Source of the DNA: Vicinamibacterales bacterium | Lineage (GTDB): Bacteria > Acidobacteriota > Vicinamibacteria > Vicinamibacterales > SCN-69-37 | Reading direction: 5' to 3' | Assembly: GCA_035550595.1 (NCBI GenBank) | Contig: DASZOV010000138.1 | Location: 245-64,244 of the forward strand | DNA length: 64,000 nucleotides | In this document: piece by piece, positions 1 through 64,000 of the stretch | Position numbering within the stretch: position 1 is the first letter of the stretch | Layout of the letters: the number at the start of each line of letters is the position of its first letter | Notes under the pieces: model-generated | Seen by the model: only the letters and a program-made list of their open reading frames with translations | What the model was told of the DNA's origin: nothing | Database searches by the model: none | Program-made: the position numbers and the translations under genes

Positions 1-894
1 CACAGCAAGCAGGACGCGCGCGATTTCGTCCTGTGGAAAGCGAGCAAGCCCGGCGAACCGTCGTGGGATCTGGGTATCGGACCGGGCCGGCCGGGCTGGC
101 ACATCGAGTGTTCAGCCATGGCGCTGCGGCTGCTCGGCGAGCCGCCGATCGACATCCACGGCGGCGGCATCGACCTCGTCTTCCCGCATCACGAGAACGA
201 ACTGGCGCAGGCCGAGGGCGCAACCGGCCGGCCGTTCGTCCGCTGGTGGGTCCACGTCGAGTTCCTCAACATCGACAACGAGAAGATGTCGAAGTCGGTC
301 GGCAACGTCTTCACCGTCCACGATATCGTCGCCAAGGGGTACCGCGCCTCGGCGCTGCGCTATCTCCTGATGTCGGTCCACTACCGCAAGTCGCTGACGT
401 TCAACTGGGAGATCCTCGAGCAGGCGGATGCCGCGCTCACGCGGTTGTCCGACTTCGTCGAGCGTGTCGACGCCGTGCCGGCCGGCGGCGAAGCGCACGC
501 GGCCGTGGCCGATCGGCTGGCGGCGGCCGAGGCGGACTTCCGTGATCGCATGACGAGCGATCTCAACGTGCCGGGCGCGCTCGGCGTGATCTTCGATCTC
601 GTGCGCGAGCTTCACGCCGCCATGGACCGGCACGAGGTGAGCGGCGCGGATGCGGCCGCCATTCGGCAGACGTTCGATCGGTTCGATCGCGTCCTCGGCG
701 TGCTCGCCTTGCGCCGGGCCGAAAACGAGACGCCGCCCTTGCCGGTCGCCGAGATCGACGCGCTCATCGAGGAACGCCGCGAGGCGCGTCGTGCGCGCGA
801 TTTCGCGCGGGCCGACGCGATCCGCCGCGAGCTCGACGAGCGCGGCATCGTGCTCGAGGACTCCGCCGCCGGCACGCGCTGGAAGCGGAAATAG
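1..894 (+). CDS. cysS: cysteine--tRNA ligase, C-terminal ~297 codons (5' end lies outside the window)
   Basis: Frame 1 is open from base 1 (HSKQDARDFVLWKASKPGEPSWDLGIGPGRPGWHIECSAM...). It has the class-I KMSKS loop (EKMSKSVGN) and a CysRS-type C-terminal helical domain. Stop at 892-894. Confidence 0.9.
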   Translation, partial: HSKQDARDFVLWKASKPGEPSWDLGIGPGRPGWHIECSAMALRLLGEPPIDIHGGGIDLVFPHHENELAQAEGATGRPFVRWWVHVEFLNIDNEKMSKSVGNVFTVHDIVAKGYRASALRYLLMSVHYRKSLTFNWEILEQADAALTRLSDFVERVDAVPAGGEAHAAVADRLAAAEADFRDRMTSDLNVPGALGVIFDLVRELHAAMDRHEVSGADAAAIRQTFDRFDRVLGVLALRRAENETPPLPVAEIDALIEERREARRARDFARADAIRRELDERGIVLEDSAAGTRWKRK

Positions 895-924
895 CTGTCC
901 GGCCGCGCGTCGACTCGTCGCGTT

Positions 925-1725
925 CTACCGCAGCGCCTGTTCCACGGCCGCCTTGGCGAGCGGCGCCATGATGGCGAAGCCTGCCGCCGTCGGGTGCAGA
1001 TCGTCGGCACTGAGATCCGCGCGCAGGAGCCCCTGGTCGTCGACCATCGCCGAGAAGTAGTCGAGATACACGTGGTGGTGCGCGGCCGCGTACTGCTTCA
1101 TCCAGTCATTGATCGCGTGAATGCGCGCCATCGGCCGCTGCGACGTCTGCGGCGCCGCGGTCGCGTTCGTGTGGTACGCGGCCACGGGCGTGAGGCTCGA
1201 CAGCACGACCTTGATGCCCGCCGCATCGGCCAGTTCCGCCATCGACTGGAGATTGCCTTCGATCTCCTCGTCGGTCATCGGCCCCGTGTTGCCCGCGATG
1301 TCATTCGTGCCTCCGAGAATGACGACGACTTTGGGGTGCAGGTTGATGACGTCGGCACGGAACCGCAGGAGCATCTGCGGCGTCGTCTGGCCGCCGATGC
1401 CGCGATCGACGTAGGCCGGGTTCTCGAAGAAGTCGCCGAAGCGTGGCTGCTGCCAGATGTCGGTGATCGAGTCGCCCATGAACACGGCTGTCGGCTGCGA
1501 GACGCTGTGGTTCGCCTCGCGATAGCGTGTGAGATTCGGCCAGTCGCGCAGTCGTGCATCGTTGGCCGCGAGGGTCCGCACCGTCGACGCCAATGCCGTG
1601 CAGTCAGTCAGTGCCGGCGGCAGCGGCTGGACTTGTCCCCGCCCGCCCTGCGCTGAAACCGCTCCGGCCAGCACTGCCATCGCTGCAATCACCACTACGC
1701 CGCCGACCATCCTTCTGACGCCCAT
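925..1725 (-). CDS. secreted SGNH/GDSL-family hydrolase
   Basis: N-terminal signal peptide (VVVIAAMAVLAGAVSAQ). SGNH blocks FMGDSITD, GIGGQT, LGGTNDI and DDLHPT are present. Confidence 0.8.
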   Translation of the reverse strand: MGVRRMVGGVVVIAAMAVLAGAVSAQGGRGQVQPLPPALTDCTALASTVRTLAANDARLRDWPNLTRYREANHSVSQPTAVFMGDSITDIWQQPRFGDFFENPAYVDRGIGGQTTPQMLLRFRADVINLHPKVVVILGGTNDIAGNTGPMTDEEIEGNLQSMAELADAAGIKVVLSSLTPVAAYHTNATAAPQTSQRPMARIHAINDWMKQYAAAHHHVYLDYFSAMVDDQGLLRADLSADDLHPTAAGFAIMAPLAKAAVEQALR

Positions 1726-1744
1726 GAGAGCCTCCTGTCGGACG

Positions 1745-2005
1745 AGATAGTACTGGTGAACGGCAAACTTTGAACTGTGAACTTCGAACGTCGAACTGGG
1801 GGCGAACCGAACCTGGAACCCGCGCGCCCGAAGGGCCGCGCGGCGAACCCGGAACCCCGAACCTGGAACCCGCGCCCGTCCGCAGGCTCGCGCGGCGAAC
1901 CTGGAACCCCCGGCGCCGCCAAAGGCGCGCCGAGAACCCGGAACCCGCCGTGTCGAACGTGAAACCCCGAAACCAGGAACCCGGAACCGGAACGTTTCTT
2001 AGTAC
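1745..2005. repeat. low-complexity GAAC/GGAACC repeat block in a divergent intergenic region, including two ~50-bp tandem units (1808-1857, 1858-1909)
   Basis: At least 8 GGAACC/GAACC words lie within ~190 bp. Unit CGAACCTGGAACCCGCGC...GCGCGGCGAACC(C/T)GGAACCC is repeated in tandem. The 5' part (GGCAAACTTTGAACTGTGAACTTCGAACGTCGAACT) resembles the reverse complement of 38187-38222. Confidence 0.6.
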
Positions 2006-2014
2006 ACTATTCCG

Positions 2015-3454
2015 GTGACCCATTCCGATCGACTCCGTCTCGCCGTCTTCATCGACTTCGACAACATTGAAATCGGCGTCAAGAACACCCTTGGCACCTC
2101 CTTCGACGCCGGCCTCGTGCTCGAAGCCCTCAAGGAGCGCGGCGAGGTCGTGTCCAAGACCGCCTACAGCGACTGGCAGCGCGCCGGCGGCTACAGTCGC
2201 GCGCTCACCCAGCACGCGATCAAGATGGTCCAGCGCAACCTGACGCCCGGCGGCGACAAGAATGGCGCGGACATCAACCTGGCCCTCGACGCGCTCGAGA
2301 TGGCCTTCACCCATTCCCACATCAACGCTTTCGTCATCGTCGGCGGCGACAGCGACTTCATCAGCCTGGTCGAGAAGCTCAAGCAGTACGACAAGAAAGT
2401 GTTCATCGTCGGCGGCCGCCAGTTCACGAGCGGCATCCTGCAGCGCAACTGCCACGAGTTCATCGCCTACGAGAACCTGGCCGGCGCGGGGGCGAGCAGC
2501 CGGCGGCACGTCGGCCGCGAGGCGCCGAGCGCGCGCGCGTCCGCGTCGATCGAGCAGGCGATTCCGCTCGTCGATCGCGCCTTGAAGGTGCTGCTCGAAC
2601 GCGACGTCTCGCCGCAGCTCGGGCTGCTCAAGAGCACGCTCCTGCAGCTCGACTCGACGTTCTCGGAACGCAGCTTCGGCGCGGGATCGTTCCGCGACTT
2701 CGCGCAGAAGCTCGAGAAAGCCGGCGTCATCCGCGTGCATCAGGGGAAGGGCGGATGGCTCGTCGGACCGCCTGACGGCCAGCCGGCGGTCGGCGAACGC
2801 GCCTCGCGCGGACAGGCCGAGGACACCGCGGAGCGGCAGCATGCGCCGGCCGACGAGTCGCCCGTCGCGCCGCGCGATGACCGTGGGCGTCACCGGGCGC
2901 CGGACGTCGTCGAGCCGGCGGGCGGCGTGGCCGAAGGGCTGGCCGAGTTCCGGCGAATCCTCGGTGCGGCGGTCATCCGGCGATGGCCGATGTATCTGCG
3001 CAACGTCAAACAGGTGCTGCGCCAGGCCGCGCCGCCGTTCGACGAACGCGCGTACGGCTTTGGCAGCCTGGTCGATCTGCTGCGCGCGGCGCAGAAGGAA
3101 GGCCTCGTCCGCGTCGACCGCGATCGCCAGGGCGTGATTCGCGTCTTCCAAGGCACCGCGATGCCGGCCTCGACGCCGGTCATCGAAGGATTGCCGCGCG
3201 ACGAAGAGCTGGATGAAGAGACGGCCGCGGCTGAGAGGTTGGCGGCTGGGGACACCGTGCCCGAAGCAGCGACCGCGCTGGAGGTCGACGTCGAGTCGAC
3301 GCCAGCGCCGGCGGAAGAAGACGTCGAGTCAGCGGATGCCGGCGAGGCAGCACTCTCGCGCAAGCGTCCCGCACGGCGGCGGAAGACGGCCACGGCCAAG
3401 CCTGCGGCTGCCGCGGCACCGCGTGCGCCACGCGCGCGCCGCGCGCGGCGCTGA
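2015..3454 (+). CDS. NYN (LabA-like) ribonuclease-domain protein with two OST-HTH/LOTUS domains and an Arg-rich tail
   Basis: GTG start. NYN core: FIDFDNIEIG...GADINLALDA...VIVGGDSDFISLVEKLKQYDKKVFIVG. Two LOTUS-like segments (…LLKSTLLQLDSTFSERSFGAGSFRDFAQKLEKAGVIRV; …YLRNVKQVLRQAAPPFDERAYGFGSLVDLLRAAQKEGLVRV). C-terminal RKRPARRRK...RAPRARRARR. Confidence 0.8.
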   Translation: MTHSDRLRLAVFIDFDNIEIGVKNTLGTSFDAGLVLEALKERGEVVSKTAYSDWQRAGGYSRALTQHAIKMVQRNLTPGGDKNGADINLALDALEMAFTHSHINAFVIVGGDSDFISLVEKLKQYDKKVFIVGGRQFTSGILQRNCHEFIAYENLAGAGASSRRHVGREAPSARASASIEQAIPLVDRALKVLLERDVSPQLGLLKSTLLQLDSTFSERSFGAGSFRDFAQKLEKAGVIRVHQGKGGWLVGPPDGQPAVGERASRGQAEDTAERQHAPADESPVAPRDDRGRHRAPDVVEPAGGVAEGLAEFRRILGAAVIRRWPMYLRNVKQVLRQAAPPFDERAYGFGSLVDLLRAAQKEGLVRVDRDRQGVIRVFQGTAMPASTPVIEGLPRDEELDEETAAAERLAAGDTVPEAATALEVDVESTPAPAEEDVESADAGEAALSRKRPARRRKTATAKPAAAAAPRAPRARRARR

Positions 3455-3590
3455 TCACGCGCGTGTTCGACGACCGGTTGAACGCAGAAGCGGAGCCGAA
3501 GTCGAGCACGCACGCCCGTGGCGGAGCGAGGACACTTCTGGCTTCGAACTTCTGACTTGATCCGGCACGTGTCCTTCCGGAGGTGACGCC

Positions 3591-4670
3591 ATGACTCGCC
3601 GCGCCGCGTTCCTCGTGCTCGCCTCGTTCGTGCTCGTCGCGTCGCGTCCCGATGCGCAGACCCGTCGTCAGCCGGCTCCGTCCGTGTCGATTGGGAGCTT
3701 GCCGGCGTCATTCGCCGGCACGCTGCCGTGCGCGGATTGTCCCGGCATCCGCGATCAGATCAATCTCCTGCCGGACCACGCGTTCGCCGAACGGCTGACC
3801 TATCTCGATCGCAGTGTCACGCCCGTCGATCGCGTCGGAACGTGGGTGCTGTCCTCCGACCGCCGTGTCATCGCGCTCCTCGCGAGCGGCGCGGAGCGGC
3901 CCGTGCTCTTTTCCATCCGCGACAGCCTGACGTTACGCGCGCTCGATGCCGATGGGCGCGAGTGGCCGGCTTCGCTTCCACGCGACCTCCGACGCGTGCG
4001 CGCCTTCCAGCCGCTCGATCAGCGGGTGACCGTGCGCGGCCTGTACACGTTCGAGAACCAGCAGGGCCGGCTGGCCGAGTGCGCGACGGGCGAGCGGTGG
4101 ACGATTACCGCGACGGGCGCCGCTGACGAGCTGCGCACGAAGGCCGGCGGCGGGAGCGCGCGAAGTCAGCGGCCCGCTCCCGTGCTCGTGACGCTCGATG
4201 GACGCGTCACGATGGGCGGCCCGCGATCGGACGTGCCGCCGATGTTCGCCGTCCAACGCGTCGCCGACGTCCAGCCCGGCGGCGCGTGCGCGCCGCGCTT
4301 TGCCGCCGCGCCGCTCGGCGGCACCGAATGGCGGCTCGTGCGCCTGAACGGGACCGACGTTCCATCGTCATCCGACGCGCGGCGTCAACCCGGGTTGACG
4401 TTTCTCGCCGACACGCAGACGTTCGCCGGGTCGAGCGGCTGCAACCACGTGACCGGCCGTTACGACATCACGAACGGCGAGAACCTCAGACTCACGGCGG
4501 CGGCCGGCACGCTCATGGCGTGTATGGACGCCCCGAACGCCGAGCTCGAATCCGCCTTCCGTGCCGCGCTCGGCAAGGTGCGAACGTTCCGCGTCGTCGG
4601 CCGCTGGCTCGATCTGTTCGACGAAACCGGTCAGCCGATCGCGCGGTTCGAAGCGCCCGAGCCGCGATAG
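3591..4670 (+). CDS. secreted protein with an NlpE-N-like CxxC region and a C-terminal META (HslJ-like) domain
   Basis: GGAGG lies 7 nt upstream of the ATG. Signal peptide present. LPCADCPGIRDQINLLPD motif. C-terminal GTEWRLVRLNG...FAGSSGCNHVTGRYD...GTLMACMD is typical of META domains. Confidence 0.7.
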   Translation: MTRRAAFLVLASFVLVASRPDAQTRRQPAPSVSIGSLPASFAGTLPCADCPGIRDQINLLPDHAFAERLTYLDRSVTPVDRVGTWVLSSDRRVIALLASGAERPVLFSIRDSLTLRALDADGREWPASLPRDLRRVRAFQPLDQRVTVRGLYTFENQQGRLAECATGERWTITATGAADELRTKAGGGSARSQRPAPVLVTLDGRVTMGGPRSDVPPMFAVQRVADVQPGGACAPRFAAAPLGGTEWRLVRLNGTDVPSSSDARRQPGLTFLADTQTFAGSSGCNHVTGRYDITNGENLRLTAAAGTLMACMDAPNAELESAFRAALGKVRTFRVVGRWLDLFDETGQPIARFEAPEPR

Positions 4671-4776
4671 CGCACGAGGCGGACGCGGCTCGTCCGGAGA
4701 CTCGCCGTTCGCACCGGCAATCGACATCCCGGCTGTCCTGCGCTCACCTGGCATCCTGCTTGCTCAGGTCGGGTGC

Positions 4777-5157
4777 GTGCCCGCGACCGGATCGCGTCAG
4801 CTCACTGGCCAATGGGGCGAGGATCTCGCCTGCGCGGAACTCTCGCGTCGCGGGTACGCCATTCTTGCGCGCCGCTACCGCACACGCTTCGGTGAGATCG
4901 ACGTCGTGGCGGAGCAGCGTGGCGTCGTGGTGTTCGTCGAGGTGAAGGCGCGGCGGACGAACCGGTTCGGCGCGGCCGCCGACTCGATTCCGTTCTGGAA
5001 GCGGCGGCGCATCGCGGCGATGGCGCTCGACTACCTGGCCTGGACGGGCCGGCTCGACGTCCGCTGCCGCTTCGACGTCGTGGCCATCGACGGCATCGGC
5101 ACTAGGCGCATGACCGTCCGCGTCATCGAAGGCGCGTTCGGCGGAGCGGGTGAGTGA
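4777..5157 (+). CDS. yraN: YraN-family (UPF0102) endonuclease-like protein; start uncertain (GTG 4777 chosen)
   Basis: GEDLACAELSRRGYAILARRYRTRFGEIDVVAE...VVFVEVKARR...RCRFDVVAI matches the YraN/PD-(D/E)XK pattern. The longer ORF from 4561 is Arg-rich and overlaps the upstream gene. Confidence 0.7.
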   Translation: MPATGSRQLTGQWGEDLACAELSRRGYAILARRYRTRFGEIDVVAEQRGVVVFVEVKARRTNRFGAAADSIPFWKRRRIAAMALDYLAWTGRLDVRCRFDVVAIDGIGTRRMTVRVIEGAFGGAGE

Positions 5158-5351
5158 CGCCGCGAGCGCGCGAGATGCTCGGCGAGTTCTTCCGCGAGGC
5201 GGCGGTGCTCGTGCTCGTCTTCGTGCCCCTCGACGCGTTCATGACCGCGCAGTTGACAGCCTGGAGGCTTGTCGCTACCGTCGTCACGAGCGGAGGATTT
5301 CTGCTATGGGGAATGTTTCTGGATCCTGGGCGGACCTCGAACGGGCATTGA
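5154..5351 (+). CDS. hypothetical small membrane protein (65 aa), GTGA-overlapped with the yraN stop
   Basis: Two hydrophobic segments (AAVLVLVFVPLDAF; LVATVVTSGGFLLWGMFL). A further 30-aa hydrophobic ORF (5351-5443, MFVSPGLVLMAISMVYVLIF...) starts at the TGATG overlap. Confidence 0.3.
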   Translation: MTPRAREMLGEFFREAAVLVLVFVPLDAFMTAQLTAWRLVATVVTSGGFLLWGMFLDPGRTSNGH

Positions 5352-5546
5352 TGTTCGTGTCGCCGGGCCTCGTCCTGATGGCGATCTCCATGGTGTACGT
5401 GCTGATCTTCGATCGCGACCGTTCGCGTCGTCGTGAACGGTGAACGCGTGGGCGTGCTCTGTGCGATCGCGTCTCGCGACGGCGCGCGGCGCCTGCGCGG
5501 TTGCTCGCCGGCGGGCATCTCCTGTAGACTCATGTGTCTGGCAGGG

Positions 5547-5621
5547 GCGGGAATAACTCAGTGGTAGAGTGCGACCTTGCCAAGGTCGAAGTCGCGGGTT
5601 CGAATCCCGTTTCCCGCTCCA
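5547..5621 (+). tRNA. tRNA-Gly (anticodon GCC), CCA encoded
   Basis: Manual cloverleaf: acceptor GCGGGAA/TTCCCGC, D stem ACTC/GAGT, anticodon stem CGACC/GGTCG with loop TTGCCAA, T arm GCGGG-TTCGAAT-CCCGT. Confidence 0.9.
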
Positions 5622-5702
5622 ATCTTGACCGCCGGAGCCTGCGGCGGGCCACAAGGCCCTGACGCGATCGCCGGGCCGGGTCCCCTCAGAATTCTCCCCC
5701 AG

Positions 5703-5776
5703 GGCGCCGTCGCCAAGCGGTAAGGCAGAGGTCTGCAAAACCTCCATCCCCGGTTCAATTCCGGGCGGCGCCTCCA
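5703..5776 (+). tRNA. tRNA-Cys (anticodon GCA), CCA encoded
   Basis: Acceptor GGCGCCG/CGGCGCC, anticodon stem GAGGT/ACCTC with loop CTGCAAA, T arm CCCGG-TTCAATT-CCGGG. Followed by CTTTTT. Confidence 0.9.
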
Positions 5777-6093
5777 CTTTTTCCCAGCAAAAAAGCAAAG
5801 TCTGATCGGCGCGCGATTGTCCGTGCAGGCCAACCGTCGCCGAACCGTAACCATGCCGCCGGCCGTCACTGTCCAGGGCGCGGCGAGGGGTGTGCCGGGC
5901 TGTCCTTCACCGAATTCGATTTCATGGGAGTGCTACCGAGCGGGTCGTGTGCCATGATGCGTCCCAGCATCCTCTACCCGCCTTGCCGATGTAAATTGCC
6001 GACGCACGGGCCGTTCGGATCGCGGTAGTCACCGCTTCGTCTGCGCAGGACATGAGTATCGACGTTCGGGCGACGGGGCGCCTCCGGCGAGAG

Positions 6094-6546
6094 TCAACGT
6101 GCCGACAGGCGGACCGCGATCTTGGACGACGCCAACCAGCGCCTCAGGTGGCCGGCGATATCCAGGGCAATTCGGTCGAACGCACGCTGCTGCTCGCCCT
6201 CGCTGCCGTCCACGGCGGCCGGGTCTGGAAAGCTCCAGTGAAGGCGCGCCGGGCCGCCTGGGAACACCGGACACGATTCGGCGGCGTGGTCGCACACGGT
6301 GATGACGTAGTCGAAATGCTGACCGATGTAGCGGTCGAGCGTCTTCGGGAACAGGTCGTCACTGCCGATGTTGAACTGGCGCGCGAGCGCGAGTTTTGCC
6401 ATCGGGTGGACTTCCGGTCGCGGATGCGTGCCCGCACTGTGCGATTCGGCACGGCCATTCGAGAGATGACGAAGGAGGGCTTCGGCCATCTGCGAACGAG
6501 CCGAGTTGCCGGTGCAAAGGAACAGGACGCGCAGCGGTGAACTCAT
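6094..6546 (-). CDS. arsC: arsenate reductase, LMW-PTP/thioredoxin-coupled type
   Basis: MSSPLRVLFLCTGNSARSQMAEALL carries the CX5R P-loop, and the downstream VITVCDHAAESCP carries the Cys pair. Its ATG (6546-6544) overlaps the TGA of the upstream MIP gene (ATGA). Confidence 0.85.
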   Translation of the reverse strand: MSSPLRVLFLCTGNSARSQMAEALLRHLSNGRAESHSAGTHPRPEVHPMAKLALARQFNIGSDDLFPKTLDRYIGQHFDYVITVCDHAAESCPVFPGGPARLHWSFPDPAAVDGSEGEQQRAFDRIALDIAGHLRRWLASSKIAVRLSAR

Positions 6547-7220
6547 CGGGCCGTCTCCGGGTCTGATGTGAGCAACCAGTGCAAGACGAGGACAGCCGCA
6601 CCCGCGCCGACAGACTGCCCGAGCAGGAACGACGGCACGTCGGCCGGCCGAATGCCGGCGAACGTGTGGGTCGCCGCCCGCGCCAGCGTGACGGCCGGAT
6701 TGGCGAACGACGTGGAACTGGTGAACCAATACGCGCCCGCGATGAACGCGCCGACCGCGATGGCCGTGTGTGACGAACGAGCCGCCGCCGATAGACCGAT
6801 GATGAGCAGTAACCCGAACGTGGCCACGGCTTCGGCAACCGTCTGGGCTGCGCCTGACCGGGTGTGATCGGACCAGGCGAACACCGGCTCGCCGAACATG
6901 AGATGCGCGACCGCGACGCCGACGAAGGCGCCGACGAACTGCGCGGTGACGTAGGGCCACACGTCCGCCGCCGGCAATTTGCCGCGTAGCCGCATGAGCA
7001 TCGTGACCCACGGATTGAAGTGCGCGCCGCTGATAGGGCCGACCGCAAGGATCAAGGCGGCCAGCGTCGTGGCCGTCGCCATCGTGTTCGCCAGGAGCGC
7101 GAGTGCGGCGTCGCCGGCGGCGAGGTGGTCGGCCATGATGCCCGAGCCGACAATCGCCGTCAGCAACAGGCTCGTGCCGAGGGCTTCGGCGACGGCGCGA
7201 CGACCGATGCTCAGCAGCAT
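6543..7220 (-). CDS. MIP-family channel (aquaglyceroporin-like, probable arsenite channel)
   Basis: GAHFNPWVT and FANPAVTLAR (NPx boxes), six hydrophobic segments, and an N-terminus MLLSIGRRAVAEALGTSLLL typical of MIP starts. Start taken at ATG 7220, not at the ORF-track 7505. Confidence 0.8.
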   Translation of the reverse strand: MLLSIGRRAVAEALGTSLLLTAIVGSGIMADHLAAGDAALALLANTMATATTLAALILAVGPISGAHFNPWVTMLMRLRGKLPAADVWPYVTAQFVGAFVGVAVAHLMFGEPVFAWSDHTRSGAAQTVAEAVATFGLLLIIGLSAAARSSHTAIAVGAFIAGAYWFTSSTSFANPAVTLARAATHTFAGIRPADVPSFLLGQSVGAGAAVLVLHWLLTSDPETAR

Positions 7221-7315
7221 CCCGAATCGCAACGGCAGCAGCCAGGCCTGCCACAGCAGATGTCGACGCTTCCGCGCGCCACGCGAACGGTCTTCTTCGA
7301 ATTGGCCTGGCTCAT
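7211..7315 (-). CDS. candidate 34-aa cysteine-rich micro-ORF (MSQANSKKTVRVARGSVDICCGRPGCCRCDSGCC), first cistron of the ars operon
   Basis: ATG 7315-7313 is preceded by GGAGG (7326-7322) at 6-nt spacing. 7 of the last 15 residues are Cys. The stop at 7213-7211 overlaps the MIP ATG by 10 nt. It is below the ORF-track length cutoff. Confidence 0.4.
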   Translation of the reverse strand: MSQANSKKTVRVARGSVDICCGRPGCCRCDSGCC

Positions 7316-7329
7316 GGGGCACCTCCGTT

Positions 7330-7349
7330 ATATCTGCCTTTGCAGATAT
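7330..7349. promoter_or_regulatory. perfect inverted repeat ATATCTGC-N4-GCAGATAT, candidate ArsR operator
   Basis: Located in the 76-bp arsR / ars-operon divergent intergenic region, 4 nt upstream of the minus-strand SD. Confidence 0.5.
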
Positions 7350-7354
7350 GGACA

Positions 7355-7384
7355 ACGATACGGGCCGTAGTCTATATTTGTCAA
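7355..7384 (-). promoter_or_regulatory. candidate sigma70-type promoter of the minus-strand ars operon (TTGACA-N18-TATCGT), overlapping a possible arsR -10 (TATATT, 7373-7378, + strand)
   Basis: Hexamers read on the minus strand: -35 at 7384-7379, -10 at 7360-7355. The predicted start falls at the edge of the 7330-7349 palindrome. Confidence 0.35.
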
Positions 7385-7391
7385 GGCGCAT

Positions 7392-7781
7392 ATGAGTCGC
7401 GAGCTTCAGACGGTTGAGCAGGTGTTCAAGGCACTCGCCGACCCGACACGCATCCGCATCATTGGGTTGCTGCTGAGCGGCGAGGTCTGCGTGTGCCACA
7501 TCCACGAGAGCTTGGATATTCCGCAGTCCAAGGCGTCACGGCATCTCGCCTATTTGCGGCGAACCGGGATGGTCGCAGCCGAGAAGCGCGGATTGTGGGT
7601 CCACTACCGCATGGCCGACATGCCGTCCGGTGTGGCGCAGACGCTGGTCGAAGCCGTGAAGCACTGCATCGGACATCTGCCGGAGGTGCGGAAGGACGGC
7701 GCGCGGCTCGAGAAGCGAACGGGATGCGGCGTGCCGTTACCGGGGGCCGTGATGCTGGACTGCTGCGCGCCGAAACGGTAG
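7392..7781 (+). CDS. arsR: ArsR/SmtB-family metalloregulator
   Basis: FKALADPTRIRIIGLLLSGEVCVCHIHESLDIPQSKASRHLAYLRRTGMV is a wHTH with a CVC motif. Extra C-terminal cysteines (GCG...DCC). Confidence 0.85.
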   Translation: MSRELQTVEQVFKALADPTRIRIIGLLLSGEVCVCHIHESLDIPQSKASRHLAYLRRTGMVAAEKRGLWVHYRMADMPSGVAQTLVEAVKHCIGHLPEVRKDGARLEKRTGCGVPLPGAVMLDCCAPKR

Positions 7782-8030
7782 GGGGCCGCGGTTCTTGACG
7801 GCCGCGCCGACGTGCGCGGACGACCGCCGCGTCGGTTCATTTCCGCGGCACGCCCACTATGACGGCGCGTGCGGTTGCCGGGCAGCCCGTCGGTCCCGTG
7901 TTGGCCGTACGCGTCTCGGAAATCTCCACGCTCCGGTCGGGATTTTTCCTAGCGGCGACGTTCGCCGCAGGAAACGTGCGTGCAGGACATCCGGCACGAC
8001 GTGTGCAGTGGATGCGGGCGAGAGAACGCT

Positions 8031-8372
8031 ATGCGCACCATCCCGCGGCACGAGTGGACCTCCTATTTCGAACAGCTCTCGGCAACGCTCACCGGTACAC
8101 GCGTCGAGGTGGAAGCGACCTCGCTGGATCTCGGTGACCAGATCGTTGCCGAGTGGCTCCCGTTGCTCGGTATCACCTACGACGCCAAGGACGATCTCCT
8201 CGACGTGGCGCTCGGCGGCGAAGACCATCTCACGCACCTGATTCGCCATCCCGTCCGCATCGACGTGACCGAGGAGGCGCACGAGGTCCGTGGTCTCGCC
8301 GTGTCGACACCGGACGGCGTTCAAGTGCTGCGGTTCAAGGACCCGCTGCGCCTCGCGGCGCCGCAATCGTGA
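8031..8372 (+). CDS. DUF5335-like hypothetical protein
   Basis: MRTIPRHEWTSYFEQLS...VEVEATSLDLGDQIVAEWLPLLGITYDAKDDLLDVAL...HLIRHPVRIDV resembles the DUF5335 pattern as I recall it. Start chosen at the internal ATG. Confidence 0.55.
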   Translation: MRTIPRHEWTSYFEQLSATLTGTRVEVEATSLDLGDQIVAEWLPLLGITYDAKDDLLDVALGGEDHLTHLIRHPVRIDVTEEAHEVRGLAVSTPDGVQVLRFKDPLRLAAPQS

Positions 8373-8440
8373 GCGCGGCATGCGGATTCGCCCCGCACCG
8401 CAAACGCCATCTGCCCACCGGTACCTGGTGAGTCGCCGCC

Positions 8441-11113
8441 GTGTCCCGCTATCCGATCGAGTACGAGTCGGACGTCGTCGTCCGTGACGGGTCGACGCTT
8501 CGGTTGCGGCCGGCTCGTGCCGGGGATGGCCCTGCGCTCCGCGCGTTCTTCGATCGGCTGTCCGACGAGAGCTGGCGTGCGCGATTCTTCCGCGCGCGAG
8601 GCACCGGGCCGGCCGACGCGCCGCAGATCGCCGAGGTCGACTACGACAACGAGTTCACGCTCGTCGCGCAAGCCGGAGGCCGGCTGAGCGGCGTCGCGAG
8701 CTACAGCCGCAATCCACGCGTGCGCGATCGTGCCGAGGTCGCGTTCGCCGTCGCCAATGCGCTCCAGGGACGCGGCGTGGGCACACGGATGCTGGACGTG
8801 CTCGCCGGCATCGCGCGTGATCGCGGCATTCGAACCTTCGACGCCTACGTGCTCCAGGACAACGACCGCATGATGCGGGTGTTCCTCGATTCCGGATTCG
8901 AGTTCGACCAGCGCCTCGACGGCGGCGTCGTCTCCGTCACGCTTTCACTCCGGCTGACGCCACAGTACGAATCGCTGGCCGCGGAGCGATCACAGGCGGC
9001 GGCCACGGCATCGATGAAGGCGTTCTTCGAGCCGCGCACCGTGGCGGTCGTCGGCGCGAATCGCGATCGTGGAAAGATCGGATCGGAGATCCTGCACAAC
9101 CTGTCGGCTACGGGTTTCACTGGACGTCTGGTCGCCGTGCATCCCACGGCCGCGTCGATCGACGACGTCACCGCGTATCCTCGCGTGACCGACGTGCCGG
9201 GTGACGTCGACCTCGCCGTGATCTCGGTGCCCTGTGCCGCGGTGAGCGCCGTCGTCGACGACTGCATCGTCAAGCGCGTCAGGGCGATCGTCATCATCAG
9301 CGCGGGGTTCGGAGAAACGGGTGCGGCCGGCCGCGCGCTCGAGCAGGCGCTCGTCGAGCAGGCGCGCACGGCGGGGATTCGGTTGATCGGCCCGAACTGC
9401 ATGGGCCTCATCAACACGGATCCAGCGATTCGACTGAACGCGACGTTCTCACCGGTCGTTCCCATCGAAGGACGCGTGGCGTTCTCCACGCAGAGCGGCG
9501 CGCTGGGGCTCGCGATTCTCGAGTATCTCCAGCAGCTCCATCTCGGGCTCTCGTCGTTCGTGTCGGTGGGGAACAAGGCCGACGTGTCGGGTAACGATCT
9601 GATTCAGTACTGGGCCGACGACCCGCGCACGGACGTCATCCTGCTGTACCTCGAGAGCTTCGGCAATCCGCGCCGTTTCAGCCAGATTGCGCGGCGCGTG
9701 GCGCGGAACAAGCCGATCGTCGCCGTCAAGTCGGGCCGCTCGGCGGCCGGCGCGCGCGCGGCGTCCTCGCATACCGGCGCGCTGGCGGCGAGCGACGCCG
9801 TGGTCGACGCGCTCTTCAAACAGGCGGGCATCATCCGCACGACGACGATCGAGGAGCTGTTCGACGTGGCAACGCTCGTCGCGCATCAGCCGCTGCCGGC
9901 CGGGCGTCGTGTGGCGATCCTGTCGAACGCGGGCGGTCCGGCCATCATGGCCGCCGACGCGTGCGAGACGCAGGGCCTGCAACTGGCGACGTTGACGGAC
10001 GAGACCGTCCGCGCGCTCCGCGCGTTCCTGCCCGCCGCCGCGAGCGTGGGGAATCCGGTCGACATGCTGGCGTCCGCGCCGCCGGACCATTACCGGCGCG
10101 CGACTCGTGTCCTCTTGTCCGACGAGGCCGTCGACAGCCTGCTCGTCATCTTCATCCCGCCGCTCGTGACGCGAGCCGACGAGGTCGCCGGCGCGATCGT
10201 CGCCGGCGCACACGGCGCGACGAAGCCAGTCGTGGCGAACTTCCTGAGCACCCGAGGCGCGCCGCCGGAGCTCGCGCCGATCCCGTCATACATGTTTCCG
10301 GAGGCCGCCATCGTCGCACTTGCGCACGCCACGACGTACGGCGCGTGGCGCCGCCGGCCGACGGGTGTGATTCCCACGTTCGCAGATGTTCGCCCCGAGG
10401 CCATCCGCGCGATTGTCGACGCGGCGCTGGCGCGCGGGGACGGCTGGCTCACGCCCGATGAAGCGCAGCGCCTCGTCGAGGCCGCGGGCATTGCCACGGC
10501 GTCCGTGCGACTCGCGGCGAGCGAGGACGAAGCCGTCGCGGCGGCCGCGGCCATCGGCTATCCCGTGGCCTTGAAAGCCGCTGGACCGGAGATCCTGCAC
10601 AAGACCGACGTCGGCGGCGTGAGGCTGGACGTCGCCGACGCGGATGCCGTGCGCGCCGCGTTCCAGTCGCTTCGATCGCGGGTCGGCGAGGCGATGACCG
10701 GCGCGATCGTGCAGCAGATGATCTCGGGCGGCGTCGAGATGCTCGTCGGCGCGGTCACCGATCCCGTTTTCGGGCCAATCGTGGCGTGCGGCAGCGGCGG
10801 CGTGCTGGTGAATTTGCTGCAGGACACGGCGTTCCGCCTCCATCCGCTCACCGATCTCGATGCGACCGACATGGTCAACGGGCTCAGAATCGCCGCGCTC
10901 ATTCGCGGCTATCGCGGTCACGCGCCGGCCGATGAGCGCGCGCTCGTCGACGTGTTGCTTCGCGTCTCGGCGCTGCTCGAGATCGGTCCTGAGATCCAGG
11001 AACTGGACATCAATCCGCTGAAGGTGCTCGCGCACGGTGCATGCGCGGTCGACGTCCGTGTGCGACTCGGTCGCCGCGCTGCGACGGCGCCGACCCGGCG
11101 CATCGCGTACTGA
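8441..11113 (+). CDS. GNAT acetyltransferase fused to an NDP-forming acyl-CoA synthetase (CoA-binding + ligase-CoA + ATP-grasp); Pat-like with an N-terminal GNAT
   Basis: GNAT motif A (VANALQGRGVGTRML), CoA-binding region (VAVVGANRDRGKIGSEIL), RLIGPNCMG, SQSGALG, and an ATP-grasp C-terminus (GYPVALKAAGPEILHKTDVGGVRL). Confidence 0.85.
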   Translation: MSRYPIEYESDVVVRDGSTLRLRPARAGDGPALRAFFDRLSDESWRARFFRARGTGPADAPQIAEVDYDNEFTLVAQAGGRLSGVASYSRNPRVRDRAEVAFAVANALQGRGVGTRMLDVLAGIARDRGIRTFDAYVLQDNDRMMRVFLDSGFEFDQRLDGGVVSVTLSLRLTPQYESLAAERSQAAATASMKAFFEPRTVAVVGANRDRGKIGSEILHNLSATGFTGRLVAVHPTAASIDDVTAYPRVTDVPGDVDLAVISVPCAAVSAVVDDCIVKRVRAIVIISAGFGETGAAGRALEQALVEQARTAGIRLIGPNCMGLINTDPAIRLNATFSPVVPIEGRVAFSTQSGALGLAILEYLQQLHLGLSSFVSVGNKADVSGNDLIQYWADDPRTDVILLYLESFGNPRRFSQIARRVARNKPIVAVKSGRSAAGARAASSHTGALAASDAVVDALFKQAGIIRTTTIEELFDVATLVAHQPLPAGRRVAILSNAGGPAIMAADACETQGLQLATLTDETVRALRAFLPAAASVGNPVDMLASAPPDHYRRATRVLLSDEAVDSLLVIFIPPLVTRADEVAGAIVAGAHGATKPVVANFLSTRGAPPELAPIPSYMFPEAAIVALAHATTYGAWRRRPTGVIPTFADVRPEAIRAIVDAALARGDGWLTPDEAQRLVEAAGIATASVRLAASEDEAVAAAAAIGYPVALKAAGPEILHKTDVGGVRLDVADADAVRAAFQSLRSRVGEAMTGAIVQQMISGGVEMLVGAVTDPVFGPIVACGSGGVLVNLLQDTAFRLHPLTDLDATDMVNGLRIAALIRGYRGHAPADERALVDVLLRVSALLEIGPEIQELDINPLKVLAHGACAVDVRVRLGRRAATAPTRRIAY

Positions 11114-11181
11114 GAGCCTGGCGTGGACGGGCCGCGGCTCTCGTCGGGATCTCACGGCGTCCGCCGCGGGAAGGAGAGCGT

Positions 11182-11925
11182 ATGAAGGCCGCACGTTTGC
11201 ACGCGTACGGACAGCCGCTGCAGATCGACGAGATTCCGACGCCAACGCCTGGTCCCGGCCACGTGCTCGTCGCGGTTCACGGCGCGGGGTTCTGTCACAG
11301 CGATATCCACGTCATCGACGGCGACCTTCCGATCCTGCCGCGGATGCCGCTCGTGCTCGGCCACGAAAACGCCGGCGTCGTGGCGGCGATCGGCGCGGGC
11401 GTCGACGCGGTCCGCGAAGGTGACGCCGTGGCCGTCTTCGGTGGATGGGGCTGTGGACGATGCCGGCTGTGCGTGACGGGGCACGAGCAGCTCTGCGAGA
11501 CGCCGGCCTGGGCGGGCCTCTCGACGAACGACGGCGGCTATGCCGAGTACCTCGTCGTGCCGCACGAGCGATACCTGGTGCCGCTCTCGTCGAGTGGCCA
11601 CGGTGTCTGCGCCGCATTCGATTTCGTCGGCACGGACGCGACGCTCGATCTCGCGATCCGCAGCACGCGCACGCTCGGCAAGGTCAGTCAGGTCGGCCTC
11701 GCCGGCGGCACCGCGCGCCTCAAGGTGCTCGACACCAGCCGGTTCGAAGTGTTGTTCGAAGCGACGCTGTGGGGTTCGATCAAGGAACTGCAGGAAGTCA
11801 TCGCGCTCGCCGAGAGCGGGCGGCTGGCGACCATTCCCATCGAGACCGCGCCGCTCGACGCGATCAACGACGTCTATCGCCGCCTGAAAGCCGGCGAGAT
11901 CGCCGTCATCACGCCTGCCGGCTGA
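11182..11925 (+). CDS. Zn-dependent alcohol dehydrogenase (MDR) homolog that appears to lack the first half of the Rossmann domain (247 aa)
   Basis: AAGGAGAG SD. Catalytic Zn ligands (GFCHSD, GHENAG) and structural Zn cluster (GCGRCRLCVTGHEQLC) are present. After YAEYLVVPHERYLVPL the sequence jumps to ...FDFVGTDATLDLAI...VGLAGG with no GxGxxG segment. Confidence 0.7.
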   Translation: MKAARLHAYGQPLQIDEIPTPTPGPGHVLVAVHGAGFCHSDIHVIDGDLPILPRMPLVLGHENAGVVAAIGAGVDAVREGDAVAVFGGWGCGRCRLCVTGHEQLCETPAWAGLSTNDGGYAEYLVVPHERYLVPLSSSGHGVCAAFDFVGTDATLDLAIRSTRTLGKVSQVGLAGGTARLKVLDTSRFEVLFEATLWGSIKELQEVIALAESGRLATIPIETAPLDAINDVYRRLKAGEIAVITPAG

Positions 11926-11940
11926 TGACGTAGCCGTGTC

Positions 11941-12110
11941 GACCTTCCGTTGCCCTTCCCGCCTTCGCGCTCTGCGCTACGGCAGGCAAGCTGCTGTCTT
12001 CTCGCCCTTCGCGCCTTCGCGTGAGACCACGTCCGTCCCTTCGCGTTCTTCGCGCCTTCGCGCGAGGCCTTCCGTTGCCTTCGCGTGAGTGTCTTCGCGC
12101 GAGGCCATAG
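11941..12110. repeat. CTTCGCG-family intergenic repeat, about three units
   Basis: ...CCCTTCGCGCCTTCGCGTGAGACC / ACGTCCGTCCCTTCGCGTTCTTCGCGCCTTCGCGCGAGGCC / TTCCGTTGCCTTCGCGTGAGTGTCTTCGCGCGAGGCC. Confidence 0.6.
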
Positions 12111-12168
12111 GGCGCCGGCGTAGCGACGTCGGGGCCGCGTGTCGCATCGTGATGTGGTCGTCATGGTG

Positions 12169-12201
12169 TTGACAGACGACAGCATGCGAGATATTGTCGT
12201 C
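12169..12201 (+). promoter_or_regulatory. candidate PadR promoter TTGACA-N17-TATTGT with embedded inverted repeat GACGACA-N13-TGTCGTC
   Basis: -35 at 12169-12174, -10 at 12192-12197. IR arms at 12175-12181 and 12195-12201. GTCGTCAT also recurs at 12157 and 12198. Confidence 0.35.
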
Positions 12202-12211
12202 ATCCGACATC

Positions 12212-12547
12212 ATGACAACGTCGAACGCTCCCGATCTCCTCCCAGGCACGTTGGATCTGCTCATTCTCCGCACGCTGCAGAGCGACGCGATGCACGGATG
12301 GTCGATCGCCGAGCGCATCCAGCAGGTGTCCCAGAACGTGCTGCAGGTCAACCAGGGCTCGCTCTATCCGGCGCTGCATCGCCTCGAGCACCAGGGATGG
12401 GTCGACGCGGAATGGCACACGTCGGAGCTCGGCCGGCGAGCGAAGTACTACCGGCTGACGCCGTCGGGCCGGCGCCGGTTGGCCGTCGCCGCAGGGGAGT
12501 GGGACCGCATGGCCGCCGCCATCGGGCGCGTGATGAAGCTGGCGTAG
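12212..12547 (+). CDS. PadR-family transcriptional regulator (acidobacterial type, paired with an ADOP permease)
   Basis: LDLLILRTLQSDAMHGWSIAERIQQVSQNVLQVNQGSLYPALHRLEHQGWVDAEW...RRAKYYRLT. ATG 12212 is preferred over TTG 12194. Confidence 0.8.
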   Translation: MTTSNAPDLLPGTLDLLILRTLQSDAMHGWSIAERIQQVSQNVLQVNQGSLYPALHRLEHQGWVDAEWHTSELGRRAKYYRLTPSGRRRLAVAAGEWDRMAAAIGRVMKLA

Positions 12548-12550
12548 CCG

Positions 12551-15301
12551 ATGACTTTCCGCGACCTGCGCCTCCGGGTCCGCGCATTGATTGCTCCACG
12601 ACGCGTCGAGCGCGAGCTCGACGAGGAGCTGGCCTTCCACCTCGAGCGCGAGGCCCACGAGCAGCAGCGCGCGGGTCTCACGCCGTCGGCGGCCGCTGCG
12701 CGCGCGCGAGCGCGCTTCGGTTCGATCGCTCTCGCCGCTGACGCATGCCGCGACGCCCGTGGCACGGTCTTCGTGGACGCGCTCGTCCGCGATGTTCGCG
12801 ACGCCCTTCGGTCGTTCCGCCGGGCGCCATGGGTGACGCTCACGATCGTCGCGACAATCGCACTGGGCCTAGCGCTCGTCACCGTCGCCTTCACGGTCTA
12901 CAACGCCTTGTTCCTGCGCGCGGACGCCGTGCAGCATCCCGAGCAGCTCTTCACGGTGGAGCGGCTGGTCCGTCCTGATCTCCCGCATCCCCCTGGTGGC
13001 GACCGCGCGTGGATGCCGTTCAGCCGTCGCGAATACGAACTTCTGCGTCATGGCTCGGACGTGTTGACCGACGCCCTGGGCATGGTGTCCGACGTCGTCG
13101 CGCGCATTGATGGCCGCGTGACGAACACGACCCTGGTCAGCGGCAACTTCTTCCAGGTGCTCGATGCCCGCGCGGAACTCGGCCGTCCGCTGATCCCCGC
13201 CGATGACGAGCCGGCAACCAGTCAGCAGGTCGTAGTCCTGAGCCACAGGGGATGGCGCAAATTCTTCAATGGGGCCCCGACGGTCGTCGGCCGCAGCGTA
13301 CGCCTGAATGGTCTCCCCTTCGAGGTGGTGGGCGTCATGCCCGAGACGTTCCGGGGACTGAGCGTCGTCCCGCCGGATCTCTGGGTGCCCCTTCTGTCTG
13401 TCAGACGGTTCCATCTGCCCACGTACCTTGACGAGTATGAAGGGAAGCCGCTCGATGACTCGGTGGTAGAAGTGGTCGTCGGCCGTCTGAAGCCGGGGAT
13501 GTCGCCCGAGAAGGCTGAGGCGGCATTGACCGCATGGGCCTCTGGCCGCTCCGACATCAAGCGAAACCGTCCAGGCCACCCCAACCAACTCACGCTGACG
13601 CCGAACCGCGGCACGCTCTGGCCGTTGAGCTTCCACGGCGTGATCGCGCCGGCGTTCTTCGCGTTCGGCCTCGTCCTGATGACGGGCTGCGCGAACGTGG
13701 CGAACCTTCTGCTCGCGCGCGGACTATCGCACCGCGCGGAGATCGGAATCCGCCTGTCGCTCGGCGCATCGCGTTGGCGCGTCATTCGACAGTTGTTGGT
13801 GGGGCATCTCGTGCTGGCGCTTGCGGCGGCCATATGCGGTGTGGTCCTCTCGCGCGGGCTCCTGGCGGGTGCGATCCGCGTGGCCAGCACCGTGATGTCG
13901 CCGGAGTCGGCCGAATTGATGCGCATCGCGCCCCTTCCCGTCGATTGGCGCGTCCTGCTGTTCGTCGCGGCGATCGCGATGGTCTCCACCGTGCTCTTCG
14001 GCCTGGCGCCGGCCCTGCAGACCACCCAGGTCGATCCGGCGCGCGCGATGCGGGGCGACGCCATGCAAGGAGCCCGATCGGGCCGCGCGTCACAGATACT
14101 CATCGCCCTCCAGGTGGGGGCCGCGGGCCTTCTCCTCATCACCTCAGGCGCCTTCCTGCGAAGCGCGTTCGCCGCAGCGAACGCTCCGGCCGGTGTTCGG
14201 ACGAGCGACACGCTCGTCGTGCCGGTGACACACGAGCCGTTCCGGCCGGCCATACTCGGAGCACTGACGACCGATCCGCTCGTCGAGGCCGTCTCGGCGT
14301 CGTGGTCCAGCGGAGTGACCGGGTTCCCCGCGTATGGCGGGCAGGCCGTGATCACCCGGCCTGCGTCATCCGCAACGCAGGACAGGTCGGCGCGCGACCA
14401 GACCACGGACAAGGTCAGCTATGCCTTCGTCTCGCCCGGCTACTTCAACGTGCTTGGCATCGACATCGTGAGCGGTCGTGGATTTGCGCCCGACGAACGC
14501 ACGATGGACGCCGGGGTCGCGGTCGTGTCCGAGGCTGCGGTCCGCCGACTGTGGCCAACTGGCAAGGCCGTGGGGTCGGTCGTCCAGTTCGAGGCCCAGC
14601 CGCCACCTGACACGCAACAGGCGGCGTCACCTCGCGCTCCGTCGCGGCCGTACGTCGTCATTGGCGTCGCGCGCGATATCGAGTCCACGCTGGCCGACGC
14701 ACTCAGGCAATTCGCCGATCCGAACGTGTATCTGCCGATCGGCCTTCAGAATCCCGGGACGTCGCTCGTGCTCCGCGTGCGCAGCGATCCTGATGAGGCA
14801 CGCCGTGCGTTGCTCGATCGGCTCGTGGCCATTGATCCGGCCTTCGGCGACATCACCACGGTGCGCGCCATGGTCAACGGTCGCGCGGTCGGTCTCTGGA
14901 TGGTCTTTGGCGTGACGGTCGTTCTCGCCGGACTGGCGCTCCTGCTCGCCGCGTCGGGACTGTTCAGTGTCTTGTCGTACGCGATTGAACAGCGGAAGCG
15001 GGAGATCGGGATCCGCATGGCGCTCGGCGCGACGACGCGGGACATCGCGGGCTGGGTGATGTCGCGCACGTTCATCTCGGTTGCCGTTGGCATCGTCGCC
15101 GGTGCCGGCCTGGCCACGGCGTTCGTGAAGGTCCTCGCGAAGTGGGTCCCGTTCTGGCTCGGCAACATCGCCACGATCGTCGAACCGGTCGCCTACGCGG
15201 CCCCCGTGATTCTCATCGTTGTCACGTGCACCGTGGCCGTGTCGCTGCCCGCCTGGCGCGCGACCCGCGTCGATCCCGTCACCACGCTCAGACAGGACTG
15301 A
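12551..15301 (+). CDS. duplicated FtsX/MacB-type ABC permease without a cognate ATPase ('ADOP'-type)
   Basis: N-terminal MTFRDLRLRVRALIAPRRVERELDEELAFHLE... signature and two FtsX 4-TM modules. Starts 3 nt after the PadR stop, with no ATPase gene adjacent. Confidence 0.85.
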   Translation: MTFRDLRLRVRALIAPRRVERELDEELAFHLEREAHEQQRAGLTPSAAAARARARFGSIALAADACRDARGTVFVDALVRDVRDALRSFRRAPWVTLTIVATIALGLALVTVAFTVYNALFLRADAVQHPEQLFTVERLVRPDLPHPPGGDRAWMPFSRREYELLRHGSDVLTDALGMVSDVVARIDGRVTNTTLVSGNFFQVLDARAELGRPLIPADDEPATSQQVVVLSHRGWRKFFNGAPTVVGRSVRLNGLPFEVVGVMPETFRGLSVVPPDLWVPLLSVRRFHLPTYLDEYEGKPLDDSVVEVVVGRLKPGMSPEKAEAALTAWASGRSDIKRNRPGHPNQLTLTPNRGTLWPLSFHGVIAPAFFAFGLVLMTGCANVANLLLARGLSHRAEIGIRLSLGASRWRVIRQLLVGHLVLALAAAICGVVLSRGLLAGAIRVASTVMSPESAELMRIAPLPVDWRVLLFVAAIAMVSTVLFGLAPALQTTQVDPARAMRGDAMQGARSGRASQILIALQVGAAGLLLITSGAFLRSAFAAANAPAGVRTSDTLVVPVTHEPFRPAILGALTTDPLVEAVSASWSSGVTGFPAYGGQAVITRPASSATQDRSARDQTTDKVSYAFVSPGYFNVLGIDIVSGRGFAPDERTMDAGVAVVSEAAVRRLWPTGKAVGSVVQFEAQPPPDTQQAASPRAPSRPYVVIGVARDIESTLADALRQFADPNVYLPIGLQNPGTSLVLRVRSDPDEARRALLDRLVAIDPAFGDITTVRAMVNGRAVGLWMVFGVTVVLAGLALLLAASGLFSVLSYAIEQRKREIGIRMALGATTRDIAGWVMSRTFISVAVGIVAGAGLATAFVKVLAKWVPFWLGNIATIVEPVAYAAPVILIVVTCTVAVSLPAWRATRVDPVTTLRQD

Positions 15302-15412
15302 TTACGCTTCGCGATCTTCGCGTGAGCTGGCCCGGGCGGGCACGGGGGCCCGCCCTTACATATCGGTTAGTTCCTTCGCGCCCTTCGCGCGAGACCCGTT
15401 CGTCCCTTCGCG
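15302..15412. repeat. CTTCGCG-family repeat units flanking a GC hairpin, between convergent genes
   Basis: ACGCTTCGCGATCTTCGCGTGAGC - hairpin - TTCCTTCGCGCCCTTCGCGCGAGACCCGTTCGTCCCTTCGCGTCTTA. Confidence 0.6.
15334..15355. terminator. hairpin GGGCGGGC-N6-GCCCGCCC, candidate bidirectional terminator
   Basis: Perfect 8-bp GC stem between the ADOP stop (15301) and the YpdA-like stop (15415). Near-identical in form to the hairpin at 28059-28080. Confidence 0.45.
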
Positions 15413-15414
15413 TC

Positions 15415-16419
15415 TTACTCGGCCGTCTTCCACGCCATCGCATCGAACGCGACCGGAGCGACCGCGCCTTTGGCCACGTGCTGCGCGATCTGCTGCGCGT
15501 GGAACCGGCCGTTCTCGATGAACCAGCGGCCCGTTTGATAGCCGCCGCATACGGTGCCGGCCACATAGAGTCCCGGCCTCGCGGTTTCGAACGTGGCCTC
15601 GTCGAAGATCGGCGTCCGATACACGTCGTCAGCAAACGTGAGGCCGAGGCGCTCGAGGAACGTGAAGTCGGGGTGATAGCCCGTCATCGCGAGCACGAAG
15701 TCGCAGCCGATCTCCTGCCGTCCGTCCGGCGTGACGATGACGACCGCATCCGCGCGGATTTCCTCGATCTGGCTGCTGAAGAACGCGTGGATACTGCCTT
15801 CCTTGATGCGATTCTCGAGGTCCGGTTTGATCCAGTACTTCACCTTGTCCGACAGCTCCGGCCCGCGCACGACGAGCGTCACTTTCGCGCCGTGCCGGTA
15901 GCAGTCGAGCGCGGCCTTGGCCGCGGAGTTGCGCGCGCCGATCACGACGACGCGCTGACCGACGTACGCGTACGGCTCGCGATAGTAGTGCGTGACGGTC
16001 GGGAGATCCTCACCCGGCACGTTCAACCTGTTTTCCTGATCGAAAAATCCCGTCGCAACGACGACCGTACGCGCACGATGTTCGCCGCGGCTCGTCACGA
16101 TCGTGAAGTCGTCGCGGCTGCCGCGGACGTCGACGACCGATTCGTACAACCGCACGTCGAGTCCTTCGCGAGCGGCGACGCCGCGGTAGTACTCGATCGC
16201 GTCCTCGCGCGTGGGCTTGTATTCGCGGACGGGGAAGGGATGGCCGCCGATCTCGATGAGGTCCGGCGTGGAAAAGAACTCCATGCGCGCCGGGTAGCCG
16301 ACGATGGAATTGACGAGCGTGCCTTTGTCGACGACGCGCGCGGTGAGGCCCTGTCGCGCAGCTTCAATCGCGCAGGCGAGTCCCACCGGGCCCGCGCCGA
16401 TGACGAGCATGTCGATCAT
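15415..16419 (-). CDS. YpdA-like FAD/NAD(P)-dependent pyridine nucleotide-disulfide oxidoreductase
   Basis: MIDMLVIGAGPVGLACAIEAARQGL (GxGxxG) and a second dinucleotide motif VVVIGARNSAAKAALD. The overall pattern resembles YpdA/thioredoxin-reductase-like proteins. Confidence 0.75.
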   Translation of the reverse strand: MIDMLVIGAGPVGLACAIEAARQGLTARVVDKGTLVNSIVGYPARMEFFSTPDLIEIGGHPFPVREYKPTREDAIEYYRGVAAREGLDVRLYESVVDVRGSRDDFTIVTSRGEHRARTVVVATGFFDQENRLNVPGEDLPTVTHYYREPYAYVGQRVVVIGARNSAAKAALDCYRHGAKVTLVVRGPELSDKVKYWIKPDLENRIKEGSIHAFFSSQIEEIRADAVVIVTPDGRQEIGCDFVLAMTGYHPDFTFLERLGLTFADDVYRTPIFDEATFETARPGLYVAGTVCGGYQTGRWFIENGRFHAQQIAQHVAKGAVAPVAFDAMAWKTAE

Positions 16420-16433
16420 GTCAGTGTCTTGTA

Positions 16434-17750
16434 TCACGCCGCGTCCCGGCTCGCGTTGCGCGCCGACACCGGCAGCGCGATCGTGACTCGAAGACCCGGA
16501 TGCGCGTTCTCCGCGGCGACGGTGCCGTGATGGACGGCGATCGCACGCCGAGCGATCGCCAAGCCGAGGCCGATGCCGCCGGCAGCCGCGTCGCGCGAGG
16601 CATCGACGCGATAGAAGGGCTCGAAAATGCGCTCGAGCTCGGCGTCCGGCACACCCGGACCCGCGTCGCGTACCGCGATGCGCACGCGGTCCGTTTCGTT
16701 GGCGACTCGCACGTCGACGGCGCCGTTGTCCGGCGTGTAGCGCACGGCGTTGCGCACGACGTTCTCGATTCCGCGCCGGAGCAGTTCCCGGTCGCCGTCG
16801 AGCGTCGGGGCGATGTCGCCAGAAACGGTGACGCGAACGCCACGCGGCTCGGCTTCGCGCGCGCACGTCCGGTGGACCTCGCCGATGAGATCGTGCAGGT
16901 CCACCGGTCCGCGCCCACGGGCGGTCGGGTCGCCCTCGGCACGCGTCATCTCGATGAGCTCGCCGACGAGCGTGGAGAGAAGATCCACGTCGGCCTGAAT
17001 CCGATCCAGCGCAGCTCCGGAATCGGTCGCGTTGCGCGCGAGCTCGACCGAGAAGTTGAGCCGCGCGAGCGGCGACCGCAGCTCGTGCGAGACGTCCTGC
17101 AGCAGTCGCCGTTCGGCTTGGAGCAGCGTCTGCACGCGGTCGGCCATGCCGTTGAAGACGCCGGCGAGCGTGCCGATCTCGTTGGCGGGCGCGTTCGTCA
17201 CGCGGGCCGACAGATCGCCGGCGCCGAAGCGCTCGGCGACGGTCGACATCGTACGCAGGGGCGGCACGATGCTCCGCGCCACCCACCACGACACGAGGAA
17301 AATCGACGCGAGCACGAGGAAGTAGAACGGCGCGAAGCTCCACAGCGTGAAGGGCGGCGCGCCCATCGAGACGAGGTGATAGCGGCCGTCGGCCGATGTG
17401 CGCACGTAGACGAACGTGTCGCCATCGACGTGAGGCGCGGCCGTCGCCGGCGTATCGCCGAGCAGACGACGGTGATCCGCTCCAGTGACGAGGTCGCGGC
17501 CGTTGGCGTCGACGAGATAGTGCGTGGCTTGGAGCGCCTCGTCCATTTGGTGCGTGAACCGCGCGAGTTCGCTGGCGCCGCCACGCTGGTAGGCCGCGAT
17601 GGCCTCGTCGAGCTGAACGGTATACGCGCCGTCGACCAGGTGTTCGATCGCGCTGCCCACCACGCGGCGGCCGATGGCCACGAAGGCGCCGAGCGAGATG
17701 ACGACCGTGACGAACGAGGCGATGACGATGCGGAGGTAGAGGGAGCGCAT
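16434..17750 (-). CDS. sensor histidine kinase (2 TM, HAMP, HisKA, HATPase_c)
   Basis: H-box VSHELRSPLARL. N/G boxes NVVRNAVRYT, RDAGPGVP, GGIGLGLAIARR. Starts 2 nt after the response-regulator stop. Confidence 0.85.
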   Translation of the reverse strand: MRSLYLRIVIASFVTVVISLGAFVAIGRRVVGSAIEHLVDGAYTVQLDEAIAAYQRGGASELARFTHQMDEALQATHYLVDANGRDLVTGADHRRLLGDTPATAAPHVDGDTFVYVRTSADGRYHLVSMGAPPFTLWSFAPFYFLVLASIFLVSWWVARSIVPPLRTMSTVAERFGAGDLSARVTNAPANEIGTLAGVFNGMADRVQTLLQAERRLLQDVSHELRSPLARLNFSVELARNATDSGAALDRIQADVDLLSTLVGELIEMTRAEGDPTARGRGPVDLHDLIGEVHRTCAREAEPRGVRVTVSGDIAPTLDGDRELLRRGIENVVRNAVRYTPDNGAVDVRVANETDRVRIAVRDAGPGVPDAELERIFEPFYRVDASRDAAAGGIGLGLAIARRAIAVHHGTVAAENAHPGLRVTIALPVSARNASRDAA

Positions 17751-17752
17751 CG

Positions 17753-18457
17753 TCAATTCCGCGCGAAGAGGTAGCCGATGCCGCGGACCGTGCGAATCGG
17801 ATCGGTGCCGGCGGCCTGCAGCTTGCGACGCAGATGGCTCATGTGGACGTCGAGCGTGCGCTCGTACGGCGACGCGGGCCGCTGGTGCAGCGCGGCCATG
17901 ATCTCGTCGCGCGAGACGGCGAGTCCGGCGCGGCGGACGAGCAGCTCGAGGATGTCGAACTCGGCCGTCGTGAGCGGCAGGAGCACGTCGCCGTACCACG
18001 CCTCGCGCCGCGCGACGCTGAGTCGAACACCGCTCACGTCGACCTCATCGGGCCGCGCCGTTGCGGAGAGCGCGGCCCGGCGCAGCAGCGCACGGATCCG
18101 CGCGAGCAGTTCGCGCGGCTGAAATGGCTTGGCGAGATAGTCATCCGCGCCGGCCTCCAGGCCGCCGACCCGATCGTCGGTCGTCGTCCGCGCCGTGAGC
18201 ATGATGACGGGCACGGTCGTGCGCCGGCGGAGTTGCCGCAGCACTTCGAAGCCGTCGAGGCCCGGCAGCATGACGTCGAGCGTGACGACGTCGAAGTCGC
18301 CGGTGGTCGCTTCGCGAACCGCGGCGAGCCCGTCGTGGACGGCCGAGACGACGAGGTCGTGCTGCGACAGGAAATCGCGCATCAGATCGCACAGCTTGAG
18401 GTCGTCGTCCACGAGCAGGACGCGACGAGGCGTCCCGGCGGCCGAAGGAGAGGACAC
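17753..18457 (-). CDS. OmpR/PhoB-family response regulator
   Basis: Receiver domain (VLLVDDD...DVVTLDVMLPGLDG) plus winged-helix domain (LTTAEFDILELLV...VHMSHLRRKL...IRTVRGIGY). Confidence 0.9.
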   Translation of the reverse strand: MSSPSAAGTPRRVLLVDDDLKLCDLMRDFLSQHDLVVSAVHDGLAAVREATTGDFDVVTLDVMLPGLDGFEVLRQLRRRTTVPVIMLTARTTTDDRVGGLEAGADDYLAKPFQPRELLARIRALLRRAALSATARPDEVDVSGVRLSVARREAWYGDVLLPLTTAEFDILELLVRRAGLAVSRDEIMAALHQRPASPYERTLDVHMSHLRRKLQAAGTDPIRTVRGIGYLFARN

Positions 18458-18465
18458 GCGGTAGT

Positions 18466-19890
18466 CTACCGCCGCGCGGTCGTCTCCTCGGCCAGCGGCG
18501 CCGCGGCCTGCCAGCCACCGCCGAGCGCCTTGTACAGGCGCACGAGATCCTCGGAGACCGTCGCCGTGCTCGAGGCGACCGAGTCCTGCAGCGACAGCAG
18601 CGAGCGCTGAGCGTCGAGCACCGTTTGGAAATCCTGAAGGCCCGCGGTGTAGAGCTGCAGCGACAGGTTGGCGCTCTCGTTGGCAGCGGTGGCCGCGGCC
18701 TCGAGGTGACTACGACGCGCCTGCTCCTCGGTGAGCGACGTGAGCGCGTCTTCGACGTCTTGAAGAGCCGTCAGGACGCGCGACTCGTAAGCATGGAGCG
18801 CCTGCGCTTCGTGCTCGGTGTCGACGACGACGGTCTGTCGCAACTGCTCACGATTGAAGACGCGCGTGTTGATCGCGGCCCCGCTGTTCCAGAACGCCGC
18901 GCCGGGAAGGAGAACCTTGGCGAGCGAGAGCGCCTCGAGGCCGATCGATCCCGTCAGTCGCAACGAGGGATAGAGATCGGCGCGGGCCGCGTTGACTTGT
19001 GCGAAGGCCGAGGCGAGCTGCCGTTCCGCGCTGCGCACGTCCGGCCGCCGGCGCAGCGTGTCGGCCGGGACGCCGACGGCGATGCTGATCGGCGCCGACG
19101 GGATCGCCGTCGTGCCACCGAGCTCGGCGTTCAGAGCCGCGGGCGGCTGACCGATGAGCACGGCGAGCGCGTGCTGGCTCACCTGGAGCTGGCTCTCGAG
19201 CTGCGCGATCTGCGCGCGCGTGCTCTCCACGTTCGAGAGCGCTTGCTGCGTGTCCAGATCGGTCGCGAGTCCCGCCTGCACGCGGAAGCGCGTGAGGTCC
19301 AGCGTCTGCTCCTGCAGCGTCAGGTTGCTCTCGGTCAGTTCGAGCTGTCGTTGGGCGGACCGCACGTTGATGTAGTCGATGGCGGTTTCGGCCGTCAGGC
19401 TGACGAGCGCGTCCTGCAGGTCGAACACGCGCGCTTCGGCCGTGGCCGACGAGGCATCGATGGCGCTGCGCGTCGCACCGAAGAGATCGGGTTCCCAGCT
19501 CGCATCCAGCTCGAGTCCGTACGACTGCGAGAACGCGTCGCCGCCGCTCGCGCGTGCGTTGCCCGCGCCGTCAACCGTCGGGAGGTTAGTGCTGCGCGTG
19601 GACGCGAGGCTCGCGCGCGCTTCGCGTACGCGCGAGACCGCCGTCTTGATGTCGGGACTGCCGGCAATCGCACGTTCGACGAGCGAGGTGAGCAGTGGAT
19701 CGTCGAACGCCTTCCACCAGTCGGCGAGCACGGTCTCGTCGGGTGCGGCCGCCGGCGTCGGCAGCGATGTGGACCATTGATTGGGCGCGCTCGCCGCTGG
19801 AGCCGTGTACGGCCGCGCGGTGGCGCACGCCGTCGCGAATGCGAGGACGGCTGAAACGGCGACGAATCGAATGGCGCGAGCGTGACGCAT
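18466..19890 (-). CDS. efflux outer-membrane factor lipoprotein (NodT/TolC family)
   Basis: Lipobox AFATAC after MRHARAIRFVAVSAVL. Two OEP repeats with the typical coiled-coil composition. ATG 19890 chosen (alternative 19902). Confidence 0.8.
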   Translation of the reverse strand: MRHARAIRFVAVSAVLAFATACATARPYTAPAASAPNQWSTSLPTPAAAPDETVLADWWKAFDDPLLTSLVERAIAGSPDIKTAVSRVREARASLASTRSTNLPTVDGAGNARASGGDAFSQSYGLELDASWEPDLFGATRSAIDASSATAEARVFDLQDALVSLTAETAIDYINVRSAQRQLELTESNLTLQEQTLDLTRFRVQAGLATDLDTQQALSNVESTRAQIAQLESQLQVSQHALAVLIGQPPAALNAELGGTTAIPSAPISIAVGVPADTLRRRPDVRSAERQLASAFAQVNAARADLYPSLRLTGSIGLEALSLAKVLLPGAAFWNSGAAINTRVFNREQLRQTVVVDTEHEAQALHAYESRVLTALQDVEDALTSLTEEQARRSHLEAAATAANESANLSLQLYTAGLQDFQTVLDAQRSLLSLQDSVASSTATVSEDLVRLYKALGGGWQAAAPLAEETTARR

Positions 19891-19894
19891 GGGG

Positions 19895-21103
19895 TTACTC
19901 ATGACGCAGCGCGTCGATGGGATTGAGCTGGGCTGCGCGGCGCGCCGGGAAGAACCCGAACACGACGCCGACACCCGCCGAGAAGAGGAACGCGAGCAGA
20001 ATGACCGGCACGTTGATCGAGAACGGCAGGTGGAGCACGGCCGTGGCGATGGCCGACGCCGCGAGTGCGAAGACGATGCCCATGAGGCCGCCGAAGGCCG
20101 AGAGCACGACGGCCTCGACGAGGAACTGCGTGAGGACGTCCGTTTCAAACGCGCCGATCGCCAGGCGAATGCCGATCTCGCGTGTCCGCTCGGTCACCGA
20201 CACGAGCATGATGTTCATGATGCCGATGCCGCCGACGAGCAGGCTGATGGCCGCGACCGCCGCGAGCAGCGCCGTCAGCGTCTGCGTCGTGCCCGAAATC
20301 GCCGTCGCGAGATCTTCCTGGGCGAAGATCGTGAAGTCGTTGTCGTCCTCCGGCCGGAGATGGCGGCGGTCGCGCAGCAGTTGCTCGACGTCCTGACGCG
20401 CACGCGCGGTCGAGACCGACTTGGGCACCGACACCTGGATTTGCCCGATGTCGTTGTTCCCCGCGAGCCGCCGCTGCAGCGTTCGCAGCGGGATGACGAC
20501 CGTCGCGTCGCGGTCCTGGCCGAACGTGCTCTCGCCCTTTTTGGCGAGGAGTCCGATGACGCGGCACGACATCGACCGCAGGCGGATCGACGCGCCAATC
20601 GGATCGCTCACGTCGAGCACTTCCTTCCGAATGGTGTCGCCGATGATGCAGACGGCCGCGCCCGCGCGCTCTTCGCTGTCGGTGAAGAACCGGCCTTTCG
20701 CGAGCGGCCAGTCCGTGGCCGTGAAGTAGGTGTTGGTCGTGCCCGTGATCGACGTGGATCGATTCTTCGATCCGCTGATCACGTTGAGCGTCGTCGACGC
20801 GATGGGCGCGACGTCGGTCACCGTCGTCAGATCGCGCGCCATGACGTCGGCGTCTTCCACGCGAAACGGCGTTGCCGCGGCCGACGCGCCGCCCGGGCCG
20901 CGCTGCTGGCCCGGCATGATCGTCAGCAGATTGCTGCCCATGCTGGCGATGCTGGCCGTCACGCTCTGGGTCGCGCTGTTGCCGAGCGTCACGAGGGTGA
21001 TGACCGACGCGACGCCGATGACGATGCCGAGCGTCGTGAGCGATGAGCGCAGGACGTTGCGCCGAATTTCACGGAAGGCGAGGACGACGGCGTTGAGCAG
21101 CAT
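19895..21103 (-). CDS. MacB/FtsX-type ABC permease
   Basis: [34 protein letters not shown], a MacB periplasmic core domain, and C-terminal FtsX helices ending ...PARRAAQLNPIDALRHE. The ATG shares its A with the ATPase TGA. Confidence 0.85.
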   Translation of the reverse strand: MLLNAVVLAFREIRRNVLRSSLTTLGIVIGVASVITLVTLGNSATQSVTASIASMGSNLLTIMPGQQRGPGGASAAATPFRVEDADVMARDLTTVTDVAPIASTTLNVISGSKNRSTSITGTTNTYFTATDWPLAKGRFFTDSEERAGAAVCIIGDTIRKEVLDVSDPIGASIRLRSMSCRVIGLLAKKGESTFGQDRDATVVIPLRTLQRRLAGNNDIGQIQVSVPKSVSTARARQDVEQLLRDRRHLRPEDDNDFTIFAQEDLATAISGTTQTLTALLAAVAAISLLVGGIGIMNIMLVSVTERTREIGIRLAIGAFETDVLTQFLVEAVVLSAFGGLMGIVFALAASAIATAVLHLPFSINVPVILLAFLFSAGVGVVFGFFPARRAAQLNPIDALRHE

Positions 21104-21804
21104 CAGTGCGCTCCTTCGCTGCGCAGGTCGTGCTCGACGAGGCCGTCGCGGAAGTGGATCGCACGCGAGGCATAGGCCGCCATGTCGGGTTCGTGCGTGA
21201 CCATCAGCACGGTGAGACCGCGCTCGCGGTTGAAGCGCACGAGCAGATCCATGATCTCGACGCTGCGCGCCGTGTCGAGATTGCCCGTCGGCTCGTCGGC
21301 GAAGAGTACCGAGGGTTCGGTGACGATGGCGCGCGCGATCGCGACGCGTTGCATCTGGCCCCCAGAGAGCTCGGCCGGCGTGTGCGTCTCCCAGCCCGTG
21401 AGTCCGACCGCGCCCAGCGCTTCGCGCGCGCGCCGCCGCCGCTCGGCCGCGGGCGTGCCGCGATAGACGAGCGGCAATTCGACGTTCTCGATCGCGGACG
21501 TGCGGTTGAGCAGATTGAATCCCTGGAAGACGAAGCCGAGATAGTGCCGGCGCAGGAGTGCACGCTGCTGGCGCGTGAGCGCGCCGACGTCGACCCCGCG
21601 AAACCGGTAGGTGCCGCTCGTCGGCACGTCGAGACACCCGAGGATGTTCATCGTCGTCGACTTGCCGGAGCCGCTCGGGCCCATCACGGCGACGAACTCG
21701 CCCGGCTGCACCTGGAAGTCAACGCCGGCGAGCGCGTGGACTTCGGCTTGGCCGTGCCCGTAGACGCGCTCGACGCGCTCGAATTCGATGAGAGGATCCG
21801 CCAT
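21103..21804 (-). CDS. ABC transporter ATP-binding protein (MacB/LolD-like)
   Basis: Walker [11 protein letters not shown]-loop, signature [14 protein letters not shown], Walker B VLFADEPT. Confidence 0.9.
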
Positions 21805-21808
21805 CGCG

Positions 21809-23065
21809 TTATCCAGCGGTCACCGCGAGATCGGTGATGACCGGCGTGCCGACCTGGAGTGATCCCTCCTCGACGACGGTGAATCGACCGTCGCTCGGCC
21901 CCGGCGTCAGCTTCACCATCGTCGGCTTGCCATTGACGAGCGTCCAGACGTGCGGCGTCGAGGCGTCGGCCGATCGGTCGCGCGGCTCATTGCCTGGCGG
22001 CGGGCGGAAGAAGCCGGTCTGCTGGGGCATCGTTTCCGGCGGCGTGAACCGCAGCGCGGCACTGGGGACGACGAGCGCGTCCTTGACTTCCGTGACCGTG
22101 ATGTCGGCCGTGGCCGTCATGCCCGGCCGGAGCAACAGCTCCTTGTTGTCGACGGTGAGCACCGTTTGATACGTCACGACGCCGTTCGACGTCGTGGGCG
22201 TGCTGCGCACTTCCTGCACCGCGGAATCGAACGTCCGATCCGGATAGGCGTCGACGCGGAACGTGGCGTGTTCGCCGGCGCGCACCTGCCCGATGTCGGC
22301 TTCGTCGACGTCGACGATGAGCCGCATCTTGGTGAGGTCTTCGGCGAGCGTGAAGAGCGTCGGCGTCTGGAACGAGGCCGCGACCGTCTGCCCGGGATCG
22401 ACTTCACGGTTGAGGACGATGCCGTTGATCGGCGAACGGATGACGGCCTTGCGGATGTCGGTCTCGATGGCGTCGAGATTCGCTTGCGACTGCGCGACGC
22501 CGGCCTCCGCGCTGTGTTCGTCGGCTTCGCCGCGCTTCACGGTCGCGATCTGCGAATCCATGTCCTGCTGCGAGGGCACCTTGCCGCCGCTCAGCTCGCG
22601 CACGTGCTGGAAGCGCGCGAGATCGGCCTTCGCTTCGGCGAGCGTGGCTTCGGCCTGCACCTGTTTCGCCTTGGACGCGTTGAGCGACGCGCGCGCCTGC
22701 GCCGCCTGCGCGTCGAGCTTCTCGGTGTTCACCCGCGCCAGGACCTGGCCGACGCGGACGGGACTGTTGAAGTCCACGTTGACGGACTCGATGATGCCGG
22801 AAATTTCGGTGCCGATGTCGACCTGCGTCAGCGCGTCCAACTCGCCCGTGGCCGTGACGCTGACGGTCAGCGTGCGTCGCGCGACGGGGCTCGTCTGATA
22901 CTGCGGGCCGACGTCGCCGCGCGAATGCCGCCACGCCCACAGGCCGCCCGCCACGACGAGAACGACGATCGCGATCCATAGCCAACGGCTTCGCCGCGCG
23001 CGGTGCCGGCTCTCGGCCGTGAGACCGAGCGTGGCCTGAATGTCATCTGTGCCTGTATGCGCCAT
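21809..23065 (-). CDS. periplasmic adaptor (HlyD/MacA membrane-fusion) subunit
   Basis: Single N-terminal TM (WLWIAIVVLVVAGGLWAW), lipoyl/coiled-coil/beta-barrel pattern, first gene of the efflux block. Confidence 0.85.
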   Translation of the reverse strand: MAHTGTDDIQATLGLTAESRHRARRSRWLWIAIVVLVVAGGLWAWRHSRGDVGPQYQTSPVARRTLTVSVTATGELDALTQVDIGTEISGIIESVNVDFNSPVRVGQVLARVNTEKLDAQAAQARASLNASKAKQVQAEATLAEAKADLARFQHVRELSGGKVPSQQDMDSQIATVKRGEADEHSAEAGVAQSQANLDAIETDIRKAVIRSPINGIVLNREVDPGQTVAASFQTPTLFTLAEDLTKMRLIVDVDEADIGQVRAGEHATFRVDAYPDRTFDSAVQEVRSTPTTSNGVVTYQTVLTVDNKELLLRPGMTATADITVTEVKDALVVPSAALRFTPPETMPQQTGFFRPPPGNEPRDRSADASTPHVWTLVNGKPTMVKLTPGPSDGRFTVVEEGSLQVGTPVITDLAVTAG

Positions 23066-23230
23066 GCCATCCTCGGCGGACGGAACGTCCGCGCTCTTGT
23101 GGGTAGACGACGGGGCGGCCCGGCGAGGTCGTTAAGATTTGTAAACGGCGGCGGGCGCCGGCGTGTCGGGCGTGACACGCGGACCCTCGGCGATGTCCAA
23201 TAGACGGTGAAGATTCTCAGGGAGTATCCG

Positions 23231-26200
23231 ATGGCACGCGTCGTCCGCGCTTCGTCCGTTCTGGTCCTGGCGTTCGCCGTTACGGTCGCGCTCTTCACAC
23301 GAGCGACGATCCCCGTTTTCGGACAAACCGCCGCCGCGCCCACCGCGCCGGCCGCGCACAAGCCCACGGCCGACGAGATCGCGCCCTTCGTCGGCAACTG
23401 GGCCGTCACGATCGCCATCATGGCCAATCAGGCCACGTTCGGCGTCGACGTGAAGAACGACGGCGGCGCGCCGTCGGCGGTGGTCCACGCGCAGGGACAG
23501 CCGACCGTGAACGTGACCGACGTCACGGTCGCCGGCAAGAGTTTGGTGCTGAAGTACGTGACCCAGGCGATGAACACGATGATGTCGACCGTGTTGACGC
23601 TCACGCCCGACGCGGCGACCACGCGCGCCAGCATGGCGGTGATGGACGGGCAATACGAGATGACGGGATCGGCCCGCAAGCTGAAGCCCGGCGAGCAGGT
23701 GACGTTCACTGGTCTGGGCGGCGGCGGGCAGGCCTCGTCGACGAGCGAGCTCACCGACTTCACGCCGAAGACGCCGTACACCGCGCGAACGCCGGCCGAG
23801 GAAGCGGCCGGCTTCCGGCTGCCGACTGGTTATCGTCTCGAGCTCGTCGCGTCCGATCCCGACATCATCAGCCCGACGATCATCGAGTTCGACGGCAACG
23901 GCCGCATGTACGTCGGCGAGATGATCGGCTACATGATGGACGCCGAGGCGACGCACGAGCACGAGCCCGTGAGCCGCATCAGCCGGTGGGAGAGCACCAA
24001 GGGCGACGGCGTCTACGACAAACACACCATCTTCGCGGACCATCTCGTCGCGCCGCGCATGATCTTGCCGCTCACCGACGGCGTCATCCTGACGAGCGAG
24101 ACCGACTCGGACGACATCATCAAGCTCACTGACACGAACGGCGACGGCGTGGCCGACAAGCGCGAGGTCGTCTTCACCGGCATCGGGCAAAGCGGTGACG
24201 CGAACATCGAGCACCAGAAGGCGGGACTCGTCTGGGGGCTCGACAACTGGATCTACACGACCTACAACGCGTTCCGGATCCGCTGGACGCCGACCGGCTT
24301 CCTGCGCGAGCGCACCGGGCCGAACGGCGGCCAGTGGGGCCTCGCCATGGACAACGACGGCAAGCCGTGGTTCGTCGACGCGGGCGGCGAACGCGGGCCG
24401 ATGAATTTCCAGTACCCGATTCAGTACGGCGCGTTCACGCCGTGTCCGCCCGCACCGGCAGGCGCGGCGCCGGATCCGAATTGTCCGGCCGGCATGGAGA
24501 ACGGCTTCGAGAAGGACTTCGCCGTCGTCTGGCCGAGTCCGGGCATCGGCGACATGCAGGGCGGCATCGGCCGCATCCGCATGCCGGCCGCCAACCTCAA
24601 TCACTTCACGGCAGCGACGGGACCCGCGATCGTGCGCGGCGACGCGCTGCCGGCGGATCTCAAGGGTGATTTGCTCTTCACCGAGCCGGTCGGCCGGCTG
24701 GTGCGCCGCGCGAAGATCGTGAACATCGAAGGGCTGACCGAGCTGCAGAACGCGTATCCGCAATCGGAGTTCATCACGAGCGAGGATCAGCTCTTCCGTC
24801 CCGTCAACATCAGCAACGCGCCCGACGGGACCGTGTACATCGCCGACATGTACCACGGCATCATCCAGGAGCGGGAATGGTCCGGACCCGGATCGTACCT
24901 GCGCGCCAAGATCGAGCAGTATCAGCTCGACAAGGTCGTCTCGCACGGACGGATCTGGCGGCTACGCTATGACGGCCGCGCGGCCGTGCCCAAGACCGAC
25001 ACGAACATGGGCCAGCCGGCCATTCCGCCGGTCGAGCCGCACTTCGCGCCGCCGCACATGTACGGCGAGACGCCGGCGCAACTCGTCGCGCACCTCACGA
25101 GTCCGAACGGCTGGTGGCGCGACATGGCGCAGCGGCTGCTCGTGCTCGCGCAAGACAAGTCGGTCGTGCCCGCGCTCGAGCAGATCGCACGTGCGTCTTC
25201 ACAGGCTACGGCGGCTTCGGCCACGCAGGCTTCGTCTGCGGGCGCGGCGGAGGCGCAGGCTGGGAACGTCGATGACACGGCGCTCGTGTCGCGCTTCCAC
25301 GCGATGTGGACGCTCGAAGGCCTGAACGCGCTCGATCCGTCGCTCGTGCGCGCGCTGATGAAGGATCCGAATCCGCGGATGCGCGTGCAGGCGATTCGCG
25401 CGAGCGAGTCGCTCTACAAGGCCGGCGACCGTTCGTTCGCCGACGACTATCGCGCGATGACCAAGGATGCTGACCCGAACGTCGTCATCCAGGCGATGCT
25501 CACGGCGAACGTCTTGCAGTTGCCGGATGCGCGCGCGGTCATCACCGCGGCGAAGACGGCGAATCAGGCCAAGGGCGTCATCCTCATCGCGGATCATCTG
25601 CTGGCGCCTGCCGCCGCGGGGCCACGGCCGCGGCCCGGTACCTTGACGCCGGACGAAGAGAGGCGCCTCGACGCCGGCGAAGACGTGTTCAACTCGGTGT
25701 GCGCCGCATGCCATGGACCCGACGGCATGGGCCGTGCCCTCGCGGGAGGCGCGCCCGGCGAGATGATGGCGCCGCCGCTCGCCGGATCGCCGCGCGTGCA
25801 GGGACATCGTGACTACGTCATCAAAGTGCTGCTCGGCGGGCTGACCGGCCCGCTCGGCGGGCGGACGTACGCCGACGTGATGGCGCCCCTCGGCAGCACG
25901 TCGAGCGACGACTGGGTGGCTGGCGTCGCGTCCTTCGTGCGCAGCAGCTTCGGCAACACCGGCGACCTCGTCACGCCGGCCGACGTCGCGCGCGTGCGCG
26001 CGTCGATGAAGAGCCGGACGACGCCGTGGACGGAAGGCGAGCTCGAGTCGTCGCTCCCGCGCCTGATCGATCCGCACGGCTGGACGATCACCGCCAGCCA
26101 CGCAACTGACAGCGCGGCGGGTGCGGCCAGCTTGCGCGGCTGGAGTTCAGGCGCGCCGCAGACGGCGGGGATGTGGCTGACCGTCGAGTTGCCGCAACCG

Positions 26201-26491
26201 GTGTCAGTCACCGAACTGCAGTTCGATTCGGCGCAGGTGCTCGTCCAGGGGCGCGGCGGTAACGCCGGGGCGACGCCCGCGGTCGGCTATCCGCGCGGGT
26301 ACTCGGTGCAGGTGTCGACCGACGGCCGCTCGTGGAGCCAACCCGTCGCGACCGGGCAGGGGAGTGGACGGCACACGACGATCACTTTCGCGCCCACGCG
26401 CGCGAAGTTCGTGCGCATCACGCAAACCGCGACCGTCGCCGGCGCGCCGGAGTGGTCGGTCAGCAACCTGCGGATTTACCAGATGCCCTGA
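23231..26491 (+). CDS. PVC-type heme-binding CxxCH protein: dehydrogenase-like N-domain, HEAT-like repeats, cytochrome c motif, C-terminal F5/8 (discoidin) domain
   Basis: Signal peptide. FRLPTGYRLELVASDPDIISPTIIEFDGNGRMYVGEM. Heme motif FNSVCAACHGPDGMG. C-terminus ...GMWLTVELPQPVSVTELQFDS...YSVQVSTDGRSWS. GGGAG SD before ATG 23231. Confidence 0.8.
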   Translation: MARVVRASSVLVLAFAVTVALFTRATIPVFGQTAAAPTAPAAHKPTADEIAPFVGNWAVTIAIMANQATFGVDVKNDGGAPSAVVHAQGQPTVNVTDVTVAGKSLVLKYVTQAMNTMMSTVLTLTPDAATTRASMAVMDGQYEMTGSARKLKPGEQVTFTGLGGGGQASSTSELTDFTPKTPYTARTPAEEAAGFRLPTGYRLELVASDPDIISPTIIEFDGNGRMYVGEMIGYMMDAEATHEHEPVSRISRWESTKGDGVYDKHTIFADHLVAPRMILPLTDGVILTSETDSDDIIKLTDTNGDGVADKREVVFTGIGQSGDANIEHQKAGLVWGLDNWIYTTYNAFRIRWTPTGFLRERTGPNGGQWGLAMDNDGKPWFVDAGGERGPMNFQYPIQYGAFTPCPPAPAGAAPDPNCPAGMENGFEKDFAVVWPSPGIGDMQGGIGRIRMPAANLNHFTAATGPAIVRGDALPADLKGDLLFTEPVGRLVRRAKIVNIEGLTELQNAYPQSEFITSEDQLFRPVNISNAPDGTVYIADMYHGIIQEREWSGPGSYLRAKIEQYQLDKVVSHGRIWRLRYDGRAAVPKTDTNMGQPAIPPVEPHFAPPHMYGETPAQLVAHLTSPNGWWRDMAQRLLVLAQDKSVVPALEQIARASSQATAASATQASSAGAAEAQAGNVDDTALVSRFHAMWTLEGLNALDPSLVRALMKDPNPRMRVQAIRASESLYKAGDRSFADDYRAMTKDADPNVVIQAMLTANVLQLPDARAVITAAKTANQAKGVILIADHLLAPAAAGPRPRPGTLTPDEERRLDAGEDVFNSVCAACHGPDGMGRALAGGAPGEMMAPPLAGSPRVQGHRDYVIKVLLGGLTGPLGGRTYADVMAPLGSTSSDDWVAGVASFVRSSFGNTGDLVTPADVARVRASMKSRTTPWTEGELESSLPRLIDPHGWTITASHATDSAAGAASLRGWSSGAPQTAGMWLTVELPQPVSVTELQFDSAQVLVQGRGGNAGATPAVGYPRGYSVQVSTDGRSWSQPVATGQGSGRHTTITFAPTRAKFVRITQTATVAGAPEWSVSNLRIYQMP

Positions 26492-26528
26492 GGGTCTCAC
26501 GCGAAGACGCGAAGACGCGAAGCAGGCG
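26492..26528. repeat. CGCGAAG-family repeat unit directly after a stop codon
   Basis: GGGTCTCACGCGAAGACGCGAAGACGCGAAGCAGGC. A degenerate copy lies at ~26712-26750. Confidence 0.6.
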
Positions 26529-26756
26529 TTGGGGCAACGCGGCCGAAAAAAGTTGACACCGCGAGCCCCCGAGCGTAGCGAGGGCGGCGAAGCGATCAAA
26601 AGAAGTCCGCGAAGCCCGCGACAGAGGAGCGGCGCTGAGCGGGCGAGCGGGGGTGGGGCCCCGCGAGCGAGTAAAGAGAAGATGGCCCCGCGCCACTGCA
26701 AAGAAGATGGCTCGCGCGAAGCCGCGAAGGGCAAAGGCAAAAGACGGGATGGACTA

Positions 26757-27965
26757 ATGTCGATGAAAACGCTGGTCGGGGTGGGGTTGGGCGTCGCGAT
26801 GGCGGCGGGATGGATGGCGCCGCGCGCGTTCGCCGCGCCGGTGACGGGATGCGCGCCGGCGGGGCACCTGTCGGCCTACGATGCCGGTGAGCGGACGACG
26901 CGCGCCTACGACAAGGCGGAGTTCCAGGTCGGGACGGAGGACGACAACAAGTCGGTGGTGGTGGCCGGGGCGACGTGCACGCAGAACTACATGATCAAGG
27001 ATGGCGTCGATCCGCTCAGCGACCTCGAGATCCAGTCGAACTACCGCGATCAGTTGTCGAAGCTTGGAGCACAAGTCGTCTACAAGGACGACAGCGACAC
27101 GATCGCCAAGCTCGTCAAGGACGGCCACGAGACGTGGATCAAGGTCCACAGCGAGGGCACCGAGATCAACGTCACGGTCGTCGACAAGCGACCCCTGGTC
27201 GACACGCTGACCGCGCCGTCGGGTTTCGACTATCGCTTGATCGGCCACATGCCCGGCTACACGGCCGACACGCCGACGAAGCGCAATTTCGACAAGGCCG
27301 ACTTCACCGTCCAGAAGGGCGACGACACGAACGATGTCAGCGTCGAGGGCGCGCTGTACGACGTCAACTACATGGTCGATGGCGACACACCGGAAAGCGA
27401 CCTGGCGATCCAGCAGAACTATCGCGACGCACTCGCGAAGCTCGGCGCGCAAATCCTGTACACCGACGACAGCACCACGACCGCGCGGCTCGAGCGCGAC
27501 GGCCGGACCATCTGGCTCAAGATCGCCAGCCAGCAGACCGAAGTCGAGGTGACCGCGATCGACGAGAAGCCGTTCGCGGCCTCGATCCAGCCGCCGACGG
27601 CCGACGCGATGAAGGCCGCACTGGACAAGGACGGGCACGTCGCGCTCTACGTCAACTTCGACTTCAACAAGGCCACGCTGCGACCGGATGCCAAGCCGGT
27701 CATCGATCAGGTGGCGGCCCTGTTGAAGAACGATGCGGCGCTGAAGCTGGAAGTGGATGGCTACACCGACAACGTCGGCGCCGACGACTACAACGTCAAG
27801 CTGAGCCGGGCCCGCGCCGCCGCCGTGGTCGCGGCGTTGAAGACGGAGGGCGCCGACGTCTCGCGGCTGTCGTCGAACGGCTTCGGTCCCGCGAATCCCA
27901 TCGCCGACCAGTCCACGGCCGAAGGCCGTGCGAAGAATCGGCGCGTGGAGCTGGTGAAGAAATAG
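26757..27965 (+). CDS. OmpA-family protein with two internal ~95-aa repeats and a C-terminal OmpA/peptidoglycan-binding domain
   Basis: Signal peptide. Repeats YDKAEFQVGTEDDNK...IQSNYRDQLSKLGAQVVY... and FDKADFTVQKGDDTN...IQQNYRDALAKLGAQILY.... OmpA_C: GYTDNVGADDYNVKLSRARAAAV...NRRVELV. Confidence 0.85.
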   Translation: MSMKTLVGVGLGVAMAAGWMAPRAFAAPVTGCAPAGHLSAYDAGERTTRAYDKAEFQVGTEDDNKSVVVAGATCTQNYMIKDGVDPLSDLEIQSNYRDQLSKLGAQVVYKDDSDTIAKLVKDGHETWIKVHSEGTEINVTVVDKRPLVDTLTAPSGFDYRLIGHMPGYTADTPTKRNFDKADFTVQKGDDTNDVSVEGALYDVNYMVDGDTPESDLAIQQNYRDALAKLGAQILYTDDSTTTARLERDGRTIWLKIASQQTEVEVTAIDEKPFAASIQPPTADAMKAALDKDGHVALYVNFDFNKATLRPDAKPVIDQVAALLKNDAALKLEVDGYTDNVGADDYNVKLSRARAAAVVAALKTEGADVSRLSSNGFGPANPIADQSTAEGRAKNRRVELVKK

Positions 27966-27968
27966 GGC

Positions 27969-28175
27969 GGTCTCGCGCGAAGACGCGAAGGCCGCGAAGG
28001 GGACGGATGGGGTCTCACGCGAAGGCGCGAAGATCGCGAAGGAAGCAGGCTTTTGTAGGGGCGGACCCCTGTGTCCGCCCGGACTAGGCAACGGTCTCAC
28101 GCGAGGACGCGAAGATCGCGAAGGGGACGGATAGGGTCTCACGCGAAGACGCGAAGATCGCGAAGCGGAAAGACG
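27969..28175. repeat. array of four ~41-bp CGCGAAG-family units (consensus GGTCTCACGCGAAGACGCGAAGATCGCGAAGGGGACGGAT) interrupted by a hairpin
   Basis: Units at ~27969-28009, 28011-28050, 28093-28133 and 28135-28175. The inverse orientation occurs at 28541-28647. Confidence 0.7.
28059..28080. other. hairpin GGGCGGAC-N6-GTCCGCCC embedded in the repeat array
   Basis: Perfect 8-bp stem. Same design as the hairpin at 15334-15355. Confidence 0.5.
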
Positions 28176-28270
28176 AGCTATCGCCAACTCGGCACTCAAT
28201 TCGCATGCGTGGCAATCGTACGCAGATGGGCGTTGCCTCGTTGCGGGCGCATCTGCGCGGAGGAGTGCCA

Positions 28271-28564
28271 ATGGATGCCGAAGAGCTGTCTGCCGTTGTG
28301 GTCGACACGGCATTCCGCCTGCACCGGGATCTCGGGCCGGGCTTGCTGGAGTCGGTTTACGAAACGGTGCTCGCACGGCAGTTGGCGCGCCAGGGACTGT
28401 CAATCGAACGCCAGAAGGCTGTGGCTTTCGATTACGACGGATTGCATTTCGACGACGGCCTGCGCGTGGACATGCTCGTCGAGAAGCAATTGATCGTCGA
28501 GCTGAAGTCCACGACGCAAGTCGCGCCCGTCCATGCCAAACGCGATCTTCGCGCCTTCGCGTGA
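28271..28564 (+). CDS. GxxExxY-family (PD-(D/E)XK-like) protein, apparently 3'-truncated; the last 8 codons and the stop come from the repeat
   Basis: GGAGGAG SD. GPGLLESVYETVL (GxxExxY) and DMLVEKQLIVELKS are present. The reading frame ends ...PVHAKRDLRAFA* inside CGCGATCTTCGCGCCTTCGCGTGA, and the usual C-terminal ...LLINF... segment is absent. Confidence 0.65.
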   Translation: MDAEELSAVVVDTAFRLHRDLGPGLLESVYETVLARQLARQGLSIERQKAVAFDYDGLHFDDGLRVDMLVEKQLIVELKSTTQVAPVHAKRDLRAFA

Positions 28565-28647
28565 GGCCTCTCCGTTCCCTGCGCGATCTTCGCGTCTTCG
28601 CGTGAGGCCTTGTCCGTTCCTTCGCGTCTTCGCGTCTTCGCGTGAGG
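28541..28647. repeat. array of ~3 CTTCGCG-family units, inverted relative to 27969-28175
   Basis: CGCGATCTTCGCGCCTTCGCGTGAGGCC / TCTCCGTTCCCTGCGCGATCTTCGCGTCTTCGCGTGAGGCC / TTGTCCGTTCCTTCGCGTCTTCGCGTCTTCGCGTGAGGC. It abuts the ADOP-2 stop codon. Confidence 0.65.
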
Positions 28648-31326
28648 CTATTCCCGTCGCAGCGCGATCACCGGGTCGACGCGTGCCGCGCGGAGGGCTG
28701 GGGCGAGCGCGGCCAGGAGACCGGCGGTGACGAGAACGCAGGTGCTTGCGGCGTAGATGCGGACATCGGTCGGCGCCGTCTCGAAGAGGAAGGCGCGGAC
28801 CAGGCGGGACAACGCCCACGCCGCTGGTAAACCGACGACAAGTCCACCGACGAGATAGATCGTCGCGCGCCCGACGACGTGCCGCAGCACGCGTCCCGGC
28901 TGCGCGCCGAGGGCGAGGCGGATGCCGATTTCGGTCGTTCGCTGCGCGACGTGTGCGGCCATGACGCCGTAGAGGCCGACGCTCGCGATCACGAGGCCCA
29001 GCACGCCGAAGACGCCGAGCACGAGCATGTTGAACTCGCGCGGCGCCGTGTAGACGTGCAGCTCGTCGGCGAGCGTCCGCATGTCGGGCACGCCGAGATC
29101 GGGAAACTCCGCCCAGATGGCCTGCCTGATGGCTGGCGCGATCGGCGCGATGTCGGCGGTGCGCAGCATCAACGTGGCCGTGTTGGGGTCCAGCGCACGC
29201 GCGAAGGGCACGTAGGCCATGGCCTCGGGCGGCACTTCGGGCCCGCGTGGGCGGACGTCGCCGACGACGCCCACGATCGTGGCCGGCGCCATGCCGCACG
29301 TGCCGCATTGAACGATCTGTCCGATGGCGGCGTCAGCCGATCCGAAATACGCTTGCGCCGCGCTGGCGTCGAGAATGGTGACCGGTGGTCCATCGGCATC
29401 GTCCGGCGTGAACGCGCGGCCGCGCAACACGGGGATCCCGAGGATTGTGAAATAGCTCGGCGAGACGAACCCGGTCAGAATGGTTCGGTGCGCCGACTGA
29501 CGCCCGGGAATTGAGAACCCCGTCGACGCGACGCGCGTGGCGCCGCTGAGCGGCGCGAAACCGCGAAAGAGCGCGGCGCCGTCGACGCCGGGCAGGGCGG
29601 CCACCTCGGCGGCAATGCGCTCGAGCCGCCGCGTGCTTTCCGCCTCGCGCCCCCTGACGTCGGGAGCCGAGTAGTCGGGCCACGGATGCATATCGACGGT
29701 GACGACGTGTCGCACGTCGAGGCCGATGTCGACCGACGTCACACGGTCGAAGCTCGCGATGAACAGCGCGGCGCCGACCGTCAGCACGACCGCCAGCGCG
29801 ACTTCGACGACGATGAGTGACGGGCCGAGCCAGCGCGTGGAACCACGCGTGTGCGTGCGGCCGCTGTCCTTCAGGAGCTCACGGGTCTCCGGCCGCGAGA
29901 ACTGGATCATGGGCGCCAGGCTGCAGAGAACGCCGGTCGCTATCGTCAGGGCGCCGGCGGCCGCCAGCACACGCAGGTTCACGGCAATCGACGCGGCGCG
30001 CGGCACGCTCGCCGGCATCGCCGCGCGCAGCACGCCGACGCCGCCGAAGGCCGCGAGCACGCCTAGCGCGGCGCCCGCGGCCGAGAGCAGCAGGCTCTCG
30101 ACGAGCAGCGGGCGGGCGATGTCCCACCGCGTGGCGCCGAGCGCCGCGCGCACGCCGAGCTCGTGCTTCCGCGCGCCCGCGCGCACGAGCATCAGATTCG
30201 CGACGTTCGCGCACGCGAGCAACAGGACGCACGCCACGGCGCCGGCGAGCACCAGCATCCACGATCGGACGCCGGTGACCATTGAGCCTTGCAGCGGCTC
30301 GACGAGTGCGGCACGGTCCTGCTGGAAGTGCTGCGGAAACCTGGCGGCGAGCCCCGCGGTGACTTGATCCAGGCGGGTTTGCGCACGCGCGACCGACACG
30401 TCGTCGCGCAGCCGGCCAATCACCGTCAGCGAATACGGCACGCCACTTCCGGGGCTGTCGCGCGCGCCCGCGGAAACGACGTACGGCGTCCAGACATCCG
30501 TGGGATCGACCGCGGCGACGGGATAGTCGAAGCCGGCCGGCATGACGCCGACGATGGAGAGCGTCCGGTCGGGCGTCCGCAGGCGGTGGCCGATGACCGG
30601 CGCGCCGCCGAATCGTCGCTGCCACACGCCGTAGCTGATGACGGCCACGTCGTCATGCCCCGCGATCTCATCGTCGGAGGTGAACGTTCGCCCGGCGATC
30701 GGCCGGACGCGGAGGACGTCGAAGAAGCTCGTGCTGACACGTTCGCCGCGAAGCACGACGGGCGTGAGCGATCCGTCGCGCTCGACGTTCAGATCGGCGC
30801 TCACGATCGCCGCGAGTCCGCTGAAGACGTCGTGCGCGTCGCGCCACGCGGCAAAAATGCCCGGCGAGTACACCAATCCATGCGGCATCGTGGCGACGGC
30901 CATCGTCTCGCTCACGGCGACGAGCTGGTCGCTCCGATCGAAGGGCAGGCCGCGCAGCGCGACGGCGTCGACGACGGAGAAGATGGCGGTCGAGGCACCG
31001 ATGCCGAGCGTGAGGACCGCGATGGCGACGGCCGTCGTCGCTGGCGCGTCGTGAAACGACCGAACGGCCATCCGCACATCCGAGTGCCAGCGATCCATGT
31101 GGAGAAACGAACGGCCCGCGCGCCGGACCGAGCGGGAGATGACGGTGGCGGCGGCGTAGAGCAGGACGCCGGCGAGTGCGCCCCAGAACCAGAGTCTGGC
31201 CCGCACGGGATGTCCGAGTCGCACGCGACGGCCGCGTTCTTCCACCAGGTCGCCCACGACCGCGTCCGCGAATGGCGCGTCGACGAGACCGCGAAGCAGA
31301 GCAGTGACGAAGCGCACCGGAGGCAT
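28648..31326 (-). CDS. duplicated FtsX/MacB-type ABC permease without an ATPase ('ADOP'-type) with an extra N-terminal prefix helix region
   Basis: Two FtsX modules (…LALGAQPGRVLRHVV…; …AALGATRWDIARPLL…). C-terminus PALRAARVDPVIALRRE. Starts 11 nt after the PadR stop. Confidence 0.85.
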   Translation of the reverse strand: MPPVRFVTALLRGLVDAPFADAVVGDLVEERGRRVRLGHPVRARLWFWGALAGVLLYAAATVISRSVRRAGRSFLHMDRWHSDVRMAVRSFHDAPATTAVAIAVLTLGIGASTAIFSVVDAVALRGLPFDRSDQLVAVSETMAVATMPHGLVYSPGIFAAWRDAHDVFSGLAAIVSADLNVERDGSLTPVVLRGERVSTSFFDVLRVRPIAGRTFTSDDEIAGHDDVAVISYGVWQRRFGGAPVIGHRLRTPDRTLSIVGVMPAGFDYPVAAVDPTDVWTPYVVSAGARDSPGSGVPYSLTVIGRLRDDVSVARAQTRLDQVTAGLAARFPQHFQQDRAALVEPLQGSMVTGVRSWMLVLAGAVACVLLLACANVANLMLVRAGARKHELGVRAALGATRWDIARPLLVESLLLSAAGAALGVLAAFGGVGVLRAAMPASVPRAASIAVNLRVLAAAGALTIATGVLCSLAPMIQFSRPETRELLKDSGRTHTRGSTRWLGPSLIVVEVALAVVLTVGAALFIASFDRVTSVDIGLDVRHVVTVDMHPWPDYSAPDVRGREAESTRRLERIAAEVAALPGVDGAALFRGFAPLSGATRVASTGFSIPGRQSAHRTILTGFVSPSYFTILGIPVLRGRAFTPDDADGPPVTILDASAAQAYFGSADAAIGQIVQCGTCGMAPATIVGVVGDVRPRGPEVPPEAMAYVPFARALDPNTATLMLRTADIAPIAPAIRQAIWAEFPDLGVPDMRTLADELHVYTAPREFNMLVLGVFGVLGLVIASVGLYGVMAAHVAQRTTEIGIRLALGAQPGRVLRHVVGRATIYLVGGLVVGLPAAWALSRLVRAFLFETAPTDVRIYAASTCVLVTAGLLAALAPALRAARVDPVIALRRE

Positions 31327-31337
31327 GGGCCGTCTCG

Positions 31338-31673
31338 TCAGCGTGCCGCCGGCAGGCCTTCCCAGAGCCGTGTCAGCGCGCGCCGCGAGGCGCGGAGCGC
31401 GGTCAGCGCCGGTTTTGTGACGGCGTAGCAGCGGCGCGAACGCCCACCACGTTCGGCGGTCGGCGCGGCGAGCGAGGAGGAGAGCAGTCCCTTCTTCTCG
31501 AGGCGATCGAGCGTCATGTAGACCGCGCCCCGGGCCACGCGCCGCTCGGTCCGCGCTTCAATGGCCGCGTGAATGGTGACGCCGTACGCTTCGCCCGCGT
31601 CCTGCCGCGCGCAGAGCACCGCGAGTAGTACGACCTGCTCGAACTCACCGAGCGCCAACGGTTCGGACGGCAT
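31338..31673 (-). CDS. PadR-family transcriptional regulator
   Basis: LGEFEQVVLLAVLCARQDAGEAYGVTIHAAIEARTERRVARGAVYMTLDRLEKKGLL...RRCYAVT. Upstream is the candidate promoter TTGATT-N17-TACCAT. Confidence 0.85.
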   Translation of the reverse strand: MPSEPLALGEFEQVVLLAVLCARQDAGEAYGVTIHAAIEARTERRVARGAVYMTLDRLEKKGLLSSSLAAPTAERGGRSRRCYAVTKPALTALRASRRALTRLWEGLPAAR

Positions 31674-31735
31674 GGGGCCGCATGGTAAATCACAATGTTG
31701 GACAAATCAACTCGTTCGCGCTACGCTCCGGCCCG

Positions 31736-33451
31736 ATGTCTGCCCGACCGCTCGCCGCGACTCACGAAGGTGCCAGGCCTCATCGTCCGTCTGAAGTTTC
31801 GGTGGCATGTGTCGTCGTCGGCCTTGCCGGTGCGCTCGCGGTCTGCGGCTGCGGCCGGCGGGGAGATGTCACCGCTGCTCGCCAGAATCGCCCGGTCGCG
31901 TCTGAATCCCAGGCCAAGGAGTCGGCACCACCTCCAGTGCCTTCAGCGGTCGTGGCTCAGGCGGCGCGCCCGGCCGCGAGCGGGCCGCTCGTCTTCGACG
32001 CGGTTGCGATCGGGCCGCGTGGAGCGGTGTTGGATGGGGCCCCATCCGCGCCCACCTATCGTTGCGAATGCTCGTTGCGGACGGTCATCGGGACGGCCTA
32101 TGACGTCACCAGGGCTCGCATGCGCGGCGGACCGGCATGGATGGACGATCCGGATTGGCAAGTCTTAGCGGCCTCCTCGCGCCCGTCGTTGTCGGGCGCC
32201 GACTTTCGCACGATGCTGCGGCATGCGCTCGAAGATGGCTTTCAGTTGAAAGCCGTCAAAGCGGCCATGCCGACGCGGACGATTGTGCTGTCACTCGGGC
32301 AGCCTGAGCATCCGCCAGGATTGCGCCGGGCGCCGAAGCGCCTCGATTGCACGCCGTTTCTGAAGGATCTCCCGTTCCCGCGTCGATTTCCAGAGATGCC
32401 GGATCACACACCGCTGTGCGGAGCTGGCAGGATGGCGGATACGAGCGCGCGGCCTTCCTACCATTTTCGAAGTGTTCCACTGAGCGTGTTCGCGCGCGAC
32501 TTGGAGATCATGTTGCGCCAGGTCGTGATCGCTCCACCAGACGACGGCCTGTTCGATATCGATTTCGAATCTCCCGTCGGGTCCTTATTCAGCGACCCCT
32601 CGCCTGACGTCGACGCGTACCTCACGGCGCTGCACGAGCAGCTCGGCGTCGATGCGCGGATGCGGACCGCGCCGATCGATGTGCTGACAATTCAGAGCGC
32701 GTCACGCCCGAGCGGGCCACTCGTGTTCGACGCGGTTGCGATCGGGCCACGTGGAGCGTTATTGAAGGGGGCACCATCCGCGCCCACCTTTCATTCTGAA
32801 GGCTCGTTGCGGTCGTTCATCGGGACGGCCTATGACGTCACCAGGGCTCGCATGCGCGGCGGGCCGGCATGGATGGACGATCTGGATTGGAAAGTCTTGG
32901 CGGCCTCCTCGCGTCCGTCGTTATCGTACGCCGACTTTCGCGCGATGTTGCGGCACGCGCTCGAAGATCGCTTTCAGTTGAAAGCCGTCAAAGCGGCCAC
33001 GTCGACGCCGACGATTGCCCTTTCGCTCGAGCAGCCCCAGCATCCGCCGGGTCTGCGCCGGGCGCCGAAGCGTGTCGACTGCACGCCGTTTCTGAACGAC
33101 GATCGTCTCTTCGCGTTGCGATTTCCCCAGATGCCGGATCACACACCGCTGTGCGGAGGGGGCAGGATGGCGGATACGAGCGCGCGGCCTTCCTACCATT
33201 TTCGAAGTGTTCCACTGAGCGTGTTCGCGCACTACTTGGAGATCATGTTGGGCCAGGTCGTGATCGCGCCGTCCGACAAGGGCCTCTTCGACATCGACTT
33301 CGAATGTCCGGCCGGGGCCGTATTCAACGACCCTTCGCCTGACGTCGAGGCGTATCTGACCGCGGTGCACGAGCAGCTCGGGATCGATGCGCGGATGCGG
33401 ACCGCGCCGATCGATGTGCTGACGATTCGGAGCGCGTCACGCCCGAAATAG
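31736..33451 (+). CDS. TIGR03435-like 'soil-associated' protein containing two tandem copies of the whole domain
   Basis: Each half shows LVFDAVAIGPRG..., IGTAYDVTRARMRGGPAWMDD.DW, MLRHALED.FQLKAVK, SVPLSVFA..LEIML.QVVIAP.D.GLFDIDFE and L..HEQLG.DARMRTAPIDVLTI.SASRP. The second copy starts 732 nt after the first. Confidence 0.7.
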   Translation: MSARPLAATHEGARPHRPSEVSVACVVVGLAGALAVCGCGRRGDVTAARQNRPVASESQAKESAPPPVPSAVVAQAARPAASGPLVFDAVAIGPRGAVLDGAPSAPTYRCECSLRTVIGTAYDVTRARMRGGPAWMDDPDWQVLAASSRPSLSGADFRTMLRHALEDGFQLKAVKAAMPTRTIVLSLGQPEHPPGLRRAPKRLDCTPFLKDLPFPRRFPEMPDHTPLCGAGRMADTSARPSYHFRSVPLSVFARDLEIMLRQVVIAPPDDGLFDIDFESPVGSLFSDPSPDVDAYLTALHEQLGVDARMRTAPIDVLTIQSASRPSGPLVFDAVAIGPRGALLKGAPSAPTFHSEGSLRSFIGTAYDVTRARMRGGPAWMDDLDWKVLAASSRPSLSYADFRAMLRHALEDRFQLKAVKAATSTPTIALSLEQPQHPPGLRRAPKRVDCTPFLNDDRLFALRFPQMPDHTPLCGGGRMADTSARPSYHFRSVPLSVFAHYLEIMLGQVVIAPSDKGLFDIDFECPAGAVFNDPSPDVEAYLTAVHEQLGIDARMRTAPIDVLTIRSASRPK

Positions 33452-33560
33452 GTGATGTCTTCGCGCGAGCCTTTTCCGCCCCTTCGTGCCCTTCGCGTCT
33501 TCGCGCGAGACCCCCGTCCGCGCCTCGCAGCCGTCGCGTCTTCGCGTTACGCTGTTCGCC
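33452..33560. repeat. CTTCGCG-family repeat units
   Basis: GTCTTCGCGCGAGCC...CCCTTCGTGCCCTTCGCGTCTTCGCGCGAGACCC...GTCGCGTCTTCGCGTTACGC. Confidence 0.55.
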
Positions 33561-33561
33561 G

Positions 33562-34095
33562 ATGTCCGCCCGCTTCTTCCTCCGCCTGTCGCGCACGGCC
33601 GCGCTCGTCGCGTGTCTTGCCACCATCGGTGCATGTCATGCCTCGCAGAAACCCAAAGACACGTGCCAGATGACCCAGCCGAACGGCGTGGTCGCCGGCT
33701 CGTCGGAGCGTCAGGACGGCAGTTATGGGAATGCGCAGGTGTCGGTGGGGCCGTTCGGCTTGTGGCCGAATGGCACGATCGTCTTCAAGCCGGGCGGCCC
33801 GGGGTTCGTGACTCGCGACGGGGGACTCGGGATGAAGTTCGGCTGGACGCGCGGCGTGAGCGGTGTGCTTCACATCACGGGCCGCCGGCTGGACGCGCCC
33901 GCGGCGCCGCTGCAGTCCGAGGTCGGCGACGACGCGGGCGGCGGGTTCGAGGCGAGCTACCTGATCTTTCCCTCACCCGGATGCTGGGAAGTGACGGCGA
34001 CCATCGGAGATCGGTCCGACGCGTCGCTCACCTTCGTCACGCGCGTCGAACAGGTCGGAGCGGGGCCGTCCTGGCATCGCGACAGCGCTCCGTGA
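33562..34095 (+). CDS. hypothetical lipoprotein
   Basis: Signal peptide with lipobox LATIGAC. No family recognised. Confidence 0.55.
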   Translation: MSARFFLRLSRTAALVACLATIGACHASQKPKDTCQMTQPNGVVAGSSERQDGSYGNAQVSVGPFGLWPNGTIVFKPGGPGFVTRDGGLGMKFGWTRGVSGVLHITGRRLDAPAAPLQSEVGDDAGGGFEASYLIFPSPGCWEVTATIGDRSDASLTFVTRVEQVGAGPSWHRDSAP

Positions 34096-34120
34096 AAACT
34101 GTTCGCGCGCCCGCCGCGCG

Positions 34121-34170
34121 ACGTTCCGGTTCCTCCTTCGCGCCTTCGCGTCTTCGCGTGAAGCCCTTCG
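34121..34170. repeat. CTTCGCG-family repeat unit between convergent genes
   Basis: TTCCTCCTTCGCGCCTTCGCGTCTTCGCGTGAAGCCCTTCGC. Confidence 0.55.
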
Positions 34171-35109
34171 CTATTCGATGACCCGCGTCGGCGCGCGCAG
34201 CTTCACGCCTTTCCGTTCCACGTCAACCGACAACTTCGCGACCTGACCCGTCCAGCCGTCCACGTGATACTCGACGGCGTACTGGTTGGCGAGCTCGGTC
34301 GCGAGCTGCTGCATGAGCGCCTGCAGGGATCCGAGTGCGACGCCGCGATCGATCCGTCCGCCGCTGCGTTCCGGTGCGTCGCCGACCGACAGCCGTTCGG
34401 GCGCGCTCGGCGTGGGTGGTGCGCCGTCGCTCGACGGGCCAGCCGCCGGCGGTCCGCCTCTGACGGCGCCGGTGGTCGGCGCCGAGAGATTCACCACGTA
34501 CAACTGCGCGTGACTGTGCGCGAGTGAATCCATGACGTCCTCGAGCCGGACGTTGCCGGCCTCGCTCGTCGCCGGCGTGATGACGACGATGACGGGCCGG
34601 GTCGCTTTGTGTTCGATGAAGGCCTGGCTCGCCTCGACGAACGATTCGAAGAGATGTGGTGCTTCGCCGACCGTCGTGTAGAGCGGCCGGACCATGTCGG
34701 GCGAGTCTTCTTCGTCCTTCGAGAAGCCGACCATCGACGTGCTCGTGCGCTGCGAGGTCGTGACGTTCACTTCGGCCTTGCCCTGCAAAGCGGTCGTGAA
34801 GGCCGCGACGCTTTGTTTGATCGTGTCCGAGCCGACGCCGATGTCGTCGATGAACACGGCGATCTGCATCGGCGTGGTGGCGAGCGCGGCGTGGACGATC
34901 TCGCGCGACTGGCCGTTCGACTTGACGCGGAAGTCGGCCGCCGAGAGGTCGACGACCGGTGCGCCCTTCTTGTCGAGGGCCGTGACGTACACCGTCGTGG
35001 AACCGGGCGCGGCCGGCGCCTGCGCGCGGCTCGCGACGCCAGTCGCCAGGGCGGTGGCGACCGAGAGGGCTGCGGCGACGATCGCTCGCTGCGTGCTGCC
35101 TGCGGTCAT
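34171..35109 (-). CDS. VWFA-related acidobacterial-type (TIGR03436-like) secreted protein
   Basis: Signal peptide. VYVTALDKKGAPVVDLSAADFRVKSNGQSREIVH followed by a VWA-like IAVFIDD... core. Confidence 0.65.
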   Translation of the reverse strand: MTAGSTQRAIVAAALSVATALATGVASRAQAPAAPGSTTVYVTALDKKGAPVVDLSAADFRVKSNGQSREIVHAALATTPMQIAVFIDDIGVGSDTIKQSVAAFTTALQGKAEVNVTTSQRTSTSMVGFSKDEEDSPDMVRPLYTTVGEAPHLFESFVEASQAFIEHKATRPVIVVITPATSEAGNVRLEDVMDSLAHSHAQLYVVNLSAPTTGAVRGGPPAAGPSSDGAPPTPSAPERLSVGDAPERSGGRIDRGVALGSLQALMQQLATELANQYAVEYHVDGWTGQVAKLSVDVERKGVKLRAPTRVIE

Positions 35110-35249
35110 GAGCTACCTCCGATTGGACCGTCGTGGAAGGCCGTCATCTTATTACGAGATCGACCGCGGCGCGTGTCGCGGTGCCGTCACGCCCTGTGGC
35201 CTTGGAGAATCTAGTGGCGGCGGCGCCGGTTTTCGCGACAATACGTGCC

Positions 35250-35474
35250 ATGGTCAAGTCCTATCAGAACGACGAGGTCACCGTGTTCTGGCGTCCCGAG
35301 CGATGCCGGCACACGGGCATCTGCGCGCGCGGGTTGCCGGCCGTCTTCGATCCTCGACGCCGGCCGTGGATCGAGCTCGAACGGGCCGACACCGACACGA
35401 TCGTCGCGCAAGTCGAGCGGTGCCCGTCGGGTGCGCTGACGTGGGCGCCGCGCGATCGCGAGGACGGGCAGTGA
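35250..35474 (+). CDS. divergent 4Fe-4S mono-cluster (Fer4_19/DUF1271-like) small protein, 74 aa
   Basis: YQNDEVTVFWRPERCRHTGICARGLPAVFDPRRRPWIEL...VERCPSGALTW. The stop overlaps the GTG of the next gene (GTGA). Confidence 0.7.
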   Translation: MVKSYQNDEVTVFWRPERCRHTGICARGLPAVFDPRRRPWIELERADTDTIVAQVERCPSGALTWAPRDREDGQ

Positions 35475-38140
35475 ACCGCCGCGACTTTCTCCGCGTGGGC
35501 CTGGCGGGAGGCGCGCTCGCGATCGGGCCGCTCGGACGCCGGATGGACGCGCAGTCGAGCGATGTCTGTCTCGTCATCGATCCGGCCGATCCGATCGCCA
35601 ATGCCGCGCCTGTGCGCTGGGCGATCGGCGAGTGGCAGCAGGCGCTCGGCCAGGCGGGCCATCGCGTGCGGCGGGTCGAGCGACTGACCGACGTGCCGGC
35701 GGGCGACGTCTGTGTGATCGCTGCGGGCGCGGCGTCCACGCTCGTCGCGGGCCCGCTCGGAGCCGCGCGCGTCTCGCGTCCGGCCGGCGCTGAGCAGTTC
35801 GTCGTGACGAACGCGGTGGCTGGCGGCCGCGACGCGATCGTCGTGTCCGGCGCCGACGTACGTGGCTTGATGTACGCCGTCCTCGATCTCGCCGAGCGAG
35901 CCTCACGCGCTGGCCGCGCGCCGTCATCGTCGACGTTCGAGACGCCGATCGTGGGGCGGCCCGCCAATCCCGTGCGCAGTGTCATGCGCCAGTTCACGAG
36001 CGAGACGCTCGATCTGCCGTGGTTCCGCGATCGCACGATGTGGCCGTCGTACTTCGCGATGCTCGCGCGCGCACGGTTCAACCGGCTGCACCTGGCGTTC
36101 GGCCTGGGCTACGACGCGCTGCAGCGCGTCGACGACTCGTATGCATTGTTCCTGTATCCGTTCCTGCTCGACGTGCCCGGCTATCACGTGCGCGCGTCGA
36201 ACCTGCCCGATGCGGAACGCGATCGCAACTTGGAGATGCTGCGCTTCATCAGCGACGAAGCCGTCGCACACGGGATCGACTTCCAGCTCGGCGTCTGGAT
36301 GCACGGCTACGTGCTCGCCAACAGCCCGAACGCGCGGTATCTCGTCGAGGGGTTGACGCCGGAGACGCACGCGCCGTACTGCCGCGACGGGCTCACGGCC
36401 GTGTTGCGCGCGTGTCCGTCGATTTCCGCCGTCGGCCTGCGCATCCACGGCGAGAGCGGCATCGCCGAGGGCAGTTACGAGTTCTGGCGCACGATCTTCG
36501 ACGGTGTCCGCCGCGCGGGACGGCCGATCGAGATCGATCTGCACGCCAAGGGCATCGACCAGACGATGATCGATGGCGCGCTGGCCACGGGCCTGCCGGT
36601 CAATCTGTCGCCGAAGTTCTGGGCCGAGCATCTCGGCATGCCGTATCACCAGGCCGCGATCCGCGAGCTCGAGATGCCGGTCGCTGGCCACCGCGGCGCC
36701 GGACTGATGACGCTCAGCGAAGGCGCGCGCGTCTTCACGCGCTACGGCTATGCCGATCTGCTCCGCGCGGATCGCGCCTACACGGTCCGTCATCGTGTGT
36801 TCTCCGGGACGCAGCGAATGCTGCTGTCGGTCGATCCGGAATGGACCGCCGCCTACGCGCGGCGATTCCAGTTCTGCGGGTCGACCGGCGCGGATCTGAT
36901 GGAGCCGCTCACGTGTCGCGGTCGGCGCGGCTCGGGCGCGATCGGCGGACGGCGCGACGGCTACATCGACTCGTCGCTCACGACGCGGTGGGATTGGGAA
37001 AAGTACGCCGATTGGTATCGCACGTGGGGACGGCTGATGTACGAGCCGGACGCCGCGGCCGACGTCACACGCGATGCGTCATTGCCGGCGGCCGCCGTAT
37101 CAGCCCTCGCAAAGGCGAGCCGTCTCTTGCCGATCGTGACGACGACGCACCTGCCGTCGGCGGCATGCGACGCGTACTGGCCGGAGATCTACTGGAACCA
37201 GCCGATGGCCGCCGAGCCGCGGCCGAATCCGTACGGCGATACGCCGTCGCCGAAGACGTTTCCGTTCGTCAGTCCGCTCGATCCGCAGTTGTTCGCGTCG
37301 ATCGACGAGTGGGCGGGCGCGCTCCTGTCGGAGGAGCGCAGCGCGAAGTATTCGCCCGTCGACGCTGCTCGCTGGCTCGAGGCGCTGGCATCGGGCGCCG
37401 AGCGTGACCTCTCGCGAGCCGGGGCGCCGAAGACGCCCGACGCGCGTCGTCTGGCGATCGACGTCGCGATCCAGATCGCCCTCGGGCGCTTCTTCGCGGC
37501 GAAGTTCCGTGCCGGCGTGCTGTATGCGATCCACGTGCAGACCGGCGATGCACGCGTCTTCGAAGAGGCGATCACGGCCTATCGACGCGCGCGTGCGGCG
37601 TGGGCGGCGGCGATCGAGCGCGCGGCAGGCGTCTACGCGGCCGACTTGTCGGTCAGCGATCGATTCTCCGAGCGCGGTCAGTGGCGCGATCGGCTGGCGG
37701 CGATCGACGCGGACATCGCGTCGCTCACGCGGCAGCCTCCACCCGCACCCGGCGTTGAGGCGAGCGTCGTCGAGGCGGCCGTCCGCGCGGCGCTCGACAC
37801 GGCGGCACCGCCATCGCCGTCGTGTACGCACACGCCTCCCACGCGGCTCGTCCGTGGTGTCGCGGTGCCGCTCGCGCTCGACGTCGGCGCTGGACACCGC
37901 GTCGCGCAGGCGATCGTGCACTATCGTCACGTCGATCAATCCGAGCGCTGGCAGCAGGCGCCGATACAGGTCGACGGACGCACGTGCCGCGGCACGATCC
38001 CGGCCGCGTACACGGACTCGCCCTATCCGCTGCAGTACTACTTCGAGGTGCGCGAGGGACCGACCCGCGCATGGCTCTGGCCTGGACTGACCTCGGCGCT
38101 CACTGGGCAGCCGTACTACGTCCTCGAAGTTAGAAGGTAG
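35471..38140 (+). CDS. 889-aa Tat-signal protein of unknown function; the middle part looks like a glycoside-hydrolase-type TIM barrel (weak call)
   Basis: GTG start then NRRDFLRVGLAGGALAIGP (twin-arginine). N-domain resembles GH20b/GH67-N-like modules (…DAIVVSGADVRGLMYAVLDLAER). C-terminal motif ...SPYPLQYYFEV.... The ORF-track start at 34694 is rejected. Confidence 0.6.
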   Translation: MNRRDFLRVGLAGGALAIGPLGRRMDAQSSDVCLVIDPADPIANAAPVRWAIGEWQQALGQAGHRVRRVERLTDVPAGDVCVIAAGAASTLVAGPLGAARVSRPAGAEQFVVTNAVAGGRDAIVVSGADVRGLMYAVLDLAERASRAGRAPSSSTFETPIVGRPANPVRSVMRQFTSETLDLPWFRDRTMWPSYFAMLARARFNRLHLAFGLGYDALQRVDDSYALFLYPFLLDVPGYHVRASNLPDAERDRNLEMLRFISDEAVAHGIDFQLGVWMHGYVLANSPNARYLVEGLTPETHAPYCRDGLTAVLRACPSISAVGLRIHGESGIAEGSYEFWRTIFDGVRRAGRPIEIDLHAKGIDQTMIDGALATGLPVNLSPKFWAEHLGMPYHQAAIRELEMPVAGHRGAGLMTLSEGARVFTRYGYADLLRADRAYTVRHRVFSGTQRMLLSVDPEWTAAYARRFQFCGSTGADLMEPLTCRGRRGSGAIGGRRDGYIDSSLTTRWDWEKYADWYRTWGRLMYEPDAAADVTRDASLPAAAVSALAKASRLLPIVTTTHLPSAACDAYWPEIYWNQPMAAEPRPNPYGDTPSPKTFPFVSPLDPQLFASIDEWAGALLSEERSAKYSPVDAARWLEALASGAERDLSRAGAPKTPDARRLAIDVAIQIALGRFFAAKFRAGVLYAIHVQTGDARVFEEAITAYRRARAAWAAAIERAAGVYAADLSVSDRFSERGQWRDRLAAIDADIASLTRQPPPAPGVEASVVEAAVRAALDTAAPPSPSCTHTPPTRLVRGVAVPLALDVGAGHRVAQAIVHYRHVDQSERWQQAPIQVDGRTCRGTIPAAYTDSPYPLQYYFEVREGPTRAWLWPGLTSALTGQPYYVLEVRR

Positions 38141-38262
38141 AGCGTGTTTCAAAACCGAAAAGACGCGCCGAAGGCGCCCCATTAACTTCGAACTTCGAAG
38201 TTCGAAGTTCGAACTTTTGCCATGCACTCTTAGAAGCCAGGAGCCAGAAGTGGGTTCTGGCT
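38141..38262. repeat. TTCGAA/GAAGCCAG-family repeat between convergent genes, containing a perfect 26-bp palindrome (38184-38209) and hairpin GCCAGAA-N5-TTCTGGC
   Basis: AACTTCGAACTTCGAAGTTCGAAGTT equals its own reverse complement and is followed by CGAACTTTTG. Related words occur at 1760-1797 and 3485-3560. Confidence 0.6.
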
Positions 38263-39048
38263 TCAGCCGTGCGATGCCCCAGCGACGGGCTCGTCGTCGC
38301 GCAGCGCTTCGGATTCCTGTTCGGCCTCGGCGGCGAGCAGGTGTTCCTGCATGATGTGCTCGGCTTGCGCGCGATCGCGATCGCGAATGGCCTGATAGAG
38401 CTGACGATGGAGCGTCGCGGCGGTCGTGGCGTGTTCGCGGCCGTTGATGTCGCGCATGCGGAGGCGGAGCGCGAGCTCGCGCGCGAGCGACGCGCCCGAC
38501 ACCATCTCGACGAGTGAGGCGAGGATCGGGTTGCCCGACGCCACGGCCACCGCACGATGGAAGCGGATGTCGTGCCGATGGAACGCCTGCGGGTCGTCGA
38601 TCGACGCGAACATGCCGGTGACTTCATCGGAGATCGCAGCCAGGTCGTTACCCGTCGCGCGTTGGGCCGCCATGCCCGCCACGCCAATCTCGAGCGTACG
38701 GCGCGCCTCGAACATCGCGTGCCGCGTGAACCCGTGCAGGGCGGCCTGGAATCGCAGCGGCTCGCTGTCGAGCATGGGCGGACCGTCGGCCACGAACGTG
38801 CCCGCGCCATGGCGGATGATGAGCACGCCCTTGGCCGCCAGCGCGCGCAATCCCGTGCGCACGCTCGTACGGCTGACGCCGATCTCGGCCACGAGCGATC
38901 GTTCCGGCGACAGCCGCTGGCCGGGCCGGAGATCGCCCCGCAGGATCAAGTCGCTCACGTGGCGCACGACGCGCTCAGTGGCGATGCCTTCATCAGGCCT
39001 GGCGGACGGTGACGAGTTCGGCTTCTTCAACGGGCGTGGAGAGGGCAT
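38263..39048 (-). CDS. GntR-family (FadR/FCD subfamily) transcriptional regulator
   Basis: wHTH: LSPERSLVAEIGVSRTSVRTGLRALAAKGVLIIRHGAGTFV. All-helical FCD-like C-domain with His residues (…FHRHDIRFHRAV…). Confidence 0.85.
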   Translation of the reverse strand: MPSPRPLKKPNSSPSARPDEGIATERVVRHVSDLILRGDLRPGQRLSPERSLVAEIGVSRTSVRTGLRALAAKGVLIIRHGAGTFVADGPPMLDSEPLRFQAALHGFTRHAMFEARRTLEIGVAGMAAQRATGNDLAAISDEVTGMFASIDDPQAFHRHDIRFHRAVAVASGNPILASLVEMVSGASLARELALRLRMRDINGREHATTAATLHRQLYQAIRDRDRAQAEHIMQEHLLAAEAEQESEALRDDEPVAGASHG

Positions 39049-39320
39049 GAACGTGGCGACATGGCCAATCGAATATTAGACCCGAACCGCGGCGACGTCT
39101 CGGAACCGGCCAGCGCCACGCGCGCGGCGCCAACCCGACCTCGAGTGGACCGGTCGGACCTTCAAGTCGAATAGATCATACCACAGCGTGATCTTCGGAC
39201 TGACAGCCGACACGACTCGTGACTCGACGGCGTCGCCGGATAGCGAGATTGAGGCCGTTGGGTCGTGTATCGAATGCACAACCGGCGCGACGGCCAAGCG
39301 CCGGCCGATGGTGATATGAG

Positions 39321-39370
39321 TTGTCATTGGTAGAACCACAAGTATTCTAAATATACATGAGGACTGATAT
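39321..39370 (+). promoter_or_regulatory. candidate promoter (TTGTCA-N16-TATTCT) with a TGGT-N3-ACCA box (39328-39338) and an ACTGATAT half-site (39363-39370)
   Basis: This is the only AT-rich patch of the 390-bp gntR / TIM-barrel divergent region. The boxes resemble the ACTGGTAT operators at 50744 and 54914. Confidence 0.35.
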
Positions 39371-39438
39371 GATGACGGCTTCATTCGGGTGTCGACGACG
39401 CCCGACGCGACGCCCTTGCCGGCGTCAGGGAGGCCGGA

Positions 39439-40395
39439 ATGCGGTACACACGCCGTGAGGTCGGGAAGCTCGCGCTGATGGGTCTGCCAGGCGCCGCATG
39501 GTTGGCGCGCTCACCACTACTACTTGCCGCGCAGGCCGACGCCAAGCCGAACTCGCGCTGGGCGGGCGTCGACATCGGCATGAACGTCCCCTACAACTTC
39601 GATCACAGCAACCGGATGAGCGGCGACGAGGTGCTCCGTCGATGCCTGCAACTGGGCGCCAGTGTCGTCGAATTGCGGTCGCAGCCGGTCGAGGCGTTCA
39701 TGGGCGCGCCCGCGCCGGTGTCGGGCGGTGGGCGCGGGATGACGGCCGAGCAACGCACGGCCAGAGACGCGGCGGCCGCGGCGCTCGACGCCTGGCGGAA
39801 GTCGGCGCCGATGGATCGCGCGCGCGCGTTTCGCCAGCAGTACGAGGCAGCCGGCGTGCGGATCGCGATCGTCAAGTTCGACGGCATCTTCGCCATGTCG
39901 GACGACGCCGTGGACTACTGTTTTGCGCTGGCGAAGACGCTGGGCGCGCGGGCGATCTCCTGTGAGATCTCGGTGCCCGACACCAAGCGCCTCGGACAGT
40001 TCGCCGACAAGCACCGGATGATGGTCGGCTATCACGGCCACGACGATACGACGCCCGCCGATTGGGAACAGGCGTTCCGCTACGCAAAATACAATGGCGC
40101 GAACGTCGACCTCGGGCATTTCGTGAGCGGCAACGACACGTCGCCCATCCCGTTCATCACCGGGTACCACGACCGCGTCACGCACGTACACGTGAAGGAC
40201 ATGAAGATGCACCGCGGCCCAGCCGTGCCGTTCGGCGAGGGCGACGTGCCGCTGAAGGAAGCGCTTCAGCTCATTCGCGATCGGCACTGGCCGATCCCCG
40301 GCATCATCGAATTCGAATACCGCGTGCCCGCGGGCTCGACGGCCATGGAAGAGATGGCCAAGTGCATGGCGTACACGAAGGCCTGCCTGGTCTGA
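39439..40395 (+). CDS. exported xylose-isomerase-like TIM-barrel (sugar phosphate isomerase/epimerase family) protein
   Basis: GGAGG lies 5 nt upstream. Tat-like N-terminus MRYTRREVGKLALMGLPGAAWLA...AAQA. Motifs VELRSQ..., GYHGHDD, VHVKDMK and IIEFEY are typical of AP_endonuc_2 barrels. Confidence 0.8.
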   Translation: MRYTRREVGKLALMGLPGAAWLARSPLLLAAQADAKPNSRWAGVDIGMNVPYNFDHSNRMSGDEVLRRCLQLGASVVELRSQPVEAFMGAPAPVSGGGRGMTAEQRTARDAAAAALDAWRKSAPMDRARAFRQQYEAAGVRIAIVKFDGIFAMSDDAVDYCFALAKTLGARAISCEISVPDTKRLGQFADKHRMMVGYHGHDDTTPADWEQAFRYAKYNGANVDLGHFVSGNDTSPIPFITGYHDRVTHVHVKDMKMHRGPAVPFGEGDVPLKEALQLIRDRHWPIPGIIEFEYRVPAGSTAMEEMAKCMAYTKACLV

Positions 40396-40397
40396 AC

Positions 40398-40426
40398 GCG
40401 ACCGCCGGCCATCGGCCGGCGGTCGC
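40398..40426. terminator. bidirectional terminator hairpin GCGACCGCCGGCC-ATC-GGCCGGCGGTCGC
   Basis: Perfect 13-bp stem with a 3-nt loop in the 44-bp gap between convergent stops (40395 and 40440). Confidence 0.6.
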
Positions 40427-40439
40427 GCGTGTCTGGCGG

Positions 40440-41855
40440 TTATTTCCGCCCCGGCGTCGATGCCGGGGCGGGGCGGGCAGCAGGATGGACGGCCAGCACC
40501 TCGGTGACGGCGTCCTCGAACACGTTCAGTGACTCACGCAGAGCCGCCATCGGGATCGTCAGCGGCGGAGAGATCTTCAAACATTCGCCGGCGATGCCGA
40601 CCGGCGCGAACATCAACAACCCCTTCTGATAGCACGCGACGTTGATCGCGAGCGCGAGCGCCGGGTTCGGCTCGTTCGTCCCGGGTTTGACCACCTGGAT
40701 GCCGGCGACGAGCCCGCGTCCGTGGAAGCAGCCGAGCACGCGGCGGTGCCGCTGCTGGATGCGGCGCAGCCGATCGCACAGGACGGTGCCGAGCCGGGCG
40801 GCGCGCGTCGCGAGCCGTTCCTTGCGGATGATCGTGAGATTGGCGATGGCCGCCGCGACGGCGAGCGGAGACGCCGAATGCGTCGAGGTCATCGACCCGG
40901 GGCGATAGAGGCTCATGATGTCGCGACGGCCGATGACGGCCGAGAGCGGCAGCGAGCTCGTGATGCCCTTGCCGCAGGCGACGAGATCGGGCGTGATGCC
41001 GTAGTGCTCGTACATGAACATCCGGCCGGTCCGTCCGAAGCCGGACTGCACTTCGTCGACGATGAGCACGATGTCGTGCCGACGGCAGAAGGCTTCGAGC
41101 GCCCGCGCGTAACTCACCGGCAGGAAGTCGGGGCCGACGCCCTGATAGGCCTCGGTCAGCACGCCCGCGATGTCGGCGGGCCGGATGCCGCGCGCGCGCA
41201 ACGCCGCGAGAAACGACGAGAACGACGTGTCGGTGTTCTTGTACCCGTCCGGGAAGGGGACCTGCACGAAGGTCCGATCGCGATCGACCATCCACGTCTT
41301 CTGCGACTCTTCGCCGCCGGCGAGCTGCGCGCCCATCGTGCGGCCGTGGAACGCGTGCACGAACGAGACGAGATACTTGCGGCGCCGGCCGTGGCGCGTG
41401 AGCGCATACGTCTTCGCCAGCTTGATGCAGTTCTCGACGGCCTCGCTGCCGGTGCTGAGGAGAAAGACCTGATAGCGCGCGGGATCGGGCGAGAGCTCGC
41501 GCAGCATGCGCGTCAGCACCGCACGGTCCTCGTGCGGAAAGACGTACGTCGCGAGGAGTGGCCGCTTCAAGTACGCCTTGAGCGCCGAGACGATTTCCGG
41601 CCGGCCGTGTCCGGCGTTCGTGATGAGCACGCCCGACGACCAGTCGATCCAGCGGTTGCCCCAGCGGTCGCTGACGGTGCACCCGCTCGCGCTGTGCCAG
41701 ACGATGGGCGGTTGGCCGGCCATCGAGCGCGGCTCGGATCGCCGAAGCTCTTCGAGGATCGGCAGCGACTCGGGGACGGGGAGCGGCGTGCGAATCCGCC
41801 GGAAGGGCGTGCGCACGCGGGGGACGGCAACGGGCGTGAGGTCGTAAGTAGCCAT
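40440..41855 (-). CDS. class-III (omega/acetylornithine-type) PLP aminotransferase
   Basis: STGSEAVENCIKLAK, DEVQSGFGRTGRMF and the PLP-lysine context ACGKGITSSLPLSAV. Starts 7 nt after the Gfo/Idh/MocA stop. Confidence 0.85.
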   Translation of the reverse strand: MATYDLTPVAVPRVRTPFRRIRTPLPVPESLPILEELRRSEPRSMAGQPPIVWHSASGCTVSDRWGNRWIDWSSGVLITNAGHGRPEIVSALKAYLKRPLLATYVFPHEDRAVLTRMLRELSPDPARYQVFLLSTGSEAVENCIKLAKTYALTRHGRRRKYLVSFVHAFHGRTMGAQLAGGEESQKTWMVDRDRTFVQVPFPDGYKNTDTSFSSFLAALRARGIRPADIAGVLTEAYQGVGPDFLPVSYARALEAFCRRHDIVLIVDEVQSGFGRTGRMFMYEHYGITPDLVACGKGITSSLPLSAVIGRRDIMSLYRPGSMTSTHSASPLAVAAAIANLTIIRKERLATRAARLGTVLCDRLRRIQQRHRRVLGCFHGRGLVAGIQVVKPGTNEPNPALALAINVACYQKGLLMFAPVGIAGECLKISPPLTIPMAALRESLNVFEDAVTEVLAVHPAARPAPASTPGRK

Positions 41856-41862
41856 AGAGACG

Positions 41863-43152
41863 TTACGGTCGGCGGACGGACGCGGGCTCGTCGTACACGA
41901 TCGGCACGAGGACGCCGTCGTTGACGATCGAGCGCCGCGCCGCTTCGATGACGAGTTCGTTCGTCGATGAGTTGGCCGGCGTGGCGAGCAGGCCCGCGGC
42001 GTCGATGGCTGCCAGTCGTTTGCGCCGCTCCTCGATCGCGGCTGATGACGTCAGGTCGGCGAGGCCGTGGTCGACGTGGCGGGCCGCGCGGACGTTGGCG
42101 GCAATCGAGTCGTACCCGTAGCCGATCGGCCGATAGCCGGAGCCTTCCCACGGCACGAGTTGAAAGAAATCGGGGCTGACGTACCGGTAGCGCACGCCGC
42201 CGGTCGACACCGACGCGTATCGGACGCCGCGTTGATGGTCGTCATGATCGATGAGGCCCGTGGCGTCCGCGCCCTCGCAGTACATGACGAGTCCCTGATC
42301 GTTCATGCCGGCCGCCGCGTCCGGGTAGCCGAGGCCGTCGGTCACGGTGAGCATCGCACCGTTCTCGTAGCGGACGCGTCCGCTCGACCAGAGATAGCCT
42401 TCCTGGCCATTGGGAAACGCGCGCCGCACGCCGTCGACCGAGACGCTCGTCGGACGCAGTCCCGTGATGAACGACACGAGGTCCACGTAATGGCAGCCGA
42501 CATAGGTGAACGGGTCGGTCGCCTCGCAGGTGAACCACGTCTGGAAATTCGAGTGCCGATAGTAATACGGCTCGTAGAGCCGCGCTTCGCCCATCATGAA
42601 CTCGCCGAAGCGTCCCTCGCGGTACGCGCGCCGGGCGACGAGCGCGCGCCGGTCGAAGCGCTTGTGGTACTCGACGCCGACGAAGAGACCGCGGTCGCGC
42701 GCGAGATTCGCAATCTCGATCGCCTCGGCGTGACGAAGGACGAGCGGCTTGACGCACAAGACGTGCTGCTCGTGAGTCAGCGCCTCGCGGACGACCGTAT
42801 AGTGCAACGCATCGGGCACGGCGACGATGACCATCTGCCGCGGCGCGAGTGACGCGATGACGTCGCGATACAGATCGGGATACGGCGCCTCGGGTGGCGT
42901 CGACAGCGACGGGTGCGCCTCGAAGGTCGATCCCGGGAACGCGCGCGCGAGGTCCGGATGCGACTGGAGCGCGCGAAGCGGCTCGCTCGTACGCGCGGAA
43001 ATCAGGATCCGTCCGACGCGACCCGTGCGCTGCAAGTGATAGACGGACGGCAGAATCAGATCGGCGGTGATCATGCCGCCGCCGACGATGAGGATGTCGA
43101 ACGGCGCCGCGGACGGGGCGGCGCCAATGGGCTCGCTGCTGACGTCGGTCAT
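41863..43152 (-). CDS. Gfo/Idh/MocA-family NAD(P) oxidoreductase
   Basis: Rossmann N-terminus FDILIVGGGMITADLILPS...ISARTSEP and a C-terminal alpha/beta domain. ATG 43152 overlaps the TGA of the upstream TIM-barrel gene (ATGA). No signal peptide. Confidence 0.8.
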   Translation of the reverse strand: MTDVSSEPIGAAPSAAPFDILIVGGGMITADLILPSVYHLQRTGRVGRILISARTSEPLRALQSHPDLARAFPGSTFEAHPSLSTPPEAPYPDLYRDVIASLAPRQMVIVAVPDALHYTVVREALTHEQHVLCVKPLVLRHAEAIEIANLARDRGLFVGVEYHKRFDRRALVARRAYREGRFGEFMMGEARLYEPYYYRHSNFQTWFTCEATDPFTYVGCHYVDLVSFITGLRPTSVSVDGVRRAFPNGQEGYLWSSGRVRYENGAMLTVTDGLGYPDAAAGMNDQGLVMYCEGADATGLIDHDDHQRGVRYASVSTGGVRYRYVSPDFFQLVPWEGSGYRPIGYGYDSIAANVRAARHVDHGLADLTSSAAIEERRKRLAAIDAAGLLATPANSSTNELVIEAARRSIVNDGVLVPIVYDEPASVRRP

Positions 43153-44033
43153 GCGTGACGACTCATGTAGTCGAGAAAGCGGCGCGCGCACGCCGTCAGC
43201 CGGTCCCGTGAGCCGCCGCCGACGAGGGGCGAGCACATCTCGTAGGACACCCAGCCGTTGAATCCGCCTTCGCGGAGCGCGCCGAAAAACGCGTCGTAGG
43301 GAAGATCGCCGTCGCCCATGGGCACGGCCCGAACGGACGGCGGTTCGCGCGGCACGTAGTTGACCGCCGCCGGCACGTACTGCCAGCGCGGCAGCACGAT
43401 GTAGTCGGCTGCCGTCGTCATGGCCATGCGCGGCGCCAGCGCACGCGCGTGGGCGACGACGTCCTCGCCGCGAAGCGTCGGGGACCAGCAGTCGTACATC
43501 AACGCGAGGTTCGTCCGATCGACCTCGTCGGCGAATTGCACGTACGCGCGCGTGTCGACCGCGAGGTCGTGATGATTCTGCAGCCCGATGCGAACGCCGA
43601 ACGGCGCGGCACGATCACAGCAGGCGCGGATGGCATCGAGCGTACGCTGCCACAGCGTCGTGACGTTCGATGCGGTGTGCTCGAATGACGTGAAGACGCG
43701 GACGAGATCGGAGCCGAGGGCGGCCGCGCGCGCCGCCAGATCGGCGACGTAGGCGACCTGCACGTCAACGAGGGGAACTTCCGCGTCGGGCGCCAGCCCG
43801 AAGTCGGTGTACGCGGCCACGGCAGCGACGCCGAGACCGCGCGTCTCGAGACGGTCACGCAACCGGCGACAGTCGTCGACACTGTAGTCGAGTGGCGACA
43901 GGTGCGGACGCTTGCCCATGATCTCGACGCCGTCGTAGCCAAGAGCGGCAGCGAGATCGATGGACTCGTCGAGCGTCAGCCGGTCCTGACCCCAGAAGCC
44001 GGCGAACGAGACGGTGAAGAGGGCGGTGTGCAT
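43149..44033 (-). CDS. cytoplasmic xylose-isomerase-like TIM-barrel protein
   Basis: MHTALFTVSFAGFWGQDRLTLDESIDLAAALGYDGVEIMGKRPH..., ...IGLQNHHDLA..., ...WVSYEM. Start at internal ATG 44033, because the upstream ORF extension is Arg-rich. Confidence 0.8.
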   Translation of the reverse strand: MHTALFTVSFAGFWGQDRLTLDESIDLAAALGYDGVEIMGKRPHLSPLDYSVDDCRRLRDRLETRGLGVAAVAAYTDFGLAPDAEVPLVDVQVAYVADLAARAAALGSDLVRVFTSFEHTASNVTTLWQRTLDAIRACCDRAAPFGVRIGLQNHHDLAVDTRAYVQFADEVDRTNLALMYDCWSPTLRGEDVVAHARALAPRMAMTTAADYIVLPRWQYVPAAVNYVPREPPSVRAVPMGDGDLPYDAFFGALREGGFNGWVSYEMCSPLVGGGSRDRLTACARRFLDYMSRHA

Positions 44034-44061
44034 TGCGGTACCTGAGCGGCGACCCGCTGGT

Positions 44062-44102
44062 CGTACGGCCGGGCCCCGCCACGCGGGAAACCCGGCCGTA
44101 CG
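44062..44102 (-). promoter_or_regulatory. intercistronic stem-loop (12-bp outer stem CGTACGGCCGGG/CCCGGCCGTACG plus an inner 5-bp stem)
   Basis: Lies in the 109-nt gap between the TBDR-1 stop and the TIM-barrel start. Possible attenuator or RNA-processing/stability element. Confidence 0.4.
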
Positions 44103-44142
44103 GCCGAACGGTGAGAGGACGCGGTTCGATCGCGCCCGTGCC

Positions 44143-47100
44143 CTAGAACGAGAACCGGATCTGCGCCTGGATCGTGCGCGGATCCTGCCACGCGTTGGCC
44201 ATGCCGAAGCCCGCGTTGCTCGGCTTCGACCGCGACGACACGAGATTGCCGTCCGCGTCATACGGCAGGTTCACGGCCGTCGTCGACGTGTTCGGGTTGG
44301 CAAGGGTCACGGTGGTGTTGCGGCCCGTGATCTGCGCGCTGTTGGGCGCGTTGAAGATGTCGAGCCGGAACTGCGCGCTGCGGCCGCCGCCGAGCCGAAT
44401 CGTGCGAGCGATGGCGAAGTCGAGCACGCTCGACGCGCATCCTTGCGCGTAGCCGTTACCCGATTCGAGGCCCACGCTGCCGGGCAGCGGACCCGCGAAC
44501 GCCGAGGCGTTGAATTGCCGGTAGATGTCATCACTGCAGCCCGCGCCGGGATCGCCGACGAGGCGCACGCGGCCGGCGTAGTCAGGCGATCCCGTGATGT
44601 TCACGTTGCCGCCGTTGCTCTGGTACGAGTAGCCGACGGTGTAGTACGAGCCCGTCGACGCCGTCCAGATGCCCGACAACTGCCAGTCGTTGATGATGTA
44701 GCTCAGCACGCGCAACGCGGACCGATCGGCCTGCAGCGTCGGTAACTGCCAGACGAAGTTGGCCTTCAGGATGTGCGTCTGCGGGTGGTTGTCGCCGAGC
44801 AGATCCTGCGCGTCGCCCTGATCGGCACGTGTCGTATACGTGCCGTCGGGGTTGTGCTCGAGGCGCAAGCCAACGCTGCTGTGATCGTAGAGGCCGATCG
44901 TGTCGTTGAAGCCGAACGACAGGCCATGGACGAAGCGGCGCTGGAAGGAGATCTGCAGCGAGTGATACGTGCGCCAGCCAAACGACTGGTTGCTCGAGAT
45001 CGACCCGTAGCCTTGATAGGGGCGCATCAGGTTCGTCGTGACCGCCGTGGCACCCGGTGTCGTGCTCGGTGTGAGCGTCGGATCCTGGTATTGATCCAGA
45101 TACGCCGTGCCGAAGTCGACCGCGTTGATGTTCACGCCAGTGACGATGTTGTAGCCGTGCTGGCCGACGTAGGAGACGTCGAGCGTCGTGCTCCAGGGAA
45201 GCGCCATCTGCGCACCGGCATTCCACTGCGCCGAGGAGGGCAGCGGGCTGTCGTACTGGAAGATGTTCAGCGCCGGCGGTGTCTTCGTCGTCAAGCCACC
45301 CGATCCGAGGCTCTGCAACTGGCCGTACTGGACGGTCACGGTGCCGGAGAACGGCGGGTTGGAAGCCTGCGGGAAAACCGAGTTGCCGCTCGGCCGATCG
45401 AAGAACAGTCCACCGCCGCCGCGCAGCACGAGGCGCTGCGTGCCGGTCACGTCATAGGCCATGCCGAAGCGCGGCCCGACGGCGACCGCCGGCCACGTGT
45501 AAGTGGTCTTGGCGATGCCCTGCCCGGCCACGAAGAGGCCATTCGCCTCGTCGCCCGAGTTGGGCACGATCGTGCCGATCGCGAGCGCGGTGTTCGGTCC
45601 GAGGAGCGCACCGGTCACCGGATCGAGCGCCTGTCGCGCGCTGCCCGAACACGGGTAGCTATTGTTCGCACACCCCGCCTGGTAGAGCGCAGGTGCGGCC
45701 GATGGCTGCCACTTGTCGAGGAGGAAATTCGACGTCTGGCCGAGCTCGTCGTACTGCGGCTGCTGGTGGACGAACCGCAAGCCGTAGTCGAGCGTCAGCC
45801 GATCGGTGAACTTCCAGTTGTCCTGCACGAACCACTCGGTGTTGTTGTAAACCCAGTTGCCCTCGATGTACGCGGGCGCCTGCTGGTAGGAGTCGAAGGT
45901 GCCGAGGGCGGCATTCGCGAAGCCGAACTGCGCGTCGAGCGGGTTGTTCGTGTCGTTCGAGAAGTTGATCGACCCGAGCGCGTTGTTGTTGGGCTGCTCC
46001 GCCTTGTAACTGTGCGTGTTGTAGAAGCCCGCCTTCAGCGTGTGACGGCCGGCGACCTTGGTGAGGTTCACGGCGATGTCGTCGGTCCTGATCGTGTTCA
46101 GGTAGCCGGGGAAGCCGAGGTTCGGCGGGTTGTTGGTGACGCGGTTGCCCCAGGAGAAGCTCGGGGGCAGGAGCAGGCGCGAGCCGTCCCAGATCGGCGG
46201 GTTGACCTTGTTCAGCACGCGATACGCGTAGTAGTCGGGATTGATGACCGTGGCATCCGGGAAGATGTACGGGAGGTCGCCGAGCCCGATGTTGTTCCGG
46301 TCCGACGTCGGGTTCATCTGCAGCGCGTTCTGACAGAACTGCGGTGACCCGCCGACGAGCGCGCAGCCAGCTTCCTCGGCTTGGCTGTGGCCGTAAACCA
46401 CTTCCAGGAACGTCGTGGGGTTGACGGTGTAGTCGACCGTGGCCGCATCGGTGAACACGACCGGGTTCTGCTGCCGCGTATCGTTGAACCCGGGGATCGA
46501 TCCAAGGATCGTGCGATCGGCCTGCCCGTAGGCGGCGTATTTGAAGCTCGCGCGCAGCGCTGACCATGGCTGGTAATCGAGCTTGACGACCGGCTGCCAG
46601 CCCGTGAGTTTCTGCGTGGCACTCTGCGTCACGTAGTTGTAGGCGAGGCCCGTGCCGTCGATGTTCGGCGCCGGCCAGTGGTTCAGGATGTTCAACCCCG
46701 TCTGATACAGCCGATCGGCCGGAATGCGGCCGAGCACGCCGCCATCCGCGAAGCACGCGGATTGATCCGACGCGCTGCACGCCCCGGACTTCGACGCGTC
46801 GCGGATGTACGGATACAGATTGCCGAGGTTGTCGTAGGTCTGGGAGAAGTCGCCCTGGCGTTCGAGCACGGTCGGCATCCGCCACCGCTGCGTGTTGCCG
46901 CCCGTGGTCCGCGGGTTGAACTCCTGCGTGTAGAAGAAGAAGAGCTTGTTGTTCCCGCCGGGCTTGCCGATCGGACCGCCGATCGAATAACCCCAGTCGC
47001 GCTGCTTCGACACGCCCTTCGGGTCGCCGTTGAGGATGTTCCGCTCGCTGTTGGCGTTCCAGTCGGAGTTGCGTTCGACGTCGTACAGCGATCCGTGGAA

Positions 47101-47829
47101 CTGGTTCGTGCCGCTCTTGGTGATGGCGGCGACCTGCAGGCCGCTCGACCGGCCGTACTCCGCCTGATAGTTGGAGGTCAGCACCTTCACTTCGGCGATC
47201 GACTCGACGTTCACTTTCATGACCAGCCGGTTGCTGCCGGTGTCCATCGTCGAGACGCCGTCCATCGTGTAGTTGTTGTCACCACCGCCGGTCGACGCGG
47301 TGTCGCCGACGCGGTTCGTGCCGCTGACGCCGGGCGTGAGCGAGATGAGCGCGTCGAAACTGCGCGTCGCAATGGGCAGGTTCTGCACGGCATCGGTCGG
47401 CACGGTCATCGACCGCTCGCCGCTGGTCGTCTGGACGGCCAGCGCCTCGCCAGTGACGTCGACGACCTCCGATACGCCACCGACGTCGAGCGTGAGCCGG
47501 CCGACCGACGTGCGCGATCCGGCGTTGACCGTGATGCCTGACCGGTTCAACGTCTTGAAGCCCGACATCACGACCTCGATCGTGTACGTGTCGGCTGGCG
47601 TATTCGGCACAACGAAGTCGCCGGTTTCGTTCGTGACGACGACCGGAGACTTCGTGCCCTTCGTGGCGCTCACGAGCGTCACTGAGGCGCCGGGCAGGGC
47701 TCCGCCCTGCGCGTCCGTGATCGTGCCGACGACCGAACCGGTCGTGATCTGCGCACTGGCTGACACCGCCATCGTCGTCATGCCGACGAGTACGGCCGCC
47801 AGGGCAGCTATTCCACGCGTCCACCTCAT
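44143..47829 (-). CDS. TonB-dependent receptor with an N-terminal CarboxypepD_reg domain (TBDR-1)
   Basis: Signal peptide ...AVSASAQ. CarboxypepD_reg segment GTITDAQGGALPGASVTLV...TGDFVVPNTPADTYTIEV. Plug and long beta-barrel. C-terminal AQIRFSF. Confidence 0.9.
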   Translation of the reverse strand: MRWTRGIAALAAVLVGMTTMAVSASAQITTGSVVGTITDAQGGALPGASVTLVSATKGTKSPVVVTNETGDFVVPNTPADTYTIEVVMSGFKTLNRSGITVNAGSRTSVGRLTLDVGGVSEVVDVTGEALAVQTTSGERSMTVPTDAVQNLPIATRSFDALISLTPGVSGTNRVGDTASTGGGDNNYTMDGVSTMDTGSNRLVMKVNVESIAEVKVLTSNYQAEYGRSSGLQVAAITKSGTNQFHGSLYDVERNSDWNANSERNILNGDPKGVSKQRDWGYSIGGPIGKPGGNNKLFFFYTQEFNPRTTGGNTQRWRMPTVLERQGDFSQTYDNLGNLYPYIRDASKSGACSASDQSACFADGGVLGRIPADRLYQTGLNILNHWPAPNIDGTGLAYNYVTQSATQKLTGWQPVVKLDYQPWSALRASFKYAAYGQADRTILGSIPGFNDTRQQNPVVFTDAATVDYTVNPTTFLEVVYGHSQAEEAGCALVGGSPQFCQNALQMNPTSDRNNIGLGDLPYIFPDATVINPDYYAYRVLNKVNPPIWDGSRLLLPPSFSWGNRVTNNPPNLGFPGYLNTIRTDDIAVNLTKVAGRHTLKAGFYNTHSYKAEQPNNNALGSINFSNDTNNPLDAQFGFANAALGTFDSYQQAPAYIEGNWVYNNTEWFVQDNWKFTDRLTLDYGLRFVHQQPQYDELGQTSNFLLDKWQPSAAPALYQAGCANNSYPCSGSARQALDPVTGALLGPNTALAIGTIVPNSGDEANGLFVAGQGIAKTTYTWPAVAVGPRFGMAYDVTGTQRLVLRGGGGLFFDRPSGNSVFPQASNPPFSGTVTVQYGQLQSLGSGGLTTKTPPALNIFQYDSPLPSSAQWNAGAQMALPWSTTLDVSYVGQHGYNIVTGVNINAVDFGTAYLDQYQDPTLTPSTTPGATAVTTNLMRPYQGYGSISSNQSFGWRTYHSLQISFQRRFVHGLSFGFNDTIGLYDHSSVGLRLEHNPDGTYTTRADQGDAQDLLGDNHPQTHILKANFVWQLPTLQADRSALRVLSYIINDWQLSGIWTASTGSYYTVGYSYQSNGGNVNITGSPDYAGRVRLVGDPGAGCSDDIYRQFNASAFAGPLPGSVGLESGNGYAQGCASSVLDFAIARTIRLGGGRSAQFRLDIFNAPNSAQITGRNTTVTLANPNTSTTAVNLPYDADGNLVSSRSKPSNAGFGMANAWQDPRTIQAQIRFSF

Positions 47830-47871
47830 GGGTCCTCCTACGGGTTGCGTCGCTTACGGGCCAGGGCTCTC

Positions 47872-47898
47872 GCGCCGCGCACACGAATCGTGCGCGGC
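47872..47898 (-). promoter_or_regulatory. intercistronic hairpin CGCCGCGCAC-N7-GTGCGCGGCG
   Basis: Perfect 10-bp stem in the 88-nt gap between the dehydrogenase stop (47918) and the TBDR-1 start (47829). Confidence 0.4.
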
Positions 47899-47917
47899 GT
47901 GTGTCATACGGCAGCGC

Positions 47918-50680
47918 TTACTGCGCCGAGCGCTCGCGGGCGGCGAGCGCCAAGAGTTCGTCGTTCGTCCACGGCCGCGCGCGGCCGGCGGTCTCGGCAC
48001 GGACCGAGGCGATGGTCGACGGATTCACGGGCGATCCGGTCTGGCCCCACTCGCGCCGGACGTACGTCAGGACATCGGCAATCTGCTCGTCGTTCAGCAC
48101 CTGGCCGACCGGCGGCATCAGACCGATGGAGCCTTCTTTTCCGTTGAGAAGAATGCGCGCCGTCACGTCGGCGGGACCGAGCGCCAGCGTCGAGCCGACC
48201 AGGCTCGCCGCGACCTTTTCCTGCCCGCGGCCATCGGGCTGATGGCACGCCTGGCAGATGTTCTGGTAGACCGTTCGACCCGCGTCGAAGCGGCGCTGTT
48301 CGTCTGCCGTGAGTGGCGCGACCGGTGCCGGCGCGCCGGCTTTGCCTGGCCAGACGATGCGCGTCAGCACGCGCGTCGCACGCGGGGCGAGATCGCCGCC
48401 GTTCGAGGCGAGGGCCACGAACGCCGAGGGCTCACTCGTGAGCTGGAGGCTCCGTCCCGCGCCGCCGGCACGTCCGCGGCCAGCCGTCGTGGCTCGCGCC
48501 GCACCTGCGGGGCCGCCGGTCACGCCGCCGACGCGGTTGAGACTCGGCGTCGAGTACGCATACGCGCCACCCGGGCCGGCGCGTCCGCCAGGACACGTCG
48601 GACAAGGCGTCGCGCCAGCCGCGGGACCGGCCGCCGTCCGTCGTCCCGTGGGAGCCGGCGTGCCCGGCATCGGCGCGCCGATGAGCGCGACTTCCGCGCC
48701 GCGCAGCAGGGCCGATCGTTGCCACGCGGGCCGCGACGCGCTGGCCGCGCCGTCGAGCACGTGTGCCACGGTCGCGCTGTCGTCGCCGCGGACGATCGTC
48801 GCCGCCACGGCCGCGATCGCATCGGCGCGCTGCGGTGTTTCTTCGGACGAGGCCAGCAGTGCATCGAGCGTGGCCGTCTCGCTGCCGCTGATGCTGCTCA
48901 ACGCCGCGTCGAGCGCGACCGGGTCGTCCGAGTGGTGTTCGAGGAACGCCGCCACGGCCGTCGCGCGCGCGGCCGCCGGAAGCGTGCCGAGCGTGGCGCC
49001 GAGTTGATCGCGCACCGCCCAGTCGTTGTCGCTCGTGAGCGCGAGGACGGCGGTGCGCACCGCGGGATGGCTGTCGTCGCCGAGCCATCGCTCGGCGATG
49101 CGCAGCGCCGCCGCGCGCACGTCGCGTGACGGATCGGCGAGCGCATGGACGACCGTGTCCGGCTCGATCGCGCCCAGGCCGTCCAGCGTCCAGAGCGCCT
49201 GAACCCGCGTCCGGCCCTCGGTGGCCGTGCTCGCCAGCGTCGTGAGCGGACCGACGGCCGATCGGTCGCCGCGCTCGACGAGCACGCGCTCGGCCGTGTC
49301 TCGCCACCAGCCGTTCGGATGGGTGAGCGTCTGGACGAGCGTGGCGACCGGCGCGTTCGACAAGGCCGGAACGGTCGTGTCGCGCGTGAGGCCGTCGTAG
49401 ACGACGCGGTAGATGCGGCCGAGCCCGGTCGGGTGCTCGAGTTTGCGTCCGAGAATCTGGTCGCGCAGGTACTCGGTGACGTCGGCGCGCTGTTGAATGA
49501 TGCCGCGATACATGTCGACGACGTACAGCGTGCCGTCGGGCGCGTTCGCGATGAAGACCGGTCGGAAGCGCTCGTCGGTCGACGCCAGGAATTCGCCTTG
49601 CTCGTATGCCTTGCGTGCCTGGAGTCCCGATCCATCGTCGTTGACGATGATGCGGCTCACGAGATTGGCGGCCGGCTCGGCGACGAAGGCGTTGCCGTAG
49701 AGATCCGGCGGAAGACGGTCGCCGCGGTACACCATCGGCCCGCAGGCCGAGGTGAAGCGCGCGAGCGATCCGTCCGGTCGATCGATGCCCTGTTGATACG
49801 CGCGGTTGGTGCCCGGCGTCGGCCGCACCGGCCAGACCGTGTTGACCTGGCCATCCGTGCCATTGAGGCCTTCGTAGCTGCCACGCGTGCGGAGGAGCGC
49901 GGGATTGCGCGCGAAGTACTGCGTCGGCACGAGATCGACGTGCAGCGCCGACTCGTTCGAATTCCGGTAGATGTGCCCCGCGTCGTCCTGGGTCACGCCC
50001 CACTCGCCGCGTGAGAGCGTCGGTTCGGCGGTGAACTTGCCGTCCGCGAAATGGAACTCGACGTCGCTGTTCGACGTGTAAATGCGGTTGTCCATCGCCC
50101 AGAACAGCGAGCTGGCGTTTTCCTCGACGCGGCCTTCGCGGCGACCATATCCGTCGGTGAGCTGCTCTTTCGTGTCGACGTGCAGATCACCGTCGGTATC
50201 GCGCATGAGCCAGACGTAGGGCGGTTCGCCGACGAGCACGCCGTGCTCGGTGACCTTGATGGCGCGCGCGAGCACCAGGCCATCGGCGAACACCGTCCGC
50301 TTGTCCATCGTGCCGTCGTGATTCGTGTCCTCGAGGACGACGACGCGGCCGATGGGGGCGGGATTCGGCTCGACGGTGTCCAGGTCCTGGACGAAGCCGG
50401 GCATTTCGACCACCCAGAGGCGGCCGGACGCGTCCCAGTCCATCGCGACCGGGTCCTGCACGAGCGGCTCGCTCGCGACGAGCTCGAGGTGATAGCCGGG
50501 CGGCATGTAGAAGGTCTTCATGGCGTCGGCCGGTGACAGCGGCGGGGCCGAGTCCGGGCCGGTGGAGACCGACTGCACGCCCGGCGGCCACGGATGACTG
50601 GGCGACTGACTTTGCGCGCCGACCGCGGCAACGGCCGTTGCGCCGAGGAGGATGAGGACGACGGTATGCGATCGCGTCAC
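47918..50680 (-). CDS. PVC-type heme-binding CxxCH protein (periplasmic dehydrogenase-like, HEAT-like repeats, cytochrome c motif)
   Basis: GTG 50680 preceded by GAGG. Signal VVLILLGATAVAAVGAQS. FYMPPGYHLELVASEPLVQDPVAMDWDASGRLWVVEM. Heme motif YQNICQACHQPDGRG. The ORF-track start at 50878 runs through the promoter and is rejected. Confidence 0.8.
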   Translation of the reverse strand: MTRSHTVVLILLGATAVAAVGAQSQSPSHPWPPGVQSVSTGPDSAPPLSPADAMKTFYMPPGYHLELVASEPLVQDPVAMDWDASGRLWVVEMPGFVQDLDTVEPNPAPIGRVVVLEDTNHDGTMDKRTVFADGLVLARAIKVTEHGVLVGEPPYVWLMRDTDGDLHVDTKEQLTDGYGRREGRVEENASSLFWAMDNRIYTSNSDVEFHFADGKFTAEPTLSRGEWGVTQDDAGHIYRNSNESALHVDLVPTQYFARNPALLRTRGSYEGLNGTDGQVNTVWPVRPTPGTNRAYQQGIDRPDGSLARFTSACGPMVYRGDRLPPDLYGNAFVAEPAANLVSRIIVNDDGSGLQARKAYEQGEFLASTDERFRPVFIANAPDGTLYVVDMYRGIIQQRADVTEYLRDQILGRKLEHPTGLGRIYRVVYDGLTRDTTVPALSNAPVATLVQTLTHPNGWWRDTAERVLVERGDRSAVGPLTTLASTATEGRTRVQALWTLDGLGAIEPDTVVHALADPSRDVRAAALRIAERWLGDDSHPAVRTAVLALTSDNDWAVRDQLGATLGTLPAAARATAVAAFLEHHSDDPVALDAALSSISGSETATLDALLASSEETPQRADAIAAVAATIVRGDDSATVAHVLDGAASASRPAWQRSALLRGAEVALIGAPMPGTPAPTGRRTAAGPAAGATPCPTCPGGRAGPGGAYAYSTPSLNRVGGVTGGPAGAARATTAGRGRAGGAGRSLQLTSEPSAFVALASNGGDLAPRATRVLTRIVWPGKAGAPAPVAPLTADEQRRFDAGRTVYQNICQACHQPDGRGQEKVAASLVGSTLALGPADVTARILLNGKEGSIGLMPPVGQVLNDEQIADVLTYVRREWGQTGSPVNPSTIASVRAETAGRARPWTNDELLALAARERSAQ

Positions 50681-50743
50681 AGGGACCTCGAAACGCGGGG
50701 AATCGCGACGGGGCGATTCAAGTGGATAAACGTTTATTCGTTT

Positions 50744-50803
50744 ACTGGTATTACATATCATACCAGTCGGCGCACTATAGTCGATTGCCGATTGGCGCGT
50801 CAA
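50744..50803 (-). promoter_or_regulatory. promoter P1 (TTGACG-N18-TATAGT) with perfect palindromic operator ACTGGTAT-N8-ATACCAGT 6 nt downstream of the -10
   Basis: On the + strand: palindrome at 50744-50767, -10 complement ACTATA at 50774-50779, -35 complement CGTCAA at 50798-50803. It lies 64 nt upstream of GTG 50680. Confidence 0.6.
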
Positions 50804-51064
50804 GCGACAAAGTCGTCGAAGAGAACCGACGGGATTGTCGGCGAATTTCCTCGTATTTTGGGCTGATTGCGCGCGCATCGCCCTCGCGTGCCAGGACGGT
50901 TCGCGCCACGGATCGAAGGCGGGCCGTGACGTTCAGTGGTGTACCAATATTTCAGAAGAGAGACATAGAGGATGAACCTTCTCGCGATTCACCACAGGCA
51001 GTGCGCACGCTCGTTCGGCGCCTGCCGAGGCGTCGACGAGCGTGCGCTCCAGGGGCGGCCGGGA

Positions 51065-51106
51065 GCCGCGGGAAGGGACACCGGCCGGCGTCCCGGGCCC
51101 CGCGGC
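51065..51106 (-). terminator. compound GC stem-loop after TBDR-2 (outer GCCGCGGG/CCCGCGGC, inner GGGAC/GTCCC)
   Basis: Lies 12 nt downstream of the TBDR-2 stop on the coding strand. Confidence 0.4.
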
Positions 51107-51117
51107 CGGAGAGATCG

Positions 51118-54100
51118 TCAGAACGAGAAGCGAATCTGTGCCTGCACCGTGCGCGGCACCTGATAGCCGTTGGCGACGCCGAAGCCCGCGTTGCTCGGCA
51201 GCGATCGCGACGTGATCAGGTTGCCGTTCGCGTCGAAGGGCAGATTGAGCGGCGCGTCGGGCGCATTCGGATTGGCCAGCGTCATCGTCGTGTTCCGTCC
51301 CGTGATGCTCGCCTGATTGGGCGCATTGAACGCGTCGACACGCAGTTGGACCGAGCGGCTGCCGCCCAGACGGATGGTGCGGCTCAACGACAGATTGAGG
51401 ACGCTCGAGAAGCACCCATCCAGATAGCCGACGCCGGAATCGAGCCCGACGCTGCCGACCGCCGGTCCAAGGAACGCGGCGGTGTTGAATTGCCGGAACC
51501 GGTCGTCGCTGCACCCAGCGCCGGGATCGCCGTTGATCCGCACGCGTGCCGCGTAGTCAGGCGACCCGGTGAGATTGATGCTCGATCCGTTGCTCTGGTA
51601 GCTGAAGCCCACGGTGTACGGACTGCCGGTCGACGCCGTCCAGATCCCGGCGATCTGCCAGTCATTGGCGACGACGGCCAACGCGCGCAGCACTTTCTGC
51701 TGGCTCGTGATCGTCGGCAGCGTCCACACGAAGTTCGTGTTCATCGTGTGCCGGACGAGCGAGGCGTTCGTGCCGAGGAGCGCGTCGGCCTGCGCCTGAT
51801 CGCTGCGGATCGTATAGGTGCCGTCGGCGTTGTGCTCGAGGCGAGGCGTGGTGTTCGTCGTGTTCGACAAGCCGATCGTGTCGACGAAGCCGAACGAGAG
51901 GCCGTGCGTGAACCGGCGCTGCAGCGAGATCTGGATCGAGTGGTACCAGCTCCAACCGACGGCCGACAACTGGCGAATGGCACCGTAGCCCTGGATGGCG
52001 CGGAGCATGTTGGTCGAGACGGCCGTGGCGCCGGGAACGGCGCTCGGGGGAAGCGTCGGATCCTGGAACTCCGGGAGGAAGGCCGTCCCGAGATCGATGG
52101 CGTTGATGTTGACCGACTGCTGCGTGTCCCAGGCGTGCTGGCCGACGTACTCGACGTCGATCGTCGACGACAACGGCAGCGCGAGTTGGACGCCGCCGTT
52201 CCACTGCACGGACTTCGGCAGCGGCAGATCGTGCTGCACGTCGGAGATCGTGGGCGCGCCGTTCAAGAGCAGGCCGGTTGTGCCGAGCGTCTGCAACTGG
52301 CCGTATTGCACGGTGGTCTGCACGGTGGCCGGCGGGTTGGTGACCTGCTCGGACGCCGTGAACTGCGGTCGATCGAAAAAGAGGCCCGCGCCGCCACGCA
52401 GCACCACGCGCTGTTCGCCGGTGAGGTCGTAGGTCATGCCGAATCGCGGCTCGATGCCGACCGCCGGATAGGAGTACGTCGCCGCCGCGCCGGGCACGTA
52501 GATGCCGTTCAGCGGGTCGCCCGTGTCGGGGACGATCGTGCCGATGGCGAGCGCCGTGCTGGGACCGAGCAGCGCGCCCGTGAGCGGGTTCATGGCCTGG
52601 CGGTCGCGCCCCGAGCACGGATAGGCGCCGTTCGCGCAGCCGGCCGCGTAGAGGAGCGGCGCGTCGGCAGGCGAGTACTGATCGAGGATGAAACTGGACT
52701 CGTGGCCGCTCGCATCGTATTGCGCGGCCTGGTGCGCGAAGCGCAGGCCGTAGTCGAGCGTCAGCGCCTTGTTGACCTTCCAGTTGTCCTGCACGTACCA
52801 CTCGGCGTTGTTGTAGATGTACCGGCCCTCGACGTACGACGAGGCCTGGCTGTACGAGTCGAAGATGCCGAGCACGGCGTTCGCGTAGCCGAACGAGGTG
52901 TCGAACGGGTTGTTCGTGTCATTCGCGAAGTTCAGCGTGCCGAAGAACGGATTGCTGTTGTCCTGCTCCTTCTTCACGCTGTGCGTGTTGTAGAAGCCCG
53001 CCTTGAGCGTATGGGCGCCGGCGACTTTCGTGAGACTCACCGAGACGTCCTGCGTCGGGTTCGTGTTCAGGAAGCCGGGGAAGAGGATGCTCGGCGGCGC
53101 GTTGGCCACGCGGTTGCCCCACTGGAACGTCGGCGCCTTGAGGATCCGCGTGCCGTCCCAGAACGGGGGATTGAGCCCATTCAGAATTTCGTACGCGTAC
53201 GAGCTGTGATCGAGGACCGTCGCGTCTGGAAAGAGCAATGGCAGATCGCCCAGGCCCGCGTTGTTCATGTTCGAGATGTCATTGGTGGGGATGCCACTCT
53301 GGCAGAAGACCGGCGCCCCGCCTCGCAGCGCGCATCCCGCTTCCTCGTTCGTGCTGTGGCCGTAGGTGACCTCGAAGAACGTCGTCGGACTGAAGCTGTA
53401 GTCCACGGTCGTCGCGAGCGTCGAGACGATGGGGCGTGGCTGGATCGTGTCGTTGAAGCCCGGCAGCGTGCCGAGAATCACCTGCGCACGCTGATCCCAG
53501 GCCGCGTACTTCACCGAGGCCCGGAGCGCCGGCTTCGGTTGATAGTCAATCTTGATGACGGGCTGATACGCCAACAGGTGCTGGACGGGCGCCGTGATCT
53601 GGTAGTTGTAGGGCAGGCCGGCGCCGTCCATGTTCGGCAGCGGATATTGATTGAGGACCGCGATGCCCGGCGCGTAGAGCCGGTTCGCCGGCACGCGGCC
53701 GAGGACGCCGCCGTCGGCGAAACACCCGGCCGTGTTGCTCGCCGAACACGGCGCGGCGAGCGTCGGATCCTTGATGTACGGATAGCGATTGCCGAGGTTG
53801 TCGTAGGACTGCGAGAAGTCGCCCGCGCGTTCGAGCGCCGTGGGCATCCGGAAGCGCCGCGTGTTGCCTCCTGAAGTGAGCGGCTGGAATTCGTGCGCGT
53901 AAAAGAAGAAGAGCTTGTTGTTGCCACCGGGTTTGCCGACCGGTCCGCCAATCGAGTAGCCCCACTCGCGGGACTTCGAGACCGGTTTCGGGTTGCCGTT
54001 GAGGATGTTGGTCTTGCTGTTGGCGCCCCAGTCCGAGTTGTTCTCGACGTCGTAGAGTGATCCGTGGAACTGGTTCGTGCCGCTCTTGGTGACAGCCGTC

Positions 54101-54783
54101 ATCTGCAGGCCGCTCGATCGTCCATACTCCGCTTGATAGTTCGACGTCAGCACCTTCACTTCCGCGATCGACTCGACGTTGACCTGCATCAGCAGGCGGT
54201 TGCTGCCTGTGTCGAGCGTCGAGACGCCGTCCATCATGAAGTTGCTGTCGCCGCCACCGCCGATGCGGCTCGTGCCGCTCACGCCGGGCGCGAGCGAGGC
54301 CAGCGCGTCGAAGCTGCGCGTGGCGATGGGCAGGTTCTGGACGGCATCCGGCTGCACGGTGAAGGACCGCTCGCCGGACGTCGCCTGGATGAGCGGCGCT
54401 TCGCCGGTGACGTCGACGACTTCCTGCACGCCGCCGACGTCGAGCGTGAGCCGGCCAACCGACGTGCGCGATCCGGCGTTGACCGTGATGCCCGACCGGT
54501 TCAACGTCTTGAAGCCCGACATCACGACCTCGATCGTGTACGTGTCGGCTGGCGTATTCGGCACGACGAAATCGCCGGTTTCGTTCGTGACGACGACCGG
54601 GGACTTCGTGCCCTTGGTGGCGCTCACGAGCGTCACCGAGGCGCCGGGCAGGGCCCCGCCCTGCGCGTCCGTGATCGTGCCGACGACCGAACCGGTCGTG
54701 ATCTGCGCGTTGACCGGCGCCGCCATCGTCGCGATACCGACGAGGGCGACCGCGAGGACGGTTCTTCCACGCGTCCACGTCAT
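51118..54783 (-). CDS. TonB-dependent receptor with an N-terminal CarboxypepD_reg domain (TBDR-2)
   Basis: ATG 54783 preceded by GGAGG. Signal ...TMAAPVNAQ. Same architecture as TBDR-1. C-terminal AQIRFSF. Confidence 0.9.
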   Translation of the reverse strand: MTWTRGRTVLAVALVGIATMAAPVNAQITTGSVVGTITDAQGGALPGASVTLVSATKGTKSPVVVTNETGDFVVPNTPADTYTIEVVMSGFKTLNRSGITVNAGSRTSVGRLTLDVGGVQEVVDVTGEAPLIQATSGERSFTVQPDAVQNLPIATRSFDALASLAPGVSGTSRIGGGGDSNFMMDGVSTLDTGSNRLLMQVNVESIAEVKVLTSNYQAEYGRSSGLQMTAVTKSGTNQFHGSLYDVENNSDWGANSKTNILNGNPKPVSKSREWGYSIGGPVGKPGGNNKLFFFYAHEFQPLTSGGNTRRFRMPTALERAGDFSQSYDNLGNRYPYIKDPTLAAPCSASNTAGCFADGGVLGRVPANRLYAPGIAVLNQYPLPNMDGAGLPYNYQITAPVQHLLAYQPVIKIDYQPKPALRASVKYAAWDQRAQVILGTLPGFNDTIQPRPIVSTLATTVDYSFSPTTFFEVTYGHSTNEEAGCALRGGAPVFCQSGIPTNDISNMNNAGLGDLPLLFPDATVLDHSSYAYEILNGLNPPFWDGTRILKAPTFQWGNRVANAPPSILFPGFLNTNPTQDVSVSLTKVAGAHTLKAGFYNTHSVKKEQDNSNPFFGTLNFANDTNNPFDTSFGYANAVLGIFDSYSQASSYVEGRYIYNNAEWYVQDNWKVNKALTLDYGLRFAHQAAQYDASGHESSFILDQYSPADAPLLYAAGCANGAYPCSGRDRQAMNPLTGALLGPSTALAIGTIVPDTGDPLNGIYVPGAAATYSYPAVGIEPRFGMTYDLTGEQRVVLRGGAGLFFDRPQFTASEQVTNPPATVQTTVQYGQLQTLGTTGLLLNGAPTISDVQHDLPLPKSVQWNGGVQLALPLSSTIDVEYVGQHAWDTQQSVNINAIDLGTAFLPEFQDPTLPPSAVPGATAVSTNMLRAIQGYGAIRQLSAVGWSWYHSIQISLQRRFTHGLSFGFVDTIGLSNTTNTTPRLEHNADGTYTIRSDQAQADALLGTNASLVRHTMNTNFVWTLPTITSQQKVLRALAVVANDWQIAGIWTASTGSPYTVGFSYQSNGSSINLTGSPDYAARVRINGDPGAGCSDDRFRQFNTAAFLGPAVGSVGLDSGVGYLDGCFSSVLNLSLSRTIRLGGSRSVQLRVDAFNAPNQASITGRNTTMTLANPNAPDAPLNLPFDANGNLITSRSLPSNAGFGVANGYQVPRTVQAQIRFSF

Positions 54784-54913
54784 GGGGCCTCCTGCAGGTC
54801 TCGCGGCGTTCCCATGGCGTCGTTTGCAACGGTCGATGCACGGCACGTCACGGGGGCCTCGAAACGCGAGGGAATCGCGGATGCGATTCGAGTGGATTAA
54901 CTATGAGTCGTTA

Positions 54914-54972
54914 ACTGGTATGACATATCATACCAATCGGCGAACTATAGTGGATCGCGACTGGGCCGTCAA
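54914..54972 (-). promoter_or_regulatory. promoter P2 (TTGACG-N17-TATAGT) with operator ACTGGTAT-N8-ATACCAAT 6 nt downstream of the -10
   Basis: On the + strand: operator at 54914-54937, ACTATA at 54944-54949, CGTCAA at 54967-54972. Homologous to P1 over ~130 bp. Confidence 0.6.
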
Positions 54973-55151
54973 GCGCGGAGGTTGTCGCAGGTTGTCGCGC
55001 CTGATGTTGAAAATAGACGGTAATTTGCGCTGAATACTGCTCGATGACGCGCCACGGTTCCTTGCCTGACAGGGGCGGAGCAGCGGACCAAAATATTCAG
55101 TGGTGTGCCAATACTTTAATTTGCTTTGAAAGAGGATGAACCTTGTGGCGT

Positions 55152-55190
55152 GCTGCGGGCGGGCACGCCGGTCGGCGGCCCGCCCGCAGC
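55152..55190 (-). terminator. stem-loop GCTGCGGGCGGGC...GCCCGCCCGCAGC after TBDR-3
   Basis: 13-bp perfect outer stem plus an inner 4-bp stem. Lies 12 nt downstream of the TBDR-3 stop. Confidence 0.5.
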
Positions 55191-55201
55191 CGGAGGGACG
55201 A

Positions 55202-58200
55202 TCAGAACGAGAGGCGGATCTGGGCTTGAATCGTGCGCGGATCCTGCCATCCGTTGGCCATGCCGAAGCCCGCGTTGCTCGGCTTCGATCGCGACGACAC
55301 GAGATTGCCGTCCGCGTCGTACGGCAGATTGACGGGCGTCGTCGAGGCGGTCGGGTTGGCGAGCGTCATCGACGTGTTGCGGCCCGTGATCTCGGCGCTG
55401 TTGGGCGCGTTGAAGATGTCGAGCCGGAACTGCGCGCTGCGACCGCCGCCGAGCCGAATCGTACGAGCGATGGCGAGGTCGAGCACGCTCGAGGCGCAGC
55501 CCTGCAGATACCCGTTGCCCGATTCGAGGCCGACGCTGCCGGGCAGCGGACCGGCGAACGCCGCCACGTCGAACTGCCGGTAGATGTCATCGCTGCAGCC
55601 CGCACCCGGATCGCCGACGAGCCGCACGCGCGCGCCGTAGTCGGGCGACCCGGTGAGGTTCACGTTGCCGCCGTTGCTCTGGTACGAGTAGCCGACGGTG
55701 TAGTAGCCAGCCGTCGACGCCGTCCAGATCCCCGACAACTGCCAGTCGTTGATGATGTAGCTCAACACGCGCAAGCCCGACCGATCGGTCTGGAGCGTCG
55801 GCAGTTGCCAGACGAAGTTGGCCTTGAGGATGTGCGTCTGCGGATGGTTGTCGCCGAGCAGATCCTGCGCTTCGCCCTGATCGGCGCGCGTCGTGTACGT
55901 GCCGTCGGGGTTGTGCTCGAGGCGCAGGCCGACGTTGCTGTGGTCGTACAGTCCGATCGTGTCGTTGAAACCGAACGACAGGCCGTGCACGAAACGCCGC
56001 TGGAACGAGAGCTGGATCGAGTGATACGTGCGCCAGCCGATGGCCTGGTTGCTCGAGATCGATCCGTAGCCCTGATAGGGCCTCATCAGGTTCGTGGTCA
56101 CGGCCGTGGCGCCAGGCGTCGTGCTCGGCTTGAGCGTCGGATCCTGGTACTGATCCAGATATGCCGTGCCGAAGTCGACGGCGTTGATGTTCACGCCGGT
56201 GACGATGTTGTAGCCGTGCTGGCCGACGTAAGAGACGTCGAGTGTCGTGCTCCACGGCAGCGCCATCTGCGCGCCCGCATTCCATTGCGCCGACGAAGGC
56301 AACGGGCTGTCGTACTGGAAGACGTTCAGCGACGGCGCCGCGGTCGTCGTCAGGCCTCCGGATCCGAGGCTCTGCAACTGGCCGTACTGCACCGTGACGG
56401 CACCGGAGAACGGCGGATTCGCCGCTTGTGCGAAGACGGAGTTGCCACTCGGCCGATCGAAGAACAGTCCACCGCCGCCGCGCACGACGAGTCGCTGCGT
56501 GCCGGTCACGTCATAGGCCAGGCCGAAGCGCGGTCCAACGGCCACGGCCGGCCACGTGTAGGTCGTCTTCGCGATGCCCTGACCAGCCACGAACAAGCCG
56601 TTCGCTTCGTCACCCGAGTTGGGCACGATCGTCCCGATCGCGAGCGCGGTGTTCGGTCCAAGCAGTTCGCCGGTGACCGGGTTGAGCGCCTGTCGCGCGC
56701 TGCCCGAGCACGGGTAGCTGTCGTTTGCGCAACCTGGCAGATAGAGCGCCGGCGCGGCCGACGGCTGCCATTTGTCGACGAGGAAGTTCGACGTCTGGCC
56801 GAGCTCGTCGTACTGCGGCTGCTGGTGGACGAACCGCAAGCCGTAGTCGAGTGTCAGTCGATCGGTGAGCTTCCAGTTGTCTTGCGCGAACCACTCGGCG
56901 TTGTTGTAGACCCAGTTGCCTTCGATGTAGGCCGGCGCCTGCTGATACGAATCGAAGATGCCGAGCGCGGCATTGGCGAAGCCGTACTGCGCGTCGATGG
57001 GGTTGTTCGTGTCGTTCGAGAAGTTGATCGACCCGAGCGCGTTGTTGTTGGCCTGCTGCGCCTTGTAGCTGTGCTGGTTGTAGAAGCCCACCTTGATCGT
57101 GTGCCGGCCCGCGATCTTCGTCAGGTTCACCGCGAGGTCGTGCGTCGAGATCGTGTTCAGGTAGCCGGGGAAGCCGAGATTGGGCGGCGCGTACGGCGAG
57201 CTCGACGTGGTGATGCGATTGCCCCACGAAAAGCTCGGCGGCAGGAGCAGGCGCGAGCCGTCCCAGATCGGCGGGTTGACCTTGTTCAACACGCGATACG
57301 CGTAGTAGTCGGGATCGATGACGGTCGCATCCGGGAAGATGTACGGCAGACCGCCCAGCCCGATGTTGTTGCGATTCGACGTCGGGTTCATCTGCAGCGC
57401 GCTCTGGCAGAACTGCGGTGATCCGCCGACGAGCGCGCACCCGGCCTCTTCTGCGAAGCTGTGGCCGTAGGTGCCTTCGAGGAACATCGTCGGCGAGATC
57501 GTGTAGTCGATCGTCGCCGCGTCCGTGTAGACGACAGGGTTCTGCTGTTGGGTATCGTTGAACCCGGGAATGGAGCCGAGGATGGTGCGATCGGCCTGGC
57601 CGTAGGCGGCGTACTTGAAGCTCGCGCGCAGCGCCGACCACGGCTGGTAATCGAGCTTGACGACCGGCTGCCAGCCCGTCAGTTTCTGCGTCGCGCTTTG
57701 CGTCACGTAGTTGTAGGCGAGCCCCGTGCCGTCGATGTTCGGCGTTGGCCACATGTTGAGGATGTTCAACCCGGTCTGGTACAGCCGATCGGCCGGAATG
57801 CGGCCGAGCACGCCGCCATCGGCGAAGCACGCCGACTGATCCGACGCGCTGCACGCGCCAGGCTTCGACGCGTCGCGGATGTACGGATACAGATTGCCGA
57901 GGTTGTCGTAGGTCTGCGAGAAGTCGCCCTGGCGCTCGAGCACGGTCGGCATCCGCCACCGCTGCGTGTTGCCGCCCGTCGTGCGCGGGTTGAACTCCTG
58001 CGTGTAATAAAAGAAAAGCTTGTTGGTGCCGCCGGGCTTGCCGACCGGACCGCCGATTGAATAGCCCCAGTCGCGTTGTTTCGACACGCCCTTCGGGTCG
58101 CCGTTGAGGATGTTGCGCTCGCTGTTGGCGTTCCAGTCGGAGTTGCGTTCGACGTCGTACAGCGATCCGTGGAAGTGGTTCGATCCGCTCTTCGTGATGG

Positions 58201-58903
58201 CCGCCACCTGCAGGCCGCTCGACCGGCCGTATTCCGCTTGGTAGTTGGACGTCAGCACTTTCACTTCGGCGATCGACTCGACGTTCACCTTCATCACGAG
58301 TCGATTGCTGCCGGTGTCCATCGTCGAGACGCCGTCCATCATGAAGTTGTTGTCGCTGCCGCCGGTCGACGCCGTGTCGCCGACGCGGTTCGTGCCGCTG
58401 ACGCCGGGCGTGAGCGAGATGAGCGCGTCGAAGCTCCGTGAGGCGATGGGCAGATTCTCGACGGCCTCGGTCGTGACCGTCATCGATCGCTCACCGCTCG
58501 TCGTCTGGATGGTCGGGACTTCGCTCGTCACGTTCACGACTTCGGTCGCGCCGCCGACCTCGAGCGTCAGCGTGCCGAGCGCCACGCGCGAGCCGGCGTC
58601 CACCTGGACGCCCGTGTGCTTGAGCGTCTTGAAGGCGGACATCTCGACCTGCACGGTGTAGGTGTCAGGGGCGACGTTCGGAAACACGAAGTCGCCCGTG
58701 CCGTTGGTGACGACGGGTGTCGAGGTGGTGCCCTTGGTTTCACTGGTCAAGGTGATCGTCGCACCCGGGATCACACCTCCCGTGGTGTCTTTGACGGTGC
58801 CGCTGAGCGTGCTCGTCGCGACCTGTCCCCAGGCGGGACTCGACCACGCAGCGAGCACGAGGGAAAGGCCGACGACGACTGTCTTGAGCCTGACTCGTTC
58901 CAT
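55202..58903 (-). CDS. TonB-dependent receptor with an N-terminal CarboxypepD_reg domain (TBDR-3)
   Basis: GGAGG lies 8 nt upstream. Signal ...AAWSSPAWGQ. The barrel is nearly identical to TBDR-1. C-terminal AQIRLSF. Confidence 0.9.
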   Translation of the reverse strand: MERVRLKTVVVGLSLVLAAWSSPAWGQVATSTLSGTVKDTTGGVIPGATITLTSETKGTTSTPVVTNGTGDFVFPNVAPDTYTVQVEMSAFKTLKHTGVQVDAGSRVALGTLTLEVGGATEVVNVTSEVPTIQTTSGERSMTVTTEAVENLPIASRSFDALISLTPGVSGTNRVGDTASTGGSDNNFMMDGVSTMDTGSNRLVMKVNVESIAEVKVLTSNYQAEYGRSSGLQVAAITKSGSNHFHGSLYDVERNSDWNANSERNILNGDPKGVSKQRDWGYSIGGPVGKPGGTNKLFFYYTQEFNPRTTGGNTQRWRMPTVLERQGDFSQTYDNLGNLYPYIRDASKPGACSASDQSACFADGGVLGRIPADRLYQTGLNILNMWPTPNIDGTGLAYNYVTQSATQKLTGWQPVVKLDYQPWSALRASFKYAAYGQADRTILGSIPGFNDTQQQNPVVYTDAATIDYTISPTMFLEGTYGHSFAEEAGCALVGGSPQFCQSALQMNPTSNRNNIGLGGLPYIFPDATVIDPDYYAYRVLNKVNPPIWDGSRLLLPPSFSWGNRITTSSSPYAPPNLGFPGYLNTISTHDLAVNLTKIAGRHTIKVGFYNQHSYKAQQANNNALGSINFSNDTNNPIDAQYGFANAALGIFDSYQQAPAYIEGNWVYNNAEWFAQDNWKLTDRLTLDYGLRFVHQQPQYDELGQTSNFLVDKWQPSAAPALYLPGCANDSYPCSGSARQALNPVTGELLGPNTALAIGTIVPNSGDEANGLFVAGQGIAKTTYTWPAVAVGPRFGLAYDVTGTQRLVVRGGGGLFFDRPSGNSVFAQAANPPFSGAVTVQYGQLQSLGSGGLTTTAAPSLNVFQYDSPLPSSAQWNAGAQMALPWSTTLDVSYVGQHGYNIVTGVNINAVDFGTAYLDQYQDPTLKPSTTPGATAVTTNLMRPYQGYGSISSNQAIGWRTYHSIQLSFQRRFVHGLSFGFNDTIGLYDHSNVGLRLEHNPDGTYTTRADQGEAQDLLGDNHPQTHILKANFVWQLPTLQTDRSGLRVLSYIINDWQLSGIWTASTAGYYTVGYSYQSNGGNVNLTGSPDYGARVRLVGDPGAGCSDDIYRQFDVAAFAGPLPGSVGLESGNGYLQGCASSVLDLAIARTIRLGGGRSAQFRLDIFNAPNSAEITGRNTSMTLANPTASTTPVNLPYDADGNLVSSRSKPSNAGFGMANGWQDPRTIQAQIRLSF

Positions 58904-59069
58904 GTACCGTTCCTCCGGTGGTGCCGAACCGCAGGGTGACGGGCCTGCCCGACATCGCCGGGAGGAGAGGAGTCCCGCGCGACCGGGCAGGAGAAGGGAT
59001 GGTCGTGCGCGGCGGAATGCCGCCGGGATGCCGCGACAGGCCCGTCACCCAGTGACTAGGTGGAATGAG

Positions 59070-59120
59070 ACTGATAATACCAGTTCGTCGGCATTGTACA
59101 TAAAGTCGACCATCGTGCAA
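59070..59120 (-). promoter_or_regulatory. promoter P3 (TTGCAC-N16-TACAAT) with compact inverted repeat ACTGATA-N1-TACCAGT 8 nt downstream of the -10
   Basis: On the + strand: IR at 59070-59084 (ATACCAGT core at 59077-59084), ATTGTA at 59093-59098, GTGCAA at 59115-59120. Confidence 0.5.
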
Positions 59121-59315
59121 GGCGCCAGTCGCCTAGACGAAAAATGGCCTGATTTTTAGTGCATTCGGCGTGAGATCTGTTGCAGGTCTCAGCACCTATG
59201 AGGCGATATCAGTCAAAGTGGTCTGATGAGACTTGGTCGAAACGTCGAGATCGAGATGACGCGGGGTGTGACGAGACGCTGTGAAAGAGACGTGATCGGC
59301 CGGGCGAAACGACAG

Positions 59316-59347
59316 GACGGGACTCCGGCGCGTGCCGGAGTCCCGTC
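59316..59347 (-). terminator. terminator hairpin GACGGGACTCCGGC-GCGT-GCCGGAGTCCCGTC after TBDR-4
   Basis: Perfect 14-bp stem 8 nt after the stop, followed on the coding strand by TGTCGTTTCG. Confidence 0.6.
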
Positions 59348-59355
59348 GCGATCGG

Positions 59356-62300
59356 TCAGAACGAGAAGCGAATCTGTGCCTGCACCGTGCGCGGCGACTG
59401 ATAATTGTTCGCCACGCCGAAGCCCGCGCCGCGCGGCCGCGACCGCGAGTCGACGAGGTTGCCGGACGCGTCGAACGGCAGGTTCTGCGCCGTCACCGGA
59501 TCGGAGGGGCTCGACAGATTGAGCGTCGTGTTGCGGCCCGTGATGCCCGCCTGATTCGGCGCGTTGAAGAGGTCGACGCGCAACTGCACGGCGCGACCGC
59601 CGCCGATCTCGATGTTGCGCGCGATCGACAGATCGAGCACGCTCGAGAAGCAGCCCCGCAGGTAGTTGTTGCTCGACTCGAGGCCGACGCTGCCCGGCAG
59701 CGGCCCCTGGAACGCCGCCGTGTTGAACTGCCGGTACACGTCGTCGCTGCAGCCGTCGCCCGGATCGCCGACGATGCGCACGCGCGCGCCGTAGTCGGGC
59801 GAGCCGGTGATGTTCACGTTCGAGCCGCCGTTCTGGTAGCTGTAGCCGACCGAGTACGCGCCGCCGGTCGCCGCCGTCCAGATGCCGGACAACTGCCAGT
59901 CGCTCACGATGAGGCCGACGGTCCGCGCGAGCGTCCCCTCACCCTGGTAGTCGGGCAGATCCCACACGAAGTTCGCCTTCATGATGTGCGTCTGCGGGTT
60001 GTTGTTGCCGAGCAGATCTTCAGCCTCCTTCTGATCCGCGCGGACGACGTACGATCCGTCCGGCCGATGATCGAGCCGCGGCGCGAGATTCTGGTGATCG
60101 TAAATACCGATCGTGTCGTTGAAGCCGAACGACAGCCCGTGCGTGAACCGGCGCTGGAAGGAGAACTGGACCGAGTGATAGGTGCGCCACATCCAGCTCG
60201 CCGTCTGGTTGATCGACGAGTAGCCGCGGATGGCGCGCATTTGATCGCCCGTGAGGGCTGACGCGCCGGCCGTCGAGCTCGGCGCGAGCGTCGGATCCTG
60301 GTACTCGGGCAGGAATGCGCTGCCGAAGTCGACCGCGTTGAGGTTCACGCCCTGCAGGATGTTGTAGCCGTGCTGGCCGACGTAGGAGATGTCGAGCGTC
60401 GTGTTCCACGGCAGCGCCATCTGCGCGCCGGCGTTCCACTGCACCGACGACGGGATGTCGCTGTCGTACTCGAAGACGGCGAGCGTCGGCGCCACGGCGG
60501 TCGCCAGGCCGGCCGATCCGAGGTTCTGCAATTGACCGTTGTGGACCGTGGCGTTTTCGAGCGTGGGCGGATTGGTGACCTGCGCGAACACCGAGTTGCC
60601 GCTCGGCCGATCGAAGAAGAGCCCGGCGCCGCCGCGCAGCACCAAGCGCTGCGATCCGGTCACGTCGTACGCCATGCCGAAGCGCGGCCCGACGACGAGC
60701 GCCGGCCACTTGTAGGCCGTCTTCGCGATGCCTTGGCCGGCCACGAAGAGCCCGTCGGTCATGTCGCCGGAGCCGGGCACGATCGTGCCGATGGCGAGCG
60801 TCGTTCCGGGACCGAGCAACTCGCCGGTCAGCGGGTTCTGTGCTTGCCGGTTCGTGCCCGAGCACGGCATGACGCCGTTCGCGCACGCCGCCACGTACAG
60901 CACGGGCGCCGAGTCGACCGAGTACTTCTCCGGCAGGAAGTTCGCGGCCTGCGACTCGGTGTCGTATTGCGGCGACTGGTGGACGAAGCGCAGGCCGTAG
61001 TCGAGCGTGAGCTGACTCGTCACCTTCCAGTTGTCCTGGATGTAGGCTTCGGTGTTCGTATAGACGTAGTGGCCTTCGACGAACTGCGAGGCCTGCGAGT
61101 ACGAGCTGAAGATGCCGAGCGCGGCGTTGGCGAAGCCGAAGCCCGAGTCGATCGGGTTGTTGGCGTCGTTGCCGAAGTTCAGCGTGCCGAACGGATTGCC
61201 CTGGTTCTGCTCCTTCGTCCCGTGCTGGTTGTAGAAGCCGGCCTTGATCGTGTGCCGGCCGGCGACCTTCGTCACGCTTCCGGCGATGTCATTGATCGAG
61301 TCGCGATCGGCGAAGCCCGGGTACACGAGGTTCGGCGGATCGTTGCCGATGCGGCTGCCCCACTGGAACGCCGGCGGCAGCAGCACGCGCGTGCCGTCGA
61401 AGATCGGCGGTGACACCTGCTGCAGCGCCTCGAGCTGATATGAGCCGGACGGGACGATGACGGCGTCCGGGAAGAGATAGGGGATGCCGTCGAGACCGGA
61501 GTTGAAGCGGTTCGCGACTGGATTCATGGGGAAGCCGGCCGCGCAGAAGTTGACGCCGGCGCCGTTCAAGCCGCAGCCGGCCTGGCTGTGGCCGGTGTGA
61601 CCGCCGGTCACCTCGAGGAACGTCGTGTCGTTGAGGTTGTAGTTGGCCGAGATCGCGAGCAGCGGCACGCTCGGGTGGTTCATCTGCGTGTCGTTGAAGC
61701 CCGGTAGCGATCCGAGGATCGTCCGGCGCGGCTGTCCCCATCCCGCGTACTTGACCGTGGCGCGGAACGTCGTCCACGGCTGATAGTCGACGCGCACGAC
61801 CGGCTGCCACGAGGTGAGGCTCTGTGTCGGCCGCGTGAGCTGGTAGTTGTAGGCGCCCTGTCCGGTGACGTTCGGGAGCGGATAGAGATTCAAGATGTTG
61901 AGGCCGGTGTCATACAGGCGGTCGGCCGGAATCCGTCCGAGGACGCCGCCGTCGGCGAAACACGCCGACTGGTTCGACGCGCTGCACGAGCCCGAGAGCC
62001 GCGAATCGCGGATGTACGGGAACGGATTGTTGTTGTTGTCGGTCGTCTGGGAGAAGTCGCCCTGCCGCTCGAGCGCGCTCGGCACACGGAACGACACGAC
62101 GTTGTTGCCGGTCGTGCGCGGCTGGAACTCCTGCGCGTAGAAGAAGAACAGTTTGTTCCTGCCGCCCGGCTTGCCGATCGGGCCGCCGATCGAATAGCCC
62201 CAGTCGCGCTCCTTGGTCGTCGTCTTCGGATCGCCGTTGAGGATGTTCACCTGGCTGTTCGCGTTCCAGTCCGAGTTGCGCTCGACGTCGTAGAGCGAGC

Positions 62301-63036
62301 CGTGGAACTGGTTCGATCCGCTCTTGGTGATGGCCGTGACCTGCAGGCCGCTCGACCGGCCGTACTCGGCCTGGTAGTTGGACGTCAGGACTTTCACCTC
62401 GGCAATCGATTCGACGTTGACGTTCACCATCAGGCGGTTGCTGCCGGGCTCGACCGTCGAGACGCCGTCCATCATGAAGTTGTTCGAGCCGCCGCCGGTC
62501 GACGAGGAGTCGCCGACGCGGTTGCCGCCGTTGACGCCCGGCGTCAGGTCGACGAGCGAGGCGAAACTGCGATTCGCGATTGGGAGATTCGCGACCGACT
62601 GCGTCGTGACCGTGAACGAGCGCTCGCCGGTCGTCGCCTGGATGATGGGCGCCTCGTCGGTGACCGTGACCGTTTCGGTCGCGCCGCCCACCTCGAGCAC
62701 GAGCGTGCCGAGACTCGTGCGCGTCGCGGCGCTCACGTCGACGCCCGGTCGCCGGAGCGTCTTGAAGGACGGCATCTCGATGACCAGCGTGTAGGTGTCG
62801 GCGGCCATGTTGACGAAGACGAAGTCGCCCGTGGCATTCGTCGTCACCGGCGCCGACGGCGTGCCGCGCGTCTCGCTGACGAGTGTGGCGGTCGCGCCGG
62901 GCAAGACGCCGCCTTGCGTGTCCTTGACGGTGCCCGAGACCGTGCCCGTGCTGACCTGGGCCAGCGCGGGCGTCGCCGCGAGGAGTGCTGCGGCGACCAT
63001 CCACGACGTCGTCCCTCTGAGTAGTGCTCGTACCAT
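59356..63036 (-). CDS. TonB-dependent receptor with an N-terminal CarboxypepD_reg domain (TBDR-4)
   Basis: GGAGG lies 8 nt upstream. Signal ...AATPALAQ. Same architecture. C-terminal AQIRFSF. Most divergent of the four. Confidence 0.9.
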   Translation of the reverse strand: MVRALLRGTTSWMVAAALLAATPALAQVSTGTVSGTVKDTQGGVLPGATATLVSETRGTPSAPVTTNATGDFVFVNMAADTYTLVIEMPSFKTLRRPGVDVSAATRTSLGTLVLEVGGATETVTVTDEAPIIQATTGERSFTVTTQSVANLPIANRSFASLVDLTPGVNGGNRVGDSSSTGGGSNNFMMDGVSTVEPGSNRLMVNVNVESIAEVKVLTSNYQAEYGRSSGLQVTAITKSGSNQFHGSLYDVERNSDWNANSQVNILNGDPKTTTKERDWGYSIGGPIGKPGGRNKLFFFYAQEFQPRTTGNNVVSFRVPSALERQGDFSQTTDNNNNPFPYIRDSRLSGSCSASNQSACFADGGVLGRIPADRLYDTGLNILNLYPLPNVTGQGAYNYQLTRPTQSLTSWQPVVRVDYQPWTTFRATVKYAGWGQPRRTILGSLPGFNDTQMNHPSVPLLAISANYNLNDTTFLEVTGGHTGHSQAGCGLNGAGVNFCAAGFPMNPVANRFNSGLDGIPYLFPDAVIVPSGSYQLEALQQVSPPIFDGTRVLLPPAFQWGSRIGNDPPNLVYPGFADRDSINDIAGSVTKVAGRHTIKAGFYNQHGTKEQNQGNPFGTLNFGNDANNPIDSGFGFANAALGIFSSYSQASQFVEGHYVYTNTEAYIQDNWKVTSQLTLDYGLRFVHQSPQYDTESQAANFLPEKYSVDSAPVLYVAACANGVMPCSGTNRQAQNPLTGELLGPGTTLAIGTIVPGSGDMTDGLFVAGQGIAKTAYKWPALVVGPRFGMAYDVTGSQRLVLRGGAGLFFDRPSGNSVFAQVTNPPTLENATVHNGQLQNLGSAGLATAVAPTLAVFEYDSDIPSSVQWNAGAQMALPWNTTLDISYVGQHGYNILQGVNLNAVDFGSAFLPEYQDPTLAPSSTAGASALTGDQMRAIRGYSSINQTASWMWRTYHSVQFSFQRRFTHGLSFGFNDTIGIYDHQNLAPRLDHRPDGSYVVRADQKEAEDLLGNNNPQTHIMKANFVWDLPDYQGEGTLARTVGLIVSDWQLSGIWTAATGGAYSVGYSYQNGGSNVNITGSPDYGARVRIVGDPGDGCSDDVYRQFNTAAFQGPLPGSVGLESSNNYLRGCFSSVLDLSIARNIEIGGGRAVQLRVDLFNAPNQAGITGRNTTLNLSSPSDPVTAQNLPFDASGNLVDSRSRPRGAGFGVANNYQSPRTVQAQIRFSF

Positions 63037-63262
63037 GATGTCGTCCTCCGGTAGTGGTGGCCGTGACCGATGCGCTGGTCACGGCCGTATGGCGTCATCC
63101 GTGGTCGTTGGCGTCCGCAGGGGATGAGTCGCGCGAGCGGCTCCTCCCCCGCGGCCTCGTCGTCGAGACACGCCGGTAGAGCGGGACGGTGGCAGGACCG
63201 TTCCAGCGACCGAGAGGTCTCTGAAGAGGACCGCACTGCGTTCGCGAGTGCGTAGAGTGATG

Positions 63263-63307
63263 ATACCAGTTGGTCGGTGATTATACACAGAGCCAGTACA
63301 CAATCAA
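63263..63307 (-). promoter_or_regulatory. promoter P4 (TTGATT-N16-TATAAT) with an ATACCAGT core 9 nt downstream of the -10
   Basis: On the + strand: ATACCAGT at 63263-63270 (followed by TGGTCGG), ATTATA at 63280-63285, AATCAA at 63302-63307. Confidence 0.55.
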
Positions 63308-63470
63308 GCCGAATCTGCGCGCAGGGACCGGGGAGCGAGCTGGCGATATTTTGGCGAGTTACCTGGACTGATCGTCTGCTACAATGCGCGCTCCATCGGT
63401 GGCTGGGAGAGTGGGACGTCGCGGCGGATGCCTTGCGGGATTTCGCCGTATGAACCATGAGGTATGACTA

Positions 63471-64000
63471 GTGAGATCTCAGGCGATCGTTGATGTCATA
63501 AGACGGGGTCTCATCGGAGTCGCGCTGCTCGTCGCGTTGCTCCTGACCGCGCCGCACGTCGCGGCGCAGCCGGCACGCGGGATCCAGGTGGGCTATTGCG
63601 GCTCGCTGAAGGACGTCGACGCGGCCAAGGCCGCCGGCTTCGACTACATCGAGCTCGGCACGACGGAAATCGCCGGGCTCTCCGACGAGGCCTTCGACGA
63701 GGCGGCCCGCCGTGTCGCCCAGTCCGGTCTGCCCGTGCCGGTGACGAACCTGTTCTTACCCGGCAACCTCAAGGTGACCGGCCCGGCCGTCGATCCGGCC
63801 GCCCAGCTCGCCTACATGAAGAAGGTGTTTCCGCGCCTGCAGCAGCTCGGCGTGCACATCCTCGTGTTCGGCAGCGGCGGATCGCGGCGCGTGCCCGATG
63901 GCTTCCCGAAAGATCAGGCGTTCGCCCAGCTCGTCGACTTCGGCCGGCGCGCGGCCACGCTGGCGCGGACGTTCGACATCACGATCGCGCTCGAGCCGTT
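63471..64000 (+). CDS. exported xylose-isomerase-like TIM-barrel protein, N-terminal 176 codons (3' end outside the window)
   Basis: GTG start, signal RRGLIGVALLVALLLTAPHVAAQP, then IQVGYCGSLKDVDAAKAAGFDYIELG...HILVFGSGGSRRVP...ITIALEP. Not in the ORF track because it runs off the window. Confidence 0.7.
   Translation, partial: MRSQAIVDVIRRGLIGVALLVALLLTAPHVAAQPARGIQVGYCGSLKDVDAAKAAGFDYIELGTTEIAGLSDEAFDEAARRVAQSGLPVPVTNLFLPGNLKVTGPAVDPAAQLAYMKKVFPRLQQLGVHILVFGSGGSRRVPDGFPKDQAFAQLVDFGRRAATLARTFDITIALEP

Follow-up and report, generated by a model that had tools for sequence, protein, structure and literature searches.

A cysteine-rich micro-ORF at the head of an acidobacterial ars operon is probably a remnant of arsM that may deliver ribosomes to a channel gene

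The ars locus and its first cistron

The window, by which we mean the whole 64,000-nucleotide stretch of Vicinamibacterales DNA that was analysed, contains an arsenic-resistance locus in which arsR is oriented divergently to an operon comprising a micro-ORF, a channel gene and arsC. The features of this locus are the following:

6094..6546, minus strand: arsC, coding for a thioredoxin-type (LMW-PTPase family) arsenate reductase, with its start overlapping the MIP stop
6543..7220, minus strand: gene for an MIP/aquaglyceroporin-like channel of 225 aa (Pfam PF00230, E 2.8e-22, match from residue 6)
7211..7315, minus strand: micro-ORF of 34 codons, from the ORF listing; its kinship with arsM, set out below, is one of positional homology
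7322..7326, minus strand: Shine-Dalgarno sequence GGAGG, 6 nt ahead of the micro-ORF ATG and the counterpart of the arsM Shine-Dalgarno sequence of relatives
7330..7349, not assigned to a strand: perfect inverted repeat ATATCTGC-N4-GCAGATAT, with 8-nt arms that are 100% complementary, situated after the -10 element and before the Shine-Dalgarno sequence
7349-7378: divergent promoter-like site for the arsR side, from promoter scoring
7355..7384, minus strand: sigma-70-like promoter of the ars operon (TTGACA, 18 nt, TATCGT; 10 of 12 consensus matches)
7392..7781, plus strand: arsR, divergent, coding for 129 aa that include a CVC motif and cysteines at the C-terminus (Pfam/NCBIfam)

The original prediction had drawn attention to a Cys-rich frame at this site, and it is present exactly as described there: the minus strand reads GGAGG (7326..7322), the spacer TGCCCC, an ATG (7315..7313), MSQANSKKTVRVARGSVDICCGRPGCCRCDSGCC and the stop TGA (7213..7211), with seven cysteines among the final 15 residues in the form of three CC pairs and one lone Cys. 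The arrangement of the cistrons likewise stands. The stop of the micro-ORF and the ATG of the MIP gene (7220..7218) lie in a 10-nt overlap; arsC in turn begins within the MIP stop, in an ATGA (6546..6543); and the micro-ORF is the first cistron behind a presumably ArsR-controlled promoter, in a geometry that would allow its translation to be coupled to that of the MIP gene and, further on, of arsC. No Shine-Dalgarno sequence precedes the MIP ATG, which has only a GGG immediately before it, unlike arsC, which is preceded by a GGAG of its own.

The G/C-rich third codon positions, which had been adduced as a sign of coding, are confirmed at 74%; however, this is weak coding evidence, being below the 78-86% of the neighbouring genes and slightly above the overall G+C of the window (67%). 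The pattern over the three codon positions is atypical (GC1/GC2/GC3 of 0.47/0.65/0.74 in the micro-ORF versus about 0.66/0.50/0.82 in real genes here), and its length is unremarkable, as 108 ORFs of at least 25 aa occur within 8 kb of window DNA. Hence, composition and openness of the frame prove nothing by themselves. The part that is not chance is the strong Shine-Dalgarno sequence with an ATG at the place where relatives open their first cistron, together with the stop sitting on the MIP start. The 34-codon micro-ORF is a real reading frame, and it is probably translated.

One alternative would dispense with the micro-ORF altogether by taking the region as an N-terminal extension of the channel, begun at an in-frame codon further upstream. 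Indeed, no stop interrupts the MIP frame in the region (ORF 6543..7505), and it offers an in-frame TTG (7232) as well as GTG codons. However, the Pfam MIP match begins at residue 6 of the protein started from the ATG at 7220, the AE.LGT motif lies at residues 6-16 in nearly all of 120 homologs, and gene callers choose the equal ATG in the 99%-identical protein P0001; on these three grounds we rejected the extended channel, the possibility of which had been raised along with the micro-ORF. Further upstream, the frame would run antisense through the promoter and arsR, and in relatives arsM occupies the region in another frame. This makes the extension extremely improbable.

Several further observations concern the genes around the micro-ORF. 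The window ArsR combines the CVC motif of its DNA-binding region with C-terminal cysteines, but where relatives have TGCC...DCC it reads TGCG...DCC, with one Cys of the first pair lost. Across 11 near-identical metagenome contigs the MIP gene (6543-7220) differs by seven nonsynonymous changes (L14I, K81E, V104I, E111D, V128A, A183S and D194V) versus one synonymous change, a ratio unusual for a conserved channel. A DUF5335 gene follows arsR (7980-8372, plus strand); it is conserved there in all the near-identical contigs and missing from the ars loci of relatives wherever their contigs reach past arsR. On the other side, genes for tRNA-Gly(GCC) (5547-5621, plus) and tRNA-Cys(GCA) (5703-5776, plus) are found some 320-550 nt past the arsC end, on the strand opposite to that of arsC. 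This pair might mark the boundary of an island, and the closeness of tRNA-Cys to a Cys-rich ORF is probably a coincidence.

The same slot in relatives, and the two ends of ArsM

The micro-ORF peptide matches no Pfam or NCBIfam family. A phmmer search of 1.84 billion representative proteins gave one threshold match (E 7e-4, over a 12-residue stretch), which we took as spurious. In an exact-sequence look-up the window peptide was not on record, and the sole recorded peptide of this kind was that of the relative L027 (see below), as an unnamed singleton.

The window locus recurs almost unchanged across many soil and rhizosphere metagenomes, and beyond these the MIP proteins nearest to that of the window share 66-71% identity with it. 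In the closest relatives of the locus, a full arsM gene (272-281 aa) separates the divergent arsR from the MIP gene. Thus, L026 (MIP 71% identical), L030 and L033 have arsR, a divergent arsM of 272-279 aa and then the MIP gene, while in L034 arsM (280 aa) and the MIP gene stand behind a co-oriented arsR; the arsM stop overlaps the MIP start in all four of these loci. The nearest ArsR relatives (about 70% identical; L046, L048, L049 and L052) also adjoin arsM. Two loci instead carry a short ORF in the arsM slot: one of 35 codons in L027 (MIP 69% identical), MTRSTVQIVFRPPLVVHVANPEPKLIACCDPWCCR, and one of 31 codons with a GTG start in L045 (ArsR 71% identical), MSDTNRKLVTSSRAGVARTQAACGCGPGCCR. 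We refer to these two ORFs and the micro-ORF of the window as stubs. Finally, L028 and L029 (MIP 69% identical) have neither arsM nor a stub, and the MIP ATG stands directly behind the ancestral Shine-Dalgarno sequence. The sequence of this junction is GGAGACGATCATG (L028 382-472, and likewise L029), making this a third kind of locus left by the loss of arsM.

In the arsM-bearing L026 and L033, too, no Shine-Dalgarno sequence precedes the MIP start; L034 has a weak AGGA there. The overlap between the stop of the stub and the MIP start differs between the lineages: it is 10 nt in the window, 4 nt in L045 and, according to which start is used, 13 nt or more in L027. In the MIP tree the window and L027 are sisters (support 91/86), and the N-termini of their ArsR proteins are 94% identical. 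In the same tree L045 groups, on a long branch, with the arsM-bearing L033 (support 97/91), from which it follows that stubs may have arisen at least twice. Scans of genome and metagenome contig collections with the MIP protein returned only relatives of at most 62% identity with other gene orders (arsC, arsM or arsI upstream). Among more distant loci, the gene before the MIP gene in L003 and L016 codes for an ArsI-like glyoxalase-fold protein ending in a CC pair (...SSCCVA-stop, ...KCCAPRQ...); C-terminal vicinal cysteines thus recur in several ars enzymes encoded just ahead of the channel gene.

The control region is common to loci with arsM and loci with stubs. The element TTGACAAATATA is kept in L026, L027, L028, L030, L033 and L045, and it aligns, along with TATCGT and the inverted repeat, across the window and the loci of relatives. 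Homologous inverted repeats stand at the equal position in relatives, and that at 7330..7349 is presumed to be the operator to which ArsR would bind. In the aligned loci the distance from TATCG to the start of the first cistron is 44-48 nt, both for arsM and for the stubs. In one variant of the locus, L037 (a contig from SRR12170510), the site equal to window 7322-7326 reads AAAGG instead of GGAGG, which could be a true weakening of the Shine-Dalgarno sequence or an assembly error.

Within the micro-ORF, two segments were compared with ArsM:

7211..7234, minus strand: codons 28-35, R-C-D-S-G-C-C-stop, orthologous to the ArsM tail C-C-G-P-E-C-C-x-stop by junction alignment; its final 10 nt coincide with the opening 10 nt of the MIP gene
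7235..7261, minus strand: codons 19-27, I-C-C-G-R-P-G-C-C, from alignments to ArsM Cys motifs

At the junction the window reads CGT TGC GAT TCG GGA TGC TGC TGA, the arsM of L026 reads TGC TGT GGT CCG GAA TGC TGC CAC TGA, and the L027 stub reads TGC TGC GAT CCG TGG TGC TGC CGC TAG. The ArsM proteins of the clade end in ...FASAFIRAxKPxxCCGPECCx-stop, and 113 of 118 homologs have a CC-x2-5-CC-x0-3 ending (tails taken from L026 830-1648, L030 1441-2280, L033 1680-2504 and L034 1662-2504, and from the proteins P0122-P0241). Given this conservation, the tail is probably functional within ArsM; no function was described for it in the literature searched. Its final CC codons double as the MIP start (ATG CTG C..). 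An HMM of full-length ArsM places the window and L027 stubs on profile positions 258-276 of 276, i.e. the last 19, with HMMER E-values of 0.001-0.01 for the stubs at Z=1, and the window stub ranks fourth among 904 background ORF ends. A tblastn search with ArsM found no other arsM in the window and did not pick up the stub either. At the level of residues the homology between stub and ArsM is, then, statistically weak.

The second segment, codons 19-27, would be either the N-terminal Cys motif of ArsM (GGCCGG.C) or a duplicated copy of the tail. The N-terminal motif has the form ...AARGVxTGGCCGGxCGDP, and alignment with AS3MT structures (PDB 5evj) matches its CC to their first conserved Cys. 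The window VARGSVDICCG resembles AARGVETGGCCG, and the 31-aa stub of L045 has the length and layout of an ArsM N-terminus followed by CC and GPECCx. Tandem Repeats Finder detected no repeat, leaving the idea of a tandem duplication of the window tail without support. In order-preserving global alignments to predicted deletion products, 0-3 of 400 shuffles reach the observed score, which is mainly an effect of the C-terminal Cys cluster: when only the N-terminal part is shuffled, p is 0.06 for the window and 0.03 for L045, with no significance for L027. An HMM of the ArsM N-terminus against all three frames of the stubs likewise gave nothing significant. Since ArsM has similar CC motifs at both of its ends, the exact deletion junction cannot be fixed.

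The case for descent from arsM accordingly draws mostly on the position in the locus with its shared control region, the DNA-level alignment of the 3' end and the states found among relatives, all of which point to a remnant of that gene. The notion of an unrecognised peptide family consequently falls away: the micro-ORF appears to be built from the two ends of arsM, the gene that fills the slot in most of the nearest relatives. The original prediction's linking of the Cys cluster with arsenic was right in that the motif is truly an arsenic-linked one, but it belongs to the conserved C-terminal tail of ArsM.

Origin and role of the stub

With a probability of roughly 70%, we read the micro-ORF as the remnant of arsM after an internal deletion, now most likely a ribosome-delivery cistron with an inherited richness in Cys. 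The deletion would have taken about 240 codons of arsM, inclusive of the whole SAM-methyltransferase domain. Retained would be the arsM promoter, the ArsR operator, the Shine-Dalgarno site, the start codon and a few 5' codons on the one side, and on the other the last arsM codons, i.e. the conserved cysteine tail (CC-x3-CC), with a stop that already overlapped the MIP start ancestrally. A deletion between two similar TGCTGCGG(N)CC stretches may be the mechanism, as it would yield products of this kind. With such a deletion being in-frame, ribosomes loaded at the strong Shine-Dalgarno sequence would still terminate on the MIP start. In the ancestral operon the MIP gene would have been translated by coupling to arsM, and, with the MIP gene having no Shine-Dalgarno sequence, the stub most likely acts as the cistron that now delivers its ribosomes, be it via termination-reinitiation, unfolding of the mRNA around the MIP start or both. 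Under such a regime the channel would stay expressed only if ribosomes end at the MIP start, whether by means of an in-frame stub or by joining the MIP gene exactly to the Shine-Dalgarno sequence, as in L028. A repeated origin of stubs would fit a repeat-prone deletion combined with this survivorship filter, and the cysteines would be a legacy of ArsM rather than a product of selection. A caveat to coupling is the length of the overlap: it usually measures 4 nt, and longer ones, such as the 10 nt seen here, couple less well (PMC12548453). Searches of RNA runs, moreover, yielded no transcript evidence for this sequence.

The presence of stubs in three lineages, the placement of L045 and the rise to seven cysteines in the window, versus four in the ancestral tail, could also be read as selection for a Cys-rich peptide. 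In that case the remnant would have been adopted as a free thiol-rich peptide, which binds the As(III) made by ArsC and buffers it or hands it to the channel in the manner of a miniature ArsD or metallothionein. The Shine-Dalgarno sequence, the start codon, the open frame and the CC...CC cluster are kept in all three lineages, and the source of that cluster is the ArsM tail kept in nearly all homologs. The chemistry is established, too: As(III) is bound by vicinal thiols, as in the cysteines of ArsD and ArsM (PMC6138428). Nevertheless, several lines of evidence speak against adoption. First, the amino acids outside the tail are not conserved: between the window and L027 the identity by codon position is flat in the stub (0.41/0.38/0.41), as opposed to 0.93/0.99/0.54 in arsR and 0.75/0.82/0.53 in the MIP gene, and is no better than that at the synonymous sites of the neighbouring genes. 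Second, Cys21 (7253-7255) is Trp in 9 of the 11 near-identical contigs, making the sole stub change within the window's population a majority allele that removes a cysteine. Third, two of the three lineages no longer have an intact first CC pair, with CGC in L045 and RC at the orthologous pair of the window, while the last pair would be held anyway by its overlap with the MIP start. Fourth, L028 and L029 manage without the peptide, which is dispensable once the MIP start is placed behind the Shine-Dalgarno sequence. Fifth, there is the failure of the Pfam, NCBIfam and phmmer searches to reveal a family. In light of the flat codon-position identity, the change of Cys21, the degenerate first pair and the stub-less loci, these comparisons give no sign of selection on the peptide itself, and we consider its adoption unlikely.

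A more specific form of this idea holds that the two Cys-bearing ends of arsM were kept as a thiol peptide of 31-35 aa, with seven cysteines here, that passes ArsC-made As(III) to the adjacent channel. We regard it as quite unlikely; if true, such a peptide would be a minimal arsenic chaperone born of a gene remnant and arising more than once. What speaks for the metallothionein-like or chaperone peptide originally proposed is thus the thiol chemistry, with neither a family match nor conservation to go with it. As for conservation of the frame in orthologous loci, a 31-35-codon ORF does persist in three lineages, but its amino-acid sequence does not, Cys21 is polymorphic and the L028 lineage is without the ORF.

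Could the stub, then, be an inert relic, that is a pseudogene fragment without any role next to a MIP gene that initiates alone? Its divergence is at or above the neutral rate, a base-composition estimate for 67% G+C gives an open frame of 34 codons about half the time by chance, and one variant has the weakened AAAGG. Yet it is the stub that has a strong Shine-Dalgarno sequence at the ancestral site and the MIP gene that has none; the stop of the stub stays on or next to the MIP start in three lineages despite heavy divergence elsewhere; and the sole stub-less lineage has moved its MIP start directly behind that very Shine-Dalgarno sequence. On balance, a stub without any role seems improbable to us.

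A third possibility is that translation of the stub stalls or speeds up with the supply of As(III) or of Cys-tRNA, and in this way tunes the MIP gene and arsC. As first cistron, the stub is by its layout coupled to the MIP gene, its Cys codons cluster towards its 3' end near the MIP start, and a tRNA-Cys gene lies nearby, although the latter is probably fortuitous. However, the fold of the leader RNA is no more stable than that of shuffled sequences (z = -1.3) and contains no terminator or antiterminator structure, the number and spacing of the cysteines vary between lineages, and the locus is already under ArsR control. A 6-bp hairpin is predicted around the MIP AUG and, by our reading of the L026 junction sequence, is not conserved there. 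A sensing leader is accordingly very unlikely. The regulatory leader named in the original prediction survives loosely, inasmuch as an ORF that delivers ribosomes is the best-supported reading, but not as a sensing device, for which structural support is wanting.

Relation to known systems

The closest relationship is with ArsM/AS3MT itself, from whose gene the stub has the promoter, the operator, the Shine-Dalgarno sequence, the start position, the last codons and the stop on the MIP start. CmArsM has four conserved catalytic cysteines, Cys44, Cys72, Cys174 and Cys224 (PMC6138428). At most the first of these, as the N-terminal CC, is possibly kept in the stub, in which LGCGNP and the later cysteines (Cys72, Cys174 and Cys224) are deleted. 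The 34-aa product also has no SAM-binding class I methyltransferase domain (Pfam Methyltransf_11/25/31), whereas the ArsM proteins of relatives do match these families. The stub therefore cannot methylate arsenic. The comparison also brings to the fore the CCGPECC tail of ArsM, a widely conserved element whose codons run over the start of the gene that follows.

ArsD is a protein of about 120 aa with a thioredoxin fold and an As(III) site formed by Cys12, Cys13 and Cys18. The micro-ORF product shares with it vicinal cysteines and its origin in an ars operon; it differs in having neither sequence nor length similarity (34 aa, with no Pfam or NCBIfam match), and the operon codes for no ArsA partner. 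Bacterial metallothioneins are no closer: the peptide matches none of their families and its Cys spacing varies among the three stub lineages.

The concept of a short ORF that serves solely to bring ribosomes to a downstream gene coupled with it is a recognised one (PMC12548453). The window has the layout of such a system, with GGAGG, 6 nt and ATG opening a first cistron whose peptide is not conserved and whose stop overlaps by 10 nt a MIP ATG lacking a Shine-Dalgarno sequence; L027 and L045 are laid out similarly. It differs in that the origin of the ORF is traceable to a gene remnant, in that the overlap is 10 nt rather than the optimal 4 nt, and in that coupling is here read from the sequence. 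If our reading holds, the locus offers a traceable birth of a small ORF, in which an in-frame deletion of the first gene of an operon leaves a stub that is kept by the next gene's need for ribosomes. It also carries a warning for the discovery of micro-ORFs: an odd composition (seven Cys in 15 residues), a good Shine-Dalgarno sequence and a setting within an operon can each be the legacy of a dead gene.

Lastly, the operon as a whole resembles the arsR-aqpS-arsC type known from Sinorhizobium meliloti, with its channel AqpS (PMC6138428). In both, an MIP channel takes the place of ArsB/Acr3 and has ArsC as its partner, such that internal As(III) would exit via the channel. The difference lies in the history: the operon of this clade would ancestrally have begun with arsM, which the window has lost, leaving a stub, and soil bacteria of the clade appear to have repeatedly dropped arsM while keeping the channel and the reductase.

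Follow-up and report, generated by a model that had tools for sequence, protein, structure and literature searches.

A conserved Gfo/Idh/MocA oxidoreductase and class-III aminotransferase gene pair at the core of a GntR-linked acidobacterial locus for nutrient uptake and breakdown

The region examined here, which occupies positions 38,263 to 64,000 of a 64,000-nucleotide stretch of contig DASZOV010000138.1 (the window), is a genuine locus for nutrient uptake and breakdown, linked to a regulator, in a soil-type acidobacterium. At its core lies an uncharacterized gene pair for a Gfo/Idh/MocA oxidoreductase and a class-III aminotransferase. The main new result is the wide conservation of this pair, which forms a two-gene module across many phyla. 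The locus is of the sugar-utilization type, and we consider the chances about even that a Vicinamibacterales-like acidobacterium uses it, under repression by a GntR/FCD protein, to acquire and catabolize a carbohydrate-derived, probably nitrogen-containing substrate, i.e., an amino sugar or an oxidized amino sugar (amino-aldonate). Pfam and NCBIfam scans found every gene listed in an earlier sequence-only reading and agreed with its family assignments, with small corrections to coordinates. The features are as follows:

38263-39048, minus strand: FadR-subfamily GntR regulator with GntR winged-helix (Pfam, 63.3 bits) and FCD ligand (81.6 bits) domains, both above cut-offs
39363-39370, plus strand: degenerate operator-like half-site ACTGATAT, one mismatch to the core, in the divergent intergenic region between gntR and the exported TIM-barrel gene
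39439-40395, plus strand: exported xylose-isomerase-like TIM barrel 1, TAT-like signal MRYTRREVGK... (AP_endonuc_2, E 4.8e-10)
40398-40426, no strand: perfect inverted repeat, 13 bp with a loop of 3 nt, between the convergent TIM barrel 1 and aminotransferase genes (-34.8 kcal/mol, z -6.1, 0/200 shuffles)
40440-41855, minus strand: class-III (GABA-transaminase-like) PLP aminotransferase (Aminotran_3, E 4.3e-81)
41863-43152, minus strand: divergent cytoplasmic Gfo/Idh/MocA oxidoreductase, 429 aa (GFO_IDH_MocA, E 2e-11; GFO_IDH_MocA_C3, E 7e-9)
43149-44036, minus strand: cytoplasmic xylose-isomerase-like TIM barrel, 295 aa, lacking a signal peptide (AP_endonuc_2, E 2.7e-32)
44045-44142, minus strand: strongly structured spacer from the receptor 1 stop to the TIM start (-63.5 kcal/mol, z -3.79, 0/200 shuffles)
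44143-47829, minus strand: TonB-dependent receptor 1 (OMP_b-brl_4, E 1e-133, and CarboxypepD_reg)
47918-50680, minus strand: exported PVC-type CxxCH protein ("dehydrogenase") with DUF7133 beta-propeller, HEAT repeats (HEAT_2) and mono-haem cytochrome c (Pfam, TIGR02604)
50744-50805, minus strand: dehydrogenase promoter and putative operator (-35 TTGACG, 50800-50805; -10 TATAGT, 50777-50782; perfect palindrome ACTGGTAT-N8-ATACCAGT, 50744-50767)
51118-54783, minus strand: TonB-dependent receptor 2 (CarboxypepD_reg and OMP_b-brl_4)
54914-54937, minus strand: putative operator palindrome ACTGGTAT-N8-ATACCAaT, 3' of the receptor 2 -10 box
55202-58903, minus strand: TonB-dependent receptor 3 (CarboxypepD_reg, OMP_b-brl_4 and a weak Plug match)
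59070-59084, minus strand: short putative operator form ACTGGTATTATCAGT, 8 nt past the -10 box (TACAAT) of receptor 3
59356-63036, minus strand: TonB-dependent receptor 4 (CarboxypepD_reg and OMP_b-brl_4)
63256-63270, minus strand: short putative operator form ACTGGTATCATCACT, 9 nt past the -10 box (TATAAT) of receptor 4
63471-64000, plus strand: exported xylose-isomerase-like TIM barrel 2, incomplete at the window end (AP_endonuc_2, E 3.8e-14; signal-like N-terminus VRSQAIVDVIRRGLIGVALLVALLLTAPHVAAQ)

The interval from 38.2 to 64 kb encodes neither a polytopic membrane protein nor SusD, TonB/ExbBD or a recognized glycoside hydrolase. The statement that an inner-membrane transporter is missing holds for this interval, but in relatives an MFS gene lies directly 3' of the aminotransferase gene. 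The parallel statement on glycoside hydrolases stands as far as recognized families go, with two caveats, namely a report of beta-galactosidase activity for a DUF7133-type protein (see below) and a GH138-like neighbor. That neighbor is a weakly GH138-like exported protein encoded just beyond these coordinates. None of the enzymes of the locus passed an NCBIfam equivalog cut-off, and genes for a DUF1080 protein, a NagA-like protein, glutamate dehydrogenase and KDG kinase are all absent from the locus.

In a genome scan the gene pair was found, at 56-77% identity, in at least 587 species from more than 10 phyla. The two genes lay side by side on the same strand in about 80% of informative loci (51 of 63 from genomes and 19 of 24 from metagenomes), with either gene first. 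For Gfo, 4395 homologues were found and the mean column identity was 74%, and the aminotransferases shared 64-77% identity across phyla; no characterized member of the pair was found. Among its recurrent neighbors were glutamate dehydrogenase (15 loci), a truncated NagA-like deacetylase (13 loci; TIGR00221, E 3e-51), PfkB/KDG kinase (9 loci), LacI regulators (8 + 5 loci) and KDPG aldolase (6 loci), and one locus, L089, read mutarotase, Gfo, aminotransferase, NagA-like, UxaE, KDG kinase, hexonate epimerase, mannonate oxidoreductase. These neighbors point to catabolism of amino sugars or amino-sugar acids, and the amino-sugar substrate first suggested from the sequence fits the contexts of the pair elsewhere. 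The HGRT arginine of the aminotransferase, which in GabT and ornithine aminotransferase binds the substrate carboxylate, also speaks for a nitrogen-containing sugar substrate. Many genomes have the pair by itself amid unrelated genes, e.g., between mreCD and mreB in Terracidiphilus, a setting no less compatible with a housekeeping or biosynthetic role.

In the 80 genomes and 59 metagenome loci compared, the receptors, the TIM barrels and the DUF7133-HEAT-cytochrome c protein did not generally travel with the pair. The proposed conserved order of dehydrogenase, receptor, TIM barrel, Gfo and aminotransferase occurred only in near-identical genomes (L086), with just the pair conserved elsewhere, and the window, L086 and L165 were the only loci that had receptors alongside the pair. 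The association of the dehydrogenase, the TIM barrels and the pair does recur in the nearest relatives (L091, L092, L094 and L096), which are high-GC and Vicinamibacterales-like, with orthologue identities of 55-75% and a shuffled gene order. In L096 a packed operon of nine genes with overlapping or abutting ends runs DUF7133 dehydrogenase, GT9-like, Gfo, aminotransferase, MFS, Gfo2, TIM, lactonase, unknown, and L094 has the same core. In L091 and L092, orthologues of the cytoplasmic TIM barrel (64-70% identity) lie divergently beside DUF7133 dehydrogenases, which also adjoin orthologues of exported TIM barrel 1 (55-57% identity) in these two loci and in L096. The ATGA coupling of the Gfo and TIM genes in the window is genuine, the Gfo ATG at 43152 overlapping the stop codon of the cytoplasmic TIM gene, but it is a local feature; in relatives it is the GT9-like gene that is coupled to Gfo.

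The promoter motif proposed to be shared within the locus proved real: ATACCAGT has five exact copies versus 0.18 expected, and none of 100 shuffles gave five. All copies are intergenic, 5' of the dehydrogenase gene and of receptors 2, 3 and 4, and four sigma-70-like promoters have a common layout, in which a -35 box, 17 nt, a -10 box and a further 7-9 nt are followed by ACTGGTAT. The copies at the dehydrogenase and receptor 2 genes are not independent because their upstream regions are duplicated DNA. Comparison supports the GntR link as well. The dehydrogenase palindrome is kept in the near-identical (about 99%) MAG contig L086, and L165, a relative with a 94% identical dehydrogenase, retains the ACTGGTAT core (the left half of the palindrome) after the -10 box and the short form ACTGGTATTATCAGT of receptor 3. 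The array of L165 also contains a GntR/FCD gene (67% identity to that of the window), between receptor and dehydrogenase, at the place taken by receptor 2 in the window. Motif enrichment, the same placement at four promoters and retention in L086 and L165 together make the GntR/FCD protein a candidate repressor of the locus. Its best NCBIfam matches were LldR, NanR, GlcC and PdhR, all far under cut-offs. To judge from its sequence, ACTGATAT, directly preceded by a predicted promoter (TTGTCA-16-TATTCT, 39321-39348), may be a further operator half-site.

The four receptors are true paralogues (60-87% amino-acid identity) that were recently duplicated and recombined, each with its own promoter and terminator. 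Receptor 1 is a mosaic: by windowed identities, its first ~200 aa match receptor 2 at about 90% and the remainder matches receptor 3 at 88-96%. Strong terminators follow receptor 2 (51000-51117, -76.2 kcal/mol, z -4.3), receptor 3 (z -5.5) and receptor 4 (z -6.4). The 13-bp hairpin at 40398-40426 is exactly as first described, has no T-tract and is probably a bidirectional terminator. The structure at 44045-44142 is possibly a terminator or attenuator that interrupts the operon proposed to run from the dehydrogenase promoter to the aminotransferase gene; because of this strong hairpin after receptor 1, to which a weaker structure 3' of the dehydrogenase gene can be added, a single operon is doubtful. 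GntR control may not extend to the TIM, Gfo and aminotransferase genes, because this hairpin precedes them and no operator or promoter was seen before them; the 106-bp spacer between receptor 1 and the TIM gene is almost entirely hairpin and has no recognizable promoter. GC-rich hairpins without T-tracts follow every gene in the window, and so may be RNA stabilizers rather than full terminators.

The DUF7133 protein scored 207.8 bits on TIGR02604 (cut-off 122.2) and has a single CxxCH motif (CQACH, residue 810), in the C-terminal cytochrome c. In an AlphaFold model of moderate quality (pLDDT 70), the propeller is predicted to resemble soluble PQQ sugar dehydrogenases, the best Foldseek matches of the N-terminal domain being soluble PQQ glucose dehydrogenase and PQQ sugar dehydrogenase 3a9g (E 1e-5 to 2e-4, TM 0.47-0.58). 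Consistent with a dehydrogenase are also the cytochrome c itself, the lactonase in L096 and a paralogue in the window with a discoidin-type carbohydrate-binding-like domain. The three TIM barrels had no detectable BLAST kinship to one another; the PDB matches of the cytoplasmic one (AsbF, tagatose 3-epimerase, IolI) were all weak, and the exported ones matched solved structures only weakly, these being proteins of unknown or unrelated function.

Under the amino-sugar reading, the substrate would enter through the receptors and be oxidized in the periplasm by the propeller-cytochrome c enzyme, perhaps at C1 to a lactone and then an aldonate, with electrons passing to the respiratory chain. After further processing by the two exported TIM-barrel enzymes, the product would be imported by a transporter encoded outside the window (an MFS protein in relatives), and the cytoplasmic TIM barrel and the gene pair would interconvert hydroxyl, carbonyl and amine on a sugar or sugar-acid skeleton. 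The amino group would go to 2-oxoglutarate and the carbon to keto-deoxy-aldonate or Entner-Doudoroff-type routes, while a GntR ligand, presumably a pathway intermediate, would lift repression.

It is unlikely, though worth weighing, that independent units simply lie side by side, with a GntR regulon of only the four receptors and the DUF7133 protein, perhaps with the exported TIM barrels, and the TIM, Gfo and aminotransferase genes separately regulated and merely downstream. The hairpin after receptor 1, the lack of a ACTGGTAT motif before the TIM gene, the shuffled order in relatives and the missing linkage of the pair to receptors, TIM barrels and dehydrogenases in the 80 genome and 59 metagenome loci suit such an arrangement; against it are the single packed operons of L096 and L094, the TIM-dehydrogenase adjacency in L091 and L092, the lack of a recognizable promoter in the spacer and the possible stabilizer role of the hairpins. 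Rather less probable is an unusual or non-hydrolytic cleavage of a nitrogen-free glycan, with the DUF7133 protein as the cleaver, either beta-galactosidase-like or of a 3-keto-type oxidative kind for which the exported TIM barrels would supply eliminase and hydratase, and the aminotransferase in a side role. The sole assayed protein of the same three-domain architecture, Lac161_ORF7, was reported as a beta-galactosidase that hydrolyzes rather than dehydrogenates lactose, releasing glucose (Km 1.8 mM; PMC5342196), TIGR02604 proteins have been treated as putative beta-propeller glycosidases (PMC7397252), and the GH138-like protein adjoins the locus. However, the aminotransferase is everywhere the strongest-coupled partner of Gfo, which itself has no signal peptide and reached 18.5 bits on the model of the BT_2158 glycoside 3-dehydrogenase family (cut-off 750), and neither the absence of DUF1080 nor the structural matches of the exported TIM barrels favor this chemistry.

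We regard as very improbable a non-sugar substrate, i.e., a small omega-amino acid or amine (GABA, beta-alanine or a polyamine-derived aldehyde) with Gfo reducing or dehydrogenating a semialdehyde. Both among families and in the PDB, the aminotransferase does match 4-aminobutyrate transaminases best (E 1e-60 to 1e-79), and it keeps the PLP lysine and the HGRT motif. It nevertheless fell under all GabT and other equivalog cut-offs (TIGR00700, 265.8 versus 506.65 bits), and the residues equivalent to GabT E211 and R398 differ in 55 of 55 aligned family members; moreover, the known substrates of Gfo/Idh/MocA enzymes are nearly all sugars, cyclitols or related polyols, and the neighbors of the pair are sugar-related. 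As for known systems, the likening of the locus to IolG/IolE, LgdA/LgdB and DgpA failed the family tests, with scores far under cut-offs. A biosynthetic pair that turns a hydroxyl into a ketone and transaminates it, making an amino sugar, aminocyclitol or amino-polyol for the envelope or as a solute, would be akin to GenD2/GenS2, KanD2/KanS2 and NtdC/NtdA. We judge this very improbable too, even though GenD2 and KanD2 are among the top Foldseek matches of Gfo, the Terracidiphilus pair sits among cell-shape genes (mreC, mreD, PBP2, rodA, mreB) with no catabolic neighbors, and the very high conservation across phyla suits housekeeping. Foldseek does not tell these enzymes apart, with every Gfo family member matching at ~E 1e-10 and TM about 0.45-0.5 on a poor model (pLDDT 64.5, C-terminal domain < 50), and catabolic neighbors of the pair, among them MFS sugar transporters, are frequent. 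Finally, those biosynthetic pairs use aminotransferases of the DegT/DnrJ/EryC1 type, whereas the partner here is of class III.

In order to define the genes of the locus (38263-64000), codon-position G+C was combined with Pfam/NCBIfam scans, and gene starts were set by signal peptides, an ATGA overlap and the gene calls of a 99%-identical MAG contig, the longest open reading frames being too long for three genes. The gene inventory that had been proposed from the sequence alone proved correct in these scans, through the refinement of starts and in a check for hydrophobic segments, which found more than one such segment in no protein of the region.

Genes of the locus, defined by codon-position G+C and Pfam/NCBIfam scans
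38263-39048, minus strand: gntR (GntR + FCD)
39439-40395, plus strand: exported TIM barrel 1 (TIM-1)
40440-41855, minus strand: class-III aminotransferase
41863-43152, minus strand: Gfo/Idh/MocA oxidoreductase (Gfo)
43149-44036, minus strand: cytoplasmic TIM barrel
44143-47829, minus strand: TonB-dependent receptor 1
47918-50680, minus strand: DUF7133-HEAT-cytochrome c protein (here termed the dehydrogenase)
51118-54783, minus strand: TonB-dependent receptor 2
55202-58903, minus strand: TonB-dependent receptor 3
59356-63036, minus strand: TonB-dependent receptor 4
from 63471, cut by the window end: exported TIM barrel 2

These genes leave no coding space unassigned from 38.2 to 64 kb, and a SusD domain was found in none of them. 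The three TIM barrels have no mutual similarity at BLAST level. The four receptors are 60-87% identical to one another, and receptor 1 is a mosaic, in that residues 1 to ~200 match receptor 2 (~90%) and the remainder matches receptor 3 (88-96%), which suggests recent duplication with gene conversion in the array. The window has a G+C content of ~67% and also carries MacB-type permeases, DUF3738 and CarboxypepD_reg/OMP_b-brl_4 receptors, which are acidobacterial hallmarks, and one close homologue of the dehydrogenase bears the label Vicinamibacterales. Just beyond the locus, convergent with gntR, is a TAT-exported protein of ~890 aa (35471-38140, plus strand) with no Pfam domain and only weak matches, to the GH138 alpha-galacturonidase (NF049878 E 2.6e-8; PDB 6hze E 0.05), which is possibly a distant glycosidase. 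Two further genes of the window are unrelated to the locus: a Pat-like fusion of a GNAT acetyltransferase and an ADP-forming acyl-CoA synthetase (8441-11113, plus strand) and an NYN-nuclease/OST-HTH (LOTUS) protein (2015-3454, plus strand).

What is most interesting in the locus is a pan-bacterial, uncharacterised pair of genes and the operons that tie this pair to the DUF7133-cytochrome c family, itself just as uncharacterised. The pair comprises the Gfo and aminotransferase genes, which lie 7 bp apart in the window and belong to a module that we defined as a Gfo of the GGGMIT...EYHKRFD...YVGCHYVD type with an adjacent, co-oriented class-III aminotransferase of the QGVGPDF type, the Gfo motifs being invariant. 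Homologues of the Gfo number in the thousands (56-69% identity, 74% mean column identity), and when one genome per species was scanned, at least 587 species proved to encode it, among them Verrucomicrobiota, Lentisphaerota, Kiritimatiellota, Planctomycetota, Acidobacteriota, Bacteroidota, Hydrogenedentota, Spirochaetota, Elusimicrobiota, Nitrospirota and others. The aminotransferases in these loci are 64-77% identical to that of the window and, when counts were restricted to loci flanked by 1.6 kb or more on each side, adjoined the Gfo gene in the same orientation in 51 of 63 genome loci and 19 of 24 metagenome loci. The pair occurs in both gene orders, which argues for selection on the pairing itself.

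Across the phyla, the rest of the locus does not travel with the pair: in 139 loci searched by tblastn and phmmer there were essentially no TIM barrels, receptors or dehydrogenase of the window's kinds, the exception being one locus (L066) where the cytoplasmic TIM barrel has a 38% match, and a homologue of the GntR regulator was found near the pair in only one (L047, 55% identity), with weak matches in two others (L060 and L107). The recurrent neighbours of the pair are instead a glutamate dehydrogenase directly upstream (15 loci), which would be well placed for regeneration of 2-oxoglutarate, LacI regulators (8 + 5 loci), a NagA-like deacetylase (13 loci; TIGR00221 E 3e-51), a PfkB/KDG kinase (9 loci), a KDPG aldolase (6 loci), FGGY kinases and, in Bacteroidota, an ADP-ribosylglycohydrolase-like protein. 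Truncated NagA-like proteins of ~305-325 aa, which consist of the catalytic barrel only (TIGR00221 positions 55-347) and have no Pfam match, lie 3' of the pair in PVC phyla (L026 12636-13589, L089 10663-11577 and 11 more loci). In the bacterial contig L089 the genes run mutarotase, Gfo, aminotransferase, NagA-like protein, UxaE, KDG kinase, epimerase, nickel-dependent hexonate epimerase, mannonate oxidoreductase and 6-phosphogluconate dehydrogenase. Such neighbourhoods of the pair are contexts of sugar, sugar-acid and amino-sugar catabolism. In three Terracidiphilus-type Acidobacteriota (L002-L004, 10001-12608) the pair stands alone between mreC/mreD/PBP2/rodA and mreB, and sugar-catabolic neighbours are absent there.

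The aminotransferase belongs to the class-III PLP family (Pfam Aminotran_3, 273.1 bits against a cut-off of 30.5); the lysine of its CGKGI motif corresponds in alignment to the PLP lysine of homologues in the PDB, and the HGRT arginine is also kept. When its residues were compared with those of PDB 9wrf, two departures from GabT were apparent, both invariant in 55 family members: QG-VGPDF has a one-residue deletion/Val in place of the gating glutamate, and in EC.KIxPPL a lysine replaces the alpha-carboxylate arginine. We take these two positions to be E211 and R398 in GabT numbering. Neither enzyme of the pair passes any curated equivalog threshold. Identity of the aminotransferase with GabT/PuuE was rejected on TIGR00700 (265.8 bits against a cut-off of 506.65) and other GabT models (210-266 against 639-747), as was identity of the Gfo with IolG (TIGR04380, 40.8 against 355), LgdA (NF052479, 24.4 against 650) or the BT_2158 glycoside 3-dehydrogenase/AL3 type (NF058561, 18.5 against 750) and identity of any of the TIM barrels with IolE (TIGR04379, 21-28 against 290). 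The Gfo has no export signal in its N-terminus (MTDVSSEPIGAAPSAAPFDILIVGGG). Its AlphaFold model, from a 25-sequence alignment, has a substrate domain of pLDDT < 50 and Foldseek scores that are equal across the whole Gfo superfamily, and because of this poor model the Foldseek ranking was given no weight for the chemistry. The JGI name on many Gfo homologues, "D-galacturonate reductase", is a putative label. A search of the literature by keyword only, which may therefore have missed one, found no paper on a characterised pair of a Gfo and a class-III aminotransferase.

The dehydrogenase is a clear member of its family, scoring 207.8 bits on TIGR02604 (cut-off 122.2) and 343 on DUF7133 (cut-off 27), with a hydrophobic N-terminus as expected for export and a C-terminal Cytochrome_CBB3 domain (E 2.8e-10, CQACH at residue 810). 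Single-sequence and profile searches of the PDB match only its cytochrome c and HEAT parts and not the DUF7133 domain. In the AlphaFold model (pLDDT 70, with the propeller mostly at 70-94), HEAT repeats and a mono-haem cytochrome c make up what lies outside the propeller. The best Foldseek matches of this pLDDT 70 model are soluble PQQ glucose dehydrogenase and a PQQ sugar dehydrogenase (8re0, 5min, 1cru and 3a9g; E 1e-5 to 2e-4, TM 0.47-0.58), too distant for PQQ- and Ca2+-binding residues to be located by alignment, and the COG-based JGI name, glucose/arabinose dehydrogenase plus cytochrome c, agrees. The alternative is that the protein is a glycosidase. Lac161_ORF7 (AGW45552), from a Chthoniobacter-like soil cosmid, is likened to the window protein by its architecture of TIGR02604, HEAT_2 and cytochrome c and is the sole member of this architecture with a published assay; in that assay, which was for hydrolysis, it liberated glucose from lactose, and its authors described it as a lactose-hydrolysing beta-galactosidase and proposed that it founds a new beta-galactosidase family (Cheng et al. 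2017, PMC5342196), whereas the model of the window protein is a propeller like that of PQQ sugar dehydrogenases. TIGR02604 proteins have likewise been listed as putative glycosidases (PMC7397252). We favour a dehydrogenase over a glycosidase because of the fused cytochrome. Equation of the DUF7133 family with CAZy GH165 was dropped, since it was unconfirmed in papers and a 2019 paper puts the family outside CAZy. The window also encodes a paralogue (23207-26491, plus strand), 33% identical to the dehydrogenase of the locus, which adds a C-terminal F5/8-type-C (discoidin, galactose-binding-like) domain to the DUF7133-HEAT-cytochrome c arrangement and is followed by an OmpA-family protein (26364-27965).

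The nearest relatives of the Gfo (67-69% identity, on contigs of 65-67% G+C) do carry the other families. On one of these contigs (L096, 5980-18727) nine overlapping or abutting genes encode a dehydrogenase, a GT9-like protein, Gfo, aminotransferase, an MFS sugar transporter, a second Gfo, a TIM barrel, a lactonase and a 581-aa protein of no assigned family, and upstream of them lie a further dehydrogenase gene and one orthologous to exported TIM-1; the lactonase would fit oxidation at C1 to a lactone. A second contig (L094) has the order dehydrogenase, GT9-like protein, (TAT-TIM), Gfo, aminotransferase and MFS transporter. On two further contigs (L091 and L092) orthologues of the dehydrogenase (63-72%) are divergent from orthologues of the cytoplasmic TIM barrel (64-70%) and also lie beside those of exported TIM-1 (57%), with cytochrome c and PQQ-repeat proteins. 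From these four contexts we conclude that the association of dehydrogenase, TIM barrels and pair is recurrent within the lineage, in a shuffled arrangement. The MFS importer is part of the association in the relatives and absent from the window, and the receptors accompany it only in the window, the ~99%-identical MAG contig L086 and the close orthologous locus L165. The heptosyltransferase-family (GT9) gene is an odd presence in the catabolic-looking operon of L096 and recurs in L092 and L094. On a Planctomycetota contig (L093, 8301-10888) the end of a PMT-family (protein O-mannosyltransferase-like) gene runs into the gene for a 57%-identical homologue of the cytoplasmic TIM barrel, so this subfamily is not bound to one setting.

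The regulator belongs to the FadR subfamily (GntR 63.3 bits against a cut-off of 27; FCD 81.6 against 24.3), and LldR and NanR were rejected as its identity on curated cut-offs. The element ATACCAGT has five copies against 0.18 expected, a count in which the copies upstream of the dehydrogenase and receptor 2 sit in duplicated DNA. When the four regions upstream of the dehydrogenase and receptors 2-4 were aligned, they had in common the order of a -35 box (TTGACG, CTTGCA or TTGATT), ~17 nt, a -10 box (TATAGT, TACAAT or TATAAT), 7-9 nt and ACTGGTAT. The dehydrogenase and receptor 2 promoters have a 24-bp palindrome, ACTGGTAT-N8-ATACCAGT, and those of receptors 3 and 4 a shorter, imperfect one; a half-site with one mismatch lies between gntR and TIM-1. 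This candidate operator includes CTGGT/ACCAG half-sites, which resemble FadR-type sites, and is predicted to span the transcription start region. A site over the transcription start is where a repressor classically acts. The palindrome is retained in L086, and in three loci of 94-99% identical orthologues (L165-L167), ordered receptor 4, receptor 3, GntR/FCD gene, dehydrogenase and receptor 1, ACTGGTAT is retained after the -10 box at two promoters. In these three loci a GntR/FCD gene 67% identical to that of the window (L165 5868-6614) takes the place of receptor 2, in the gap between receptor 3 and the dehydrogenase. Such comparisons give good support for a link between the GntR regulator and the putative operator, which appears to be confined to the close lineage of the window, as it was not found in L047 or in L091-L096. 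A second shared element, TGGTGTACCAAT / TGGTGTGCCAAT (50936-50950 / 55104-55118, half-sites TGGT..ACCA), is found shortly after the terminators of receptors 2 and 3 and before the promoter that comes next, and L165 has the similar TCTGGTACACCAC.

Very stable hairpins lie 3' of each of receptors 2-4 (z -4.3 to -6.4), and the 13-bp hairpin at 40398-40426 is as strong (z -6.1). The spacer 3' of the dehydrogenase folds weakly (z -1.3), and that between receptor 1 and the cytoplasmic TIM barrel has a fold of -63.5 kcal/mol (z -3.8, 0/200 shuffles) and no visible promoter or operator. Given this strong fold and the lack of a promoter there, a single transcript from 50803 to 40440, from the dehydrogenase promoter to the aminotransferase, would be possible solely by read-through; it is the weakest part of the sequence-only reading, whose observation of the locus is otherwise confirmed and whose interpretation, as uptake and oxidative or transaminative processing of an amino sugar, aminocyclitol or unusual glycoside, is supported in part. 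An Rfam scan of 38-64 kb gave no match at E <= 0.1, leaving the long receptor leaders without a known riboswitch.

From the observed gene set, the shared promoter/operator architecture, the Gfo-aminotransferase pairing and the lineage-specific tie to DUF7133 proteins and TIM barrels, a pathway can be drawn. A substrate would be imported by the TonB-dependent receptors and oxidised in the periplasm, which would deliver electrons to the respiratory chain, and would undergo TIM-barrel processing; after import by a transporter presumably encoded elsewhere, it would be converted by the cytoplasmic TIM barrel, Gfo and aminotransferase, the amino group going to 2-oxoglutarate, and a pathway intermediate would derepress GntR. 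We speculate, while regarding it as rather unlikely in its entirety, that the pair is an unrecognised, widespread route that removes (or installs) the amino group of amino sugars or amino-aldonates by transamination to 2-oxoglutarate and a redox step, independent of NagB/GlmS-type isomerase-deaminases and OngC/DgaE-type ammonia-lyases, and that in Vicinamibacterales-like acidobacteria it is fed by DUF7133-cytochrome c proteins and exported TIM barrels (respiratory-chain-linked periplasmic oxidation) and dedicated receptors; if so, this would be the first physiological role for the large, uncharacterised DUF7133/TIGR02604 family. Our preferred specific guess, to which we give slightly less credence still, is that an amino sugar is oxidised to an amino-aldonate, which the aminotransferase deaminates to a 2-keto-aldonate that the Gfo then reduces or converts in some other way.

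Soils and sediments are rich in Acidobacteriota and PVC bacteria, which have very large, unexplained expansions of DUF7133-cytochrome c proteins, xylose-isomerase-like TIM barrels and Gfo/Idh/MocA oxidoreductases. The locus joins one member of each expanded family to a regulator, an operator, outer-membrane importers and the pan-bacterial aminotransferase pair, and is thereby a defined, tractable entry point. If the pair does turn out to deaminate amino sugars or amino-aldonates, a gap would be closed in the recovery of carbon and nitrogen by many uncultured polysaccharide degraders from amino sugars such as those of chitin, peptidoglycan, glycosaminoglycans and microbial necromass, and the uninformative annotation of thousands of genes would be corrected. 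The system is now sharply defined and testable.

The locus belongs to no characterised cluster among those tested and is a TonB-dependent sugar-utilisation locus of a new form. Like the classical SusC/SusD PULs of Bacteroidota, it has TonB-dependent receptors in a cluster, enzymes for periplasmic processing and a regulator close by, but it has no SusD partner, recognised CAZyme or inner-membrane transporter, and its receptors are of the acidobacterial CarboxypepD_reg + OMP_b-brl_4 type. The clusters for oxidative (3-keto) cleavage of glycosides (AL1-AL4/BT2156-2160, DgpA/DgpBC and LgdA/LgdB; bioRxiv 10.1101/2024.03.25.586180) share with it Gfo/Idh/MocA oxidoreductases, a sugar-phosphate isomerase annotation (the JGI name for the cytoplasmic TIM family here) and a periplasmic/cytosolic split of steps. 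They differ in that the Gfo of the locus is cytoplasmic and outside the BT_2158, LgdA and IolG families, a DUF1080 protein is lacking, the partner that always goes with the Gfo is an aminotransferase, and the predicted periplasmic oxidant is a cytochrome c-linked propeller and not a TAT-exported Gfo.

A Gfo/Idh/MocA dehydrogenase with a PLP aminotransferase is also the combination by which GenD2/GenS2, KanD2/KanS2, NtdC/NtdA, GnnA/GnnB and WbpB/WbpE convert a hydroxyl to an amine via a ketone. The aminotransferases of those biosynthetic pairs are of the DegT/DnrJ/EryC1 family, and their substrates are nucleotide-sugars, sugar phosphates and pseudo-oligosaccharides. The Gfo model, which is poor and gives non-discriminating scores, has GenD2 and KanD2 high on its list of structural matches, but its partner here is not of the DegT/DnrJ/EryC1 family expected of such a pair: it matches Aminotran_3 only, is GABA-transaminase-like and lies in catabolic contexts.

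The closest likeness is with the ong cluster of Pseudoalteromonas prydzensis, which serves oxidative chitin (GlcNAc1A) utilisation (Jiang et al. 2022, PMC9537276; OngB PMC12017989). Likened by pathway description, the two would share the import of an oxidised amino sugar, periplasmic processing, cytoplasmic deacetylation and removal of the amino group, entry through KDG/KDPG and a dedicated regulator, and the NagA-like deacetylase, KDG kinase and KDPG aldolase found near the pair elsewhere mirror the ong scheme. Oxidation in the ong pathway is extracellular, by an LPMO, whereas here it is predicted to be periplasmic, by the cytochrome c-linked propeller; and the nitrogen step, which in ong is carried out by a deaminase, OngC, releasing NH3, would here fall to the class-III aminotransferase and the Gfo oxidoreductase. 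By this analogy, the ong GlcNAc1A pathway appears to be the nearest described logic, with different enzymes for the nitrogen step.

Follow-up and report, generated by a model that had tools for sequence, protein, structure and literature searches.

Putative GntR/FadR-type operators and the receptor gene cluster

Regulators of the GntR/FadR type recognise half-sites of the form TKGT/ACMA (PMC4494728), and the FadR consensus is TGGT-N3-ACCA. The DNA-contact residues of FadR are R35, T44, R45, T46, T47, R49 and H65 (PMC4259882), together with G66 (PMC2602784). The second half of a site can be degenerate; E. coli fadD FadR site 2, in the form used as an EMSA probe (AGCTGGTATGATGAGTT), has such a right half. 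The main site of LldR covers positions -4 to +13, with a weak second site adjoining it (PMC2602784). Sites of this family frequently have additional half-sites, at 7-12 nt from their centre, and those of NanR (TGGTATAW) and NagQ (HutC; TGGTATT) are direct repeats that recur about every 8 nt (PMC4494728). In the case of Atu1419, an FCD regulator, a palindrome and a degenerate palindrome lie 109-190 bp apart, and the DNA between them is looped.

Acidobacteria of the class Vicinamibacteria are abundant in soil and possess very large families of TonB-dependent-type receptors; to our knowledge, almost nothing has been established experimentally about transcriptional control in this group. The window (the whole 64-kb stretch of DNA that was analysed; 65-71% GC) contains, in its 38-64 kb part, a minus-strand cluster of genes for receptors, a DUF7133 protein, enzymes and a GntR+FCD regulator. 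Its homologs indicate an origin among Vicinamibacterales-like Acidobacteria. The genes and the gene remnant to which the text refers are as follows:

38263-39048, minus strand: GntR-A, FadR-subfamily protein (GntR wHTH and FCD domains, by Pfam), candidate repressor
44143-47829, minus strand: TBDR1, receptor gene that follows the P1 gene
47918-50680, minus strand: P1 gene, secreted DUF7133/HEAT/cytochrome c protein with signal peptide, start codon GTG at 50680
50996-51061, minus strand: remnant (67 nt) of gntR-B, a second GntR/FCD paralog, from a blastn match of 87% identity to L001 5961-6027 and a tblastn trace
51118-54783, minus strand: P2 gene, TBDR2 (CarboxypepD_reg and OMP_b-brl_4), start codon ATG at 54783
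55202-58903, minus strand: P3 gene, TBDR3
59356-63036, minus strand: P4 gene, TBDR4

TBDR4, TBDR3 and TBDR2 are each CarboxypepD_reg + OMP_b-brl_4 receptors of ~1230 aa. The cluster also encodes a TIM-barrel protein, a GFO/IDH/MocA oxidoreductase and a class-III aminotransferase, together with a divergent TIM-barrel gene. GntR-A is the sole intact regulator gene within the 38-64 kb cluster, at a distance of 12-25 kb from the four receptor-cluster promoters described below. An earlier note had called it the only regulator in the locus, which holds for the cluster and not for the window at large: genes for an ArsR, two PadR proteins and a histidine kinase are encoded further off, in their own units beside their own transporter genes.

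The solved structures nearest to GntR-A are a putative regulator (7c7e), PdhR (9jpj, E=1e-16), NanR (6on4), LldR (2di3) and FadR. By sequence, PdhR, LldR and GlcC-type repressors are among its closest characterised relatives, and homologs are named ‘repressor for pyruvate dehydrogenase complex’ in the source records; however, the predicted targets in this locus are receptors and periplasmic sugar-oxidation genes, rather than genes for lactate or pyruvate metabolism. Compared with E. coli FadR, GntR-A is 27% identical and has a PdhR-like FCD effector domain and unrelated target genes. In an alignment of E. coli FadR with five Acidobacterial proteins, no substitution was seen at R35, R45, T46, R49, H65 or G66, and the Acidobacterial proteins have Ser in place of T44 and T47. 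The analysis as a whole supports a putative GntR/FadR-type operator system at the promoters of the receptor genes, which would be a known kind of switch in an unusual local layout.

Anatomy and conservation of the P1 and P2 palindromes

Two promoter-associated palindromes, together with a distal site upstream of the first, are located as follows:

50774-50803, minus strand: P1 sigma70-type promoter, TTGACG-N18-TATAGT (-35, 50798-50803; -10, 50774-50779)
50744-50767, minus strand: P1 palindrome of 24 bp, ACTGGTAT-GATATGTA-ATACCAGT, perfect 8-N8-8
50752-50767, minus strand: P1 conserved box (left arm and middle); conservation with L001 stops after GATATGTA
50744-50751, minus strand: P1 right arm, ATACCAGT, lineage-specific
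50936-50946, minus strand: distal site TGGTACACCAC (TGGT-N2-ACCA), about 180 bp upstream of the P1 box
54914-54972, minus strand: P2, TTGACG-N17-TATAGT-TCGCCG-ATTGGTAT-GATATGTC-ATACCAGT, paralogous copy of P1 (-35, 54967-54972; -10, 54944-54949; palindrome, 54914-54937)

Read on the minus strand from 50803 to 50744, P1 is TTGACG-N18-TATAGT-GCGCCG-ACTGGTAT-GATATGTA-ATACCAGT. Minus-strand reads reproduced the sequences, coordinates and promoter hexamers that had been given for P1 and P2 exactly, and shuffling placed them far beyond chance. Within the window, the 22-mer palindrome pattern occurs at P1 and P2 only (0 expected; 100 shuffles), and ACTGGTAT is present in five copies against 0.17 expected in 64 kb, namely both P1 arms, one P2 arm, and one copy each at P3 and P4, every one of them a short way past a -10-like box. 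P1, P2 and P4 are among the five promoters found in a consensus scan of the window (1.4 expected), and sigma70-type hexamers with a 16-18 nt spacer are present at P1-P4 and kept in relatives. Judged from spacing, transcription from P1 would start at the A of ACTGG, seven nt past TATAGT. The palindrome is perfect at P1, as had been described, whereas P2 has one arm mismatch, and the P2 palindrome extends inward to 10-N4-10.

P2 is a duplicate of the P1 promoter and leader in front of another gene. The two sequences are 82% identical from the -35 element to about +95, and upstream of -35 the similarity vanishes (23/60 positions; 38%). The copied stretch takes in the GAGG-N6-GTG context in which the P1 gene starts. 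At P2 this GTG does not serve as the start codon: it is in another frame, and translation of the receptor begins 68 nt downstream. As paralogs, P1 and P2 count as having a single origin and are not two independent occurrences, such that the ‘twin’ reported at P2 exists as a sequence and yet lends no independent support. Identity between the copies is 22/24 in the palindrome (8/8 in the right arm), 74% in the rest of the leader, and about 67% in the promoter spacer. A search for P2 orthologs by way of TBDR2 homologs returned nothing above 67% identity except the window’s own contig, and P2 therefore cannot be footprinted.

P1 is more amenable to comparison, given that a 94% ortholog of the DUF7133 protein is encoded on several JGI and NCBI contigs. 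Between the window and L001, the intergenic region at P1 is unalignable except for two islands: TGGTACACCAC, about 180 bp upstream of the box, and ATTCGAC-TATAGT-GCGCCG-ACTGGTATGATATGTA. The stretch TATAGT-GCGCCG-ACTGGTATGATATGTA is identical in the closest relatives (those with the 94% downstream protein), and L001 keeps the -35 and -10 elements of P1 while the spacer diverges. Conservation ends exactly where the window has the right arm ATACCAGT and the relatives read GTTTTCGT. L001-L003, L008 and L059-L063 carry the left arm and about 8 nt beyond it in identical form, and L064 and L009 still do so recognisably; in none of these loci does the orthologous P1 promoter have the right arm. What is conserved thus appears to be the left arm with some 8 nt beyond it, and the 8-N8-8 palindrome appears specific to the window’s lineage. 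The proposal that the palindrome as a whole is the operator unit thus lacks support from other species, in that orthologous P1 promoters in three other lineages carry only the left arm with about 8 nt. In L064, TTGACA-N17-TAGATT-N7-ATTGGTACGATATCAC precedes a DUF7133 gene, with an 86% GntR paralog in divergent orientation, and in L009, TTGACT-N16-TAACAT-N15-ATTGGTAGGAGATGT precedes a receptor gene whose divergent neighbour is a 58% GntR relative; the L009 box matches the P1 box at 12/15 positions, and its hexamer (TAGGAG) is no longer -10-like. DUF7133 homologs of 62-65% identity (L004-L006) are in unrelated operon-internal contexts with no promoter to compare, and a scan of metagenome DNA with CGCCGAYTGGTATGATATGT recovered three chance matches in unrelated contigs of 36-53% GC and no orthologs.

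Inverted TKGT/ACMA boxes, by the criterion of PMC4494728, are present as TGGT...ACCA in P1 and P2 and as TGGT...ATCA in P3 and P4, consistent with the claim that the arms are half-sites of GntR/FadR type. The GT-N12-AC spacing, which had been fitted to the general GntR pattern GT-Nx-AC, is not FadR-subfamily geometry: GT and AC are 12 nt apart in the 24-bp palindrome as against 3 nt in the subfamily (2 in some groups), and measured between the centres of TGGT and ACCA the distance is 16 bp, compared with 7 bp in FadR-type sites. At this distance a single FadR-like dimer should not span the palindrome, and two bound dimers would clash over the 8 nt in the middle. The arms are thus canonical half-sites, while the whole 24-mer is not a canonical FadR-type site. 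The right half of the conserved P1-type box (ATATG, ATATC or AGATG) is itself conserved yet unlike ACCA, and a symmetric dimer model therefore leaves this box unexplained.

With one strong half and a non-ACCA right half, the P1-type box resembles E. coli fadD site 2. The likeness to the E. coli FadR operators (fadBA, ATCTGGTACGACCAGAT; fadD site 2, AGCTGGTATGATGAGTT) extends to the CTGGT half-site and the A/T-rich centre common to both, to a position at or overlapping the core promoter, and to tolerance of a degenerate second half. The sites of NanR and NagQ are similar in that the TGGTAT unit is read as a separate box; however, their repeats are direct, whereas the strong boxes of P1 and P2 are inverted and the middle 8 nt contain no recognisable box. 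The right arm can be read as one of the family’s ‘additional half-sites’ (Suvorova et al., 2015), as it is located about 12.5 nt from the centre of CTGGT-ATG-ATATG, although the ‘additional’ box of P1 is as strong as the primary one, whose second half is weak. LexA-type (CTGT-N8-ACAG), LacI-type and ECF-sigma readings of the box were also considered, and by eye their spacing and core bases do not fit.

Related boxes and the GntR clade

The left-arm box has the consensus A(C/T)TGGTA(T/C)nAT and is located 6-9 nt past the -10 element at all four receptor-cluster promoters; both promoters flanking the GntR gene carry a weaker form of it. The sites other than P1 and P2 are:

59070-59120, minus strand: P3, TTGCAC-N16-TACAAT-N8 followed by box ACTGGTATTATCAGT, conserved in L001/L059 (-35, 59115-59120; -10, 59093-59098; box, 59070-59084)
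63256-63307, minus strand: P4, TTGATT-N16-TATAAT-N9 followed by box ACTGGTATCATCACT, L059 ortholog ACTTGTATTATCACT (-35, 63302-63307; -10, 63280-63285; box, 63256-63270)
39326-39340, plus strand: ATTGGT-AGA-ACCACA, an operator of canonical FadR type, where the GntR and TIM-barrel genes diverge
39363-39373, plus strand: P5 box ACTGATATGAT, upstream of the TIM-barrel gene (39439-40395)
39174-39184, minus strand: P6 box GTGGTATGATC, upstream of the GntR gene, marking the boundary between diverged upstream sequence and conserved leader

The P3 box, CTGGT-ATT-ATCAG, is an imperfect palindrome of FadR type (7-1-7), and P3 and P4 share the form CTGGT-N3-ATCA(G/C), with one mismatch to the subfamily motif TKGT-N3-ACMA. 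The spacing of GT to AC is N3 at P3, at P4 and at 39328, and N2 at the distal 50936 site. TGGT-N3-AYCA has five matches in the window, at four sites, against 1.08 expected, and three of these four sites are in control regions of this locus. When TGGT-N3-ACCA was counted over all loci compared, its frequency was, by rough estimate, not far above chance for DNA of 67% GC, for which reason positional evidence alone was relied on. At the 39326 operator, L007 and the window keep the half-sites ATTGGT-nnn-ACCACA, and the 3-nt centre is changed (AGA to CTC). The neighbouring P5 box probably doubles as an extended -10 element, in the arrangement TTCTAA-N17-TGaTATGAT. A short upstream ORF from 39370, inside the P5 box, was considered as a candidate and set aside, as its frame is not kept in L007.

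In close relatives of the window’s lineage, the gene for a second GntR protein, gntR-B (67% identical to the window’s GntR protein), sits between TBDR3 and P1, and it is intact directly upstream of P1 in L001, L059 and L008. In an 80% relative, gntR-B is divergent from a DUF7133-receptor operon, and both GntR paralogs are present together in one relative MAG. Another copy of gntR-B could be encoded elsewhere in the window’s genome. The earlier note had assigned the palindromes to the GntR protein at 38263-39048; this remains the best candidate binder on the grounds of synteny, the flanking TGGT-N3-ACCA site and the contact residues, although in relatives gntR-B is the regulator most closely tied to P1. 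Since the recognition helices of GntR-A and gntR-B are nearly identical, GntR-A is plausible as a stand-in for gntR-B.

Synteny between the GntR clade and DUF7133/receptor operons extends over at least five lineages (loci L001/L059, L064, the P0123 locus, L009, L013 and L068). Members adjoin such operons in L013 and L068 and are located beside hexuronate genes in L066. In L013, the DUF7133/receptor divergon contains ATGTGGT-CAT-ACCACAT and ATTGGTAGTATCACAT; L068 has AATTGGTACGACCAC by its GntR gene; and L009 carries TTGGT-CAT-ACCTA. L066 has AGTGGTCTGACCTCT and AACTGGTATGACCACT, the latter a full palindrome centred on the start codon of the regulator, and its left 11 nt are the P1 box. Three palindromes were identified in L012, one of them about 180 bp upstream of its GntR gene. 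A single control locus (L069; n=1), a DUF7133-receptor divergon in which a sigma54 activator replaces the GntR protein, is without the box. More distant GntR relatives, of 50-54% identity (L010 and L011), have no clear TGGT sites beside the gene, and may differ in specificity.

Putative repression and alternative explanations

On the basis of these sequence comparisons, we posit that the arms are half-sites of an operator for a PdhR/FadR-like GntR repressor at the receptor-cluster promoters, to which we assign a probability of roughly 0.57. The arms would be strong half-sites (A-C/T-TGGTA-T) for a repressor clade that controls TonB-dependent-type receptors and periplasmic sugar-oxidation genes in Vicinamibacterales-like Acidobacteria. 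Bound repressor would cover about +1 to +15 (to +24 at P1 and P2) and block initiation or promoter escape, and a sugar-derived ligand on the FCD domain would, by analogy with the family, release it. The repressor geometry that had been proposed is in keeping with the position of the arms at the predicted start of a conserved sigma70-type promoter, and is comparable to the -4 to +13 site of LldR (PMC2602784). The ancestral P1 operator would have consisted of one strong half-site, a conserved non-symmetric stretch of 8-10 nt, and the conserved distal TGGT-N2-ACCA. The combination of a strong half-site with a distal site suggests cooperative or looped binding, for which Atu1419 provides a precedent: this tetrameric FCD/VanR-type GntR regulator of Agrobacterium fabrum has a promoter-overlapping and a distal site, similar to the site about 180 bp upstream at P1, although its motif (ATGTATACAT) differs. 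In the window’s lineage, the gntR-B gene beside P1 was lost by deletion, and P2 arose when a copy of the P1 promoter and leader came to stand before TBDR2; an inverted half-site now lies 8 nt beyond the first, forming the 8-N8-8 palindrome, and the surviving paralog GntR-A is the likely binder. The right arm could serve as an additional half-site, or else supply the 3' strand in a hairpin at the 5' end of the mRNA.

The latter option leads to a reading of the two-arm form as an element acting in RNA, whereby the mRNA would begin with the palindrome and a 5'-terminal stem-loop would slow 5'-end-dependent decay; the left arm would then be an ancestral DNA box, and the right arm would have been selected or retained for RNA pairing. 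The 5' hairpin of ompA protects its transcript from 5'-end-dependent decay, and P1 would likewise have a hairpin at the 5' end of an outer-membrane protein mRNA, given the predicted start. Folding energies of -9.8 and -10.5 kcal/mol (z = -3.3 and -3.9) mark the P1 and P2 hairpins as stable, and both differences between P1 and P2 in the 24-mer are compatible with pairing, C to U keeping a G.U pair and A to C adding a G-C pair. The P1 and P2 leaders contain three further hairpins, one of them with a compensatory A-T to T-A change, and another leader hairpin has identical stems (14/14) with different loops; the RNA reading also accounts for an arm spacing unlike FadR geometry. However, in contrast to the ompA-type stem-loop, the hairpin is not conserved in orthologs: the L001 ortholog lacks the 5' hairpin and its fold is not significant (z = -0.8), as is also the case for L064. 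There is no Rfam match, and at a permissive threshold the region 50400-55300 gave only noise (Chloroflexi-1, E=0.4, on the other strand). The hairpins are shared only by the two paralogous copies, a pair of one origin that cannot reveal covariation, and the start site on which the stem-loop depends is taken from spacing. In addition, the box at P3-P6 and in other lineages is left unexplained, so this reading, which we consider unlikely, would at best add to the operator. The right arm might instead be functionless, a recent small inverted duplication of the left arm (of the template-switch type) that was copied from P1 to P2. Its absence from all relatives and the single origin of P1 and P2 fit this explanation, but the palindrome is kept at 22/24, with the right arm at 8/8, while the spacer and leader drifted to 67-74%, and we regard it as very improbable.

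With respect to the box itself, a role as a promoter element would be an extended -10 (TGnTAyNAT), serving as a downstream second promoter or a sigma70-dependent promoter-proximal pause. All eight matches to TGNTANNNT in the window are non-coding, and six of them are the boxes; each left-arm box points in the direction of its gene and matches TGnTAyNAT, and the variable positions of the box correspond to the weakly conserved -9 and -10 positions of the -10 hexamer. The P5 and P6 boxes are at the boundary between diverged sequence and conserved leader and are the only plausible -10 elements there; in both genomes compared, the P5 box is preceded by TTCTAA at a distance of 17 nt. A true extended -10, TGcTACAAT, is conserved at 63377. 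Against this, the L009 box TGGTAGGAG (TAGGAG) and the P4 box of L059, CTTGTATTAT (TTGTATTAT), break the pattern and keep TKGT. A -10 element would not need the AC/AT that precedes TGG or the G at -13, both of which are conserved, and the right arms copy ACTGGTAT without the critical final T (TATTAC, TATGAC). Conserved -35/-10 pairs of canonical form are already present upstream of the box at P1-P4, in L064 and in L009, and the same 11 nt form half of the full palindrome at the GntR gene of L066. We therefore view the promoter-element reading as rather improbable for the boxes as a class. The fadD FadR site of E. coli includes TGGTATGAT, which indicates that operator and extended -10 roles can coexist, and such a dual role is likely at P5 and P6. 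A different regulator, encoded outside the window and suited to half-sites 16 bp apart, would render the resemblance to GntR sites coincidental; it would be favoured by a spacing that does not fit FadR-type dimers, by the genome coverage of 64.7 kb, and by the deletion of gntR-B. Nevertheless, the half-site is identical to those of canonical palindromes at GntR-clade genes, GntR synteny is maintained across lineages, and the single GntR-less control locus has no box, all of which makes such a regulator highly unlikely.

The GntR operator reading would be extended if the 8-N8-8 palindrome were a dual-purpose element rewired after the loss of gntR-B, combining non-canonical binding of GntR-A with a 5' hairpin in the mRNA. 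The second inverted half-site would be one and a half helical turns away, and two dimers or a tetramer would bind, possibly looping to the distal site. We hold this to be rather doubtful, but if it were true, one 24-nt sequence would set both transcription and transcript stability of outer-membrane receptor genes. The two-arm form would carry greater weight only in the event that a non-canonical binding mode or a combined DNA/RNA element proves true.

For the operator system as posited, six box/operator sites in the window, a matching regulator clade and an architecture kept in at least five lineages amount to a testable regulon prediction, with specificity assessed within the 64-kb window and the loci of relatives that were compared. 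The locus also records a small evolutionary event in which a repressor paralog was deleted, a promoter was duplicated and a second half-site was gained; this could be informative on the adaptation of operators to the loss of their regulator, although the switch as such is of a well-known kind. The predicted regulon comprises the receptors and a periplasmic sugar-oxidation cluster, with DUF7133/cytochrome c, GFO/IDH/MocA, TIM-barrel and aminotransferase genes. In relatives, the cluster includes genes for 3-keto-disaccharide hydrolases.

Deletion of a regulator gene beside P1 and a distal site

Two features lie upstream of P1, one of the two paralogous minus-strand sigma70-type promoters (P1 and P2) that carry the palindrome:
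50936-50946, minus strand: distal TGGT-N2-ACCA site TGGTACACCAC, ~180 bp upstream of the P1 box
50996-51061: 67-nt gene remnant, left from a second GntR/FCD paralog

The remnant shares 87% nucleotide identity with the intact gene in L001, a locus of a close relative, and matches codons ~32-53 of that gene. On sequence comparison, relatives have a regulator gene next to P1 that is deleted in the lineage of the window. The distal site is one of only two islands conserved in the P1 intergenic region between the window and L001, and it may be a looping partner. In the hexuronate-type locus of a relative (L066), the centre of a predicted operator, AACTGGTATGACCACT (L066 9993-10010), falls on the ATG with which the GntR gene of that locus starts.

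Promoter leaders and receptor genes

The P1 and P2 promoter regions and the receptor genes show the following features:
50672-50743 and 54842-54913, minus strand: three further hairpins common to the P1 and P2 leaders
54979-54998, minus strand: tandem direct repeat GCGACAACCT x2, directly upstream of the P2 -35 box
59316-59347, minus strand: strong predicted intrinsic terminator (14-bp stem with 11 GC pairs) after the receptor gene TBDR4

In one of the three additional hairpins an A-T pair is T-A in the other leader, a compensatory change, and in another the stems are identical (14/14) and the loops differ; none of the three is conserved in the L001 ortholog. The GCGACAACCT repeat lies at the boundary at which P1-P2 similarity stops. 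For the TonB-dependent-type receptor gene TBDR2 (51118-54783), no homolog of >67% identity was found in a collection of 5.8 billion proteins, except on the 64.7-kb contig of the window itself. Its 3' flank (51055-51199) is similar to the 3' end of TBDR3 in L001, which suggests that TBDR2 was inserted via recombination between receptor paralogs. The terminator predicted behind TBDR4 implies that TBDR4 and TBDR3 would form separate transcription units.

Other genes and a divergent promoter

Further features of the window are:
5547-5621: tRNA-Gly(GCC) gene, the D-arm of which accounts for one TGGTAGAGT match in the window
5703-5776: tRNA-Cys(GCA) gene
23207-26491: second DUF7133 paralog (the other is encoded downstream of P1), with an F5/8 type C domain
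34694-38140, plus strand: 1148-aa ORF with coding-like GC3, without a Pfam match at E <= 1e-5
63377-63385, plus strand: TGcTACAAT, a predicted extended -10 that would serve the divergent TIM-barrel gene (from 63471)

This extended -10 lies within a block that is perfectly conserved in L059, another close-relative locus. At 12194-15301 and again at 28648-31673, a PadR regulator gene forms a pair with a gene for a MacB/FtsX-type permease.
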